In this document: positions 1 through 64,000 of the stretch, piece by piece | How the letters are laid out: every line of letters starts with the position of its first letter | Numbering within the stretch: the stretch's first letter is position 1 | NCBI GenBank assembly: GCA_030697645.1 | Contig: JAUYPI010000006.1 | Span: forward strand, 12,017 to 76,016 | From: a bacterium | GTDB lineage: Bacteria > Patescibacteriota > Minisyncoccia > Phycocordibacterales > VMGT01 | Reading direction: 5' to 3' | Length of the DNA: 64,000 bases | The notes under the pieces: generated by a model | The model's database searches: none | Told to the model about the DNA's origin: nothing | What the model saw: only the letters and a program-made list of their open reading frames with translations | Made by a program: the position numbers and the translations under genes

Positions 1-84
1 GGCAAAGAGGAGCCGGATCTCGCCGCTGAAATTTTAGCGTGGCTGCGATAGTTGCAAGCAATCGTTTTTTATTGCGCGCCGGGC

Positions 85-275
85 GGTAAGTGCTCAAAGG
101 GCGTCATTGCGAGCGCTTGGCCGAAGCGGCGAGCGAAGCGTGGCGGGAAGCAACCAAGACATACCGGCCACAAACCCTGGATTGCGGAGCCTGTCCAGAG
201 CATAGCGTGGGATCACTCCGCTCCGCTGCGTTCCTCGCAATGACTGCTCTGTTGCGTGTGTTATTGCAACGCCCT
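85..275. repeat. Family-3 palindromic element (GTCATTGCGAG ... CTCGCAATGAC arms around GGATTGC/CACTCCG core); second copy at 25735-25880
   Basis: Inverted repeat gtcattgcgagcg...cctcgcaatgac seen directly; interior ctggattgcggagcc...cactccgctccgc is shared with the 25.7-kb copy. Confidence 0.6.
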
Positions 276-290
276 TAAAAAAACTAGAAC

Positions 291-331
291 GCCCGGCATC
301 CATCGTGTTGATGCCGGGCGTGTCGTTGTAC
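291..331 (-). terminator. Rho-independent terminator for the minus-strand amidohydrolase gene
   Basis: Hairpin cgcccggcatc/gatgccgggcg; on the minus strand it is followed by ttctagttttttt. Confidence 0.6.
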
Positions 332-356
332 ACTGCGTTCATTTTTGAAATGTACT

Positions 357-1109
357 TCAGGTGAGTTTCAGAAGCCTCTGCGCATTTCCGCCGAGAATTT
401 TTTCCTTGTCGCTATCCGGGAGCCCGGACTCCTCGACGATCATTTTCTGAACGATTGGGCTATTGGCAGGAAAATCGGACCCGAAGACGACCTTCTCCGA
501 TCCGATGGCTCGTACGACACCTGCCAACCGGTTGGGTCCTGAACAGTATGACGTTTCGAGGTAGACGTTGTCGCATCGCGATGCAACAAACGGAGATGCT
601 GCCTCGGTCATGTGGCCAATAACGATGATCACATCGGGGTAGCGTTTGGCGGATAATTCCACAAACAGCGGATCTCCAAAGGCACCCCACCCGGTATGCC
701 AGAGGATGGGCAATGCAGAGGCACGGGCAATCTCGAAGATTGGTGCCATGCAGGTAGGTTCGGGGTAGTATCCATCAAACACGGGATGCACCTTGATTCC
801 GTAGACGCTGCGCTCGATGAGGGTTTCAGCAAGCGCCTGTTCTGATATGCCACGGGGATCATGCGAGGTGAGCATATGCGGATTAAGCCACACGAAAGGA
901 AATGTACGAGCGTGCGGTTGTGCCGTGATCGTTTCGTTTGCAGATACAAGATCCGCCGGATATACCTGTGGCATGGGGAGGAGGACGGAAGCGTCAATAC
1001 CAGCTCTTTCTTGGACGGCTACAATTTCCTCCAAGGTGATTTCTTTGGTTTGCCGGAAAGGCAATCCTTTGCGGGATGTGCCGAAGTGACAATGAAAATC
1101 GATTATCAC
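357..1109 (-). CDS. Amidohydrolase-family (TIM-barrel metal-dependent hydrolase) protein
   Basis: 250-aa ORF starting MIIDFHCHFG with the HxH metal-binding N-terminus typical of amidohydrolase_2/TatD-like enzymes; protein-like composition. Confidence 0.65.
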   Translation of the reverse strand: MIIDFHCHFGTSRKGLPFRQTKEITLEEIVAVQERAGIDASVLLPMPQVYPADLVSANETITAQPHARTFPFVWLNPHMLTSHDPRGISEQALAETLIERSVYGIKVHPVFDGYYPEPTCMAPIFEIARASALPILWHTGWGAFGDPLFVELSAKRYPDVIIVIGHMTEAASPFVASRCDNVYLETSYCSGPNRLAGVVRAIGSEKVVFGSDFPANSPIVQKMIVEESGLPDSDKEKILGGNAQRLLKLT

Positions 1110-1389
1110 GCGCCGCTCCTTTGGTTGGTTGTTGCAGGTCTTGCGAGAGAATAGCGTGCAGCGATGTCGTTGTCAATGAACGCCTTTGATTTCATAAAGG
1201 AAGTTTTATTTGCGACGAATTTCTATTAAACCTCTTGCATAACGCATGCGGAATGCCAAGGATGTTGGCTATTGAAGCGGGGAAATACCACGTTATGCAA
1301 GAAGTCTATTACATACAAACGACCGCCCTGGAAATCAATCCGGGGCGGTCAGTGCCAGCTGGTTATATTCTTGTCAGCTAGTACACGGC

Positions 1390-1737
1390 CTACACATGCT
1401 TCACAAAGAGCGTCGTTGTATCTACGCGAACGAAAGCGTGCCTCACGTTCGCTTGAACGCGGAAGACGGAACCTGTGCCGTATGGCAACGTGTCGTCTTC
1501 AAGGAAGAACAAACCACTGCCCTCGAGCACCATAACCACTACGGGGTAGCGGTGCGCCCCAGGGGTGTAGGAGCGTCCGACGGGTAACCCAGCTAAGACA
1601 TTGGCTCCATATTCTTGGGTACTGCCCAAATCAAGTATCGGCACATTGCCTTCGGGGTCAGAGATGGCGATGGAGAAGCGAATTCTCTCCATGCCGGGTA
1701 CTTGTTCGGTCAACGGTATTGGCATATGATCCTGCAT
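1390..1737 (-). CDS. Cupin-domain protein
   Basis: Small beta-barrel-like ORF; internal ATG preceded by gaggaaag RBS (start chosen at MQDHMPIP). Confidence 0.5.
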   Translation of the reverse strand: MQDHMPIPLTEQVPGMERIRFSIAISDPEGNVPILDLGSTQEYGANVLAGLPVGRSYTPGAHRYPVVVMVLEGSGLFFLEDDTLPYGTGSVFRVQANVRHAFVRVDTTTLFVKHV

Positions 1738-1854
1738 GGATCTTTCCTCATTGTTTTGTCGCAATAAAGCGAACACATTGAAACGAGATAACCCCCCCCG
1801 AATCCGTAGAGACTATAAACAAAAAGTAAGGTAGTGTCAATAATTTTATTACTC

Positions 1855-1990
1855 ACTCGTTGACAGCGGTTTTGTTTTTGTTTGGAGTGATAAAATTTTT
1901 TGGAATTTTTGTTTATCCACAGGTAGGAAGTTCGCCGCGAGCGTATACTCATAGTAGGATTATTATTTTTCGCTTCATTTTCTCATTTTT
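1855..1990 (+). promoter_or_regulatory. AT-rich leader/promoter region upstream of the ribonucleotide reductase gene (contains a perfect TTGACA)
   Basis: Sharp GC drop, TTGACA at ~1862 and TATACT at ~1945; no B12-box (GCCACTG) or clear NrdR box seen. Confidence 0.35.
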
Positions 1991-4291
1991 ATGGTGAAAG
2001 TTGCAGAAAAACCGGTGCAGGCGGCAAAAACCGCCGCAAAAATGGTCGATTTTGTCCACAAAGTGCAGAAGCGCGACGGCTCGATCGTGCCGTTCGACCT
2101 CATCCATATAACGAGCGCTATACATCGAGCGATGCTTGCGACCGGCGAGGGCTCCGAGCGCGAGGCGGAGCTTGTCGCAAACAAGGTTTATGCCGACCTC
2201 GTACGCATCGCGCGGCGCTACACGACCTTCATCCCCACGGTTGAGGGCATTCAGGACAGCGTTGAAAAAGAGCTGATCCTCAATGACTACATCCGCACGG
2301 CAAAGGCCTATATCCTGTACCGGCAGGAGCGCTCGCGCATCAGGGCCGCGAGCGGGGCGGTGCCGGAGCGCGTGCGCGAGCTTGTCACAGAGAGCAAGAA
2401 ATACTTCCGCAATCCGCTTGCCGAATTCGTCTACTACCGCACCTACGCGCGCTGGATAGACGAGGAAGGCCGCCGCGAGACGTGGGTTGAAACGGTGGAC
2501 CGCTATATGGCGTTCATGAAGGAGAGCCTCGGCATGAAGCTAAAGCAGATCGAGTACGACGAGGTGCGCGAGGCGATTATGAGGCAAGAAGCCATGCCCT
2601 CGATGCGGCTTTTGCAGTTTGCGGGGAAAGCGGTCCGCGTGACGAACGTCGCGGCCTATAACTGTTCTTTCATCGCGCCTTCAAAACTACAGGATTTTGC
2701 TGAGATCATGTACGTCTCGATGTGCGGCACCGGCGTCGGGTTTTCAGTCGAGAGCAAGAATATACAAAAATTGCCGCAAATCAAGCCGCAGAGCGGCAAG
2801 AAACATCCGACCTATATCATCCACGACAGCAAGGAGGGGTGGGCGGATGCGCTTACATTCGGGATGAAAGCGTGGTTTTCCGGCGAGGACGTTGTCTTCG
2901 ACTATTCGCACCTGCGGCCTGCTGGCGCGCGCCTCAAGACCATGGGCGGGAAGTCATCCGGCCCGCAGCCCCTGCGTGAGCTCCTTGACTTCGCGCGGCA
3001 GAAGATCCTCCGCAAACAGGGCCGGCGGCTCTCGAACCTCGATGCCCATGACGTCATCTGCAAGATCGGTACCTGTGTCGTCGCAGGTGGGGTGCGCCGG
3101 AGCGCGATGATCTCACTCTCGGATTTTGATGACGAGGAGATGCGCGACGCCAAGAAAGGGCAATTTTACCTTACGGAGCCGCAGCGCTCGGTCGCGAACA
3201 ATTCCGCGGTCTACGAGCGTCGGCCCACGACCGAGGAATTTCTCGACGAGTGGGTCGCGCTCCTGAAGAGCAACTCAGGCGAGCGCGGCATCTTCAACCG
3301 CGGAGGACTTCTCAAAACTCTCCCCGAGCGGCGGGTTAAGTTACTGAAGGGCGTGCCTGATAATATGGGCACAAATCCGTGCGGAGAAATATTATTACAA
3401 AACAAAATGTTCTGTAACTTATCTGAAGTCGTGTGCAGGCCGTCTGACACGGAAGAGACGCTGCTCCGGAAAGTCAGAATTGCCGCGTTGCTCGGCACCT
3501 ATCAGGCGACGCTCACGAACCTACCGTATATCTCGAAAGAATGGCAACGGCACTGCGAGCAAGAGCGGTTGCTCGGGGTTTCCCTCACGGGCCAATGGGA
3601 CTCTCCGGTCGTGCGGAACGCCGAGACCCTCCGCAAGCTTCGCAGAGAGGCTGTGCGCGTCAATCAGCAGTATGCAAAGCGCTTCGGCACGAGCGCCTCG
3701 AGCTGTGTCACCTGCGTGAAGCCCTCCGGCACGCTCTCGCAGACCGTGGACGCCTCCTCCGGGATGCATCCGAGGTTCGCGCCCTACTATATCCGCCGCG
3801 TGAGGATCTCGGCGACCGACTCGCTCTTCCGCATGCTTCGTGATCAGGGCGTGCCCTACCACCCTGAGGTGGGGCAGGGCAAGGACGATGCGACGACATA
3901 TGTGATTGAATTTCCGGTGAAAGCCCCGAACGGTGCGGTTTTTAAGGATGATCTTACCGCGCTCGAACAGCTCGAGCACTGGAAGCTCGTCAAGGTGAAC
4001 TATACGGAACATAACCCCTCCTGCACAATCTATATCGGCGAGGATGAATGGGTTGCCGTGGCAAACTGGCTTTACGAAAACTGGGACATCATTGGCGGCC
4101 TCTCGTTTCTCCCGCGACAGAATCATGTCTACCAGCTCGCTCCCTACGAGGAGATAACGAAGGAGACATTTGAGGAGCTCGCGCGCCGGTGGGAGAACGT
4201 GGACTTCGCTAAAATCGTCACCTATGAAAAGCAAGACGAGACCGAGCAGCAAAAAGAGCTCGCCTGCGCCGGCGGGGTGTGTGAGATTTGA
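1991..4291 (+). CDS. nrdJ: Ribonucleotide reductase, class II (adenosylcobalamin-dependent) with N-terminal ATP-cone
   Basis: 766 aa; ATP-cone-like N-terminus (VHKVQKRDGSIVPFDLIHI), active-site NPCGEI motif, C-terminal CAGGVCEI cysteine pair; alternative start at 2042. Confidence 0.8.
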   Translation: MVKVAEKPVQAAKTAAKMVDFVHKVQKRDGSIVPFDLIHITSAIHRAMLATGEGSEREAELVANKVYADLVRIARRYTTFIPTVEGIQDSVEKELILNDYIRTAKAYILYRQERSRIRAASGAVPERVRELVTESKKYFRNPLAEFVYYRTYARWIDEEGRRETWVETVDRYMAFMKESLGMKLKQIEYDEVREAIMRQEAMPSMRLLQFAGKAVRVTNVAAYNCSFIAPSKLQDFAEIMYVSMCGTGVGFSVESKNIQKLPQIKPQSGKKHPTYIIHDSKEGWADALTFGMKAWFSGEDVVFDYSHLRPAGARLKTMGGKSSGPQPLRELLDFARQKILRKQGRRLSNLDAHDVICKIGTCVVAGGVRRSAMISLSDFDDEEMRDAKKGQFYLTEPQRSVANNSAVYERRPTTEEFLDEWVALLKSNSGERGIFNRGGLLKTLPERRVKLLKGVPDNMGTNPCGEILLQNKMFCNLSEVVCRPSDTEETLLRKVRIAALLGTYQATLTNLPYISKEWQRHCEQERLLGVSLTGQWDSPVVRNAETLRKLRREAVRVNQQYAKRFGTSASSCVTCVKPSGTLSQTVDASSGMHPRFAPYYIRRVRISATDSLFRMLRDQGVPYHPEVGQGKDDATTYVIEFPVKAPNGAVFKDDLTALEQLEHWKLVKVNYTEHNPSCTIYIGEDEWVAVANWLYENWDIIGGLSFLPRQNHVYQLAPYEEITKETFEELARRWENVDFAKIVTYEKQDETEQQKELACAGGVCEI

Positions 4292-4317
4292 GGGAAAAAA
4301 TCATGCAACAGGAAAGC

Positions 4318-4355
4318 CCAGCACCTCACAAGGCTGCTGGGCTTTTGATGATTTG
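4318..4355. terminator. Bidirectional terminator hairpin between convergent nrdJ and RNase genes
   Basis: agcccagcacc...ggtgctgggct stem followed by tttgatgattt. Confidence 0.55.
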
Positions 4356-4364
4356 AGCCGCTCT

Positions 4365-6108
4365 TTATTTTTCCGCTCTTTCTGCTTCGAAAATGAGCCT
4401 CGTGAGAAGCGTGTTTGCGGCGCGTGAGCGCGCCTCGGCGTCCTCTGCAGCATAGGCGACCCCGACGACGCCGATTTTTCGATGCGGCGCGCTTGTTCGC
4501 GCGATGCACCTCGAAGGTCGGCTACCTTCCGTACACTGCGAGACGCTGTAGCGCGGCGCACGCAGACCGCACGCCGAACAGTATCTCCCGAGGTTCTCCT
4601 CCGCCGCGCTATCGGGAAGTTTCGAGACTATGCCGAGGAGCGAGAAGACGGCCTCGTCCATCGCGAGCTCCTTGTCGGGGAGCCATTCGCTCACCGCTGC
4701 GAAGTTCTCACCCGGAAGCTCAATCCGCGCAACACCCATAAATCTGCCCTGGGCGTCCTCCTTTGTTTCAATAATGGGAAGCGGCCAGCGAAGTTCCACA
4801 TGCGCACGCTCAAAGACCGAGCGCACAGAACGGGAACGTTCGGCGAGTGATCGGAGCACATCGCGTTTTGCGGAGCGCCAGAGTATGCCCCCACAGCGCG
4901 CGAAAATGAGTACACAATATGCCATTTCGCTGTCGTTCCCCGAGCGAGTGCGGAGGTACAGGTTCCATTTAAGGATATCGTCGAGCCACGGTTCTTCTCG
5001 AGCCCTGAAACGCAGCTCACGTATAAAGACCGCTCTGCTCCGGCGTGCGGTTTTATAGTCGGCTCTGTAGTACTCTTTTTGATACTGCTCGATGTTCAAC
5101 TCACGTTTGATCACATTAATGTGGGACGCGATCGACGTGAGGACGCGGTTGGTACGGACGTGCTGCTCGCCACGCAATTCGGCCTGAATTGCCTGGTGTA
5201 CCAGAAGGTCCGGATATCGGTGGAGCGGGGAGCTCCAGTGGGTGTGCAGCATATTGAGGGCGCCATGGCCCTCAGGTAGGGGCCCATAGTAGGCCTTGTG
5301 GTAGAGCATTCGTACGCGCATATGAAGACTCTTGAACTCGGGGGGTGGCATGTCTCCGGCATACGCGCGATCGATATCCCTGAGAAGCCGCTCGCGTTGC
5401 TTTTCCCTAATCTTCGTGGTGTGATTCCGATAGAGTATCGGAACGCCCCGCTCGAGGCACCAGAGCGCAAGCGCATTGCTCGCGAGCAAAATGAACTCCT
5501 CAACGATTCGATTTGAAGATAGGGCGCGCGTGTGTAGAAGCCACTTCGTGTATGCCTTCTCGGTGGAGTCTTCACAACCGTCATCTAATCTGTCGAGAAT
5601 GAGTGCGCCGCTGCTGCGGCGGCGAGAACGGAGTCGTTCCGTCAGGTCTCTCATGAGGCGTAACTCGTGAGCAAGGGGATGGATGCACCCCGCGCCTATA
5701 CGATCGGCGTCTTCGAATGAAAGGTTACCGACGTTTTTGAGAAGCGATGGTACCACACGAGTCTCTTTGATGTCGAGGGCGTGTCCAAGCGTCACGATGA
5801 CCGTAATCGCCCGCTGTTCTCGTCTGCCGAGTATCGCACTTCTGATCACTCCCTCGGGTAGCATAAGTTCGGTACCGGCGCCCTTATAGTGCGTAAAGCC
5901 CCTCTGGTACGCCCGCTGGTCAATCCCGGAAAATGGTACCACAAGCGCGGCAACGTCAGCGATGCTCACGGAGACCCGGTAGACGCCGTCGGTCTCTTCT
6001 GCCCATATCGCGTCGTCACGCATTGTTGTACCTCTCTGGTCGATGCAAACTCCTTGTACCGCTTCTCTTTCTGTTGGACTCTCTTGCTCTTGTAACGTAT
6101 ATATTCCT
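4365..6108 (-). CDS. RNB-domain 3'-5' exoribonuclease (RNase II/R family); start uncertain
   Basis: RNB motifs CIDQRGTTMRDDAIW and HWSSPLHRYPDLLVHQ, S1-like C-terminus. The longest ORF (to 6455) would overlap the divergent gene at 6264. Candidate GTG start ~6108 with gaaagggg RBS, or ATG at 6023. Confidence 0.75.
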
Positions 6109-6263
6109 CGCACATGGATACCCCTTTCTTGATTGGGTTTTCTATAATCACAAAGGTCGGCCCCTAAACAATGTCTGAACAGTGTACTGAGCTCTGATTT
6201 CAGAGTACCACAAAAAAAGTTTTTGAGGAAGGCCCTCGGAGCATTGGAATTCCACAGGCTACT

Positions 6264-7520
6264 TTGTATACTAAAAGCACGATGCCGTTTTTTAGCGCCA
6301 CTCACAGAGCCGCGAAGCACCGGCAGGTGCCCGTTGCGCTTTTTGATATCGGAAGCGGGAGCGTGCACAGCGCGCTTGCGTACTTGAGCCGCGGGGAAAA
6401 TGCCGAGGCGCGGCTCGTCTATGGCGCAGGCGAAGACTTTATGTTCCATGAACACGTGCAGGCTGCACGCCTCGACCGAGCGATGTTAGCGGCGCTTGAA
6501 AAAGTTGCCGCCGAGCTCTCACGGGCAGCGCACGAGCGGGGTGAGAGCATTCGGCACGCAATGCTCACGTTTTCCGCACCATGGTATATTGCGGAGACAA
6601 AAATTTTATATTACAAACATGATACGCCGATCGAGATCACGGCTGCGACCATTGACGCCTTGATCGAGGAGGCGTGGCGGCGCTTCGGCACGACTCCCTC
6701 GACAATCCCACACGCTCGCGGCGAGCGGGAAGCAGGAGATGAAAGCACTCTGATCGAGCAATCTATCGCCCGCGTTGCACTCAATGGCTACCCCACCCGC
6801 TCACCGGTTGGGAAGGTCGCGTGCACGCTCGAGATTGCGCTCTACTTAAGCAGGATATCCCGGAGCACCCTTGAGGCAATAGATGCCGTCCTTGCCCGCA
6901 CGATGCCGGGCGCCTCTGCAGTGCCCCACTCTGAAGCACTCGTGCTCTCTTCGGTGCTCCGCGGCCTCTTTCCGGCGCACGAAGATTTTTTGCTCTGCCA
7001 CGTCGGCGCAGAGATGACCGAACTTGCCCTGGTGATCGAGGGGGTGCTACTTGAGACCGTATCATTCCCCTACGGATCGCATACACTCGTGCGGGAGCTC
7101 TCAAGCGCCACGAAGAGCGTCCCTGCGGCGACACTCTCGCTGCTCTCGCTCGACCCAAAAGATATGGATGAGAAAACGACACGTCGTACAAGCGAGGCTA
7201 TCCGCACGCTCGGCGAGCGCTGGTTCGCCGAGCTTTCTCGCTCGCTCGCTTCCTTGACAGACACGCACGGCCTCATGCCAACCTGGTGTATGGTGCTTGC
7301 TGAAAATATGGCAATGACGGAGCGATTTCGGCAGTTTATTCTCGGTGAGGGATCTGCGTCAGCGTTTCTTGGTGGGGGTATACTGCACCCCACGATGATC
7401 CCGGAACAGGCACTTGCGACCAAGCTCACCTGCGAGGTAAGCGCCGCGCCCTGCATGCGCGACATATCCCTTGCCTGTGAGGCAATTTTTGCGCAATCCA
7501 CGCTGTTATCCACAAGGTAG
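6264..7520 (+). CDS. Hypothetical protein, possible actin-like (ASKHA-fold, FtsA/PilM/Ppx-like) ATPase
   Basis: 418 aa; N-terminal VALFDIGSGSVH resembles the ASKHA phosphate-1 motif; TATACT 7 nt upstream of ATG. Confidence 0.4.
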   Translation: MYTKSTMPFFSATHRAAKHRQVPVALFDIGSGSVHSALAYLSRGENAEARLVYGAGEDFMFHEHVQAARLDRAMLAALEKVAAELSRAAHERGESIRHAMLTFSAPWYIAETKILYYKHDTPIEITAATIDALIEEAWRRFGTTPSTIPHARGEREAGDESTLIEQSIARVALNGYPTRSPVGKVACTLEIALYLSRISRSTLEAIDAVLARTMPGASAVPHSEALVLSSVLRGLFPAHEDFLLCHVGAEMTELALVIEGVLLETVSFPYGSHTLVRELSSATKSVPAATLSLLSLDPKDMDEKTTRRTSEAIRTLGERWFAELSRSLASLTDTHGLMPTWCMVLAENMAMTERFRQFILGEGSASAFLGGGILHPTMIPEQALATKLTCEVSAAPCMRDISLACEAIFAQSTLLSTR

Positions 7521-7582
7521 CGTTGTTAAGGTATGTATGCTATAGTCCACTTACCTTAATAACGTCGAATATGCTTAACGTT

Positions 7583-7680
7583 TAATTTTCAAGTCTCAAT
7601 TTCCAATTTTCAATCAATTTTCAATTACTCAATTTTCAAACACGACGTCGTTCGTTATTGAAAATTAGAAATTGAAAATT
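7583..7680. repeat. Family-1 palindromic A-tract element (tandem AATTTTCAAT units flanking an ACGACGTCG core)
   Basis: caattttcaatcaattttcaat...caaacacgacgtcg...ttgaaaattagaaattgaaaatt. Confidence 0.85.
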
Positions 7681-7689
7681 GCACACGCT

Positions 7690-9015
7690 ATGCCTCCTAA
7701 TCCCGTAAACGACGTCACTCCGCCGCGGCGATCTATTCGATCGCTGGTGTTGCCGCACTCAGCAGGGGATCAGAGCGAACCCGCCGCAGGTCGTGGTTCA
7801 GGAGCCGCAGATAACGGAAGCATTGGAGGTAGAGGCCGCGGCACGCGCTACGGTAAGCGGCTGTGGGCCGTGGCTATATTCTCCATAGCGCTTCTCTACG
7901 TTGTTTTCTCGGTCTTTTTCGCCGGGGCGCAGGTGATTATTGAAACGCGTGAATATACCGGCTCGGTAGATGGCACATTCGCCGCATCTGCCGAGGGTAT
8001 GACGGCGCCGCTTACCTACCGGCTGGTCTCAATAGAAAAAGAAGCGACTCGCGGACTGCCAGCGACCGGCGAGGAGTTTGTTGAGCGCAAATCGTCGGGA
8101 ACCATAGTTATCTATAATAACTATGACGAGAAGCCGCAGCGCCTGATCAAGAATACCCGTTTTGAGACGCCGGACGGCTTGATCTACCGGATTGCAAAGT
8201 CTCTAGACGTTCCGGGGAGGAGAAAGGCGGATAATTCACTCGCCAACCGTTTTGATATGGGCAGCATCGAGGCGGTTGTCTTTGCGGATGCCGTAGGCGA
8301 GCGGTACAACATCCCCCAAGGCACGCGATTCACAATCCCGGGCCTTAAGGGCGACCCGCGCTTCGGAGGGTTCTATGCGGAGACGAAGACTCCTATTGAG
8401 GGTGGCTTTGCTGGTGTGGTGAAGACTGTATCAAGCGCGGCAGAGGATGAGGCGCGCCGCTCTCTCAAAGCCGAACTCGAAAGCGCCCTCAAGGCAGAGA
8501 TTACGGGGAGTATTCCGGAGCGCGCGCTTTGGTATGAGGACGGCGCGATTATCCGCTCGCTCTCGCTCGCCAACCGCTGGGAAGGCGACAAAGTGATCGT
8601 CGGCGAGAAGGCGGGAATCCATGCCATGGTGTTCGATCAGGTTGCTTTCTCAAAGCATCTTGCGCGCGCAACTGTTGCCGGTTTCGATGAGGGCGACGTG
8701 GTGATAGAGAATTTTGACGAGCTCGCCGTTACCTTTCTCGAGAAAGAGGCGTTTGATCCCGCGGTAAAGGGCGAGGTGCGTTTCTCGGTTCGCGGCACCC
8801 CGCATTTCAGGTGGGTGTTCGATGAGGCGCGCCTGCGCGCCGACCTTGCCGGAAAATCAAAACGAGCGATTAACACGATCCTTGCGGGTTACCCGGCGAT
8901 AGCCAAGGCTGAAGTTATTCTCCGTCCCTTCTGGGACAGCACGTTCCCAAAAAAGCCGGAGAGTATCGTGCTCATCTTGAAAGGACAGAATTCTGAAGGA
9001 GCGCCAGCTCAATAG
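7690..9015 (+). CDS. Hypothetical membrane-anchored protein
   Basis: ATG at 7690 just after the repeat (the TTG at 7672 lies inside the repeat); one TM helix (WAVAIFSIALLYVVFSVFFAG). Confidence 0.6.
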   Translation: MPPNPVNDVTPPRRSIRSLVLPHSAGDQSEPAAGRGSGAADNGSIGGRGRGTRYGKRLWAVAIFSIALLYVVFSVFFAGAQVIIETREYTGSVDGTFAASAEGMTAPLTYRLVSIEKEATRGLPATGEEFVERKSSGTIVIYNNYDEKPQRLIKNTRFETPDGLIYRIAKSLDVPGRRKADNSLANRFDMGSIEAVVFADAVGERYNIPQGTRFTIPGLKGDPRFGGFYAETKTPIEGGFAGVVKTVSSAAEDEARRSLKAELESALKAEITGSIPERALWYEDGAIIRSLSLANRWEGDKVIVGEKAGIHAMVFDQVAFSKHLARATVAGFDEGDVVIENFDELAVTFLEKEAFDPAVKGEVRFSVRGTPHFRWVFDEARLRADLAGKSKRAINTILAGYPAIAKAEVILRPFWDSTFPKKPESIVLILKGQNSEGAPAQ

Positions 9016-9069
9016 GTAGACAGGCGGCCACACCCGTGCTTCTTTCTCGCGCGGAACGTGGGGTAGATG

Positions 9070-9101
9070 GTTGCATGCGGTGCATAATGTTGCTATAGTT
9101 T
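9070..9101 (+). promoter_or_regulatory. Candidate sigma70 extended -10 promoter upstream of infA
   Basis: TTGCAT - 17 nt - TGcTATAGT. Confidence 0.4.
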
Positions 9102-9207
9102 ATCCGGCTCGCTTTCACTGTTGCAACCGCATCGTCACTGAAAGGTTATTGAGTCAACATTCTCTCTAATAAAGAGCAGATTTTCAAAAGTGAAAGTGGG
9201 GTTGGAC

Positions 9208-9426
9208 ATGCAGCGATCAGATTCGAGACATGAGGAAAAATTCGGCGTCGTCGAGGAGGCGCTGCCGGACGCAATTTTTCGCGTCTCGCTTGAGGGGGGC
9301 GGGGAATTGAAAGCTTACCTCGCGGGGAAAATGCGCTTGCACCACATACGGGTGCTTGTTGGCGACCGCGTCATTGTTCGAATTGATCCGTATGGAGGGA
9401 AAGGAAGGATAATCAAACGGCTATAA
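9208..9426 (+). CDS. infA: Translation initiation factor IF-1
   Basis: EKFGVVEEALPDAIFRVSLEGG...GKMRLHHIRVLVGDRVIV matches IF-1 S1-fold sequence. Confidence 0.9.
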   Translation: MQRSDSRHEEKFGVVEEALPDAIFRVSLEGGGELKAYLAGKMRLHHIRVLVGDRVIVRIDPYGGKGRIIKRL

Positions 9427-9429
9427 TAC

Positions 9430-9500
9430 CAAGTATATCAATCGCCAAAAAATTGGAATTTGGAAATTTGGTGTCTGGTGATTGTATTTTGGTTATTTGA
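9430..9500. repeat. Short variant A-tract repeat (aattggaatttggaaatttgg)
   Basis: Tandem 10-nt AT-rich units between infA and rpmJ. Confidence 0.5.
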
Positions 9501-9511
9501 GAACCAAAGCT

Positions 9512-9625
9512 ATGCGTGTTCGCTCAACCATTAAAAAGCGCTGCCGCACGTGCCAGATGATACGACGAAAAGGTCGTATGTATATCGTGTGTACCAATCC
9601 GCGGCACAAACAGAGGCAAGGATAG
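9512..9625 (+). CDS. rpmJ: Ribosomal protein L36
   Basis: [37 protein letters not shown] (CxxC...C...H zinc ribbon); too short for the ORF track. Confidence 0.9.
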
Positions 9626-9635
9626 GGTCTTTTTA

Positions 9636-9770
9636 TTTAATTTTCAATGCTCAATTTTCAATCAATTTTCAATGACCCAATTTTCAAACACGACGTCGTA
9701 CCGGCGCCGTCATTAAGTCATTGAAACATTGAAAATTTATTGGAAATTGCAAAATTGAAAATTGAAAATT
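9636..9770. repeat. Family-1 palindromic A-tract element
   Basis: Same architecture; central caaacacgacgtcgtaccggcgccgtcattaagtcattgaaac. Confidence 0.85.
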
Positions 9771-9777
9771 TCGTTCT

Positions 9778-10158
9778 ATGCGTTTATTCGGCATTACCAT
9801 TCCAGAGAAGAAGCGGCTCGATATCGGCCTCACGGCGATCTATGGGGTCGGACGTCCGCGCGCCGGAGCGGTTCTCCGGGAGGCAAAGGTAAACCCGGCG
9901 AAGCGACCGGCTGAGGTTAGTGCGGAAGACGAGGCGCGCATTCGGGCAGCACTCGAGAGCATCAAGCTCGAGGGCGAGCTGCGGCGGGATATAAGCGCAA
10001 ACATCAAGCGCCTCCGCGAGAGCAAATCGTACCGCGGCGTGCGCCATGTGCGGCACCTGCCGGCACGAGGTCAGCGCACGAAAACAAATTCACGCACCGT
10101 CCGCGGTAATGTGCGTAAGACCATGGGATCGGGGAGAAAAAAGGTGGAGAAGAAGTAG
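9778..10158 (+). CDS. rpsM: Ribosomal protein S13
   Basis: MRLFGITIPEKKRLDIGLTAIYGVGRPRA... typical S13. Confidence 0.92.
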   Translation: MRLFGITIPEKKRLDIGLTAIYGVGRPRAGAVLREAKVNPAKRPAEVSAEDEARIRAALESIKLEGELRRDISANIKRLRESKSYRGVRHVRHLPARGQRTKTNSRTVRGNVRKTMGSGRKKVEKK

Positions 10159-10171
10159 ATCGCTTCATTGT

Positions 10172-10307
10172 TTAATTTTCAATTATCAATTATCAATTTT
10201 CAATCAATTTCCAATGAACCAATTTTCAAACACGACGTCGCCGCCACTCAGTCATTCATTGAAACATTGAAAATTTAATGAAAATTGAAAATTGTAAATT
10301 GAAAATT
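10172..10307. repeat. Family-1 palindromic A-tract element
   Basis: aattttcaattatcaattatcaattttcaatcaatttccaat...caaacacgacgtcgccgccactcagtcattc... Confidence 0.85.
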
Positions 10308-10314
10308 TCGTGCT

Positions 10315-10749
10315 ATGGGCAAAAAACGCATCATCAAAAAAAGCGGCGGGGGTTATGACAGCGGACTTAAATCCCGTGCGCTCTCTCGTGTGGCAAAACG
10401 ACAGATCGAAAAGGGAGTGCTGCATATCCAGTCCACCTACAATAATACGCTCCTCACGCTCGCCGAGGCATCGGGTGCGGTGCTCTGCGCCTCGTCGAGC
10501 GGCGCGCTCGGCTTCAAGGGCGCGCGCAAAGGGACGCCCTATGCGGCGGCAAAGGTCGGTGAGCTTATCGGCGAGAAAGCGGTGCAGATGGGAATGCGAG
10601 ATGCAGACATTATAGTGAAGGGCGTTGGTGCAGGCCGAGAGTCGTCCGTCCGCGGCTTCATTTCGCGCGGGATCAGCATTAGCAGTCTTCGGGATGCAAC
10701 GCCCGTACCTTTCAACGGCCCGCGGCCGCCGAAGCCGAGAAGGGTGTAG
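10315..10749 (+). CDS. rpsK: Ribosomal protein S11
   Basis: GVLHIQSTYNNTLLTLAEASG...typical S11. Confidence 0.92.
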   Translation: MGKKRIIKKSGGGYDSGLKSRALSRVAKRQIEKGVLHIQSTYNNTLLTLAEASGAVLCASSSGALGFKGARKGTPYAAAKVGELIGEKAVQMGMRDADIIVKGVGAGRESSVRGFISRGISISSLRDATPVPFNGPRPPKPRRV

Positions 10750-10752
10750 CAC

Positions 10753-10888
10753 GAAATTTCCAATTTTCAATTTTACAATTTCCAATCAATTTTCAATGTG
10801 TCAATGATGCAATGACGGACGACGTCGTGTTTGAAAATTGGGTCATTGCAAAATTGATTGAAAATTGAAAATTGAGACTTGAAAATTA
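10753..10888. repeat. Family-1 palindromic A-tract element (inverted orientation)
   Basis: Reverse-complement arrangement: ...caatgacggacgacgtcgtgtttgaaaattggg... Confidence 0.85.
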
Positions 10889-10909
10889 AGTATACGAGAC
10901 ATCTACTTC

Positions 10910-11545
10910 ATGAAACTCGGACCAAAGTATAAAATTTGTAAGCGTTTAGGTCCCGACGTCTTTGAGAAATGCCAGACGCCGCGGTTTGCGCTGGTCGCGA
11001 GCCGCGCTCCGAAGACGAAGCGAGGTGGAAAGCGAGGCGGGAGGCCGTCTCGAACGGATTACGGCAAACACATGCTTGAAAAGCAGCGTGTGCGGTTTAC
11101 TTATGGCCTCTCGGAGCGGCAGTTTGCGCGCTATGTCAAAGAGTCGGCGCGACCGGCCGGCGCGAAGCCTGCAGAGGCGCTCTACCGGCGGATTGAGTCG
11201 CGTCTCGACAATATCGTGTACCGTCTGTCTCTTGCGCGCACGAGAGCACAGGCGCGCCAGCTCGTCTCGCACGGCCTCATTACGGTGAACGACCGGAAAA
11301 TGAGCAGCCCGTCGTATGCGGTGCGAGTCGGCGAGCGGATAGGGGTCAAGCAGAGCAAGCGCGATCTCGGTGTCTTTGCTTCCCGCGGCCGAGGTGCTGA
11401 AGGAGAAGGCATTGTGATGCCCCCGGCGTGGCTCACGTTCGACGGCGCGAAAATGGAAGGAGTTGTGAGCGCCTTGCCTGCCGCGGAGAATGCCGGAGCG
11501 CAGTCGCTTGATTTGCAGGCGGTGATTGAGTTTTATAGCAGATGA
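10910..11545 (+). CDS. rpsD: Ribosomal protein S4
   Basis: MKLGPKYKICKRLG... S4 N-terminus and S4 RNA-binding domain. Confidence 0.92.
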   Translation: MKLGPKYKICKRLGPDVFEKCQTPRFALVASRAPKTKRGGKRGGRPSRTDYGKHMLEKQRVRFTYGLSERQFARYVKESARPAGAKPAEALYRRIESRLDNIVYRLSLARTRAQARQLVSHGLITVNDRKMSSPSYAVRVGERIGVKQSKRDLGVFASRGRGAEGEGIVMPPAWLTFDGAKMEGVVSALPAAENAGAQSLDLQAVIEFYSR

Positions 11546-11547
11546 TG

Positions 11548-11672
11548 AAATTTTCAAGGCTCAATTTTTAATTTTCAATCAATTTTCAATGAACTAATTT
11601 TCAAACACGATGTCGTCCGTCGTTGAGTCATTGAAACATTGAAAATTTATTGAAAATTGCAAAATTGAAAAT
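11548..11672. repeat. Family-1 palindromic A-tract element
   Basis: Same units and core (caaacacgatgtcgtccgtcgttgagtcattgaaac). Confidence 0.85.
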
Positions 11673-11751
11673 TCTCAAGTCACCATGGTAATTTGACACC
11701 TCAAATTTTAAGTGTATAATTTATTTTGTTTACTAACCTACTTTTATTTTT

Positions 11752-12762
11752 ATGCCAGACTACACTATTGCGCTGCCGTCAAAACCACGGGTCGTCTTTG
11801 AAGAGGGAATGAGCGGCATGTATGAGATAGACGGCCTTTATCCAGGCTATGGACATACGCTTGGCAATTCGCTTCGGCGTATTATCCTCTCGTCGCTCCC
11901 CGGGGCGGCCATAACGCACATCAAGATCGAAGGGGTACCGCACGAATTTTCGACGATCGAGGGCGTCAAGGAGGACGTCGTCGCACTCACCCTAAATCTC
12001 AAACGCCTCCGGCTCTCGCTCGCCGGAGACGAGCCGCAGACGATGACCCTGAAGGTGAAAGGGCCGCGAGAAGTCATGGGTGCCGATATTGTGGCACCCG
12101 GGCAGGTTACCATATTGAATCCCGAGCTCCACATCGCAGAGGTGACGGCAAAGACGACGCTTGAGATGGAGCTCACCGTGGAGCGGGGGCTCGGGTATGT
12201 GCCAAAGGAGGTGCTTGAGAAAGAGCGCGTCGAGATCGGGACACTGACGCCGGATGCGATTTTTACTCCGATCCGCCGCGTCAACTACGAGGTGGAAAAT
12301 ATGCGCGTCGGCGATCGCACCGACTTCAATCGGCTGCGGGTCTTTGTTGAAACGGACGGGACGCTCACGCCGCGCGAAGCGCTCGAGCAGTCGATTGAGA
12401 TCATGATCCACCAACTCAAGGCAGTGATCGGCTTTGAGGAGAAGGAGGAAGATGAGACAGAGAGCGCAGATGAGACGATGCGTGGCGAACCCGCTCTTCC
12501 GCGCGGCGAGTCCGAGAACCCTGAGAAGCGGAGCGTCGCGGCGCACGAGGAGCTCGATAAAGAATTTTTGAAAACTCGTATCGAAACGCTTGACGGCCTC
12601 TCTGCCCGCACAGCGCACGCGCTCTCTGAGGCGAACATTCGAACCGTCGGCGGACTCGTACGCAAGAAGGCGGAAGACCTGCTTGCACTCGAGGGGATCG
12701 GGGAGAAAGCGATTGAGGAGATTAGAGACGTGCTTGCGAAAAACGGAGTAACGTTGAAGTGA
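11752..12762 (+). CDS. rpoA: DNA-directed RNA polymerase alpha subunit
   Basis: N-terminal dimerisation domain GYGHTLGNSLRRILLSSLPG and C-terminal alpha-CTD. Confidence 0.93.
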   Translation: MPDYTIALPSKPRVVFEEGMSGMYEIDGLYPGYGHTLGNSLRRIILSSLPGAAITHIKIEGVPHEFSTIEGVKEDVVALTLNLKRLRLSLAGDEPQTMTLKVKGPREVMGADIVAPGQVTILNPELHIAEVTAKTTLEMELTVERGLGYVPKEVLEKERVEIGTLTPDAIFTPIRRVNYEVENMRVGDRTDFNRLRVFVETDGTLTPREALEQSIEIMIHQLKAVIGFEEKEEDETESADETMRGEPALPRGESENPEKRSVAAHEELDKEFLKTRIETLDGLSARTAHALSEANIRTVGGLVRKKAEDLLALEGIGEKAIEEIRDVLAKNGVTLK

Positions 12763-12765
12763 TAT

Positions 12766-13323
12766 ATGCAGGAAAGAATTCCTTTGGAAAAAGTTGGGGA
12801 TGGATCCGAAATATCGAGACAGGAACCTCTCGGGATACTTTCTATTGGTAGTAATTGGACGGAATCTAGCGGCAGGCCGCTCGAAGAAGGAGAATCTCAG
12901 TTCTTTCACTCTACGTATGCATATAATATAAGTCCGGAACAATATCGGGACATTCTCGAAAAAGAAGAGTTTGTACTAGATCGACGGATGTTTGTTGACC
13001 CTATCCCACAAACCGGCTACGGACAGGTTCCCAATGTGGAGATGCGTACGTATAAAGAAAATCCGGACGAGCTTATACTTTTTCGTTTTATTACAAAAGA
13101 TGAAGAGCCGTTTCTTAAGATACAGGCCGAAGGACTTGATCTTAAGGATATAGGGAAAAAAGAAGGGCTGGTTGGAGGACCAGAAAAACGATTCGACCCT
13201 AATTATTTAGGGTATGCACTAAAATTAAGAAAAGTAGGCGAGGAACAATTGGGTGGTTACAAATTTCCTCATAGAGTTGTCACGTTTGAAGTTGTAGAGC
13301 GAATGCCTATTATTCCTGAATAA
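12766..13323 (+). CDS. Hypothetical protein in a low-GC insertion between rpoA and rplQ
   Basis: 185-aa ORF at ~43% GC versus ~62% flanks; starts 4 nt after the rpoA stop; no recognised motif. Confidence 0.55.
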   Translation: MQERIPLEKVGDGSEISRQEPLGILSIGSNWTESSGRPLEEGESQFFHSTYAYNISPEQYRDILEKEEFVLDRRMFVDPIPQTGYGQVPNVEMRTYKENPDELILFRFITKDEEPFLKIQAEGLDLKDIGKKEGLVGGPEKRFDPNYLGYALKLRKVGEEQLGGYKFPHRVVTFEVVERMPIIPE

Positions 13324-13386
13324 TTTTTAGCTTTTAGCGCTAGGTTTTTAGTGCTACTGTGTTAGTCCTCTAAAAGCTAATAGTCT
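13324..13386. repeat. Family-2 palindromic element (AGCTTTTAGC ... CTAAAAGCT)
   Basis: ttagcttttagcgctagg...cctctaaaagctaatag. Confidence 0.7.
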
Positions 13387-13740
13387 ATGCGTCACCACAA
13401 CAGAATCAAAAAATTCGGCCGCGTCGCGCGGCAGCGGAGAGCACTGATCTCCTCGCTCGCCTCATCCCTCATTCGTCATGAGAAGATCACGACGACCGAG
13501 GCGAAAGCAAAGGAGCTTCGGCCATTTATTGAGCGCCTCATCACCGTTGCGCGGCAGGGCACACTCGCCGCGAGGCGAACGACCCTTGCGCGACTTGGCG
13601 GAGAGAGTGTCGCTGCGCGTCGGCTCATGAGCTCTGTTGCCTCGCGCTATCTCTCTCGACCCGGGGGCTACACGCGCATCACAAAACTGCGTGCGCGCAC
13701 CAGCGACAGGGCACCGCAGGCGCGCATTGAATTTGTATGA
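13387..13740 (+). CDS. rplQ: Ribosomal protein L17
   Basis: MRHHNRIKKFGRVARQRRALISSLASSLIRHEKITTTEAKAKELRP typical L17. Confidence 0.92.
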   Translation: MRHHNRIKKFGRVARQRRALISSLASSLIRHEKITTTEAKAKELRPFIERLITVARQGTLAARRTTLARLGGESVAARRLMSSVASRYLSRPGGYTRITKLRARTSDRAPQARIEFV

Positions 13741-14108
13741 CAGCCACTGATCAGACACTCTATACAATCGACGCCCGAGCACAGCGTCTCGGGCGGGTTG
13801 CCGCCGATGCGGCGCGCGTCCTTATGGGCAAACACACGCCCCACTACGAGCGCAATCGGATAAACGGGCAGCGCGTACGCATCGAGCACGCGGCAGCACT
13901 CCAGATTGACGAGCGAAAAAAGAAGCATACAATATATTCGCGCCACTCGGGCTATCCGGGCTCGCTCAAGCGCGTAACGCTCGCCGCGATCGAGACGAAG
14001 CGCGGTCGAGAGCGTGCATACAGCGAGGCGCTCCGTCGGGCAGTCTACGGCATGCTGCCGAAGAACAAGCTGAGGCCGAGGATGATGAAACGGCTTGAAA
14101 TCATATAG
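13737..14108 (+). CDS. rplM: Ribosomal protein L13
   Basis: ATGA overlap with the rplQ stop; TLYTIDARAQRLGRVAADAARVLMGKH typical L13. Confidence 0.9.
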   Translation: MTATDQTLYTIDARAQRLGRVAADAARVLMGKHTPHYERNRINGQRVRIEHAAALQIDERKKKHTIYSRHSGYPGSLKRVTLAAIETKRGRERAYSEALRRAVYGMLPKNKLRPRMMKRLEII

Positions 14109-14172
14109 AGAAAATGATGTAGAGACACGCAGCAAGCAGAACGTCCTCAGCATCAAAACCTAAATGCCGATA

Positions 14173-14284
14173 AAATTTTCAATTATCAATTTTCAATTTT
14201 CAATCAATTTTCAATTTCTCAATTTTTCAAACACAACGCCGACGTCGTCCATTGAAAATTGTAAAATTGAAAATTGAAAATTTA
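14173..14284. repeat. Family-1 palindromic A-tract element
   Basis: aattttcaattatcaattttcaattttcaatcaattttcaatttctc...caaacacaacgccgacgtcgtcc... Confidence 0.85.
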
Positions 14285-14290
14285 AACTGT

Positions 14291-14713
14291 ATGCCTTCCT
14301 CAACCACCCCCAAACCCAAGAAATCCGACCGCTACATCGAGGCAGTTGGCCGCCGCAAGACGGCGATTGCGCGCGTGCGGATCTCACCTGCTTCAAAAAC
14401 GAACGTCTTGATCAACGACCGCTCGATCGAATCGTACTTTCCAGTGGCCACCCTTGCGCAGAGTGTCCTCTCGCCGCTTGCGCTCGCGCCGTCGGCGCAT
14501 TTTAGCGTAAGCGTCCATGTTGTCGGCGGGGGCATTCGCGGCCAGGCAGAGGCGGTGCGCCACGGTATCGCGCGCGCGCTCACGCTCTCGAGCGCTGATC
14601 TCCGGACCCCTCTGAAGCGCGCTGGATTTCTCACGCGTGATCCTCGTGCCAAGGAGCGGCGCAAATTCGGGCTCAAAAAAGCGCGCAAGGCACCGCAATG
14701 GAGTAAACGATAG
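14291..14713 (+). CDS. rpsI: Ribosomal protein S9
   Basis: YIEAVGRRKTAIARVRISP...GGGIRGQAEAVRHGIARAL...KKARKAPQWSKR; ATG at 14291 directly after the repeat. Confidence 0.9.
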   Translation: MPSSTTPKPKKSDRYIEAVGRRKTAIARVRISPASKTNVLINDRSIESYFPVATLAQSVLSPLALAPSAHFSVSVHVVGGGIRGQAEAVRHGIARALTLSSADLRTPLKRAGFLTRDPRAKERRKFGLKKARKAPQWSKR

Positions 14714-14767
14714 TTTACTCCATTGCGGGCGAAGGGGGTCGGGGAAACTGTAGTTTAGTTCCCTCTA

Positions 14768-14886
14768 AATTTTCAATTATCAATTTTCAATCAATTTTGC
14801 AATGAATCAATTTTCAAACACGACGTCGTCCGTCACTCAGTCATTGAAACGTTGAAAATTCATTGAAAATTGCAAAATTGAAAATT
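14768..14886. repeat. Family-1 palindromic A-tract element
   Basis: Same architecture. Confidence 0.85.
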
Positions 14887-14896
14887 AGACAATCCT

Positions 14897-15469
14897 ATGT
14901 CCGATACAGATCCAGAAAATGCACGAGACGAAACAATAGATATCATATCGGAAGAGGAAGAGCAGAATTCCTCCGTCCTGATCCAAAAGCTCCGTGGTAA
15001 GTTGAAGCTCTGCGAGGCCGAGCGGCACGAGTACCTCACTGGCTGGCAGCGGGCGAAAGCGGACTTGGTGAATGCACGAAAGGATGAAGAGCGCGAGCGC
15101 GCCACGTTTGTGCGTTTTGCTGCAGAGCGGCTGGTTCGCGACCTCCTGCCGGTGCTCGAGAGCTTTGAGATGGCGTTCTCAAATCCAGGATGGGAGCAGG
15201 CACCACTTGAGTGGCGGCAAGGCATCGAGCACATCCACGCGCAGCTCGTCGCAGTACTTGAGCGCAGCGGCCTTGGGCAAGTACGTCCAGAGATCGGAGA
15301 AAAATTTGACCCTACGCAACACGAATCGGCGGGCGAGACTCCAGTCGAGAGCGCGGAGCAAGATCACGAGATCGTCTCCGTTGTTCGACGCGGCTACCGA
15401 CTGTATGATAAGCTGATACAGCCCGCGAGAGTCATGGTTGGCATATCAGGCGATACGCATGAACATTAA
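14897..15469 (+). CDS. grpE: Nucleotide exchange factor GrpE
   Basis: Coiled-coil N-terminus plus LLPVLESFEMAF and C-terminal beta domain. Confidence 0.85.
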   Translation: MSDTDPENARDETIDIISEEEEQNSSVLIQKLRGKLKLCEAERHEYLTGWQRAKADLVNARKDEERERATFVRFAAERLVRDLLPVLESFEMAFSNPGWEQAPLEWRQGIEHIHAQLVAVLERSGLGQVRPEIGEKFDPTQHESAGETPVESAEQDHEIVSVVRRGYRLYDKLIQPARVMVGISGDTHEH

Positions 15470-15499
15470 AAGCAGAACGGAACACGCCTCCGAGTCATC

Positions 15500-15640
15500 T
15501 AATTTCCAATTTTCAATTTTGCAATTTTCAATCAATTTTCAATTATCCAATTTTCAAACACGACGCCGACGACGTCCGTCATTGAGTCATTGAAACATTG
15601 AAAATTCATTGGAAATTGAAAATTGTAAATTGAAAATTAA
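15500..15640. repeat. Family-1 palindromic A-tract element
   Basis: Same architecture (caaacacgacgccgacgacgtccgtcattgagtcattgaaac). Confidence 0.85.
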
Positions 15641-15662
15641 GAAATAATTTTAAAACTAAACT

Positions 15663-17570
15663 ATGAGTAAAATAATCGGCATTGATCTCGGCACGACATT
15701 CTCGGCGGTTGCGGTCGTCGAGGGCGGTGAGCCGCGGATTATTGAGAACGCAGAGGGCGCGCGCACGACGCCTTCGATTGCCGCGCTCTCGAAGACTGGC
15801 GAGCGACTCGTCGGGCTCATTGCTAAGCGTCAGGCAGTAACGAACCCGAAAAATACGATCTACGGCATCAAGCGCTTTATCGGCCACCGCTTCGACGAGC
15901 AGGAAGTACAGAAAGACAAAGGCTCGGTGCCCTTCGAGGTACGACGCTCCGAGAGCGGCGGTGTTGAGGTGAAGCAGGGGGAGAAGTGGTACCGGCCGGA
16001 GGAAGTGTCCGCGATGATCCTCCAGAAGTTGAAGGCCGACGCCGAGGCCAAGCTCGGCGGCCCGATCACCGAGGCTATAATCACGGTGCCCGCATACTTC
16101 AACGACTCTCAGCGCAAAGCGACGCAGGATGCGGGGCGGATCGCGGGGCTCGATGTCAAGCGCATCATCAACGAGCCGACCGCGGCCGCGCTCGCCTATG
16201 GCTTCAATAAGAAAAAGGAAGAGAAGATTGTCGTGTTCGACTTCGGCGGCGGCACGTTCGACGTCTCGGTGCTCGAGGTCGGCGACGACGTGGTTGAGGT
16301 GAAGTCAACGGATGGCGACGCGCACATGGGCGGCAAGGATATCGACCAGAAGATAATCCACTGGATTGCGGACGAGTACCGCAAACAGAGCGGCATTGAT
16401 GTCCGCGCCGATCCTCTGGCGCTCCAGCGACTCGACGAAGCGGCGGAGAAAGTAAAGCACGAGCTCTCCTCGACGACCCAGAGCGAGATCAATATCCCGT
16501 TTATCACTTCGGATAGCTCGGGCCCCAAACACCTTCTTATGAATATGACGCGCGCTACGCTCGAGGAGCTTGCACGGGAGTACATTGACCGCTCGATCGA
16601 GATTGCGAAGCGCGCGATGGATGCCTCGCCGTTTAAGATCAATGAAATTGACGAGGTGATTCTCGTCGGGGGACAGACGCGCATGCCCGCAATCGAGGAA
16701 GCAGTGAAAAAGTTTTTCGGCAAAGAGCCAAACAAATCGATCAATCCTGACGAAGTCGTTGCGCTCGGCGCAGCGATCCAGGGCGGGATTCTCCGCGGCG
16801 AGGTGAAAGACGTGCTCCTCCTTGATGTGATTCCGCTCTCACTCGGTATTGAAACTATGGGAAACATCGCGACAAAATTGATCGAGCGCAACACGACCAT
16901 TCCGACCTCCCGGACACAGGTGTTTTCGACCGCTGCTGATAACCAGACCAGCGTCGAAATCCACGTCGTGCAGGGCGAGCGGGCCATGGCCGCGGACAAC
17001 AAATCGCTCGGCCGCTTCATTCTCGACGGGCTCCCTCCGGCTCCCCGCGGCATGCCCCAGGTTGAGGTAACATTCGACGTTGACGCAAACGGCATCCTCA
17101 ACGTGACCGCGCGCGACAAGGCGAGTGGAAAGGCGCAATCAATCCGCATCGAGGCTCGCTCAGGGCTCACCGAGGCCGATATCGAGCGGATGAGAAAAGA
17201 CGCAGAGAGCCATGGCGAGGATGATCGACGCAAGCGGGAGGAGGCAGAGGCGCGCAACAGCGCCGAGCAGCTGATTTACACCGCGGAGAAGGCGCTCCGC
17301 GACGCGGGGGACAAGGTTGACAGCGCGGTGAAAACCGCAGTCGAGGAGAAACTCGCGGCGCTGAAAAAAGCGCGCGATGAAAACAACATCGATGGCATGA
17401 AATCCGCAACCGCAGCGCTCTCGCAAGAAATTTCAAAAATCGGCGAGCAAATGTATAAAGCGCAACAAGAGCAGCAGAAGGGAAGTGAGAGCGACAAGAA
17501 GGACGATGGGGGAGGGGTGAGGGATGCGGAGTTTAAGGAGAAGGGAGACGATACGAGCGACAAGCAGTAA
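15663..17570 (+). CDS. dnaK: Molecular chaperone DnaK (Hsp70)
   Basis: [27 protein letters not shown], full-length Hsp70. Confidence 0.97.
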
Positions 17571-17596
17571 GCAGCATGCGGCAAGCACACGGTTCC

Positions 17597-17710
17597 CAGC
17601 TTTTAGCTGTTAGCTTATAGCTTTTAGCACGGACGGCGGAGCCTCTCAAAAGCTAACAGCGTTATAAGTTTTCCAGCCCTTTGGGCGCAAAGGGCTATGG
17701 CTAAAAGCTC
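17597..17710. repeat. Family-2 palindromic element with inner GC hairpin
   Basis: agcttttagctgttagcttatagcttttagc...ctctcaaaagctaacagc...ccctttgggcgcaaaggg...ggctaaaagct. Confidence 0.75.
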
Positions 17711-17712
17711 GT

Positions 17713-18798
17713 ATGAAAGATTACTATACAATCCTTGGAGTTCCGCGGGGTTCGTCCAAAGACGACATCAAAAAGGCGTTTCGGAAGCTCGCGCATAAGT
17801 ATCACCCGGACAAGACGGGCGGGGACGCGACGAGGTTCAAAGAGGCGAGCGAGGCGTATGCAGTGCTCTCCGACGACAAGAAACGCGGCGAGTATGACGT
17901 CTACGGCCGCGTGTTCTCCGAAGGAGGGCCGAGCGGCCCGCAGGGCGCGCCGAGCGGTTTTGACTTTAACGACTTTGCGCGTGCCTTTAGCGGCTTCAAG
18001 GAGTTTGAGGACATTGACCTCGGCGACCTCTTCGGCGATATTTTTGGTTTCTCTGGCGGCGCGCGCCGAGGAGCGCCGCGCGGCCGCGACATCTCGATAG
18101 ACGTCGAGATCTCATTTGCGGACTCGGTTTTCGGCGTCGAGCGCAAGCTGCTCCTCACGAAAACGTCGAGCTGCAGTGAATGCTCTGGCTCCGGCGCCAA
18201 GCGAGGGAGCGAAACCATCTCCTGCAGCGCCTGCAACGGCAAGGGAAAGATACATGAGACGCGCCGATCATTCTTCGGTACGTTCACGTCGGTGAGCAGC
18301 TGCAGCGCCTGCCACGGCAGCGGGACAATGCCAAAAGATAAATGCAGCGCCTGCAGAGGGGCGGGCGTACGCCGCGCGCAGGAGGAGATCGCGATTACCA
18401 TCCCGCCGGGGATCGAGAGCGGCGAGATGATCCGACTCACCGGCGCAGGGGAGGCAGTGCCGGGAGGCGTCGCGGGCGACCTCTATGTGAAAATTCATGT
18501 ACAAAAGCATCCGCGCTTCCGCAAAGAAGGCGCGAACCTTGAAACGGACCTCAGCGTGAAGCTCACCGACGCGCTCCTCGGTGCGAGCTATACACTCCCG
18601 ACACTCGAGGGCGACATCGAAGTCACGATTCCCGAAGGCATTACGCACGGGGAGATTCTCCGCGTGCGCGGCAAGGGCATTCCTCTTGACCGCTCTCGCC
18701 GCGGCGACCTCCTCATCACGATCAAGATCCAATTCCCCACGCGTCTTTCAAAAAAATCCCGCGCAGCGCTTGAGGAGTTGCGTAGAGAGGGCATCTAA
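17713..18798 (+). CDS. dnaJ: Chaperone DnaJ
   Basis: J-domain HPD motif (KYHPDK), G/F region, four CxxCxGxG zinc-finger repeats. Confidence 0.95.
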   Translation: MKDYYTILGVPRGSSKDDIKKAFRKLAHKYHPDKTGGDATRFKEASEAYAVLSDDKKRGEYDVYGRVFSEGGPSGPQGAPSGFDFNDFARAFSGFKEFEDIDLGDLFGDIFGFSGGARRGAPRGRDISIDVEISFADSVFGVERKLLLTKTSSCSECSGSGAKRGSETISCSACNGKGKIHETRRSFFGTFTSVSSCSACHGSGTMPKDKCSACRGAGVRRAQEEIAITIPPGIESGEMIRLTGAGEAVPGGVAGDLYVKIHVQKHPRFRKEGANLETDLSVKLTDALLGASYTLPTLEGDIEVTIPEGITHGEILRVRGKGIPLDRSRRGDLLITIKIQFPTRLSKKSRAALEELRREGI

Positions 18799-18833
18799 GC
18801 AAAAAAGAAGACCCCACAGCGCAAAGTGCGAAA

Positions 18834-18872
18834 ACCCCCGTATTCAAGTATGCTCGCTTGAATACGGGGTTT
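18834..18872 (+). terminator. Rho-independent terminator after dnaJ
   Basis: ccccgtattcaag...cttgaatacgggg followed by tttgctctgt. Confidence 0.6.
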
Positions 18873-18915
18873 GCTCTGTCCCAGCTCCACCTACATAGGC
18901 TTGATCTCGATAACG

Positions 18916-20088
18916 TTAGAGGCTACATGCTACAAAGAACTGTTCAATCGATGTAGACCAACGGGCTGTATGCATGCAGTAAAATTGCGGACCGTCAGGA
19001 ACATGTTTGTCAACGATCGTGCGTAACTCGGCGCCCGTAATAGATGCCGCGGCGAGTTGCCCCTCGGCGGTGAGCAGTTTTCCTAGATGCCGTAGAGTGC
19101 CGTAGGTAGACCCGCGATCTCGACGGAAATCCTCGATGGAACAGCCCGTATGCGCACGAAGCGTCTCCGGCGTGATCGAGCTCGACTCAAGGAGATTAGC
19201 TAGGCAGTCGAGGAGGCCCGGCACATGCAAAAAGAATGATGGGAAGCGGTACGCTGCCGCTCCCCGATTGATGCGTATCAGCGTTCCTCGATCGCCGAAC
19301 AGAGCACTCGACGGTTCAAAGCGTGGTAATCGCTCGCCCTCCGTCGTGCAGAGCGTGAGCGTTGTTTCAATGAATTCCGGCCGTAAGATACCAGTCAGAA
19401 ATTTAAACTTCCGTTTTTGTCCGCGGAAGAACACCTTGTGGAAGAGCGCGAAGCAGTGCGCCATGCAGCGATGTTTATACGGAAGCCGCGTATTCGTTTC
19501 GACAGCGCAGAAAGGGGGGATGCCGCAGAGCCGCGACATGGTGACAATGGTCCGCATGAATTCTGGATCGCCGTGGTACAGCTCGTCGCGAAACAATGAA
19601 GCGAGCTCGCCACTCACATGGCACACTTCGGTAAAGTCTGATGTCCCATACGGCTCCCCACGCCCCGGAATAAACCGCATACTCACCCATTCCTCTATCA
19701 AAGGCGGACTGTGTTCAATACCGTGCCCCGCGGGTTCCATCGCATGCGGCTCGCGAATTTCACCGTAGAGCGGGTACTCGACATTGAGCAGGTACACGAG
19801 GCTTTTGGTATCGAACTCGTCGAGCGGCGGGCAATCGCCGTAGCGATTATACGAGCTGCGGCAGGCGAGTGTCAGACGGAGTGCGGATTCGTTGGTCCAG
19901 CATGGATCGTAGAGTGGCTTCGCCACATATATGGTTAACGTCGTGTGCCCGAACCGCTCGCATGCACACGGCGTCAGTGATTCTCTACATTCACGGCCAA
20001 GAGCGATGACTTGTTCCAGTGGGGGCTGCGGTACTATGGAAACGTATAGCTCACTCTGCTGCGGCAAAAGGTAGGGAACTGTGCGCAT
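18916..20088 (-). CDS. Cysteine-rich hypothetical protein (~16 Cys), divergent from the E1-like gene
   Basis: 428-aa ORF (longest start 20202, internal ATG ~20088); no recognised family; protein-like composition. Confidence 0.5.
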   Translation of the reverse strand: MRTVPYLLPQQSELYVSIVPQPPLEQVIALGRECRESLTPCACERFGHTTLTIYVAKPLYDPCWTNESALRLTLACRSSYNRYGDCPPLDEFDTKSLVYLLNVEYPLYGEIREPHAMEPAGHGIEHSPPLIEEWVSMRFIPGRGEPYGTSDFTEVCHVSGELASLFRDELYHGDPEFMRTIVTMSRLCGIPPFCAVETNTRLPYKHRCMAHCFALFHKVFFRGQKRKFKFLTGILRPEFIETTLTLCTTEGERLPRFEPSSALFGDRGTLIRINRGAAAYRFPSFFLHVPGLLDCLANLLESSSITPETLRAHTGCSIEDFRRDRGSTYGTLRHLGKLLTAEGQLAAASITGAELRTIVDKHVPDGPQFYCMHTARWSTSIEQFFVACSL

Positions 20089-20293
20089 GTGGTGTCCTTT
20101 CTTTTGATTATGGGTAGCATACAAGAACGGCCCGTGGCCATCTTTTTTGGAACTCGTGTCTGGTCTGAGATACAGTCTAGAGTGCCGAGATTCATTTGTC
20201 AAAAATATGCACTGGCACCTTTCGCTTTCGTGAGTTTATGGCTATCATATGGTAATGTCCTCGGAGCGTCATGGACAGCACAAGGGGCGACTT

Positions 20294-21553
20294 ATGGGCA
20301 AGCCCGTGCTGATCGGTGCTGCCCGAGCGCACCGAAGCGGCAGCGTCCGCTATCTTAAAAACGGCACCGCATGTATCAAAATTCCTGACATAAGCGAGAT
20401 ACGCATTCCACGTGCGCGGCAATTTGATCTCACCGAGGCTACGATCTTCGGGCTTAACGAACGTTTGACTTCTACTGCCGCTTCACCAATTGTTGGTGCT
20501 CGGGGCAGGATGCAGAAAACGCTTCGCGACGTGTTCAACGCCGAGTGGCAGAGGTATGCGAGAGCCTTGGAGCGCGCCGAGGACGCCGGTTCTTTTAACT
20601 ACGGCATCTATGCTCTGTATCGAGGCGAACAGACCCTTGTGCGTTACGCGTCGCCCAAGTGGCACCGGATCGTTGCTATCGCCAGCAGCTCCACGCTGCT
20701 CACCGATCCTCGGCGAGAACTCAGCTGGCAGGAGGTACAGTCGTGTTTCGCGAAGACAACGATCGCGGTTGCAGGCGGGAGCGTCGGTGGTAATGTGCTC
20801 CACTGTGCGGTGATGGACATGCGTCCGGCCGCGGTTAAAATCGCGGACAAAAGCGTGTATAAAATGGAAAATATTAATCGCGTACGGCTTCGCTACGATG
20901 AACTTGTTTCGTCAAATGAACACCGCTCCTCTCTTGCCGAGACGCTCCTGCGCAACAAGGCAGAAGTATTGGCGACGCAACTCTACGCGATAGATCCGTT
21001 TTTGAGAGCGTATGTGTATGCAGAGGGCATTACGCACGAGACACTTGGGCCGTTTCTCGACGGTACCGGCCGAGAACCCGCAGTGGATATCATCGTCGAG
21101 GAAGTAGATGACCCTCGTACCAAAATCTTACTCCGCGAAGCCGCGCGCGAGCGGCGCTTGCCGCTCATCATGGTCTCTGACTTTGGGTCCGCGGTGCAAC
21201 TCGATGTCTCGCGATATGACCTCAACCCATCGGCACCGCTCGCGTACGGTACGGAAGATGCGCTCCTTCGTACGCGCACTGATGCATTGTATGAACGAGT
21301 CGGTGACCGCGACGCTTTTTTTGATTTTGTCGATGCGCTCGCCGGCACCGACTATCGCACTGGTGAGCTCGCGGCGATTCTTCGAGGCTCGTGCGAAATC
21401 CCTACTTCCACCATCATACCGCAACTCGGCTCAACCGCCGCGATGGCAGGCGCCATCGCGGCGGAAACCATAGCGCGTGTACGCCTAGGACATCGCTATC
21501 CATCGCGCGTCGTTATGAATAAGCACACATGTGCCGTGAAGCGATATGAGTGA
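20294..21553 (+). CDS. ThiF/MoeB/E1-like adenylyltransferase-family protein with long N-terminal extension
   Basis: Rossmann motif IAVAGGSVGGNV..., PLIMVSDFGSAVQLD, IIPQLGSTAAMAGAIAAETIARV. ATG at 20294 is preceded by the aagggg RBS; the longest ORF starts at 20249. Confidence 0.6.
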   Translation: MGKPVLIGAARAHRSGSVRYLKNGTACIKIPDISEIRIPRARQFDLTEATIFGLNERLTSTAASPIVGARGRMQKTLRDVFNAEWQRYARALERAEDAGSFNYGIYALYRGEQTLVRYASPKWHRIVAIASSSTLLTDPRRELSWQEVQSCFAKTTIAVAGGSVGGNVLHCAVMDMRPAAVKIADKSVYKMENINRVRLRYDELVSSNEHRSSLAETLLRNKAEVLATQLYAIDPFLRAYVYAEGITHETLGPFLDGTGREPAVDIIVEEVDDPRTKILLREAARERRLPLIMVSDFGSAVQLDVSRYDLNPSAPLAYGTEDALLRTRTDALYERVGDRDAFFDFVDALAGTDYRTGELAAILRGSCEIPTSTIIPQLGSTAAMAGAIAAETIARVRLGHRYPSRVVMNKHTCAVKRYE

Positions 21554-21556
21554 CCG

Positions 21557-22732
21557 TCACGGAGATGGCTCGTGTGTGAGGACAAGTTCCTCAAGCGGCA
21601 CCCGCGGCGCTCTCGGACGCAGTGCATGCGCCGGGTTGCGCAGGTAACCGGCACGAAACAACGCCGCAATGGGACGAAGCGTGCCAAGAGTGAGTGCAAA
21701 CATTTTATTGACGAGGGCGACTTCGACAAGCGCGGCATGAACCGCAACCGCAATGTCGGCGCTCGTGAGCTCGAGGAGGATGCGCTCGAGCATGCGGCCG
21801 GCAGCAAGCCAGTGGGCGACGTCGTTTTTTTTAATCGTGAGGATACCTATGAGCGGGGAGCTTTCAATCCCTGCTTTACCACCGAGCGCAAACCGGAGCA
21901 TATCGTCTGGCCTGAGCGCGCCCTCTCCGACAAGGCCGTCGTGGATACGTATCGCCTGCGTATCACTGAGGCCGAACCCTATTCCCGGCATGCCACGTCC
22001 TGCGTCGGTGTCGTTGTGGAGTAGCCAGTGACCGAGCTCGCGGCTAAAGCGTGGTGAGTTGAGGACGAAATTGTCAGCTTGCGCTTGAAATTCTGCAATC
22101 GCGCGCCGTCTGACGCCATCGGTGATGAGATGAATCTTCACGCCACTCTCGTGCATCGCGAGAATTTTTTTCATGAGCGCGTGCGGCATGTGTTTTTCTG
22201 GCAGAAATTCAGCCCGCGTCATTTTGCGTGTAAAAAGGGCTCGCATGAGAGCGTGTGCGCCTCGAGCATCCCGAAGCCCTGCATGCGCCGGCTCGTCAAA
22301 TAATATTTCGGCAAGGGGCACGTACCTCTGTTCACTCCGGGCAAGAGCGGGTTTGACCTCGGATAGAGCGGCGTTGCGTAGTCGTGCCGCTCGCGTGAGA
22401 CCGTAGTAGCTCGCCGCAATGAGAGCGTTCTCCACTGCCGCACCGATGCTGATAACCGACTGTCTGCCCGTCGGGTCAGATGCGGGAAGCACAAACCTGC
22501 GGTCGAGAAAAAACTGCAAGGCTGGATTTCGTTCTCTAGTTCTAAGAACGAATGCCCATGGTTGCGTGTTGTGTGTGCTCGGGGCACGCGAGGCGCAGCA
22601 GGCAAGATATCGCAGACGCCGCTCCGGCGTAAGCGCTCCAAATGCCTCGTATGAGAGCATCGTCTCGCACACTACCTTTTCCTGTACACGCTCACGCATA
22701 GGGGGCGACGCATTGAAGCCAGTATAGTACAC
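21557..22732 (-). CDS. Tandem nitroreductase-family protein (SagB/McbC-like dehydrogenase?)
   Basis: RAPSTHNTQPWAFVL nitroreductase signature plus a second nitroreductase-like half; start uncertain (22732/22699/22660). Confidence 0.6.
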   Translation of the reverse strand: MYYTGFNASPPMRERVQEKVVCETMLSYEAFGALTPERRLRYLACCASRAPSTHNTQPWAFVLRTRERNPALQFFLDRRFVLPASDPTGRQSVISIGAAVENALIAASYYGLTRAARLRNAALSEVKPALARSEQRYVPLAEILFDEPAHAGLRDARGAHALMRALFTRKMTRAEFLPEKHMPHALMKKILAMHESGVKIHLITDGVRRRAIAEFQAQADNFVLNSPRFSRELGHWLLHNDTDAGRGMPGIGFGLSDTQAIRIHDGLVGEGALRPDDMLRFALGGKAGIESSPLIGILTIKKNDVAHWLAAGRMLERILLELTSADIAVAVHAALVEVALVNKMFALTLGTLRPIAALFRAGYLRNPAHALRPRAPRVPLEELVLTHEPSP

Positions 22733-22968
22733 TATCGGTATGCAATATTATACTATAATCACAAGCGAGCGGAAAGCGAAAAGAGGTCTTTTCATTTTCC
22801 GCCAGCGCCGTGATTATATTCAAGCGAGCGAGCGACATGCGAGAGAGTATGCCCTCTCGCATGTCCGAGCGAGCGCAGAATATATGGCACGTATGCCATA
22901 TATACCCAAAAACATTCGCAAACCTGCTGCTTTTGGGTATATAACCAGAGCGTAACACCACGAAATGT

Positions 22969-24597
22969 ATGGAGTCACTTTCTACTGAGCTTCTTCTTGG
23001 CGCGCTCGCATTTAGCACCGCTGGCCTTCTCGGACTTGTTGTATTTTTGCGGGACAGAAAGAGCGCGACCCACCAACTATTCTTCGTGCTTGCCGTTTTG
23101 ATCGAAGCGTATATCGTCGTTAACTTTGTCTCGCTGCACCCGCCACGCACCACACCGGAGAGCCAGCTCTTCTGGATCCGGATGGTCATGTTCGTCGTGT
23201 CATATATCGGACCGACGCTCCTTTTGCTCGTCACGACGTTCCCCGCGAAGCGAATTCGTCTCTCGTGGCGCTTGCTCGTGCCAGTGGGTATGCTCATGGT
23301 CGCTTCCGCCGCCGCCTCTCTTTTGCCGTTCGTGTTTTCGTCAATCCACTATCCGGAAGGTGAGCCGATCCCCATTCCCGGCCCCGGCATATTTGTCTTT
23401 GCGGCAGACTTCGTCGGCCTTTTTATTCTCAGCTTTGTCGTTCTATTGGTTCGTTATCGCCGTGCAGTGGGACCAGAACGCTCCATGCTCAACTACCTCT
23501 TCTGGGGTGTAGTAGTGTCGTTCTCGCTCATGGCGATTTTCGCGTTTCTATTCGTTGTCGTCATCAAAACATCAGCGTTCGTCTTCCTCGGCCCTATTTT
23601 CCCGGTGATCCTTATGGCATCGATCGCTTATGCGATCGTTCGGCATAGGATGTTTAACATTCGTCTTATTGCTACTGAAGCGCTTGTCGTCTCCATCCTC
23701 ATCTTTCTCTTCGTGCGTTTATTTACTCGCCTCTCTACAACAGACATCGTCATCGACGCTACTATCTTTGTTCTCTCTGCGGTGTTCGGGGTGCTTGTGA
23801 TCCGTGGCGTCCACAGAGAAGCAGCGGCACGCGAGCGGATACAAAAACTTGCTGACGATCTCAGAGCGGCGAACGTTCGCCTCCAAGAGCTCGACCAGCT
23901 CAAATCCGAGTTTCTCTCACTTGCCTCGCACCAGATTAGGACGCCGATCTCAGTGATCAAAGGCTATGCATCCCTTCTTCTTGAAGGATCGATCGGGCCA
24001 CTCACTGAGCAGGTGCACGAGGCGGTGGATCGTATTTTTCGTTCAGGCAACGCGCTCGCGCTCATTGTAGACGACTTTTTGAACATATCACGCATCGAAC
24101 AGGGGCAGCTGAAGTATGATTTCGTCGAGATTGATCTTTCAGCCCTTCTGTCCCGCCTCGTCGAGGAGCAACGTTCGGTGTCTGAGAAGATAGGACTCAC
24201 ACTCGACCTCCACATGCAAACGGGGGAACCCGTCACCATACAGGGGGACGAAGGAAAAATTCGTCAGGTTGTCGCGAACCTCATCGACAATGCGATTAAG
24301 TACACGCCGCATGGGGGCATCACTGTGACGCTCGGAGGGCATGCTGAGGAGGGGTGCGTACACCTCTCGGTTTCTGACACCGGCATCGGCATAGCAAAAG
24401 AGACGATCCCAACGCTGTTCACCAAATTCGGCCGTGCAAAGAATGCGAGCGCACATAATGTCTCCGGCACTGGCCTCGGCCTCTACCTTGCAAGACAAAT
24501 TGTCCAGGCGCACGGCGGTAAAATTTGGGCCGAGTCCGAAGGGGAAGGGAAAGGCACAACCTTACATCTCGAGCTCCGCAAGCGGCTCCTATCGTAG
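22969..24597 (+). CDS. Sensor histidine kinase (polytopic membrane N-terminus, HisKA + HATPase_c)
   Basis: Multiple TM helices; H-box SHQIRTPISVIKGYASLL; N/G1/G2 boxes (NLIDNAIKYT, DTGIGI, GTGLGL). Confidence 0.85.
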   Translation: MESLSTELLLGALAFSTAGLLGLVVFLRDRKSATHQLFFVLAVLIEAYIVVNFVSLHPPRTTPESQLFWIRMVMFVVSYIGPTLLLLVTTFPAKRIRLSWRLLVPVGMLMVASAAASLLPFVFSSIHYPEGEPIPIPGPGIFVFAADFVGLFILSFVVLLVRYRRAVGPERSMLNYLFWGVVVSFSLMAIFAFLFVVVIKTSAFVFLGPIFPVILMASIAYAIVRHRMFNIRLIATEALVVSILIFLFVRLFTRLSTTDIVIDATIFVLSAVFGVLVIRGVHREAAARERIQKLADDLRAANVRLQELDQLKSEFLSLASHQIRTPISVIKGYASLLLEGSIGPLTEQVHEAVDRIFRSGNALALIVDDFLNISRIEQGQLKYDFVEIDLSALLSRLVEEQRSVSEKIGLTLDLHMQTGEPVTIQGDEGKIRQVVANLIDNAIKYTPHGGITVTLGGHAEEGCVHLSVSDTGIGIAKETIPTLFTKFGRAKNASAHNVSGTGLGLYLARQIVQAHGGKIWAESEGEGKGTTLHLELRKRLLS

Positions 24598-24719
24598 AAG
24601 TTGGACGTTGGACGGTCGCTTTGCGACGCCCTCGAAAAACATCTGGTATCAAAGCGTGGGGCCTGATATCCCACGTTTTGCTTTCGCGCTTCGTCTGCTT
24701 TTTTGCTATGCTGTAGCTC

Positions 24720-25715
24720 ATGACAGCGGACGGGCAAAAAACGCTCCTCTCCGGCGTGAAGCCGACGGGAAGGCCGCACATTGGCAACTACTTTGGCGCG
24801 ATGAGGCAGTTCGTCGAGCTCTCGCGGCAGCACGGCGGCGGATTTTTCATGATCGCCGATTATCATGCGCTCACTACTCTCTACGACCCGCGCTCTCTTG
24901 CCGAGAACACGATCGGCGTTGCACTCGACTACCTCGCGATCGGGCTTGATCCGGAGCGCGCCGTGATTTTTAAACAGTCGGACGTGCAAGCGCATACCGA
25001 GCTTGCATGGATCTTTGATTGCATTACGACGATGCCCTACCTCATGCGCGCGCACGCGTTCAAGGATGCCGAGGCGAAAAATAAAGAGATCAGCGTCGGC
25101 ACGTTCAATTACCCGATGCTCATGGCCGCGGACATCCTGCTCTACAGCCCCGACATCGTGCCGGTCGGGGACGACCAGAAACAGCATCTCGAGATTGCGC
25201 GCGACACGGCAGCAAAATTCAACGGCATTTTTGGCGAGACCTTCAAGCTGCCAGAGCCGCACATACTCGAGCATGTCGGCACCGTCCCCGGGCTCGACGG
25301 CCGCAAGATGAGCAAGAGCTACAAAAACACCATCCCGCTCTTTGCAGAAGATGAAGAAATTGCGCAGCTTGTAATGAATATCGTGACGGATTCCCGAGCC
25401 AAAGGCGAGCCACTTGATCCGCACACTGATACTGTTTTTGCGCTCCACTCTCTTTTTGCGAACGAAACGGAACTCGCTCGGCTTGCCGAGAGATATCGAA
25501 GCGGCAGCATCGGCTACAGAGAATCAAAGGAGCTCCTCGTCGAGCGCCTGAAGACATTTGCCGCACCCCTGCGCGAAAAACGCAGAAACATGGCGAGCGA
25601 TAGAGCGCGTGTACTCGATGTGCTCGAGGAAGGCGCAAGAAAAGCTCTGGCGAGGGCGGGCGCGACAATGGCAGACGTGCGCCGAAAAATCGGCGTATGC
25701 TCATACCCGGGGTAG
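24720..25715 (+). CDS. trpS: Tryptophanyl-tRNA synthetase
   Basis: Class I HIGN (TGRPHIGNYFGA) and KMSKS motifs; 331 aa. Confidence 0.9.
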   Translation: MTADGQKTLLSGVKPTGRPHIGNYFGAMRQFVELSRQHGGGFFMIADYHALTTLYDPRSLAENTIGVALDYLAIGLDPERAVIFKQSDVQAHTELAWIFDCITTMPYLMRAHAFKDAEAKNKEISVGTFNYPMLMAADILLYSPDIVPVGDDQKQHLEIARDTAAKFNGIFGETFKLPEPHILEHVGTVPGLDGRKMSKSYKNTIPLFAEDEEIAQLVMNIVTDSRAKGEPLDPHTDTVFALHSLFANETELARLAERYRSGSIGYRESKELLVERLKTFAAPLREKRRNMASDRARVLDVLEEGARKALARAGATMADVRRKIGVCSYPG

Positions 25716-25734
25716 TCCCCTGAATCGGAACGAG

Positions 25735-25880
25735 TAATCACTCACACCCGTCATTGCGAGCGGAGCGAAGTAATCCAGTTGTTGAGCCGTAATTCTGGAT
25801 TGCCTCGTCGCTCCACTCCGTTCCGCTTCTCGCAATGACGGCTGTGTTGTGCAGCTTTGTGATAGGTGTGAGTGATTACC
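25735..25880. repeat. Family-3 palindromic element (second copy)
   Basis: gtaatcactcacacccgtcattgcgagcgg...ctcgcaatgacgg...ggtgtgagtgattac; interior ctggattgcctcgtcgctccactccg matches the 85-275 copy. Confidence 0.65.
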
Positions 25881-25936
25881 GGAACGAATGTTGACGACCG
25901 TATGTCGTGCGTTGTATAGTAGTAGAGTATACGCCC

Positions 25937-26254
25937 ATGTCTACGTTAACGATTACTTTACCTCAGAGGAAGATGCGACAAGTGGAGCAACGCGCTCGCG
26001 CGGCGGGTTTTCGCGCTCCTGGCACATGGGCGCGCAGTATCATCGAAACCGAAGTGGCGCGCGATGAAGATGACGAGGAGATCACTGAAGATACTATTTT
26101 ACGGTGGTCGAGGGAGGCAAAGGTGCTGAAACGAGCAGGCAAACTTCCCATTTTGCGTTCATTGGCCGACCTCCGTTCTACTCGACGTGGTTTTTCGGGG
26201 CGACCAAATACTGCGAAGCGGTCAGGCCGCTCGCTCACCGTGGGCGCGCGATAA
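25937..26254 (+). CDS. Ribbon-helix-helix (CopG/ParD-like) DNA-binding protein
   Basis: MSTLTITLPQRKMRQVEQRARAAGFRAPGTWARSIIETEV resembles an RHH antitoxin N-terminus. Confidence 0.4.
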   Translation: MSTLTITLPQRKMRQVEQRARAAGFRAPGTWARSIIETEVARDEDDEEITEDTILRWSREAKVLKRAGKLPILRSLADLRSTRRGFSGRPNTAKRSGRSLTVGAR

Positions 26255-26315
26255 GAACCGTGCATAGAGGCGGGCATTGTCTCTCGTCTCTTTTTTGCGT
26301 CGTCTGTTTTCGTCT

Positions 26316-26348
26316 CTAAAAGCTAAAAGCTATCAGCTAACAGCTTGT
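26316..26348. repeat. Family-2 half-element (ctaaaagctaaaagctatcagctaacagc) directly upstream of fusA
   Basis: Right-arm sequence only. Confidence 0.5.
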
Positions 26349-26351
26349 ACT

Positions 26352-28487
<2,136 letters not shown>

Positions 28488-28625
28488 GCATGCTAGTCTG
28501 CAAGAGGTGCCCGTACGATCGGTATTCTGTACCCGCTTATTGGAATATTTACAATCGTCTGGCTGATTTTGTTTACTGCCTCTCTCTATCCGAGATAGAT
28601 TCTCACCTCAAGGAAGGAGGAAGAC

Positions 28626-28823
28626 GTGAAGAAGTTATGGAAAATAATTCGCGGCACCGAAGATCCGGTAAGTTTTGGTATCGAAATGAGTGGGATCGTT
28701 CCTTCTTTGCTTATCGGAGTAGTTCTCGTTATCTTTGCACGGGGTGAGTGGAAGTGGATTGGAGCGTTTTCTCTACTCGTTGCCCTTGCTTTCTTTGTGT
28801 CACCCCGCGTCTGGATAAAGTGA
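28626..28823 (+). CDS. Small hypothetical membrane protein
   Basis: 65 aa, two hydrophobic helices, aaggagg RBS; low-GC pocket. Confidence 0.35.
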   Translation: MKKLWKIIRGTEDPVSFGIEMSGIVPSLLIGVVLVIFARGEWKWIGAFSLLVALAFFVSPRVWIK

Positions 28824-28887
28824 CCACACTCATCGTCCCGCTTAGTAAGCATTGCGCTGAACGGCGGGGCGTTTTTTTTGTATATAC

Positions 28888-28935
28888 GTACAGATACGAA
28901 ACTACTTTGAGAAGTTGGACTTCTCAAAGTAGTTT
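28888..28935. terminator. Perfect 18-bp-stem hairpin
   Basis: cgaaactactttgagaag ttgga cttctcaaagtagtttcg. Confidence 0.5.
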
Positions 28936-29000
28936 CGTCGGTGTTTTTATGTGCGTGGTTTTTGAGATATGGGTTAAAAAACAGCGCGGCCAAAAAAGAA

Positions 29001-29036
29001 CGCCCCACGCATGATATACATGGGGCGTTTTTTTTT
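29001..29036 (+). terminator. Rho-independent terminator
   Basis: acgccccacgcatgatatacatggggcgt followed by ttttttttt. Confidence 0.7.
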
Positions 29037-29122
29037 GTGAAATTGGATCTCCTATTGATCTTCTGAAGGCCGTGGCCTCTGCTGGATGATTTTTTTGTGT
29101 GCGGGGCATATCTGATGCGAAT

Positions 29123-29497
29123 TCACGCTATGCCCAAAGCGATGTTAAGGCGGCGATGAGCACGAGCGATGGCAAGACGTGCTCTCCGTTCTTTTTGGCG
29201 ACATCTGTGACAAACAGGTTCGTTTTCAATGCGCATACTGACCAGTTCGACTTTTTTGCATCTGTAACACCGCTCATGAACGGAAGAGTCATAGTAGCGA
29301 GCGTTGCTATAGCAGTTTTCGCAAATTGGCTCCCTGTCTTCGGTGCGTACTTTGACTGATTTCACCCGCCCGCACACGGAACATTTTTCGTGTGTAGCAG
29401 GATCTTTCTTCCGACACTCCTGGCAACGCAACTTTCCGGATTTACGATTTAGCTGGACTCTTTTTTCTTCTCCGCATACACTGCATATTCCCTGCAT
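29123..29497 (-). CDS. Zinc-ribbon repeat protein (four CxxC pairs)
   Basis: Strong RBS ggagg 5 nt before ATG 29497; CxxC...CxxC repeated. Confidence 0.6.
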   Translation of the reverse strand: MQGICSVCGEEKRVQLNRKSGKLRCQECRKKDPATHEKCSVCGRVKSVKVRTEDREPICENCYSNARYYDSSVHERCYRCKKVELVSMRIENEPVCHRCRQKERRARLAIARAHRRLNIALGIA

Positions 29498-29776
29498 CGC
29501 CACCTCCTCGTTTATGAACAGGGTGAGATAATCGAAATTCTATTTCTTTCTTACCACAGGTGTCTTACAGGAGTCAACCGCGCCTCCCGTAATTTTTTCC
29601 CTATTCCTAATTTTTGGAGTTCAGATTTCCTAAACTCTGTCCGACATCCGATGTCGGAGTCGGACAGGAGATCCTATCATTCCCTCCCCGTGGCCTTTTG
29701 GCGTGGAGTGCACACGGGTACCTTTCTCTGGCGTATACCGAATGCATCAAGGCGATGGATTTAGTATAGTATACGT

Positions 29777-29986
29777 ATGGAAACAAACGACGTCATACAG
29801 AAACTCGAGGCTCACGAAAAAAAGCTTGACGCGATATTTCGGTCTACGGAAAAAACGCGCAGGTATATATTCTGGACTATGATTGGCAGCATCGTTGTAT
29901 TCGTACTGCCCCTCATCGGTCTCTTATTCGTGGTGCCTTATTTTTTGAGCGTGTATTCCTCAATGTATCAGGGATTGGGGCTCTGA
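29777..29986 (+). CDS. Small hypothetical membrane protein
   Basis: 69 aa with one long hydrophobic segment. Confidence 0.3.
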   Translation: METNDVIQKLEAHEKKLDAIFRSTEKTRRYIFWTMIGSIVVFVLPLIGLLFVVPYFLSVYSSMYQGLGL

Positions 29987-29993
29987 TACATTC

Positions 29994-31106
29994 CTATCGT
30001 GGAGAAGATGCAGGATTCGTCTGGCGGAGCGGGATCGTGAATCGTATGGTAGTGCCTTCGTTTTCAGCGCTGGTGAAATCCATCTTACCGCCGTGGTTTT
30101 CGACGATATTTTTCGCCATGTAGAGGCCGAGGCCGGTGCCGGCGGTAGCATAGAGTTTAGCATTTCTGGCGCGGAAGAATTGATCGAAGACCTGGCGCTG
30201 TTGCTCCTTCGGGATGCCAATGCCGGTGTCTGCGACGCTGACCTCGATGTCTCGCGCCTTCTTTCGTACGGTGAGCGCGACCGCACCTCCTTCAGGCGTA
30301 TATTTGATCGCGTTGTTGATAAGGTTGTCAATAACGATGCCGACTTTTTCTGCGTCGATCGAAATTGAGGGCAGCACGGAGGGCAGAGAGATTGAGAAAG
30401 CGACTCGCTTACGCTTGGCAACAGGACGCGTTGCGTTAACGACCTTTTCAATAATCGGCAGGAAATCCTGTTCCACCGGCACGAAGCCAAAGCGTCCTTC
30501 CTCGATGCGCGCAGTGTCGAGGAGGTCGCTAATGAGCTCTGTCGCAGTGACTGTCACCCCGAGGCTCTCATTGAGTATTTTGAGCTGTTCCTCACTGAGC
30601 GGCCCGAGTTCGCCGTCAACAAGCGACTGGAGCGACCAACGCACGCCTGTGAGAGGTGTCCGGAGCTGGTGCGCCGCGACTGAGACGAATTCTGATTTGA
30701 CGAGATCAAGGCCTTCGAGGCGCGTGTTCGCGCTCGAGAGCTCGATATCACGGCGCACGAGCACCTTGCCGACCTCGCTGAATTCACCCGCGACGCGGGA
30801 ATACTCATCGTTCGCCCGGGAGGACTCTCGGTCTTTGCGCACGAGAAGCCGTGCGCTATCGGTGTTCTCGTGAAGCCATACTTCGAGCTCTTGGTTGTGT
30901 TTGCTGAGCGTGCGCACGGCGCTGAACGCTGCCGTCGCCGCCCCCGCTGCAGTGAGGGCGGTGAGAGCGCCCCAGAGCACGCGGTTAAGCAGGCCTGCCG
31001 TTAAAATCGCGGCCGCAGTCACGAGCGGCGAGAGAAGGAGCGCGAGGGTAAGGCGGAGGCGGGGGGAGAGAGTAAAGATATTGCCGGCATGTTTGGGAAA
31101 GTGCAT
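29994..31106 (-). CDS. Sensor histidine kinase
   Basis: N-terminal TM segments, H-box AAHQLRTPLTGV, N/G boxes NLINNAIKYT, DTGIGI, GTGLGL; ATG at 31106 (TTG at 31121 also possible). Confidence 0.85.
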   Translation of the reverse strand: MHFPKHAGNIFTLSPRLRLTLALLLSPLVTAAAILTAGLLNRVLWGALTALTAAGAATAAFSAVRTLSKHNQELEVWLHENTDSARLLVRKDRESSRANDEYSRVAGEFSEVGKVLVRRDIELSSANTRLEGLDLVKSEFVSVAAHQLRTPLTGVRWSLQSLVDGELGPLSEEQLKILNESLGVTVTATELISDLLDTARIEEGRFGFVPVEQDFLPIIEKVVNATRPVAKRKRVAFSISLPSVLPSISIDAEKVGIVIDNLINNAIKYTPEGGAVALTVRKKARDIEVSVADTGIGIPKEQQRQVFDQFFRARNAKLYATAGTGLGLYMAKNIVENHGGKMDFTSAENEGTTIRFTIPLRQTNPASSPR

Positions 31107-31124
31107 GGGAGTAAAATGCAAAGT

Positions 31125-31335
31125 TCAAAGCGCAAAACGCAAAACAACAACGCAAAATAACACAGTAAAATTCGAATTTCCAACCAACAAGCTCCAAATC
31201 AAATAAATTCCAAGCTCCAACCAACAAGCTCCAAACAAATTTCAAATTCCAATGCATCAAATCTCAAACACGCACGTCGTGTTTGGAAATTGGATTTTGA
31301 ATATTGGGATTTGTTTGGAAATTGTTTTTTGGAAA
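31125..31335. repeat. Long variant palindromic A-tract element (ccaaatttc/ggaaattgg units around caaacacgcacgtcgtgtttgg)
   Basis: Tandem ~10-nt units on both sides of a palindromic ACGTCG-like core. Confidence 0.7.
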
Positions 31336-31387
31336 TTGGAGATTCGTTTTGCTTTTTGCACTGTTGTTTTTCGCTTTACACTTTGCG

Positions 31388-32590
31388 TTACTTCGTCCCA
31401 ATCCCCACAATCGTAATCGTCCCATTATGGAACAGCGTCGGCTCGGGTGCAGTGCCGCCGCCGATCGCGTGTATCGCGGGCGCGTACTCGCCGTAGCTTG
31501 CAATGCCGAGAAGCGGCGTATCACGCCCCACGATATCAAGAATAGCGTTGGTTTCGTCTTTGATCATAGCACCGAGGAGTTTTTTGCGTGAGATGCTCTC
31601 AAAGACGAGGAGGAGTTTCAGCGAGACGTGTGAGCGCTTCAAGCGCTCCATCAGGCCCTCGGTCGCGGTGCATGCAGCAGTCAGCGCTTTTTCTTTGCTC
31701 CCGATCATGAGACGAACCCGAGCGCCCTCGGGTATTGCCGCGGCGAGAGTGAGCGAACCGTCTTCTTCTGCCCTGAGGGGATTTCGGATGAGGTACTCAT
31801 CGCTCACGCCAGTGCGGACGCCAAGTGGGTAGCCGAGTGCCGAATGTGCGAGTGGCTCGGCGCGAAGTTTTGATAGATCTTCCCCGAAATAGTCTTCGTA
31901 GATAGACGCAGCTCTCCTTCCCTCGAGTTCAAAAACGCGCGTACCTTCTGCGCGCGTTACTCTCTGCGGTATGCCGACCGGTATCCAGCCGCCTTCGACG
32001 CCGATGCCGAGCACGCATTCGCCTGAGATCGCACAACCGACAAGAGCGTCGTCTCCAACGAGAGCGTCCCGGTACTGGAACGTCCGCTCGAACGTGAGCT
32101 CATCACTTGCCGCCACTCCGGCAGCCGGTATATTCGCACCGAGCACACTCTGCAAGCCCCCGAGCACCTCGGCAGCGCCGCCTCGGAGCATATTAGCGAA
32201 GAGGAGGAGTCCGACGAGCTCCCCGGTGGCGAGTTCCCTGATTTCTTGCCCTACGAGGGCGCCTGCGGCGCGGGCGCCGTTTTTCATGAGCCCCATACCG
32301 GAGGCGAATGTGACTGAGTCGCTCTCGAGCGCGACGACCGCTACCGTCTGGTCAACGGGGCCTTCATTCGTGAGGATCCCCGTGGCTGAACAGCCGACAA
32401 GGGGAGCGTTGCCGCTTGCGTCCCGCACGCCGCGGACGAGCGCCTCCTGGTCGTAGAGTGTAGAAGCGAATACCAAAAGCTGCGTCGGCCGCTCAACCCC
32501 CGCCCTCTCAAGGGCGCTCTGAGCTGCCGCAAAACCCGCTTGGTGCGCGTCGTGTTCTTTGGCGGTGCCGACTCCGACGATGAGAGACAT
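31388..32590 (-). CDS. FIST-domain (FIST N + FIST C) sensory protein
   Basis: 400-aa Gly/Ala-rich two-lobed protein lying between RR and HK genes; FIST-like composition. Confidence 0.5.
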   Translation of the reverse strand: MSLIVGVGTAKEHDAHQAGFAAAQSALERAGVERPTQLLVFASTLYDQEALVRGVRDASGNAPLVGCSATGILTNEGPVDQTVAVVALESDSVTFASGMGLMKNGARAAGALVGQEIRELATGELVGLLLFANMLRGGAAEVLGGLQSVLGANIPAAGVAASDELTFERTFQYRDALVGDDALVGCAISGECVLGIGVEGGWIPVGIPQRVTRAEGTRVFELEGRRAASIYEDYFGEDLSKLRAEPLAHSALGYPLGVRTGVSDEYLIRNPLRAEEDGSLTLAAAIPEGARVRLMIGSKEKALTAACTATEGLMERLKRSHVSLKLLLVFESISRKKLLGAMIKDETNAILDIVGRDTPLLGIASYGEYAPAIHAIGGGTAPEPTLFHNGTITIVGIGTK

Positions 32591-32801
32591 GGGGGATGAT
32601 GGCGCAACCGCTCACGCCTTAAAATTTTGCGCTCGAGCTTCGGCGTTTAGAAATAACAGTCGCCTCATTGACGAAAAACGCATAACTCGCCTGCGGGCTC
32701 AAACAGATGCGTTTTTCTATTCGGCTCCTTTATTTCCAAAACGCCTCTCGCTATGCGCAAAATTTTAAGGCGTGAGCGGTTCCGGCGTGAGAGTGGTTTG
32801 A

Positions 32802-33272
32802 CTACGTAATTCCGAGCAACTGCTCTATCTTCGCCACGATCTCGTTCGGCGATGTGTTCGCTTTGACAGCGTAGTCCGCAGCCCCGATCTGCCTTGCTTT
32901 CTCAAGGTCGTCTCGTTGACCGAGATTGGAGAGAATAAGCACGGGGATATGTTTCATCTTTTCATTCGCCTTGATCTCGCGCAGGAGCACGAAGCCGTCC
33001 TCGCCGGGAAGGATGAGATCAAGGCAAACGAGATTGATCGGCTTTTCGGCAAGGAGTGCGCGACCCTCTTCGACCGTCTCCGCCCGAAAGACGGTAAATT
33101 TCTGATCGTGGAGCTTTCGCTCAAGCATGCCGCCGAGAAACGGGTCGTCTTCAACAACGAGGAGCACAGCGCGAGTCTCCTCAGGTGAGATTTCTCGTGG
33201 AGCATCGCCTGATCCTGCCACACTGTCCGCACCGGGACCGGTGGCGCTCTCTTGAATGCTGTCATCATTCAT
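32802..33272 (-). CDS. Response regulator, receiver domain only (CheY-like)
   Basis: LLVVEDDP...LDLILPGEDGF...PVLILSNLG...ADYAVK receiver motifs; ATG at 33272. Confidence 0.8.
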   Translation of the reverse strand: MNDDSIQESATGPGADSVAGSGDAPREISPEETRAVLLVVEDDPFLGGMLERKLHDQKFTVFRAETVEEGRALLAEKPINLVCLDLILPGEDGFVLLREIKANEKMKHIPVLILSNLGQRDDLEKARQIGAADYAVKANTSPNEIVAKIEQLLGIT

Positions 33273-33550
33273 AGAAGTATTGAGAGTATAACAAAGAGAG
33301 CGCACGGCGCACAAGGACACCCCTGTGTATAACGTGCGCTTGACAGGGGATGCAGGCCGCGTTACATTGTGATATAAGGTCAAAATGTTACATGTCAAAT
33401 GTCATGAACTCGGATTTCGAGCCCCGAATATTCGGATTTGGATAAGTCTTTTTTATCAGTTAATTTTTTACGCCGAGATCGCTTCGCACTGTCGTCCGCG
33501 CTCATCGAGGCGTCGGTAATTTCCGAAGCGATTCTCGCGTACCACATAGT

Positions 33551-34741
<1,191 letters not shown>

Positions 34742-34781
34742 CAATGGTAACCACCCACCAATAGTTCTGATTCGATTGGTC

Positions 34782-34910
34782 AAATTTTCAATTTTACAAT
34801 TTCCAATCAATTTTCAATGTGTCAATGACTCAATGACGGGCGAAGTCGTGTTTGAAAATTGGGTCATTGAAAATTCACTGAAAATTGAAAATTGTAAATT
34901 GAAAATTTCG
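34782..34910. repeat. Family-1 palindromic A-tract element (inverted orientation)
   Basis: ...caatgacgggcgaagtcgtgtttgaaaattggg... Confidence 0.85.
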
Positions 34911-34949
34911 AATGGGAGAGGTGGGTGGGCTTTTGCTTGATTTTTTGCC

Positions 34950-35318
34950 ATGGTTACTAAATCAACGGCTCCGCGTAAGCGCGCCGCGGCAGCGCGCAAA
35001 AAGGAGGAGGTTTCGCACAAGCTCCGCATTCGCATCCGCGCCTACGAGCACAAGATTCTTGACTCGTCCGTAAAGCAGGTCATGGACACCGCGCTTCGCT
35101 ACGATGCGCGGGTCGAGGGTCCGACGCCGCTTCCGGTTGAGATCAAAAAGTACACAGTCAACCGCTCATCGTTCGTGCACAAGAACGCGCGCGAGCAGTT
35201 CGAGATGCGCACGCACAAGCGCCTCATTGACATCCTCGACCCGGCGCCGAAGTTGATCGAAGCGCTTACGAATCTCACGTTGCCGTCGGGAGTGAATGTG
35301 GACGTGAAGATGATGTAA
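34950..35318 (+). CDS. rpsJ: Ribosomal protein S10 with short basic N-terminal extension
   Basis: LRIRIRAYEHKILDSSVKQVMDTA... typical S10. Confidence 0.92.
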   Translation: MVTKSTAPRKRAAAARKKEEVSHKLRIRIRAYEHKILDSSVKQVMDTALRYDARVEGPTPLPVEIKKYTVNRSSFVHKNAREQFEMRTHKRLIDILDPAPKLIEALTNLTLPSGVNVDVKMM

Positions 35319-35325
35319 AGGTTTG

Positions 35326-35436
35326 AGCTTTTAGCTTATAGCTGTTAGCTTTTAGGGGTTGTCGCGGCGTGCGCGAAGCACGCAATCGTTAGTCTGTCGT
35401 GCCTCTAAAAGCTATAAGCTAACAGCTAAGAGCTTT
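35326..35436. repeat. Family-2 palindromic element
   Basis: gagcttttagcttatagctgttagcttttagg...GC hairpin...ctctaaaagctataagctaacagctaagagc. Confidence 0.8.
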
Positions 35437-35441
35437 TTTGT

Positions 35442-36059
35442 ATGAAATTCATTCTTGCCACCAAACAGCACATGACCCAGCTCTTCGACGAGGACGGGCG
35501 TGCATACCCGGCGACTCTACTTACCGCTGGGCCGGTTACCGTGACGCAGACGAAGAGCAAAGAGCGCGATGGCTACCGTGCGGTGCAGGTGGGTTTCGGG
35601 GCTCAGAAAGCGCAGCGGCTCTCGGCGCAGCAGCGCGGGCACCTCAAGGGGCTCGGAGCGTTTCGGACGCTCCGCGAATTTCGCTTAGCCGAGAGTGAGG
35701 CCGCGCTTGAGCGCGGCGCGATGCTCGACGTCTCGCAGTTTGCTCCGGGAGAGCGCGTGCGGGTCTCCGCTACATCGAAAGGCAAGGGCTTTCAGGGAGT
35801 GGTGAAGCGCCACGGATTCAAGGGCGGGCCGAGGAGCCACGGCCAGAAGCACTCGGAGCGCGAGCCGGGCTCGATCGGCGGCGGGGGGCGAGCCGGCGGC
35901 CGCGTCGTAAAAGGGATGCGCATGGCGGGCCGCATGGGCGGCGATCGCGTCACGGTGCGCGGTCTTCGGGTGCTCGCGGTGGACCCCGAAGCGCACGAGC
36001 TTCTCCTCCGCGGCGCGGTCCCCGGGAGGCGCGGAACGCTTGTTGAGGTGAGGGGATAG
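35442..36059 (+). CDS. rplC: Ribosomal protein L3
   Basis: Typical L3 (GKGFQGVVKRHGF). Confidence 0.92.
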   Translation: MKFILATKQHMTQLFDEDGRAYPATLLTAGPVTVTQTKSKERDGYRAVQVGFGAQKAQRLSAQQRGHLKGLGAFRTLREFRLAESEAALERGAMLDVSQFAPGERVRVSATSKGKGFQGVVKRHGFKGGPRSHGQKHSEREPGSIGGGGRAGGRVVKGMRMAGRMGGDRVTVRGLRVLAVDPEAHELLLRGAVPGRRGTLVEVRG

Positions 36060-36295
36060 AGGACTCTGCATGGATTTTTTCAAAATAAGGAGAGAAAATA
36101 TACCGCCGAGCACTATAGCATAATTGCTACATGGCTCGAGCGGATAGCGGTATTGCTTCTTGCTTCGCTTGTAGTCCAAAAAATTGTTTCCGGCAGCTCG
36201 TTTGTTGACACGAGCGTGGCAGGTGGGGTTTTATTGTCAGGGGTTGTGTACTACGCGGCGCTTTTATTTTTACAGAACTCGTAGTATAGTACTCG

Positions 36296-36406
36296 TATGG
36301 TCTCGCAACTTCTCATTTATATTGGGGGGGCGCTCATTGCGGTGATGTTTATTATTTTGGCGTATCCAATGGAGGGAAAACATGGGCATGGACGCAGTTG
36401 ATAAGT
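36296..36406 (+). CDS. Tiny hydrophobic ORF (36 aa)
   Basis: MVSQLLIYIGGALIAVMFIILAYP...; speculative. Confidence 0.15.
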
Positions 36407-36578
36407 GTATACGAGAATGATATAAAGATTCATCCCCCGCCCGGAGGCGGGGGATCGTGTGAGGGGTGTGAGTAAGAGGCGTTGATGTCAGTTTGCCGCT
36501 TTTTTGGAAATCGAGCTTATCTCTGTCCAATAAAAATGACCATCACCCCTGGTGTAACGGCAAGTGGCGTAAGCATTA

Positions 36579-36719
36579 TATGCTGAAGAAAACACCTCGT
36601 GGGCAGTCGTACACAGTACCGTCTTTCAGTGTGATAGATGTTGGCTCCTTTCAGTCGGCGGTACATCCGACAACAAGTAACGCGAGCAATGCCGTAGCGA
36701 TACAAAACACTCTTTTCAT
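36579..36719 (-). pseudogene. Mini lipoprotein ORF interrupted by an in-frame TGA
   Basis: ggaaggg RBS, MKRVFCIATALLALLVVGCTAD (lipobox), TGA, then in-frame KEPTSITLKDGTVYDCPRGVFFSI*. Confidence 0.3.
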
Positions 36720-36809
36720 CGGTTTCCCTTCCATGTGATGCGAGTTATGTAGGCCAGTCTGGCTAGACCGACGTTTCGGGTTTCTACACGGAGAATTATA
36801 CAAAAATTT

Positions 36810-37475
36810 ATGCATGTCAAGTCTTATAGCCAAACAGGTGCAGAAGCGGGGACCATTGATCTTCCCGATGCCGTTTTTGCTCTGCCGTGGAACGCGGACC
36901 TCGTGCACCAGGTCGTGGTCGGCATGCAGGCGAATGCGCGCACGAATGTCGCGCACACCAAGGGTCGTGGCGAGGTGCGCGGCGGCGGGAAAAAACCCTG
37001 GAAGCAGAAGGGCACCGGCCGCGCGCGGCATGGCTCGATCCGCTCACCGCTCTGGAGGGGCGGTGGGGTGACGTTTGGTCCGACGAACGAGAAATCATAC
37101 ACACAGAAGATCAACCAGAAGATGCGCGTGAAAGCGCTGTTCACCGCGCTCTCGCAGAAGCTACGCGACGGCGAGATGCTTTTTGTGGACTCGCTCACGT
37201 TTCCCGCTCCGAAGACCGCCGACGCGAAGCGCACCGTGACGGCGCTTGCAGGTATTGAAGGGTTCGGGCGGCTCGCGACGAAGACCCGCAACACCGCCCT
37301 CCTTGCGCTCGCCCGTCGCGACGAGGCGGTCGAAAAAAGTTTCCGCAACTTCGGCAACATCAGTACGGTTGAAGCCCGCAACTTGAATCCGGTAGAGGCG
37401 TTGAAATATAAATATATAATCTTTACCGAACCGAGTGAGGTGTGTAAGATACTTGCCGAGCGACAGCGGCAGTAA
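36810..37475 (+). CDS. rplD: Ribosomal protein L4
   Basis: Typical L4 (KGRGEVRGGGKKPWKQKGTGRAR). Confidence 0.92.
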   Translation: MHVKSYSQTGAEAGTIDLPDAVFALPWNADLVHQVVVGMQANARTNVAHTKGRGEVRGGGKKPWKQKGTGRARHGSIRSPLWRGGGVTFGPTNEKSYTQKINQKMRVKALFTALSQKLRDGEMLFVDSLTFPAPKTADAKRTVTALAGIEGFGRLATKTRNTALLALARRDEAVEKSFRNFGNISTVEARNLNPVEALKYKYIIFTEPSEVCKILAERQRQ

Positions 37476-37479
37476 GAGA

Positions 37480-37613
37480 ATAATTTCCAATTTTCAATTT
37501 TGCAATTTTCAATCAATTTTCAATTATCTAATTTTCAAACACGAACGTCGCCGTGATTGAGTCATTGAAACATTGAAAATTTATTGAAAATTGAGCATTG
37601 AAAATTGAAAATT
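37480..37613. repeat. Family-1 palindromic A-tract element
   Basis: Same architecture. Confidence 0.85.
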
Positions 37614-37619
37614 TCACCT

Positions 37620-38027
37620 ATGGCTTTCTTCCGCAAAAAAATACAGACATCCGAGATACCCGCGACCGCAGCGGCGCGTGACGATGCGCCACAGCACGCC
37701 CCCGGTGTTTCGGAGCACAAGCGCGCTAGTGCGCCTCGGCTCGCCTCACGTCGGTCTCTCTCCGACGTCCTCATCCGCCCCCGCATTACCGAAAAAGGCA
37801 CGATTGTCTCCGCGCACCGAGCGTACGCCTTCAACGTCGCGCCGTGGGCGAACAAGTACGAGATTGCCGCGGCGGTCCGCGCGACGTATAAGGTGACGCC
37901 AGAGAAGGTCACGGTTGCTCGCATTCCCGCAAAGGCGCGTTTCGTGCGTGGCAAATGGGGTACGAAAGTCGGAGGGAAGAAAGCGTATATTTTCCTCAAA
38001 CAGGGAGAGAAGATAGAGTTTGTCTAA
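37620..38027 (+). CDS. rplW: Ribosomal protein L23 with N-terminal extension
   Basis: C-terminal part typical of L23 (KYEIAAAVRATYKVTPEKVTV...GKKAYIFL); ATG at 37620. Confidence 0.85.
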   Translation: MAFFRKKIQTSEIPATAAARDDAPQHAPGVSEHKRASAPRLASRRSLSDVLIRPRITEKGTIVSAHRAYAFNVAPWANKYEIAAAVRATYKVTPEKVTVARIPAKARFVRGKWGTKVGGKKAYIFLKQGEKIEFV

Positions 38028-38110
38028 TTTTACATTTGACATTTGACGTTCGATCCTTGCAGGGACATCCGTCGTGGTCAAATGTTAATTGTCAAAGGTC
38101 AAATGTTGGT
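38028..38110. repeat. Family-4 palindromic element (ACATTTGAC units)
   Basis: acatttgacatttgacg...GC core with cgtcg...ggtcaaatgttaattgtcaaaggtcaaatgt; related motif at 33385-33410. Confidence 0.65.
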
Positions 38111-38157
38111 ATTGGTTGAACTTCGGCATTAATTTTTGATTTTTGCATTAAGCATCT

Positions 38158-39003
38158 ATGAAAAGTTATCGTCCCACCACCCCATCCCGCCGCGCCATGT
38201 CGGTCGTGTCATATAAAAATACGCTGACCACCGCGCGGCCGCTGAAGCCGCTCGTCCGCGGCGGCAAGCGCCACGTTGGCCGAAATAAGGATGGCCGCAT
38301 CACCGTGCGCCACAAAGGCGGCGGCCATAAGCGGCGTTTTCGCGCGGTGGATTTTAGCTACGATAAGCATGACATCCCGGCGCGGATCGAGCACCTTGAA
38401 TACGACCCGAACCGCTCCGGCTTCATTGCGCGCCTCCTCTATGCGGACGGCGAGCGGCGCTATATCCTCGCGCCGCAGCGCGCAGCAGTGGGGGATAGCG
38501 TGCTTATCTCCGAGAGCGCGTCGGTTGTGACAGGAAACAGACTGCCGCTCGGAAAAATTCCTGTCGGCGCGTTTGTCCACGCGATCGAGCTCAAGCCCGG
38601 GGGCGGCGCGCGCCTCGCGCGGTCTGCCGGAAACTACGCGGAAGTGGTTGCGCAGGAGGGCGGCTACACGCACCTCAAGATGCCTTCGACTGAAATACGA
38701 AAGGTGCTCGGGGGCGCATGGGCTTCAATTGGTGAAGTCTCGAATTCCGAGCACCGTCAGAGAGTGTTCGGCAAGGCGGGCCGTTCGCGATGGCTCGGGA
38801 TTAGGCCCACCGTGCGCGGCAGTGCGATGAACCCAGTTGACCATCCGCACGGCGGCGGCGAGGGCCGCTCCGGCCGCGGCCGACGCCGTGCGGTCTCCGC
38901 GTGGGGAAAGCCCACCGGCAAGGGCCACAAGACCCGCCGTGCGAAGAAATACTCAAACGCCCACATCATCTCGCGTCGTCGTGTTGGCAAGAAACGTGGA
39001 TGA
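38158..39003 (+). CDS. rplB: Ribosomal protein L2
   Basis: Typical L2 (GGGHKRRFR, HPHGGGEGR). Confidence 0.95.
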   Translation: MKSYRPTTPSRRAMSVVSYKNTLTTARPLKPLVRGGKRHVGRNKDGRITVRHKGGGHKRRFRAVDFSYDKHDIPARIEHLEYDPNRSGFIARLLYADGERRYILAPQRAAVGDSVLISESASVVTGNRLPLGKIPVGAFVHAIELKPGGGARLARSAGNYAEVVAQEGGYTHLKMPSTEIRKVLGGAWASIGEVSNSEHRQRVFGKAGRSRWLGIRPTVRGSAMNPVDHPHGGGEGRSGRGRRRAVSAWGKPTGKGHKTRRAKKYSNAHIISRRRVGKKRG

Positions 39004-39090
39004 CGTGTTTAGAAAGTGGAAGGTGGAAAGTGGAGAGTAGACAGCGGCAACCAAAAACGAAAACCCACTTTCTACTCTCCCGTATGTTGT

Positions 39091-39534
39091 ATGGAACATC
39101 AAACAATCGCGGTGAAGGCGATGTGTCTTTTTGAACACGAAGGTAAGGTGCTGCTCTGCCGCGGCTACGATAAAGTCAAGGACGAGCACTTTTACCGGGT
39201 ACCGGGCGGGCACGTTGAGTTTGGGGAGCGGGCGGAGGAGGCGGTACGACGCGAGATTATAGAGGAGCTCGACTCGGAGATAGAGGATCTTGTGTTCGAG
39301 CGCGTTGTTGAAAACATTTTTGAATACCAAGGGGCGCCCGGACACGAAATCGTTTTCATGTATACCGGCCGCCTCGCGAACTCCGTGCTCCACACAAAAG
39401 ATGTGATTTCCTACGCCGAACATGACGGCTCTCAACACGAGGCAGTGTGGATTCCTGCGGCGGACATCCTCTCTGGCGCTGCACGCACCTATCCGACGTG
39501 CGATTATCGTTCCCCTTTGACGCAAGGAATTTAA
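39091..39534 (+). CDS. NUDIX hydrolase
   Basis: Nudix box GGHVEFGERAEEAVRREIIEELD. Confidence 0.8.
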   Translation: MEHQTIAVKAMCLFEHEGKVLLCRGYDKVKDEHFYRVPGGHVEFGERAEEAVRREIIEELDSEIEDLVFERVVENIFEYQGAPGHEIVFMYTGRLANSVLHTKDVISYAEHDGSQHEAVWIPAADILSGAARTYPTCDYRSPLTQGI

Positions 39535-39539
39535 TAAAA

Positions 39540-40260
39540 AGTGTTGGAAAAATATCGCGCGATTACGCTTTTTTTGTTGAGGCATATCTTTGTCTGATCG
39601 AACCAGGACGCGCACCACTCGGAAGTTTTGTTTTCTACCCCTTGTTTTTTGGTCCACTTTTTTGCAATAGCAATGCGACCGCTTTGTTATTGCAAATTCT
39701 TTAGACAGTAGACACGGTACCCCTATGCTGTACGTGAGACCCGCCCTGACAGAGTGTCGGGGCGGGTTCGGTGCAGGACACCTCCTTCCTGCTAAACCGC
39801 GTGGTGTCCGCGAGAGCGAAGACTGCGACAGAATAACTGATTTACGATAATTTACAATCGTGAATTATTGTAAATCGTATCTATGTGTCACGGCGGGTAC
39901 ATACACGGCAGTACTTGTGTAGGGTAAAGCACGCGTCGTCACGTCGTTGCGTCACGTCGTCACTATTGACGTTCTTTATTTTTTGATTGCTGGTGGGACC
40001 GAGGGCGTTCGCTCTCATCGTGTCCTTTATGTAGATACGCTAAAGGACATTGCGGTGTGTCCGATAGAAATCAATCAAAAAAGACGTAAAATTGTATGCA
40101 CGCAAACCTGACATAAAATAGGCTCGAATGTCCTTTAGAACATGCCTTTCCACCAAACAAAAAATGTTTTCTAACGATGAAAAACGCGGGTTTCTTCATT
40201 GACAGCGGTGTCTGGCTCATTAGAGTGTGGTTACTTTCGGATTGCGTCCGCTCCGTAACC
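39540..40260. promoter_or_regulatory. Complex non-coding region with multiple palindromes and GTCACGTCGT direct repeats
   Basis: ttgcaatagcaa...ttgttattgcaa; aatttacaatcgtgaattattgtaaat; gtcacgtcgt x2 followed by gtcactattgacg; gtcctttatgtagatacgctaaaggac. Confidence 0.4.
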
Positions 40261-40261
40261 T

Positions 40262-59836: not shown

Positions 59837-60925
59837 ATGGAGGCCACACAAAGTTCAAACCTCGGTACCGTACAGTCGCACCACTATCATTTAAGTGGGA
59901 GGCAGGTCGCTATAGTTGTGGGGATTGCGGTGCTGATCGCGACAGCGGGAATTGGTGGATATGTTTTTTTAAAAAATTCATTACCGCAGCCACCCCAATT
60001 ACCGATTATTCGTCTGTGGCATAACGGGGTTGTTTATGATGGCGTTGAGGGTTCCTATTGCTGGCCAACTCAAGAATCTTCCGCGGACGGGGAGTTTTTG
60101 AACCTCTGTGTTGACCGAGTATTTGGAGGCCCGGAAACGAGTATTCGTGTTCCTTCAGGAGACACTATGTCGATTGATGTTCAGGCATACGCGCCAGCCG
60201 AAAAGGTATGGGTGACTTTGTTTCAGGAGTCTGGTGAGCGGCTGAGCGATATACCTGTTACTGTCGGAGAAACAGTATCGACCTTCGTCCTTGATACATC
60301 ACCAGGCACATACGTTGTTCTCGTTAGTGGCGCATGGTCTGATGACAAATTCGCCGGAGATATTAATTATTCCTTTACTGTCCAAGTTGTTGGTGGCACT
60401 AACAACGAGATCAATGTTGACACATCAGGCTGGCAAACCTACCGCAATGAGGAGTTTGAATTTGAGGTGAAGTATCCTGGAGGGTGGTTTAACACGCGCA
60501 ACCTCATTGAGGATATTAGGGAAGAAAAACTTTTTGAATTTTCGAGTGAGAAAAATTTTACCGTAGACGCCATTACGTTACAGATAGTTCGTTCAGAAAG
60601 CATACAGAGTAAGAATTTATTCGTGGATCTTCAAAATTTAAAACCTGGAGAAACTTTTGAACAGGACCTTGTCGTATACACCAAAATTGAGGACCTCAAT
60701 ATCGGAGGATTTTTAGCCATTCGCCATACCGCAGACAGAAGTTCAATACCATACATAGCACTGCCTATACGGAGCGAAATCCTTTTGAAAAGAGACGGGA
60801 CCACTTTTCTCTTTGTGTTTGTTGGTTCGCCAGAAATTTTTGAACATCAGAAAATCGTTTTCGATCAAATTCTCTCAACCTTCCGATTTCTTGAGCCGAG
60901 CAGGAAGGCTTTTCCGTTGGAGTAA
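59837..60925 (+). CDS. Hypothetical membrane-anchored extracytoplasmic protein (low-GC block)
   Basis: N-terminal TM helix VAIVVGIAVLIATAGIGGYVFL; beta-rich composition. Confidence 0.5.
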   Translation: MEATQSSNLGTVQSHHYHLSGRQVAIVVGIAVLIATAGIGGYVFLKNSLPQPPQLPIIRLWHNGVVYDGVEGSYCWPTQESSADGEFLNLCVDRVFGGPETSIRVPSGDTMSIDVQAYAPAEKVWVTLFQESGERLSDIPVTVGETVSTFVLDTSPGTYVVLVSGAWSDDKFAGDINYSFTVQVVGGTNNEINVDTSGWQTYRNEEFEFEVKYPGGWFNTRNLIEDIREEKLFEFSSEKNFTVDAITLQIVRSESIQSKNLFVDLQNLKPGETFEQDLVVYTKIEDLNIGGFLAIRHTADRSSIPYIALPIRSEILLKRDGTTFLFVFVGSPEIFEHQKIVFDQILSTFRFLEPSRKAFPLE

Positions 60926-60927
60926 GC

Positions 60928-61452
60928 ATGACACTTATGAAAATCTACTTTGGTTCCGACCACGCCGGGTTTGAGCTCAAAAACAAGCTCGTTGTTTTTG
61001 TGCGCGACGAGCTCGGCTACAAAGTCGAGGACTGCGGCGCGCACGAGTTCAATCCCGATGATGATTATCCGGATTTTATCGCTCCGGTAGCGGAGCGTGT
61101 GAGTACCGAGCCGGAGACGACGCGCGGCATCGTGCTCGGTGGCTCGGGGCAGGGGGAGGCGATGGTAGCCAATAAGTTCCGCGGCGTGCGGGCGGTGGTG
61201 TATTACGGCGAGCCGTGCGCGGCTGCCATGAGTAAAAAAAGTATTTCTCCAGAGCATTCGATCATCACGCTCTCACGTACGCACAACGATGCGAACGTCC
61301 TCGCGCTCGGCGCGCGGTTTTTAGACGAAGCGACGACACTGGAAGCTGTGAAGGCGTGGCTCGAGACGCCGTTTGGCGGCGAGGAAAGGCACACGAGGCG
61401 GTTACTGAAAATGTCAATGATTGGAACAGAAAACACACCGACCGCCAAATAG
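60928..61452 (+). CDS. rpiB: Ribose-5-phosphate isomerase B
   Basis: MKIYFGSDHAGFELK...RGIVLGGSGQGEAMVANKFRGVRA...RTHNDANVLALGARF. Confidence 0.85.
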   Translation: MTLMKIYFGSDHAGFELKNKLVVFVRDELGYKVEDCGAHEFNPDDDYPDFIAPVAERVSTEPETTRGIVLGGSGQGEAMVANKFRGVRAVVYYGEPCAAAMSKKSISPEHSIITLSRTHNDANVLALGARFLDEATTLEAVKAWLETPFGGEERHTRRLLKMSMIGTENTPTAK

Positions 61453-61559
61453 GCGGTCGGTGTGGTGTGGTCATTATACCAAAAAGTTCGGACTTACTTC
61501 TATTGTTTCCAATTTGTCAAAAAGATTTTCGTTTCCTGTCAAAAACCCATCCGCCGGAT

Positions 61560-62140
61560 GGGTCAAAAATCTTTTTGCTCCCGAAACCAAAGAAATCAAG
61601 GCGGTTGACGATATTTCATTTTCTGTAAACGGCCTAAAACGGTGGAAAAACGCGACAATTTGGCCATTGGGAAGGCGACAACGTCGTGTATAACCGACAT
61701 CGCCGTGCGCTCTCTACCACCGCTGAGAGAAAGACGCGGAAGGTGATGATTTTCAGGCCGCGCGATCTCACGGCACAGGCGAAGGCGCGGGCAACGATTC
61801 GTCGGTACCGCGCGCTTCCTTTCGCAGCGCGACGAACGATGACCTACGACAATGGACTCGAAGCCGCCGCTCACGAGACCGTTACTGCCGCCATTGGCAT
61901 GAAATTCTACTTTTACCAAAACCTACTCGTCTTGGCAGAGAGGCACCAATGAAAACAGAAACGGACTCGTGAGATTCTATCTGCCGCGCACCGTGGACCT
62001 CGATACCATATCAGGCAGGCAGATTAAACATGTCGAGAATCTGATCAATAGCCGTCCGATGAGGTGTTTGAGGTACCGGACACCGAATGAAGCGTATGAG
62101 TATGAAATGAACAAATTACGTCAACGGTCGTTGCGTCAAA
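61560..62140 (+). pseudogene. IS30-family transposase remnant (frameshifted/truncated DDE domain)
   Basis: Pieces in three frames: ...RTMTYDNGLE...GMKFYFY / KTYSSWQRGTNENRNGLVRFYLP / RTVDLDTISGRQIKHVENLINSRPMRCLRYRTPNEAYE match the IS30 DDE-domain C-terminal half. Confidence 0.6.
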
Positions 62141-62207
62141 ACAGTAAAAATTTTTATCCACAGGTTGCACTTGTAAATTGAATACGGGATAAACTAAAAT
62201 AAATCGT

Positions 62208-63527
62208 ATGTCCTTAAAAAACGGCTTCGCACAACTTCCGATCATTATTATCATCGGCATCGTAATTCTTGGTGCGGGATTTGTGGTGGTACGCAAAAAT
62301 TTTCGCATGCCTCGGCTGATACTTCCCGTAGAGAAGCCAGGCCTTCCGATTCCGCAGCCAGCTCCGCTACCTTCTCCATCTCCTTCGCCGTCGCCGACGC
62401 CCTCTCCGTCACCCAGCCCTGCACCCACCCCATCTCCGCCGCCTCCCGGTTCCCAACCACCTTCGCCATCGCCGACACCTAACCCCGTTCCCGCCGGGAG
62501 CCTTAATGCGCAAAGCGCGAAAGGAATTTTTGCGCTCGACAGCGTCAAGGGGACGTACCGCGATAATGGTATTCGAAGCTATGATTTTGTAGCCGGATAT
62601 GCCTGGCGTATGGGCTGGTATAATTTTGAGTCCTCAAAGGGCGTGTACGATTTCGCAGCGCTGGATCACATTTTGGGGAAGCTTAACCCTCTCGGGAAAA
62701 AGCTTTCTCTGAATATGCTCTCTTCAAACAAAACCGAGCCGGCCTATATCACGGCAGAATCCGGGGTAACCACATGGACATTCACGGATCAAAATACCCG
62801 TCATGAGGATTATGGCAAACCCCAGGTAAAGCCGGTCCCATGGGATTCATATCTGCAATCGCGATTCAGCATATTCGCCGAAAAACTTGCGAATTACCAG
62901 TCGCCGAATCCAGCAGGAGGCACAATCGCACTTCGTGATAACCCGGCATTAGCTCAAATCATTGTAACCATTCCCGGTCTTGGCTCCATCCGCGAAGGAC
63001 CGGGGGGCGCAGCAACGCCAGAACTCTCAACGATGCCTGGGTATAGCCGTCAAGTTTTCATTGACGCTATCCTTGCCGCCCTCCGGGCGATTGCTCGAAA
63101 TTTCCCTCAAAAACCGATTTCAGTTCCTTTTTTTCATGTGACCGACACTACGACATCGCCGTCGCTGGATCAGACGATCCACGATGCTATTCAAGCGGAA
63201 TTTGATGGAGTAAAAAATCCGAAAGTCGGATATTTCCAAGAAAACCTGTCGGCCCTAAATACGACCGGAAGCATTCTTTGTTCGCCCGACGGGTCTCGCG
63301 ATCCTTTGAAGCTTGCAACAGGGAAAACGTGGCTCGCATTCCAAATGTTGCAATCGTGGGTAACTCCGTTTGCCAATCCGTCAAAAAACGCGGGTACAAT
63401 ACCCACAGATGCCATCAGCTGTGGAAACAGTCTCATGGGGATCACGTACTTTGAAGTGTATGTGCCGGATCTCGATAACGCCGCGTGGCACGCATCGTTT
63501 CGTGATTGGGCCGCGAAGTTAAAGTAG
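62208..63527 (+). CDS. Hypothetical membrane-anchored protein with Pro/Ser-rich (PSPS) linker
   Basis: N-terminal TM, long PSPSPSPTPSP linker, C-terminal globular domain. Confidence 0.55.
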   Translation: MSLKNGFAQLPIIIIIGIVILGAGFVVVRKNFRMPRLILPVEKPGLPIPQPAPLPSPSPSPSPTPSPSPSPAPTPSPPPPGSQPPSPSPTPNPVPAGSLNAQSAKGIFALDSVKGTYRDNGIRSYDFVAGYAWRMGWYNFESSKGVYDFAALDHILGKLNPLGKKLSLNMLSSNKTEPAYITAESGVTTWTFTDQNTRHEDYGKPQVKPVPWDSYLQSRFSIFAEKLANYQSPNPAGGTIALRDNPALAQIIVTIPGLGSIREGPGGAATPELSTMPGYSRQVFIDAILAALRAIARNFPQKPISVPFFHVTDTTTSPSLDQTIHDAIQAEFDGVKNPKVGYFQENLSALNTTGSILCSPDGSRDPLKLATGKTWLAFQMLQSWVTPFANPSKNAGTIPTDAISCGNSLMGITYFEVYVPDLDNAAWHASFRDWAAKLK

Positions 63528-63753
63528 TTACGAATTGTTCAGTAATGGGATTTCCACGCAATCTAACATCGTTGATTTTCCACACAAGAATTGCGAGCAT
63601 TTCCGTTACAGTTCCACAGAGTGCAATTGTTGCAGCATAGTCGCCCAAGCAATAATACTTCTTTGCGCTTCGCAAAGGTTTAGTAATTCTTTCAAAAATT
63701 TCTTTGGTATGCGGAACAATCGCCGCGTGCGATTCTTCAGTTGTCGCCTCCAT
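63442..63753 (-). CDS. Hypothetical protein (possibly truncated; frame is open upstream to ~63861 without an ATG)
   Basis: MEATTEESHAAIVPHTKEIFERITKPLRSAKKYYCLGDYAATIALCGTVTEMLAILVW; low-GC; overlaps the 3' end of the upstream gene. Confidence 0.25.
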   Translation of the reverse strand: MEATTEESHAAIVPHTKEIFERITKPLRSAKKYYCLGDYAATIALCGTVTEMLAILVWKINDVRLRGNPITEQFVTTLTSRPNHETMRATRRYRDPAHTLQST

Positions 63754-64000
63754 ATATCTTTCCAAAATTTGCTCGGAAAGTGCGCTTAGCGGAAGTTCAA
63801 AGAACCAATTGAATAAATCTCTATTATCGGGGCAGTAATGAAAGTTGATATGGGAATTGGCCTATTGAGTTTTCCTTCGCGCGCTAATTTTTTAGCGCGC
63901 GACCAATCCGTTGGCTTCCGAAAACTTGCAAAATTTCTCTTGGTGGAGCCAAGGTGAATCGAACCCCTCTACCCGAGAGACAGCCACGGGCTCCTCACCT

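Follow-up and report, generated by a model that had tools for sequence, protein, structure and literature searches.

Palindromic elements in the spacers of translation and chaperone operons

The 64-kb stretch of DNA analysed here (the window) contains ribosomal-protein and chaperone operons whose usually tight spacers are enlarged by copies of a palindromic element, family A (Table 1). Ten copies of 98-141 bp, 70-88% identical to one another and all intergenic, lie at the coordinates given by a first-pass annotation of this DNA. They run from T-rich AATTTTC repeats through a GC core (CAAACACGACGTCG...) into inverted GAAAATT repeats. Within the window, AATTTTCAAT has 88 matches at ≤1 mismatch (4.7 expected), and the core sequence TTTCAAACACGACGTCG has 11 (0.28 expected). 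The copies align as a single family, and an nhmmer profile recovers 10/10 (E 1e-20 to 1e-40), the top match being E4 on the minus strand (E 6.7e-40). A single long hairpin is predicted for every copy, with z between -4.5 and -7.5; 0/200 shuffles matched the fold of any of them. The core points one way in eight copies and the opposite way in two (E4 and E9). The conserved core, the imperfect palindrome and the occurrence of both orientations, all described in the first-pass annotation, are thus borne out.

Table 1. Positions of family A copies, other heptamer-armed palindromes and the rpoA promoter in the window.
Feature	Position	Strand	Context	Form or support
E1	7583..7680	+	between unk374 and GlxA-like gene; ATG at 7690	short-core variant, left arm long, right arm short; nhmmer E 8.5e-25; -21.8 kcal/mol, z -5.4
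E2	9636..9770	+	rpmJ-rpsM spacer; stop 9 nt before, ATG 7 nt after	-41 kcal/mol, z -6.6
E3	10172..10307	+	rpsM-rpsK spacer	z -5.6
E4	10753..10888	- (core inverted)	rpsK-rpsD spacer	z -5.8
E5	11548..11672	+	rpsD stop 2 nt before; then separate promoter	alignment, nhmmer, fold
rpoA promoter, sigma-70 type	11693..11720	+	outside E5	TTGACA-16-TATAAT, 12/12 match
Family C palindrome, short	13324..13386	+	upstream of rplQ	
E6	14173..14284	+	rplM-rpsI spacer	short-core variant; z -6.5
E7	14768..14886	+	rpsI-grpE spacer	z -4.8
E8	15500..15640	+	grpE-dnaK spacer	z -6.1
Family C palindrome	17590..17712	+	dnaK-dnaJ spacer	
Solo family C right arm	26316..26345	+	7 nt upstream of true fusA ATG (26353)	CTAAAAG x4
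Composite element	31122..31387	.		divergent A-like element within family-B2-type palindrome; -99.9 kcal/mol, z -8.9
E9	34782..34910	- (core inverted)	tuf-rpsJ spacer	nhmmer
Family C palindrome	35319..35441	+	rpsJ-rplC spacer	-56.1 kcal/mol, z -6.0
E10	37480..37613	+	rplD-rplW spacer; stop 4 nt before, ATG 6 nt after	z -6.5
Heptamer-armed palindrome	38028..38110	+	rplW-rplB spacer	ACATTTG arms; z -2.0

The arms are 22-54 nt long, with an inter-arm complementarity of 71-95%. They had been described as decamers with 10-bp phasing; their unit is a heptamer, as indicated by a TRF period of 7, unit spacings of 7, 8, 11 and 14-15 bp, and spectral power that is maximal at 7-8 and low at 10-10.5. The strong DNA curvature proposed for the elements is not predicted either. 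In a wedge model, whose angles are reportedly those of Bolshoy and colleagues from 1991, the copies have an end-to-end/contour ratio of 0.93-0.98, the same as shuffles, and are predicted to be straight. The model reproduced phased-A6, A4T4 and T4A4 controls, the phased-A6 control giving a ratio of 0.34.

In eight of the ten copies, the downstream ATG follows the end of the right arm after 6-22 nt, within the 5-25 nt claimed earlier; the exceptions are E5 (79 nt, with a separate promoter between) and E9 (39 nt). Stop and start codons lie flush with the hairpin base. E9 occupies the loop of an older, terminator-like GC stem downstream of tuf (34750-34759 / 34920-34929), which is followed by a T-run at 34930-34947, and a single 204-nt hairpin is predicted for the tuf-rpsJ spacer as a whole (-74.5 kcal/mol, z -7.3).

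Family A is accompanied by other palindromes. Heptamer-armed elements of any family occupy 16/21 translation/chaperone spacers in the window versus 1/31 others (p = 3e-8). Two putative family A variants had also been listed. That at 9430-9500 is a short AAATTTGG 8-mer array without a profile match and drops out of the copy count. The one at 31125-31335 does contain a divergent A-like element (~31176-31334, with TTCCAAA arms, core CAAACACGCACGTCGTGTTTG and a weak nhmmer match at 31206-31344, E 1.5e-10), yet it is no simple variant, since this element is nested in a different palindromic family. The outer arms of the composite (GCAAAGC/CAAAACG, B2 type; 31122-31175 and 31335-31387) are 80% identical to a B2 copy in the relative L011. 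The family C palindrome at rpsJ-rplC, absent from the first-pass annotation, has arms of AGCTTTT/AGCTGTT/AGCTTAT heptamers. The rplW-rplB palindrome folds only weakly better than its shuffles.

Distribution among relatives and in other genomes

In four relatives (L014, L018, L019 and L020), whose RpoA is 65-69% identical, the gene order is conserved and the spacers measure 1-40 nt and contain no elements. The earlier observation that tight translation operons are expanded by the elements therefore holds, and the family A copies are derived insertions. Judged from such sequence comparisons, the copies are shown to have entered former 1-40-nt operon spacers or the loops of existing hairpins. Three further relatives, L011 (RpoA 88%), L012 (79%) and L013 (69%), have no match to family A, and their corresponding spacers hold heptamer-armed palindromes of other families. 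These families have CTAGGCG, TAGGGNN or AGCTTTT arms and no promoter-like sequence, and L011 holds paralogous copies of another family that are up to 98% identical.

Family A with an identical 20-mer core is also found on low-GC contigs (32-40% GC), one labelled Patescibacteria and another with a flanking protein from a 90% cluster that bears this label. In those contigs, it adjoins unrelated housekeeping genes, often exactly filling the gap between stop and start. An orthologous copy shared by L006 and L008 is 83% conserved, compared with 80-82% for the flanking coding DNA, and the remaining spacer is unalignable; in L008, this copy is nested inside another hairpin. In short-read assemblies of this organism, contigs end within or close to copies. 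Searches of Rfam, plasmids and phages with family A returned no similar sequence, and one-armed (AATTTTC)n arrays are present in 35 viral contigs.

Pfam scans or precomputed gene calls gave no transposase above threshold among the ~40 window ORFs. One sub-threshold Zn-ribbon match was the only hint in that search. Neither a RAYT/Y1-transposase gene nor a longer parent element of family A was found in the window, and no consistent target-site duplication is seen at the flanks of the ten copies, whose boundaries are ambiguous because their ends are AT-rich and repetitive.

Comparison with known repeat families

Family A shares the general properties of MITEs: it is small (<~300 bp), non-coding and dispersed (10 copies in 64 kb and more elsewhere), has terminal inverted repeats, varies in presence or absence between related genomes, and includes nested copies. 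Among described families, the Correia elements of Neisseria (CREE/NEMIS) resemble it in size (~100-150 bp), in having inverted-repeat arms around a conserved core, in their many intergenic copies near genes, and in being hairpin-forming and co-transcribed, the last being inferred for family A. For CREE, end promoters, IHF binding, and RNase III cutting or protection are reported (PMC2649163). Compared through the literature and not by alignment, family A has no sequence similarity to CREE (PMC2649163). The CREE terminal inverted repeat is 26 nt, whereas family A arms are tandem heptamers, with no evident TA duplication and no strong end promoter, and the host is a CPR bacterium with a tiny genome. 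Given this different architecture and the empty Rfam, plasmid and phage searches, family A is not classed as a Correia element.

REPINs are strictly extragenic, hairpin-forming doublets that form genome-specific families, reside for long periods at orthologous sites and cause no target duplication (PMC3116915). Family A is likewise an extragenic, hairpin-forming doublet of inverted short repeats; sequence families differ from genome to genome, copies persist for long at orthologous sites, and no consistent target duplication is visible. It differs from REPINs and REPs, however, in lacking a GC-rich 20-40-nt unit with a conserved 5' GTAG-like head and in having AT-rich tandem heptamers as arms. 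ERIC/IRU, RUP, BOX and other small MITE-like repeats of bacteria are imperfect palindromes of ~100-130 bp located between the genes of operons in transcribed DNA, where they may affect mRNA stability (PMC2229807, PMC3184786). Family A matches them in imperfect palindromy, size and intergenic position within operons, but their sequences are unrelated, their hosts belong to other phyla and their arms lack heptamer repeats.

The TAACTGA direct repeats of Beggiatoaceae, Cyanobacteria and Bacteroidetes are heptamer arrays a few nt upstream of start codons that lack a canonical RBS, including those of r-protein operons, and their patchy distribution suggests horizontal spread (PMC4679880). Family A is similarly patchy, and tandem heptamers end just before an ATG without a canonical RBS in 8/10 copies and in the solo family C array before fusA. 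In contrast, TAACTGA arrays are one-sided, direct and coreless, whereas family A consists of two inverted arrays of a different heptamer that flank a GC core and form a hairpin. TIGR arrays, which have tandem units, two spacers, box C/D motifs and an adjacent Tas (Nop-domain) gene (PMC12045711), were also considered and rejected, as family A elements are dispersed and single, lack variable spacers and have no Tas-like gene beside them.

A probable tolerated invader or a possible host device

Family A is best explained, with a probability of roughly 0.6, as a non-autonomous palindromic interspersed repeat of the MITE/REPIN/Correia/ERIC/RUP kind, a tolerated invader that is probably co-transcribed with the operons. 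Some relatives lack copies, others hold different families in the corresponding spacers, and family A occurs in distant low-GC genomes next to unrelated genes; this distribution fits invasion better than a designed regulator and does not support the possibly lineage-specific expression system proposed earlier. Because no good promoter or terminator was recognised in the elements, they are probably transcribed within the operon mRNA. The two arms would then pair as a ~50-bp AU-rich hairpin with the GC core as its cap, and the base of the helix would bring the upstream stop and the downstream start to ~10-30 nt apart. Since the element would fold away and leave stop and start close together, SD-independent initiation or translational coupling, apparently the norm among window genes, would be little disturbed and the insertion tolerated. 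The heptamer unit would most simply arise from replication slippage inside the arms.

Some observations weigh against this reading. The concentration in translation/chaperone spacers is not predicted by a purely selfish model, and the lack of a transposase match, a parent element and a consistent target-site duplication counts against an invader. The conservation of the L006/L008 copy and the identity of the core across very different genomes could reflect purifying selection acting on a host function.

Such a function might lie in protein binding or riboregulation: the heptamers would bind a host protein, which on RNA might be S1 or one with a cold-shock domain and on DNA a nucleoid protein, or the hairpin would gate downstream initiation and be opened by ribosomes ending the upstream gene. 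The TAACTGA arrays (PMC4679880), the solo arm before fusA, the one-armed viral arrays, the enrichment at highly expressed genes, the conserved L006/L008 copy and core, and the codons flush with the hairpin base are all consistent with this role. Nevertheless, many unrelated heptamers occur within this one genome and among its relatives, and this speaks against a single specific binding protein. Moreover, the elements are dispensable in relatives and show no consistent preference for the start side over the stop side, and no compensatory changes were detected in the alignment of the copies. This role is considered unlikely.

The first-pass annotation had instead viewed the element as an expression-insulator cassette that terminates transcription from upstream, initiates that of the downstream gene and supplies the translation-initiation context, turning operons into monocistronic units. 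Its placement between nearly every translation gene, usually just before an ATG, and the weak promoter-like matches in its arms (TTGAAA-17-GAAAAT) agree with this view, and the Neisseria Correia elements are reported to give rise to promoters and to undergo RNase III processing (PMC2649163). However, the matches in the arms reach only 9/12 and are symmetric on both strands. The sole 12/12 match lies outside family A, after E5 and before rpoA, where a promoter is evidently needed, and it recurs in L011 and L012 downstream of another repeat family. Termination fares no better: the AU-rich stems lead into ...GAAAAUUUCG without the U-tract of an intrinsic terminator, unlike the ordinary GC-stem/T-run terminators of convergent gene pairs at 4292-4364 and 18799-18915. 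A terminator scan gave 18 sites versus 13.9 expected (not enriched), none of them inside a family A element. The SD sequence is indeed absent from the downstream starts, but this is not specific to the elements, since most window genes lack one, including the element-free rplM, tuf, rpoA and trpS-like genes. With tight, element-free operons of the same genes in relatives, promoter-less families at the same positions and no predicted curvature, an insulator appears quite improbable.

An origin in situ, by slippage and template switching that build heptamer arrays and inverted copies in AT-rich spacers, would suit the variable unit numbers. It would also suit the reported finding that, among the longer simple-repeat units of bacteria, heptamers are the most frequent, which polymerase slippage may explain (Mrazek 2007, cited by PMC4679880). 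This origin is nevertheless very improbable, because the ~35-nt GC core and irregular units (CAATC, CAATGACCC) common to all copies and to those in other genomes imply common descent of whole elements and exclude independent local growth.

Family A thus looks like a new family of small mobile palindromic repeats and not a purpose-built expression insulator. Arm/core orientation combinations vary among its copies, and the closest kin in the window are not physical neighbours. Once tolerated in operon mRNA, the putative hairpins might in addition stabilise the message or undergo processing of the RNase III type. On this reading, several families of heptamer-armed palindromes, family A among them, have invaded intergenic DNA in this Kaiserbacteria-like lineage of Parcubacteria (Patescibacteria).

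A palindromic repeat family with heptamer arms

The ten family A copies (E1-E10), palindromes of ~130 bp described in the first-pass annotation, form a genuine repeat family, and the phenomenon is more extensive than claimed there, involving several families in several genomes. The motif AATTTTCAAT, with at most one mismatch, has 88 matches in the window against 4.7 expected, nearly all within the listed spans, and the core motif TTTCAAACACGACGTCG has 11 against 0.28 expected. The ten spans align as a single family with the consensus TTTAATTTTCAATTTTCAATTTTCAATTTTCAATCAATTTTCAATGACCCAATTTTCAAACACGACGTCGTCCGTCATTGAGTCATTGAAACATTGAAAATTnATTGAAAATTGnAAAATTGAAAATTGAAAATTTCG and pairwise identities of 70-88%, and a profile built from this alignment finds 10/10 again at E-values of 1e-20 to 1e-40. 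Each copy folds into a single long hairpin (-22 to -45 kcal/mol, z -4.5 to -7.5), and for every copy 0 of 200 shuffles equal the real sequence. Covariation among the window copies yields 0 compensatory pairs, with too little variation present. The asymmetric core lies in one orientation in 8/10 copies and in the opposite one in E4 and E9. The two spans proposed as variants fare differently. The span at 9430-9500 has no profile match and consists only of an array of the 8-mer AAATTTGG, so that it falls outside the family; the span at 31125-31335 does hold an A-like element, not as a simple variant but as part of a nested composite.

The arms, initially read as phased decamers in strongly curved DNA, are built of the heptamer AATTTTC (GAAAATT in the right arm). 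TRF reports a period of 7, a few irregular steps of 8, 11 and 15 nt are kept between copies, and the unit spacings (7, 8, 11 and 14-15) give spectral power that is highest at 7-8 and low at 10-10.5. In a dinucleotide wedge model with Bolshoy-type angles, controls behave as expected (phased A6, 0.34; (GA4T4C)n, 0.53; (GT4A4C)n, 1.0), and the elements have end-to-end/contour ratios of 0.93-0.98, equal to those of shuffles and of random genomic 130-mers. Because the period is 7-8 and the wedge ratios resemble those of shuffles, the curved-DNA reading is unsupported. Among the long simple repeats of bacteria, heptameric units are reported to be the most frequent and have been ascribed to slippage of the polymerase (Mrazek, 2007, cited in PMC4679880), a process that would account for the varying numbers of arm units.

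Insertion into short operon spacers

CPR/Patescibacteria genomes are held to be extremely streamlined, with tight and conserved ribosomal-protein operons. The RpoA of the window is closest to Parcubacteria/Paceibacterota MAG proteins, Kaiserbacteria being among the named matches, and the window has a GC content of ~55%. Its translation genes form two clusters, infA-rpmJ-rpsM-rpsK-rpsD-rpoA-rplQ-rplM-rpsI-grpE-dnaK-dnaJ and tuf-rpsJ-rplC-rplD-rplW-rplB, each with unrelated genes around it. Four relatives (L014, L018, L019 and L020; RpoA identity 65-69%) share the gene order and have spacers of 1-40 nt without an element. In three closer ones (L011, 88%; L012, 79%; L013, 69%), the spacers are expanded and carry other palindromes, whose arms are short tandem repeats, mostly heptamers, with 0 family A matches (Table). 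Judged from these sequence comparisons, the family A copies are derived insertions.

The heptamer-armed families of the relatives are both long-lived and still copying, since L011 and L012 share an orthologous repeat copy (82%) 5' of the rpoA promoter and two B2 copies in L011 are 98% identical. A search for insertion polymorphism in L017, from the same organism, found identity at all elements. The window sequence is also present in assembly GCA_034376905.1, whose short contigs stop within or near repeats; L016 extends from within E5 to within E6. The hairpin base mostly lies <=11 nt from the ATG and often as near to the stop codon, and proximity to both would follow from insertion into very short spacers. 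Copies do not consistently lie nearer to the start than to the stop, and a start-side preference was dropped.

Family A shares the window with elements absent from the first-pass annotation, namely family C and the ACATTTG- and GAAAGTG-armed palindromes (Table). Counting any heptamer-armed element, 16/21 spacers of the translation and chaperone clusters are filled, compared with 1/31 of the other window spacers (Fisher p = 3e-8). The true fusA start is the ATG at 26353; translation of this gene probably does not begin at the TTG at 26277.

Positions of repeat elements and associated features
Feature	Sequence	Positions	Context or detail
Family A GC core (DNA)	ACACGACGTCGTGT		
Family C palindrome (AGCTTTT/AGCTGTT/AGCTTAT heptamer arms)	Window	13324-13386	Before rplQ
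Family C palindrome	Window	17590-17712	Before dnaJ
Family C palindrome	Window	35319-35441	Before rplC
Family C solo right arm	Window	26316-26345	7 nt upstream of true fusA ATG (26353)
ACATTTG-armed imperfect palindrome	Window	38028-38110	Flanks rplB
GAAAGTG/GAAGGTG-armed imperfect palindrome	Window	39004-39085	Flanks rplB
A-like element centred in B2-type palindrome	Window	31122-31387	-99.9 kcal/mol, z -8.9
Strong sigma-70-type promoter, TTGACA-16-TATAAT	Window	11693-11720	Between E5 and rpoA
Canonical bidirectional intrinsic terminators	Window	4292-4364; 18799-18915	GC stem with A- and T-runs; between convergent genes
Long GC-containing hairpin of another type	Window	32591-32801	FIST-response regulator spacer; 27-bp perfect outer stem, -92 kcal/mol
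Long GC-containing hairpin of another type	Window	25716-25906	TrpRS-like-unk115 spacer; -78 kcal/mol
Heptamer-/octamer-armed palindromes	L011	1-105; 1186-1285; 2066-2170; 2834-2945; 3592-3690	Ribosomal-protein spacers
Heptamer-/octamer-armed palindromes	L012	48-140; 630-715; 1338-1442; 2538-2645	Ribosomal-protein spacers
Heptamer-/octamer-armed palindromes	L013	1160-1250; 1598-1710; 2515-2680	Ribosomal-protein spacers
Arm types in relatives	CAAAAGT/CAAAGCG (B); GCAAAGC/CAAAACG (B2); CTAGGCG; TAGGGNN; ACGAATA		
Viral (AATTTTC)n arrays, examples	L022	11955-12008	
Viral (AATTTTC)n arrays, examples	L038	5309-5359	
Viral (AATTTTC)n arrays, examples	L052	6028-6081	

Gene context of the window

Several features of the gene context stand apart from the repeats. 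A 185-aa ORF (12766-13323) without a Pfam match begins 3 nt past rpoA and precedes rplQ; its GC3 is 0.33, compared with 0.6-0.79 in its neighbours. Because it is missing at that site in 7/7 relatives examined, it looks horizontally acquired. The 750-nt gap between rplC and rplD (36060-36809) is unusually large for an S10 cluster and holds only small hydrophobic-looking ORFs. The ribosomal clusters are broken up (26353-28487, 29994-33272, 33551-34741 and 39016-39534): fusA and tuf are set apart by an opposite-strand two-component/FIST gene set, and a NUDIX gene lies downstream of rplB, at the usual place of rpsS. A 1043-aa protein encoded at 50574-53705 has both an SNF2-related helicase domain and, at its C terminus, a methyltransferase domain, and may be defence- or restriction-related.

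Spread, nesting and core orientation

Exact matches to the 20-mer AATTTTCAAACACGACGTCG come from a single GTDB-representative genome (a MAG assigned to Patescibacteria, 36% GC) and from nine metagenome contigs, one of them a chance coding match and the others of 32-40% GC. Copies in other genomes have the same layout, (AATTTTC)n - AAACACGACGTCGTGTTT - (GAAAATT)n, and adjoin unrelated housekeeping genes (pth, ruvX, eno, parAB, trxB and lgt); for one protein flanking such a copy, the named member of its 90% cluster is labelled Patescibacteria. Co-directional genes lie on both sides of 11/12 copies elsewhere, and the spacer is often wholly filled, with stop-to-element gaps of 2-6 nt and element-to-ATG gaps of 0-5 nt. 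For example, the 124-nt map-ruvX spacer of contig L056 is the element alone, from the base after the TAA stop through the base before the ATG. A copy orthologous between contigs L006 and L008 is 83% identical and its flanking genes 80-82%, the remaining spacer being unalignable.

Two elements of the window are nested in older hairpins. E9 forms part of a terminator-like hairpin after tuf, where it takes up the loop between the GC stem strands ACCACCCACC and GGTGGGTGGG, with CTTTTGCTTGATTTTTT following; the fold of the entire spacer has -74.5 kcal/mol (z -7.3). The composite at 31122-31387 is similarly nested, and the L008 copy is enclosed by another, outer inverted repeat. Among the window copies, closest kin are not physical neighbours. 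The 8-mer unit AATTTTGC/GCAAAATT lies in the right arm of some copies and the left arm of others (E2, E5 and E6 versus E8 and E10 versus E4 and E9), independently of core orientation. Since marker and orientation combine variously, this pattern suggests that the core flips between the inverted arms.

Viral contigs present a separate observation. A triple-heptamer pattern occurs in 35 of them (L021-L055, IMG/VR; GC 0.26-0.63) as one-armed direct (AATTTTC)n arrays of 4-10 units, some just 5' of an ATG, without inverted arm; the family A core is absent from viral contigs, these included.

Expression signals

The proposal that each element is an insulator supplying terminator, promoter and initiation context on curved DNA is largely unsupported. 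As promoters, the arms match at only 9/12 positions, and do so on both strands. The sole strong sigma-70-type site within 7-18 kb is the one between E5 and rpoA, which is kept in L011 and L012, there downstream of a different repeat family. A terminator role is rejected on anatomy, as the family A stem is AU-rich and lacks a U-tract, differing from the real terminators of the window, and a terminator scan shows no enrichment (18 versus 13.9 in shuffles). The canonical terminators between convergent genes indicate that the organism uses ordinary ones. Starts lacking a Shine-Dalgarno (SD) sequence had also been taken as a sign that the element supplies the initiation context. Over start codons throughout the window (e.g., those at 9513, 9778, 10315, 13387, 14897, 37620, 38158 and 56271), most genes are SD-less, whether or not an element lies upstream, and a CTATG start context is common to many; the minority with clear GGAGG-like sites lies mostly at 44-56 kb.

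Relation to known repeat systems

Among the closest known systems are the Correia elements (CREE), which have arms and a conserved core, are co-transcribed, and are reported to have effects through promoters and RNase III (PMC2649163). REPINs, whose hairpin doublets form genome-specific families of long residence (PMC3116915), also belong here. ERIC, RUP and BOX elements are also near in kind, as are the unexplained TAACTGA heptamer arrays that Beggiatoaceae, Cyanobacteria and Bacteroidetes have just 5' of start codons (PMC4679880). In general kind, family A resembles these systems but has none of their defining sequences. Rfam gives 0 matches at the gathering threshold and only sub-threshold, miRNA-precursor-like hairpin matches by E-value, and one copy used as a blastn query finds nothing in plasmid or phage collections. 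A target-site duplication and a parent transposase would establish family A as a MITE; the copy flanks show no consistent duplication, and Pfam scans of 30 window ORFs, with precomputed gene calls for two sub-regions, reveal no transposase. TIGR arrays are rejected from their published description, and a DNA-uptake sequence because the motif is essentially limited to the elements. In the literature on CPR/Patescibacteria repeats, MITEs, REPs and leaderless mRNAs, we found no account of such elements. The best classification of family A is as a new set of small interspersed palindromes, in a phylum from which no such repeats are known to have been reported.

Working model and implications

In the model we favor, a non-autonomous palindromic repeat enters short operon spacers and hairpin loops, a step shown by the comparison with relatives. 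As the element has no good promoter or terminator, it is probably read through within the operon mRNA. Folding of the transcript hairpin would bring the upstream stop and the downstream start again to within a few nucleotides of each other at the helix base, so that SD-independent or coupled initiation would be mostly undisturbed. The hairpins may nevertheless have a function, such as co-option for mRNA processing or translational coupling, given the strong enrichment at highly expressed genes of this genome, the conservation between L006 and L008, and the identity of the core in distant genomes. A bolder reading, which we consider unlikely, is that Patescibacteria harbour an undescribed class of horizontally spreading heptamer-armed hairpins that home to operon stop-start junctions and hairpin loops. 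These would be moved by an enzyme or by hairpin-dependent copying other than a recognised transposase, and co-opted as RNA-level modules, such as coupling hairpins that the terminating ribosome opens, thereby allowing the downstream gene to start without an SD, or sites of RNase III-type processing that set ribosomal-protein stoichiometry.

In this sub-lineage, palindromic families have quadrupled the non-coding DNA within conserved ribosomal-protein operons, and the repeats help account for MAG fragmentation at these loci. Family A is common to very different low-GC Patescibacteria, and such elements can be used to trace horizontal exchange between uncultured episymbionts. A further use is as a natural experiment on how 130-nt hairpins separating stop from start are tolerated when translation is coupled and SD-independent. 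To our knowledge, almost nothing is known about gene expression in CPR/Patescibacteria; if the hairpins are processed or gate translation, they would provide a handle on it.

Follow-up and report, generated by a model that had tools for sequence, protein, structure and literature searches.

For a gene that stands between rpoA, encoding the alpha subunit of RNA polymerase, and rplQ, encoding ribosomal protein L17, the first question is how it came to be there. The adjacency of these two genes is among the most stable in bacteria, and it is kept in 81 of the 81 relatives that we examined. The stretch of 64,000 nucleotides analysed here (the window), from a Parcubacteria-class bacterium of the candidate phyla radiation, departs from it by an open reading frame of 185 amino acids, ORF185. 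The questions that follow are whether this frame is a gene, when it entered, how it is expressed, and what kind of protein it might encode.

The rpoA-rplQ junction and its empty counterparts

The end of the alpha operon reads rpsK (10315-10749), rpsD (10910-11545), rpoA, ORF185, rplQ, rplM, rpsI, grpE and dnaK. ORF185 occupies 12766..13323 on the forward strand, from an ATG to a TAA. It is separated from the rpoA stop codon (TGA, 12760-12762) by the 3 nt TAT (12763..12765, + strand), which puts the ATG at base 4 past the TGA, and from the start of rplQ by 63 nt. These coordinates agree with an earlier, sequence-only reading of this DNA, which had the ORF begin 4 nt past the rpoA stop and end before a palindromic element and rplQ. 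That reading was also right about the length and the low GC content, although its value of about 43% has to be replaced by the computed one, 41.4%. Its claim of deviant composition and codon usage holds. The GC3 of ORF185 is 0.33 (0.328, vs 0.60-0.74 in nine neighbouring genes), the lowest in the window (z = -3.4; mean 0.631, sd 0.090, 51 ORFs), and its codon-usage index has a z of -2.05.

Both flanking genes are preserved. The rpoA gene (336 aa, 11752..12762, + strand) is intact, as seen from the Pfam domains found on the identical gene at L093/L094 and from the alignment of the C-terminus. The latter (...G[IV]TLK*) stops at the same residue as in relatives, so the TGA is the genuine stop and rpoA is undamaged. 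For the same reason, we could rule out that donor DNA had replaced the 3' end of rpoA. The last 15 rpoA codons have a normal GC3 (0.6 in a by-eye count), and the local drop in GC reflects amino-acid composition. Recoding of UGA (code 25) was ruled out as well, since RpoA and L17 both stop, at TGA, at residues typical of their families. ORF185 is in frame with rpoA across TGA TAT ATG (12760-12768), such that read-through of the UGA would yield an alpha-ORF185 fusion; by chance alone, 1 in 3 such pairs would share a frame, and there is no sign of recoding.

The closest sampled relative (L099), whose RpoA is 88% identical and whose DNA is 82-88% identical (mostly 84-86%), has the order rpoA-rplQ-rplM-rpsI-grpE-dnaK, matching the window, with a spacer of just 101 nt between the first two genes. 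DNA homology between the two genomes breaks at the rpoA stop (12760), with the TAT spacer marking the left insertion junction, and returns at 13387, exactly at the start codon of rplQ (117 aa, 13387..13740, + strand). A second relative (L100, 79%) lacks ORF185 and has a spacer of 123 nt. Another 79 Parcubacteria/Paceibacteria genomes, with RpoA at 60-67% identity, all have rpoA and rplQ 1-288 nt apart, and no homologue of ORF185 lies within 4 kb on either side of the pair. Relatives with the two genes side by side and no ORF185, which the sequence-only reading had proposed to look for, thus number L099, L100 and 79 more. The contrary case, a GC-matched homologue at this position in every relative, was not found, and hence the insertion reading stands.

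ORF185 therefore combines what identifies a horizontally acquired gene: deviant composition, an empty site in close relatives, and homologues in three or four contexts. The earlier proposal of a horizontally acquired insertion in the alpha operon is confirmed by the empty sites in L099 and L100, by the GC3 and by the homologues elsewhere. ORF185 would have entered the short spacer after the lineage parted from its closest sampled relatives, and both rpoA and rplQ would have stayed intact in the process. No integrase, transposase, direct repeat or tRNA was found at the insertion (11.5-14.3 kb), nor did we find a target-site duplication, a mobility gene or a donor sequence for ORF185. A tblastn search of the window revealed no further copy.

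The 63-nt spacer before rplQ contains a palindrome, TTAGCTTTTAG...CTAAAAGCTAA (13327-13380), which belongs to what we call family 2. Heptamer repeats of this family (TTAGCTTTTAG-like) have 13 matches in the window vs 0.63 expected, and other copies lie at 17603-17627, 26316-26333 and 35324-35429. Because of these further copies, we regard the palindrome as native to the genome. The rpoA-rplQ spacers of the empty-site relatives contain analogous palindromes with TTTTGAC/TTTTGAG repeats (L099 1186-1286; L100 2527-2648), which indicates that this junction had a palindromic element before the insertion. The fold energy of 13327-13380 is no better than that of shuffled sequence (z = -0.5). A known RNA in the spacer was ruled out, as Rfam gives nothing in 12766-13386; on neighbouring palindromes it gives spurious miRNA-hairpin matches only.

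A second group of palindromes (family 1), AT-rich and about 110-130 nt long, occurs in nearly every ribosomal-protein operon spacer (7605-7626, 9653-9748, 10195-10286, 10777-10798, 11570-11658, 14195-14216, 14850-14871, 15523-15617, 34798-34886 and 37504-37592). Arms of AATTTTCAAT-type repeats flank a GC-rich centre (...caaacacgacgtcg...), with 16 arm matches vs 0 expected, and the elements resemble a MITE- or REP-like family that is spreading through operon spacers. The heavy colonisation by palindromic repeats shows that the intergenic spacers of the genome tolerate added DNA.

Other regions of the window also have a low GC3. Two adjacent ORFs at 59180-59737 (185 aa) and 59837-60925 (362 aa) have GC3 values of 0.33 and 0.43 and no Pfam match, and probably form another foreign islet; the first, despite its equal length and low GC, was ruled out as a paralogue and is unrelated to ORF185. 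On the reverse strand, two ORFs at 28586-29503 have a GC3 reduced to about 0.47, and one of them gives weak zinc-ribbon matches (DZR_2, IS1595 transposase zinc ribbon).

How might a gene in this position be expressed? A promoter-like sigma-70 site, TTGACA-16-TATAAT (11693..11720, + strand), lies 32 nt 5' of rpoA, past a family-1 palindrome. It was identified by consensus matching alone, and its agreement with the consensus at 12 of 12 positions suggests that rpoA owns a strong promoter inside the operon. No promoter-like site was found between rpoA and ORF185, and a weaker one (9/12) lies within the 3' end of ORF185 (13286-13313). The strong rpoA promoter is most likely the one from which ORF185 is transcribed. 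ORF185 would then share a transcript with rpoA starting from the site at 11693-11720, be translated by re-initiation 3 nt past the rpoA stop, and probably show constitutive expression at a level set by that of rpoA. The rplQ gene would be read through the palindromic spacer on the same transcript, or from the promoter-like site at 13286-13313.

Our preferred reading, which we hold to be probable as a whole, is that ORF185 is a functional, horizontally acquired gene that entered the rpoA-rplQ spacer after the split from the sampled relatives, left the flanking genes intact, is transcribed with rpoA, and encodes a core that is perhaps a divergent ADP-ribosyltransferase-like fold.

The ORF185 protein and its predicted fold

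The identical protein was recovered in a search of 5.8 billion protein clusters, annotated as a 'hypothetical protein' of an unclassified MAG. The same search retrieved five further full-length homologues and one truncated copy, with 63-75% amino-acid identity. A codon-aware comparison gave 0.46-0.65 differences per site at third positions, vs 0.09-0.32 at the first two. Among family members synonymous sites are saturated, dN/dS is about 0.05 for the closest pair, and 79 residues are invariant across the six full-length members. A conserved protein with saturated synonymous sites and such a low dN/dS is not a chance ORF. The N-terminal 24-35 residues or so are variable and predicted to be disordered, while the conserved core (residues ~25-185; 12838..13323, + strand) is the sole part with DNA-level similarity (67-69%) to the homologues elsewhere.

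The searches against known families place ORF185 in none of them. There was no match in Pfam, NCBIfam, PADLOC or PDB, the latter searched with sequences and profile, and PHROG returned a few weak, non-significant matches (best E 0.0084). The Pfam scan covered all 7 members at E<=10. Its best family match, the Tn916 Integrase_DNA domain, was discarded because it lies well below the cut-off (E 0.09-0.11). The earlier statement that ORF185 is not a LAGLIDADG, GIY-YIG or HNH endonuclease is in line with the absence of any Pfam match. PADLOC found 0 defence families for all 7 members. ORF185 matches no known toxin-antitoxin or defence family and its neighbours are just rpoA and rplQ; the co-location of HepT, NYN and Fic genes with homologues at other loci is context and not a family match. 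Since no immunity or antitoxin gene lies beside ORF185, we infer that self-toxicity is unlikely. More plausible than a self-toxin is an enzyme that modifies a specific target, a degenerate ADP-ribosyltransferase-like binding protein, or an effector. The family is thus undescribed, and our tests do not place it among the ADP-ribosyltransferases, the homing endonucleases or the toxin-antitoxin and defence systems.

Two members of the family were modelled with AlphaFold (pLDDT 65.5 and 66.2, about 30% of each model at low confidence), and both models have the same order of secondary-structure elements. After a disordered N-terminal tail comes a strand whose end is the invariant FFHST, and then a helix, a short strand and a long loop. 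The invariant NPDE precedes the next strand, and a helix, a low-confidence loop and a long C-terminal beta-hairpin complete the order. The conserved alpha/beta core in the models of ORF185 spans about 150 residues. When these models were compared with PDB using Foldseek, the Vis toxin was matched at E 0.053 (probability 0.72, non-significant), and a chain of anthrax lethal factor, C3larvin, CDTa/iota Ia and the mART domain of SdeA also appeared, again non-significantly. Domain 2 of anthrax lethal factor is an inactive ADP-ribosyltransferase-like domain. Among the structures of BFVD, the match was a phage protein with an ADP-ribosyltransferase domain (E 0.017, probability 0.84, non-significant), along with equally non-significant matches to ModB, ModA and several other phage ADP-ribosyltransferases. 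No match reaches significance (all E > 0.01, TM 0.2-0.33), and ADP-ribosyltransferases dominate the tops of the lists. The lack of any recognisable motif, put forward in the earlier reading, is therefore correct for the sequence, while the predicted structures weakly but repeatedly resemble ADP-ribosyltransferases.

Sequence comparisons do not show this resemblance. There is no sequence or profile match of any of the 7 members to an ADP-ribosyltransferase family in Pfam or PDB profiles, and hhalign against T4 ModA/ModB gives a probability of 0.1. The catalytic triads of ADP-ribosyltransferases are R/S-T-S/[QE]xE or H/Y/E, on strands 1, 2 and 5. In a by-eye comparison with these triads, R-S-E or H-Y-E residues in the canonical order or spacing were not seen, nor were a canonically placed Arg, a strand-2 Tyr or an ExE. 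The sole candidates are the invariant H48-S49-T50, ending the first strand, and the invariant D101-E102, before the third, hydrophobic one. The most conserved blocks of the family are GE[SY]QFFHST and NPDEL[IV]LFR; in the models both seem to lie at strand ends, where ADP-ribosyltransferases put NAD-contacting residues.

It is possible, though on balance unlikely, that ORF185 is a foreign and functional gene whose likeness to ADP-ribosyltransferases is spurious, and that it encodes a binding or regulatory protein, an anti-defence or immunity factor, or some other enzyme. Every fold match is non-significant and single-stranded DNA-binding proteins also occur among them; the sequence families give no match, the putative triads are non-canonical, and the window contains no partner antitoxin. 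A spurious likeness accounts less easily for ADP-ribosyltransferases topping two libraries with two models, at probabilities of 0.84 and 0.72, and for conserved blocks that appear to be placed like NAD-contacting residues. We therefore retain, at roughly even chances and on the strength of the models, the reading of the ORF185 core as an ADP-ribosyltransferase-like fold. Such a divergent core could belong to an NAD-using modifying enzyme or to a toxin- or effector-type derivative with altered catalysis. That ORF185 is an active ADP-ribosyltransferase is a more doubtful proposition, if still one to be taken seriously.

The R-S-E mono-ADP-ribosyltransferases (Vis, the C3-like enzymes, iota Ia/CDTa, and Alt, ModA and ModB of T4) are the best structural matches, weak as these are. 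They resemble ORF185 in the size of the core (about 150-200 aa), in having conserved motifs at strand ends, and in being encoded by accessory, horizontally moving genes. Unlike them, ORF185 lacks an Arg placed on a strand some 25-45 residues ahead of the S-T motif, and where they have '[QE]xE' its sequence is 'PDE'. It is also without the helical domain that C3 and Mod enzymes typically have at the N-terminus, and its hosts are Parcubacteria-type bacteria rather than pathogens or phages.

The position next to rpoA invites a further idea, because both alpha subunits of RNA polymerase are the annotated targets of ADP-ribosylation by T4 ModA. ORF185 might then be a new and highly divergent branch of the ADP-ribosyltransferase fold that is co-expressed with the gene of its substrate and modifies the alpha subunit, or else a ribosomal or translation component. 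If true, this would be a host-encoded, constitutive version of a phage take-over, in which Alt and ModA act on alpha and ModB on translation. As the homologues are not beside rpoA, we treat the adjacency as a coincidence, and we consider this idea very improbable.

Homologues at other loci and alternative origins

The homologues provide additional information on how the gene is inherited. Two of them, P0003 and P0002 (L001/L002 and L091), share a common locus, 3' of a gene for a HepT-type ribonuclease and 5' of glyA, with 79% nucleotide identity within the gene. That two species share this locus indicates vertical descent at it. At the loci of P0006 (L004-L009), an NYN-domain fragment is followed by P0006, a converging 161-aa membrane-anchored ORF and rplI, and strain variants carry rve/IS30-type insertions on either side. 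Genes of rve type and HTH_38 (IS30-like) genes flank the P0006 block at L004 1428-2327 and 4182-5177 and at L006 2679-3674; the block itself, of 1650 bp, is 99.9% identical between strains, and the locus is a hot spot of insertion sequences. The two apparent P0006 contexts are one locus with or without insertion sequences, and so give no evidence that a module is mobile. The host of P0006, the one checked, is Parcubacteria-like as judged from its CTP synthase, which is 71-75% identical to Sungbacteria/Parcubacteria proteins. P0007 (L090 418-750) is truncated and lies directly 3' of a Fic/DOC gene; just residues 22-99 can be recovered in any frame, hence it is a decaying copy. A conserved partner gene was ruled out, since the genes that converge on P0006 (161 aa) and P0003 (126 aa) show no relationship to one another and do not occur in the window.

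At every locus measured, the family member has a lower GC3 than most or all of the genes around it (0.24 vs about 0.40-0.64 at the P0006 loci, 0.43 vs 0.50-0.65 at L001). An exhaustive profile search of 1.84 billion representatives gave no further credible member, and no new one was found among IMG/VR viral contigs, in a scan of metagenome contigs, or by tblastn against phages and plasmids. One candidate, P0008, was set aside as a repeat artefact: its 144 aa consist of tandem FFHSTWDYNMNDHQYKQV units that mimic the FFHST[YW]AYNIsPEQY motif of the family (profile E 1e-6, three repeats), and it is probably a product of repeats or assembly. The family thus has about half a dozen members in some 15 billion public proteins. 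It is a rare accessory gene found in several unrelated contexts and known so far from metagenomic contigs alone.

An insertion between two conserved genes recalls free-standing homing genes, and ORF185 could in principle be an undescribed nuclease that cleaves rpoA-rplQ junctions lacking it, or some other conserved site, and copies itself into the cut. Like the seg/mob homing endonuclease genes of T4, it shows presence or absence at a precise intergenic site, foreign composition in each locus measured, and a sporadic distribution; the site lies between two highly conserved genes with intact flanks, and homologues also adjoin the conserved housekeeping genes glyA, rplI and purD. The first of these features, seen here in L099 and L100, would be shown by any insertion into conserved DNA, and in tiny genomes most neighbours are housekeeping genes anyway. 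Unlike the seg/mob genes, ORF185 has no GIY-YIG, HNH, LAGLIDADG or PD-(D/E)xK signature, no nuclease motif or family was found in Pfam, NCBIfam or PHROG, and the fold matches include no nuclease. The family is also extremely small: about 15 billion proteins include six or seven copies, and viral, phage and plasmid collections yielded none. At their common locus, P0002 and P0003 (dN/dS 0.05) look like a host-useful gene inherited vertically under purifying selection. We thus consider a homing gene improbable, and a functional accessory gene acquired by horizontal transfer remains the preferred reading.

It is less credible still that ORF185 is an ancestral, lineage-specific gene of the rpoA-rplQ junction that was lost in relatives. 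The gene is fixed, in that every contig with the exact RpoA or L17 protein also has ORF185, and the nearest relative is about 15% diverged in DNA, which means that the polarity rests on parsimony. Yet an ancestral gene would require losses in L099, in L100 and in all 79 other genomes, its GC3 of 0.33 in a genome of GC3 0.63 shows no amelioration, and its homologues occupy unrelated contexts. That the assembly is chimeric, or that ORF185 is a frame left open by chance in AT-rich spacer DNA, can practically be dismissed: although the window is part of a metagenome-assembled genome and AT-rich DNA, with fewer GC-rich codons, can contain long chance ORFs, the rpoA-ORF185-rplQ DNA and its junctions are 100% identical in four assemblies of different data sets (the other three being GCA_034376905.1 and two Logan assemblies of other sequencing runs), and the protein is conserved under strong purifying selection.

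A foreign gene in a core operon

Alterations of the cluster of ribosomal-protein and RNA-polymerase genes have been described before, with 163 events in Gammaproteobacteria and Bacilli, for which horizontally acquired segments and transposable elements are possible mechanisms (PMC8046335). Disconnections of operons begin there with a few genes inserted between two operons (PMC8046335). ORF185 resembles these events in that few foreign genes are inserted in the cluster and the flanking genes are intact. It differs from the disconnections in lying inside the alpha operon, 3 nt past a stop codon, and from the events in general in being a single orphan gene in a host of the candidate phyla radiation, with no transposase nearby. 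Insertions into this operon cluster are documented but uncommon, and ORF185 is a clean single-gene example: a datable entry of one foreign gene between rpoA and rplQ in which neither neighbour was harmed.

If the likeness to ADP-ribosyltransferases is real, ORF185 would represent a new branch of that superfamily and would point to a host-encoded enzyme that modifies components of transcription or translation in these bacteria. Otherwise, and more likely, it is just another hypothetical protein that arrived by horizontal transfer. Strong purifying selection and the lack of relatives detectable by sequence make the family a compact target in the search for a new activity. For the organism, the locus shows that even in a streamlined genome of well under 1 Mb a core transcription-translation operon can accept, and probably express, a cargo gene.

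What the first reader, a model, noticed from the sequence alone, without database searches (positions are those of the whole stretch)
18916..22732. Divergent cluster of an E1-like (ThiF-family) protein, a tandem-nitroreductase protein and a Cys-rich protein: candidate azoline/RiPP-like or cofactor/sulfur-transfer modification system
The 20294-21553 product carries ThiF/MoeB Rossmann and C-terminal motifs behind a ~145-aa N-terminal extension. The convergent 21557-22732 product has two nitroreductase-like halves (RAPSTHNTQPWAF). E1-like docking proteins plus FMN nitroreductase-fold dehydrogenases are the C and B components of thiazole/oxazole (TOMM) synthetases. No YcaO could be recognised. The divergent 428-aa protein with ~16 cysteines (18916-20088) is unclassified. 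A 71-aa ORF (22740-22955) and an orphan histidine kinase follow. No precursor peptide is evident, so alternatives include a sulfur-carrier/tRNA-modification E1 system.
Basis: inference. Interest (0 to 1): 0.65.

Follow-up and report, generated by a model that had tools for sequence, protein, structure and literature searches.

The report
Split oxazolone-synthetase-like cluster with sensor kinase
Many ultra-small (Patescibacteria/CPR) bacteria keep the same four neighbouring genes, three of which resemble in separate pieces the enzymes that make N-acyl oxazolone lipids in Mycobacterium and Pseudoalteromonas, and the fourth is a membrane sensor kinase, so the cluster may make and sense a small signal molecule.

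Summary
The ORFs exist as described, in a Patescibacteria (CPR) genome. The thiazole/oxazole-peptide (TOMM/RiPP) and sulfur-carrier readings are not supported.

- **E1-like protein (20294-21553, +).** It matches the N-terminal half of NCBIfam 'Rv1355c family protein' (TrzS) at 104 bits, against 33 bits or less for ThiF/MoeB models.
- **Tandem-nitroreductase protein (21557-22699/22732, -).** It is an Acg-type flavin-dependent oxidase and also matches the C-terminal half of the Rv1355c model. Rv1355c/TrzS, TyzB/TyzC and OxzB are characterised oxazolone synthetases: an ATP-dependent ThiF-like cyclase plus an O2-dependent desaturase acting on an N-acyl amino acid.
- **'Cys-rich' ORF (18916-20088, -).** It belongs to a family with no Pfam or NCBIfam match, here called X (247 representatives). 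Only one of its 16 cysteines is conserved.
- **X elsewhere.** X lies directly upstream of the ThiF-like gene in every other locus with enough flank, and is fused to it in three lineages. Weak but consistent evidence suggests a LuxI/FeeM-like acyltransferase fold.
- **Histidine kinase.** The 7TM kinase is a conserved fourth member of the cluster, not an unrelated orphan.
- **71-aa ORF.** It has no homologue in any related locus and is probably spurious. No YcaO was found.

Best reading: a split three-enzyme oxazolone-type pathway paired with a sensor kinase, a new variant of a known kind.

The parts
18833..18872 (.). Hairpin of 16-nt arms, followed by T-rich sequence, between the convergent dnaJ (ends 18798) and X (ends 18916). 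Likely a bidirectional terminator.
   Evidence: Inverted repeat I1, 94% complementary; terminator-like site 18836-18869; sequence.
18916..20088 (-). X: 390-aa protein of a family with no Pfam or NCBIfam match, the predicted N-acyltransferase ('A' component). It has an N-terminal alpha/beta domain with a LuxI/FeeM-like order of motifs (R77, Y83-G84, D90-x-Y-D93, E133-W134, R138-F-x-P141, S185-R186-x-C188) and a C-terminal helical domain. It is inverted relative to every other locus examined.
   Evidence: tblastn to the upstream genes of L001, L003 and L004, E 1e-28 to 1e-40. Alignments A2 and A4. 247 representatives. AF2 model, pLDDT 70. Top three Foldseek hits are GNAT acyltransferases but at E 0.1-0.3. 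hhalign against LuxI/GNAT-ThiF N-domains scores 23.9, P 0.006, above all controls. AAAGGA ribosome-binding site before ATG 20088. An independent assembly gives the same orientation and the same 390-aa call.
20089..20293 (.). Divergent intergenic region between X and the ThiF-like gene. It holds a promoter-like site for X on the minus strand (20202-20174) and the ribosome-binding sites of both genes.
   Evidence: consensus matches only.
20294..21553 (+). ThiF/E1-like protein (419 aa), the predicted ATP-dependent cyclase. It is homologous to the N-terminal half of Rv1355c/TrzS-type oxazolone synthetases. Adenylation motifs are kept: G161-x-S163-x-G165, D185, N193, R196, K222, D272. There is no conserved Cys. 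The first ~95 residues form a highly conserved extension not matched in the actinobacterial relatives tested.
   Evidence: NF005901 at 104 bits, E 5.6e-30, residues 90-419 on profile 36-328. Alignment A1 with its invariant columns. AF2 pLDDT 85 and Foldseek hits to ThiF, AclA, PaaA and MccB. Best PDB sequence match is TcdA. The family HMM hits plasmid Rv1355c-family proteins at 84-87 bits and a GNAT-ThiF fusion at 105 bits.
21557..22699 (-). Flavin-dependent oxidase of the nitroreductase superfamily (Acg-like), the predicted O2-dependent desaturase. It converges on the ThiF-like gene with stop codons 3 bp apart. The alternative start is GTG 22732.
   Evidence: NF047509 at 177 bits (cutoff 199) and the C-half of NF005901 at 64.5 bits. 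PDB 2ymv MsAcg, E 1e-6. Conserved motifs APSxHNTQPW, LPASDxxGRQ, EFQGQADNFV, GMPGxGFGL. Start analysis.
22700..22968 (.). Divergent promoter region between the oxidase and the kinase. It has TATAGTATAAT on the minus strand. It contains the 71-aa ORF (22740-22955, +), which is probably not a gene.
   Evidence: Sequence. The 71-aa ORF has no Pfam or NCBIfam hit and no homologue among the ORFs of 80 aa or more in the 31 related loci. The equivalent gap in most other loci is only ~55-130 bp.
22969..24597 (+). Sensor histidine kinase (542 aa) with an N-terminal 7TM region, the conserved fourth gene of the module.
   Evidence: HisKA_7TM, HisKA and HATPase_c. Homologues at 273-550 bits beside the oxidase in 28 of 31 related loci; the three without one end at a contig edge. 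Also in L037, L039 and L041.

Best explanation
The cluster encodes a three-protein, split version of an oxazolone synthetase, paired with a 7TM sensor kinase.

Proposed steps:
1. X makes an N-acylated amino acid, or a similar amide with a free alpha-carboxylate. This is inferred; the fold evidence is weak.
2. The ThiF-like protein adenylates that carboxylate with ATP, and the amide oxygen attacks to close a 5(4H)-oxazolone ring. This is inferred from homology to TrzS, TyzB and OxzB and from the retained adenylation residues.
3. The Acg-type FMN oxidase desaturates the alpha,beta bond using O2, giving an unsaturated acyl-oxazolone. This is inferred from homology to TyzC and the TrzS C-domain.
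4. The adjacent 7TM kinase either senses this lipid-like product or controls its synthesis. This rests on conserved gene context only.

What is shown directly: the family assignments of the ThiF-like and oxidase proteins; the conservation of the four-gene module across more than 25 CPR species-level genomes; and the X-ThiF gene fusions. The substrate, the product and the kinase's ligand are not shown.
For: 1. The two enzymes match the two halves of NF005901, 'Rv1355c family protein': ThiF-like on profile 36-328 at 104 bits, oxidase on profile 369-648 at 64.5 bits. The oxidase also scores 177 bits on the Acg family model.
2. [quoted passage not shown] TyzB and TyzC are the unfused equivalents, and OxzB is the proteobacterial fusion (PMC12856293, PMC10404671, bioRxiv 10.1101/2020.06.11.147165).
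3. Residues of the ThiF adenylation motifs are invariant in 19 family members, including D272 in the EEVDD motif, which I take to correspond to TrzS D217.
4. X, ThiF-like, oxidase and kinase are adjacent in all related loci with enough flank. X is fused to ThiF in L013, L030 and P0231/L041. This parallels the acyltransferase-ThiF-oxidase neighbourhoods of the known systems, and the GNAT-ThiF fusions on Kitasatospora and Streptomyces plasmids.
5. X shows the LuxI/FeeM order of motifs. hhalign scores 23.9 (P 0.006), against a maximum of 18.6 in 150 column shuffles, 16.9 for the reversed alignment, and 17.8 and 19.3 for unrelated families. The top three Foldseek PDB hits are GNAT acyltransferases. 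TyzA likewise carried only a 'hypothetical protein' annotation and was recognised only by structure comparison.
6. The kinase association survives rearrangement: in L041 the order is RR, X-ThiF, oxidase, transposase, kinase(-), RR.
7. Kleetz et al. already suggested that oxazolones resemble signalling molecules.
Against: - X has no significant sequence or structure match to any acyltransferase. No Pfam or NCBIfam hit appeared for any of 21 members, and no PDB sequence hit. Foldseek E-values are 0.1-0.3 on a pLDDT-70 model. hhalign against single TrzA-like or GNAT-ThiF sequences is not significant.
- Both enzymes score below the curated cutoffs: 104 against 476 for the fusion model, and 177 against 199 for the Acg model.
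- The oxidase is closer to the Acg-family model than to the Rv1355c C-half.
- One X-family member (P0177) carries an extra canonical Acetyltransf_5 half-domain in front of X. That could mean X is not itself the acyltransferase.
- CPR bacteria are generally thought to lack fatty-acid synthesis (my background knowledge), so the acyl donor is unclear. No acyl-CoA or ACP gene was seen among the window ORFs scanned.
- The oxidase is transcribed convergently to X-ThiF rather than in one operon.
- There is no experimental evidence for any step.
Confidence: 0.55

Rival explanations
1. The ThiF-like protein and the oxidase do perform ATP-dependent cyclisation and desaturation on a small molecule, but the substrate is not an N-acyl amino acid. 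X would then be a different kind of enzyme or a substrate-delivery protein, for example an aminoacyl-tRNA-dependent transferase or a maker of a ureido/carbamoyl amino acid. The product would be a different heterocycle.
For: - X has no significant match to known acyltransferases.
- P0177 has a separate canonical Acetyltransf_5 piece in front of X.
- A DHODH-X fusion is found on six contigs from two sources (JGI and Logan). Dihydroorotate dehydrogenase oxidises a cyclic carbamoyl amino acid.
- The cluster lies next to aminoacyl-tRNA synthetase genes in several loci.
- TcdA, the best PDB sequence match, cyclises a carbamoyl-threonine.
Against: The same motif order as LuxI/FeeM, the hhalign signal above all controls and the parallel with the acyltransferase-ThiF-oxidase gene triads of known systems all favour an acyltransferase. 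Synthetase neighbours are common in small CPR genomes and are not constant across loci.
Confidence: 0.2
2. The E1-like enzyme acts on a macromolecule: a protein or peptide C-terminus as in MccB and PaaA, or tRNA t6A as in TcdA. The oxidase would carry out a follow-up oxidation, and X would be the substrate or a scaffold.
For: - Most characterised ThiF-like enzymes act on proteins, peptides or tRNA.
- Foldseek finds PaaA, MccB and AclA among the top hits.
- TcdA is the best PDB sequence match.
- The conserved ~95-residue N-terminal extension could be a recognition domain.
Against: - By sequence the protein is far closer to the Rv1355c/TrzS family (104 bits) than to any other model; the TcdA match is 24 bits over about 100 residues.
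- No conserved small ORF lies in the module.
- The C-terminus of X is not conserved.
Confidence: 0.1
3. One reading: a TOMM/azoline RiPP synthetase, with the E1-like protein as the 'C' docking component and the nitroreductase as the 'B' dehydrogenase.
For: The domain pair (E1-like plus nitroreductase-fold FMN enzyme) is formally shared with TOMM systems.
Against: - No YcaO in the window ORFs scanned or in any related locus with Pfam annotation.
- No match to TIGR03605, TIGR03693 or TIGR03604 at E<=0.01.
- The only small ORF (71 aa) is not conserved.
- The oxidase is Acg-type, not SagB-type.
Confidence: 0.03
4. One reading: a sulfur-carrier activating E1 of the MoeB, ThiF or tRNA-thiolation type.
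For: Weak Pfam ThiF similarity. JGI and NCBI automatic names such as 'molybdopterin/thiamine biosynthesis adenylyltransferase'.
Against: - ThiF/MoeB equivalog models score 19-33 bits against cutoffs of 152-275.
- The family has no conserved cysteine, so no Zn site, no catalytic Cys and no rhodanese domain.
- No ThiS/MoaD Pfam domain is listed in six annotated related loci.
Confidence: 0.02

Closest known systems
TrzAS (Rv1356c/Rv1355c) N-acyl tryptazolone synthetase of Mycobacterium tuberculosis, M. smegmatis and Rhodococcus (Kleetz et al. 2025, PMC12856293)
   Same: The window's ThiF-like and oxidase proteins give their best or second-best NCBIfam matches to the two halves of the Rv1355c family model. 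They share the adenylation-motif Asp and the element just before the Rossmann fold, YxYY...LV in the CPR family and YPW...LVH in the actinobacterial proteins (read from the sequences). An acyltransferase-position gene sits next door.
   Different: - Here the cyclase and oxidase are separate, convergently transcribed genes rather than one fusion.
- The ThiF-like protein has an extra conserved ~95-residue N-terminal extension.
- The neighbour X (about 310-410 aa) shows no significant similarity to a TrzA-like protein.
- A 7TM histidine kinase is a constant neighbour, whereas trzAS lies next to c-di-GMP turnover genes.
- The host is a CPR bacterium rather than an actinobacterium.
TyzACB (Rv2336, Rv2337c, Rv2338c) N-acyl tyrazolone pathway of M. 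tuberculosis (Grigg et al. 2023, PMC10404671)
   Same: A three-protein architecture: an acyltransferase annotated only as 'hypothetical protein' (TyzA, 322 aa, recognised only by structure), a stand-alone ThiF homologue (TyzB) and a stand-alone single-flavin-site oxidase with a lid (TyzC, 372 aa). tyzA lies on the opposite strand to tyzBC, as X does in this window.
   Different: - In CPR the ThiF-like and oxidase genes are convergent rather than in one operon.
- TyzB is 318 aa with no N-terminal extension.
- The CPR oxidase scores higher on the Acg-family model than on the ThiF-associated type.
- Direct homology of X to TyzA was not testable here, because the TyzA sequence and the AlphaFold database libraries were unavailable.
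OxzAB oxazolone synthetase of Pseudoalteromonas rubra and other proteobacteria (de Rond et al., bioRxiv 10.1101/2020.06.11.147165)
   Same: An N-acyltransferase gene directly upstream and co-directional with the ThiF-nitroreductase enzyme, as X is in every CPR locus except this window. The chemistry is ATP-dependent cyclisation plus oxidation.
   Different: OxzB is a di-domain fusion. OxzA is described there as a recognisable N-acyltransferase homologue. No sensor kinase association is reported.
LuxI / FeeM-type acyl-CoA or acyl-ACP dependent N-acyltransferases (Pfam PF00765, PF13444, PF21926)
   Same: X has the same order of motifs (R...DxYD...R-hydrophobic-x-P...SR), and its predicted secondary-structure elements appear to follow the same order (my reading). 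The hhalign signal exceeds all controls.
   Different: No Pfam hit for any X member over the X domain itself. X is about 150 residues longer, with a C-terminal helical domain. It has a nearly invariant Cys after the SR motif.
TcdA/CsdL tRNA t6A dehydratase
   Same: The best solved-structure sequence match for the ThiF-like family. It is also an ATP-dependent cyclodehydratase, forming an oxazolone-type ring on an N-carbamoyl amino acid.
   Different: Only 24 bits over about 100 residues. TcdA acts on tRNA and has no oxidase partner.

Membership tests
Oxazolone synthetase (OxzAB / TyzACB / TrzAS) | ThiF-like cyclase of the Rv1355c/TrzS/TyzB/OxzB clade | tested here: met
   NF005901 is the best NCBIfam hit: 104 bits, E 5.6e-30, residues 90-419 on profile 36-328. 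The next model scores 33 bits. The reciprocal family HMM hits plasmid Rv1355c-family proteins at 84-87 bits. The score is below the curated cutoff of 476, which is set for the full fusion protein.
Oxazolone synthetase (OxzAB / TyzACB / TrzAS) | Intact adenylation site, including the Asp equivalent to TrzS D217 | tested here: met
   G161, S163, G165, D185, N193, R196, K222 and D272 are invariant in 19 members, and D273 is nearly so. The mapping of D217 onto the EE(V/C)D motif is my inference from the motif described in the paper and the plasmid homologues.
Oxazolone synthetase (OxzAB / TyzACB / TrzAS) | Flavin-dependent oxidase of the nitroreductase superfamily (Acg-like), fused to or adjacent to the ThiF gene | tested here: met
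   NF047509 at 177 bits (cutoff 199), the C-half of NF005901 at 64.5 bits, and PDB 2ymv. The gene is adjacent and convergent in 31 of 31 related loci.
Oxazolone synthetase (OxzAB / TyzACB / TrzAS) | Adjacent N-acyl amino acid synthase with a FeeM/LuxI-like fold | tested here: inconclusive
Oxazolone synthetase (OxzAB / TyzACB / TrzAS) | Product is an N-acyl oxazolone | not testable with these tools
   Requires expression and LC-MS or UV analysis.
TOMM / azoline RiPP synthetase | YcaO cyclodehydratase in the cluster | tested here: not met
   No PF02624 or TIGR03604 hit on the cluster proteins or on 29 window ORFs. None appears in the Pfam annotation of related loci.
TOMM / azoline RiPP synthetase | SagB-type dehydrogenase (TIGR03605) and Ocin_ThiF_like docking protein (TIGR03693) | tested here: not met
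   Neither model appears among the NCBIfam hits at E<=0.01.
TOMM / azoline RiPP synthetase | Conserved precursor peptide gene | tested here: not met
   The 71-aa ORF has no homologue among the ORFs of 80 aa or more in 31 related loci. The intergenic gaps in most other loci are about 55-130 bp, too short for an ORF of that size. Shorter peptide ORFs were not searched for systematically.
ThiF/MoeB sulfur-carrier activating enzymes | Equivalog-level similarity, Zn-binding or catalytic cysteines, and a ThiS/MoaD partner | tested here: not met
   ThiF/MoeB equivalog models score 19-33 bits against cutoffs of 152-275. No column of the family alignment has conserved Cys. No ThiS/MoaD Pfam domain is listed in the neighbouring genes.
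LuxI/FeeM acyltransferases (for X) | Pfam PF00765, PF13444 or PF21926 match over the domain | tested here: not met
   None of 21 X members matches at E<=10. In P0177 the PF13444 hit lies in an extra N-terminal segment, not in the X domain. The claim that X works like an acyltransferase therefore rests on weak profile and fold evidence and on gene context.

The most novel reading that the evidence does not exclude
The module is a self-contained small-molecule signalling circuit of CPR/Patescibacteria. A split synthase (X, ThiF-like cyclase, flavin oxidase) makes an acyl-oxazolone or related azlactone, and the co-conserved 7TM histidine kinase is its receptor. This would be a new chemical class of bacterial autoinducer or host-symbiont signal, found in organisms with otherwise minimal biosynthetic capacity. 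It would also give the first physiological role for the oxazolone lipids, whose function in Mycobacterium is still unknown.
Probability: 0.25. Interest if true: 0.85.

Novelty: new variant of a known kind. Interest (0 to 1): 0.6.

Why it matters
Oxazolone synthetases were discovered only in 2020-2025 and are described in Proteobacteria and Actinobacteria. The biological role of their products is unknown. My literature searches found no paper that links them to Patescibacteria.

Here a three-protein version lies next to a 7TM sensor kinase in more than 25 species-level genomes, nearly all labelled CPR/Patescibacteria. The ThiF-like protein keeps 50-62% identity across them. CPR bacteria have tiny genomes and are thought to depend on hosts.

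Such strong retention implies an important function. It also offers a testable link between oxazolone lipids and two-component signalling.

The work assigns a working function to three poorly annotated CPR protein families. It also defines a family with no Pfam or NCBIfam match (X, 247 representatives), whose gene fusions tie it to the pathway.

Tried and rejected
- **Pfam and NCBIfam on X**, both alone and for 21 family members at E<=10: nothing relevant.
- **PDB profile search with the X alignment:** no hit at E<=10.
- **Word-indexed homologue search with X alone:** found only itself, which wrongly suggested an orphan. tblastn from neighbouring loci and a full HMMER scan corrected this.
- **hhalign of X against single sequences** (a Rhodococcus TrzA-position protein and the Kitasatospora GNAT-ThiF N-domain): not significant.
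- **hhalign of X against four LuxI-family sequences alone:** E 0.084.
- **tblastn of the Kitasatospora GNAT domain against plasmids:** only two records, too few for a profile.
- **Rfam and tRNA scans of the window:** nothing.
- **Inverted repeats flanking X** that might explain the inversion: only short, imperfect ones (I4, 14 nt, 86%), not convincing.
- **Response regulator as a fifth member:** rejected as a constant feature. One is adjacent only in some loci.

Full report
**What is there**

The window comes from a Patescibacteria (CPR) metagenome-assembled genome. The only database copy of the divergent ORF is named 'MAG: hypothetical protein U1A28_03900 [Patescibacteria group bacterium]'. 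The surrounding genes are typical for such genomes: rpoA, dnaK, dnaJ, trpS, fusA, tuf, rplB, class II RNR and PPDK.

- X at 18916-20088 (-), 390 aa.
- An E1-like protein at 20294-21553 (+), 419 aa.
- A nitroreductase-type protein at 21557-22732 (-), more likely starting at ATG 22699.
- A 71-aa ORF at 22740-22955 (+).
- A histidine kinase at 22969-24597 (+).

**Family assignment of the two enzymes**

The E1-like protein is only marginal on Pfam ThiF (26.5 bits, cutoff 28.1). On NCBIfam its best match by far is NF005901, 'Rv1355c family protein': 104 bits, E 5.6e-30, residues 90-419 on profile positions 36-328 of 722. ThiF/MoeB-type models reach only 19-33 bits.

The nitroreductase protein matches NF047509, 'Acg family FMN-binding oxidoreductase', at 177 bits over its whole length (cutoff 199). 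It also matches the other half of the same Rv1355c model, positions 369-648, at 64.5 bits. Its closest solved structure is MsAcg, 2ymv. So the two convergent genes together correspond to one fusion protein of mycobacteria.

The AF2 model of the E1-like protein (pLDDT 85) matches ThiF, AclA, PaaA, MccB and MoeB at Foldseek E 1e-12 to 1e-9. The best PDB sequence match of the family profile is TcdA, the ATP-dependent t6A cyclodehydratase.

In an alignment of 19 family members the adenylation residues are invariant: G161, S163, G165, D185, N193, R196, K222 and D272. No cysteine is conserved. That argues for an active adenylating enzyme with no Zn site and no catalytic Cys.

**What the Rv1355c family does**

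A literature search for Rv1355c led to two papers from the Eltis laboratory.
- Grigg et al. 2023 (PMC10404671) showed that TyzA, an acyltransferase recognised only by structural similarity to FeeM and BjaI, makes N-acyl-Tyr. TyzB, a ThiF homologue, cyclises it with ATP. TyzC, a monomeric flavin-dependent oxidase of the nitroreductase superfamily with a lid like Acg, desaturates it with O2. The product is an acyl-oxazolone.
- Kleetz et al. 2025 (PMC12856293) showed that Rv1355c is TrzS, a ThiF-cyclase/oxidase fusion that works with TrzA (Rv1356c) to make N-acyl tryptazolones. A D217A change in the adenylation motif abolishes cyclisation.

The founding example is OxzAB of Pseudoalteromonas rubra. 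These pathways need no precursor peptide and no YcaO.

**The cluster is a conserved four-gene module**

The ThiF-like protein has more than 120 full-length homologues at 50-62% identity. All named ones are from Parcubacteria, Magasanikbacteria, Harrisonbacteria, Paceibacterota or unclassified Patescibacteria.

I fetched 31 related loci and tabulated the best phmmer hit for each window protein in each locus.
- The oxidase is next to the ThiF-like gene on the opposite strand in 31 of 31 loci. Their 3' ends usually overlap by 4-32 bp.
- The 7TM kinase is present in 28 of 31. The three exceptions end at a contig edge.
- A ~310-410 aa protein lies directly upstream of, and co-directional with, the ThiF-like gene in 28 of 31. 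The three exceptions start at a contig edge.

tblastn showed that this upstream protein is homologous to the window's 'Cys-rich' ORF (26-31% identity, E 1e-28 to 1e-40).

The window's X is therefore a module member that has been inverted. An independent Logan assembly reproduces the inversion. The closest relative (62% identical ThiF-like protein) has the usual order grpE-dnaK-dnaJ-X(+)-ThiF-oxidase(-)-kinase. In the window X has its own ribosome-binding site, a promoter-like site, and a terminator hairpin shared with dnaJ.

The 71-aa ORF has no homologue in any locus. It lies in the divergent promoter region between the oxidase and the kinase, where the minus strand reads TATAGTATAAT. I regard it as spurious.

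**What is X?**

A full HMMER scan of 1.84 billion representatives found 247 X-family members, 230 of them at E<=1e-10. There is no tail of distant relatives. None of 21 members hits Pfam or NCBIfam, and the profile hits no PDB sequence.

The window protein's 16 cysteines are not a family feature. The median in homologues is 4, and only C188 is conserved.

Three lines of evidence point to a LuxI/FeeM-like acyltransferase N-domain:
- **Motifs.** The conserved residues are R77, Y83-G84, D90-x-Y-D93, E133-W134, R138-F-x-P141 and S185-R186-x-C188. They come in the same order as the LuxI-family motifs R, ExDxYD, R-L-x-P and E-x-S-R. The AF2 secondary-structure elements appear to follow the order expected for that fold (my reading, not a tool result).
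- **Profile comparison.** hhalign of the X N-domain profile against six canonical sequences gives one alignment in exactly this register: score 23.9, P 0.006, 68 columns. Controls scored lower: 150 column shuffles reached at most 18.6 (mean 12.0, sd 2.2), the reversed alignment 16.9, and the unrelated ThiF-like and oxidase alignments 17.8 and 19.3.
- **Fold search.** The top three Foldseek PDB hits of the X model are GNAT acyltransferases (Hat1 twice and SidF), but at E 0.1-0.3 on a pLDDT-70 model.

Gene-fusion evidence is stronger.
- X is fused to the ThiF-like protein in L013, L030 and P0231/L041.
- Plasmids of Kitasatospora and Streptomyces carry proteins with weak GNAT matches (Acetyltransf_5 and Acetyltransf_7) fused to a ThiF domain that the CPR ThiF HMM hits at 105 bits.

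Two further fusions complicate the picture.
- P0177 has a canonical Acetyltransf_5 half-domain (E 2e-7) in front of a complete X domain, in a locus without the ThiF-like gene.
- P0240 is a dihydroorotate-dehydrogenase-X fusion, found on six contigs from two sources (JGI and Logan), within an otherwise normal module.

**The kinase**

The kinase has an N-terminal 7TM region (PF16927) followed by HisKA and HATPase_c. It stays next to the oxidase across the CPR loci. In the fused-gene lineage the order is rearranged to RR, X-ThiF, oxidase, transposase, kinase(-), RR, and the kinase is still present.

A response regulator is adjacent only in some loci. In the window the nearest one is at 32802-33398, inside a separate kinase-FIST-RR operon.

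Kleetz et al. noted that acyl-oxazolones resemble acyl-homoserine lactones and that trzAS lies next to c-di-GMP genes. The constant pairing with a 7TM sensor kinase in CPR fits a signalling role, but it is context evidence only.

**Verdict**

- *Shown:* the ORFs; the E1-like and Acg-type assignments; their correspondence to the two halves of the TrzS-type oxazolone synthetase; the conserved four-gene module; the X-ThiF fusions; the absence of YcaO, SagB-type, ThiS or MoaD features; and the lack of conservation of both the cysteines and the 71-aa ORF.
- *Inferred:* that X supplies an N-acyl amino acid, that the product is an oxazolone, and that the kinase senses it.

I found no paper that links oxazolone synthetases to Patescibacteria. 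I rate this a new variant of a known kind. It is split into three proteins, uses a divergent acyltransferase-position family, and is coupled to a sensor kinase in a new and unusual host group.

Noticed in passing
window 18916-20088 compared with L001-L031 and L037: X is inverted (divergent from the ThiF-like gene) only in this organism. In 28 other loci it is co-directional and directly upstream. Flanking synteny (dnaK-dnaJ, then the ThiF-like gene) is unchanged, and no convincing flanking inverted repeats were found.
   Followed up: yes
L013:2798-5200, L030:5795-8239, L041:6001-8388 (P0231): X and the ThiF-like protein are fused into one 795-814 aa protein in a lineage whose MAGs are labelled 'Candidatus Poribacteria'. 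There the kinase is on the opposite strand and response regulators flank the module.
   Followed up: partly
L039:6001-8118, L040:5247-7364 (P0240): A dihydroorotate-dehydrogenase (PF01180) domain is fused N-terminally to X. The fusion is seen on six contigs from two sources (JGI and Logan), within an otherwise normal X-ThiF-oxidase-kinase module. It is unexplained. It may hint at a carbamoyl or cyclic amino-acid substrate, or may simply be a fusion with a neighbouring gene.
   Followed up: partly
L035:4262-5644 (P0177): An X-family protein carries an extra N-terminal half-domain matching Pfam Acetyltransf_5 (E 2e-7). Its locus lacks the ThiF-like gene; NUDIX follows instead. It could be a chimera, or a clue that X partners with rather than replaces a canonical acyltransferase.
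   Followed up: partly
window 21551-21559, and the ThiF/oxidase junction in all related loci: The ThiF-like and oxidase genes are always convergent, with stop codons abutting or overlapping by 4-32 bp and no terminator between them. This is unusual for functionally coupled genes. It could mean antisense or transcriptional-interference control, with the oxidase and kinase sharing a divergent promoter.
   Followed up: no
window 24720-25715; L001:804-6851; L039:1-5990; L004:409-1752: Aminoacyl-tRNA synthetase genes often flank the module: trpS in the window, valS-tyrS-argS in L001 and L039, glyS in L004. This is probably a consequence of compact CPR genomes, but it is relevant if X uses aminoacyl-tRNA.
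   Followed up: no
window 29994-33398 (-): A second two-component operon: histidine kinase (375 aa), FIST-domain sensor protein (400 aa) and response regulator (198 aa).
   Followed up: no
window 42935-44524(-), 45238-46854(+), 47885-49915(+), and also 59837-60925 and 62208-63527: Several large ORFs (362-676 aa) have no Pfam match at E<=1e-5.
   Followed up: no
window 50574-53705 (+): A 1043-aa protein combines an SNF2-related helicase domain with a C-terminal class I methyltransferase domain.
   Followed up: no
L034:4080-6964, L038:3971-6885 (Kitasatospora and Streptomyces plasmids): A GNAT-like/ThiF fusion protein (616-622 aa) is followed in the same operon by a ketoacyl-ACP synthase III, with no flavin oxidase nearby. 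It may be a different acyl-amino-acid cyclising pathway.
   Followed up: no
window, whole: G+C is 49-59% across the window. The window's X has four times the median cysteine count of its family.
   Followed up: partly
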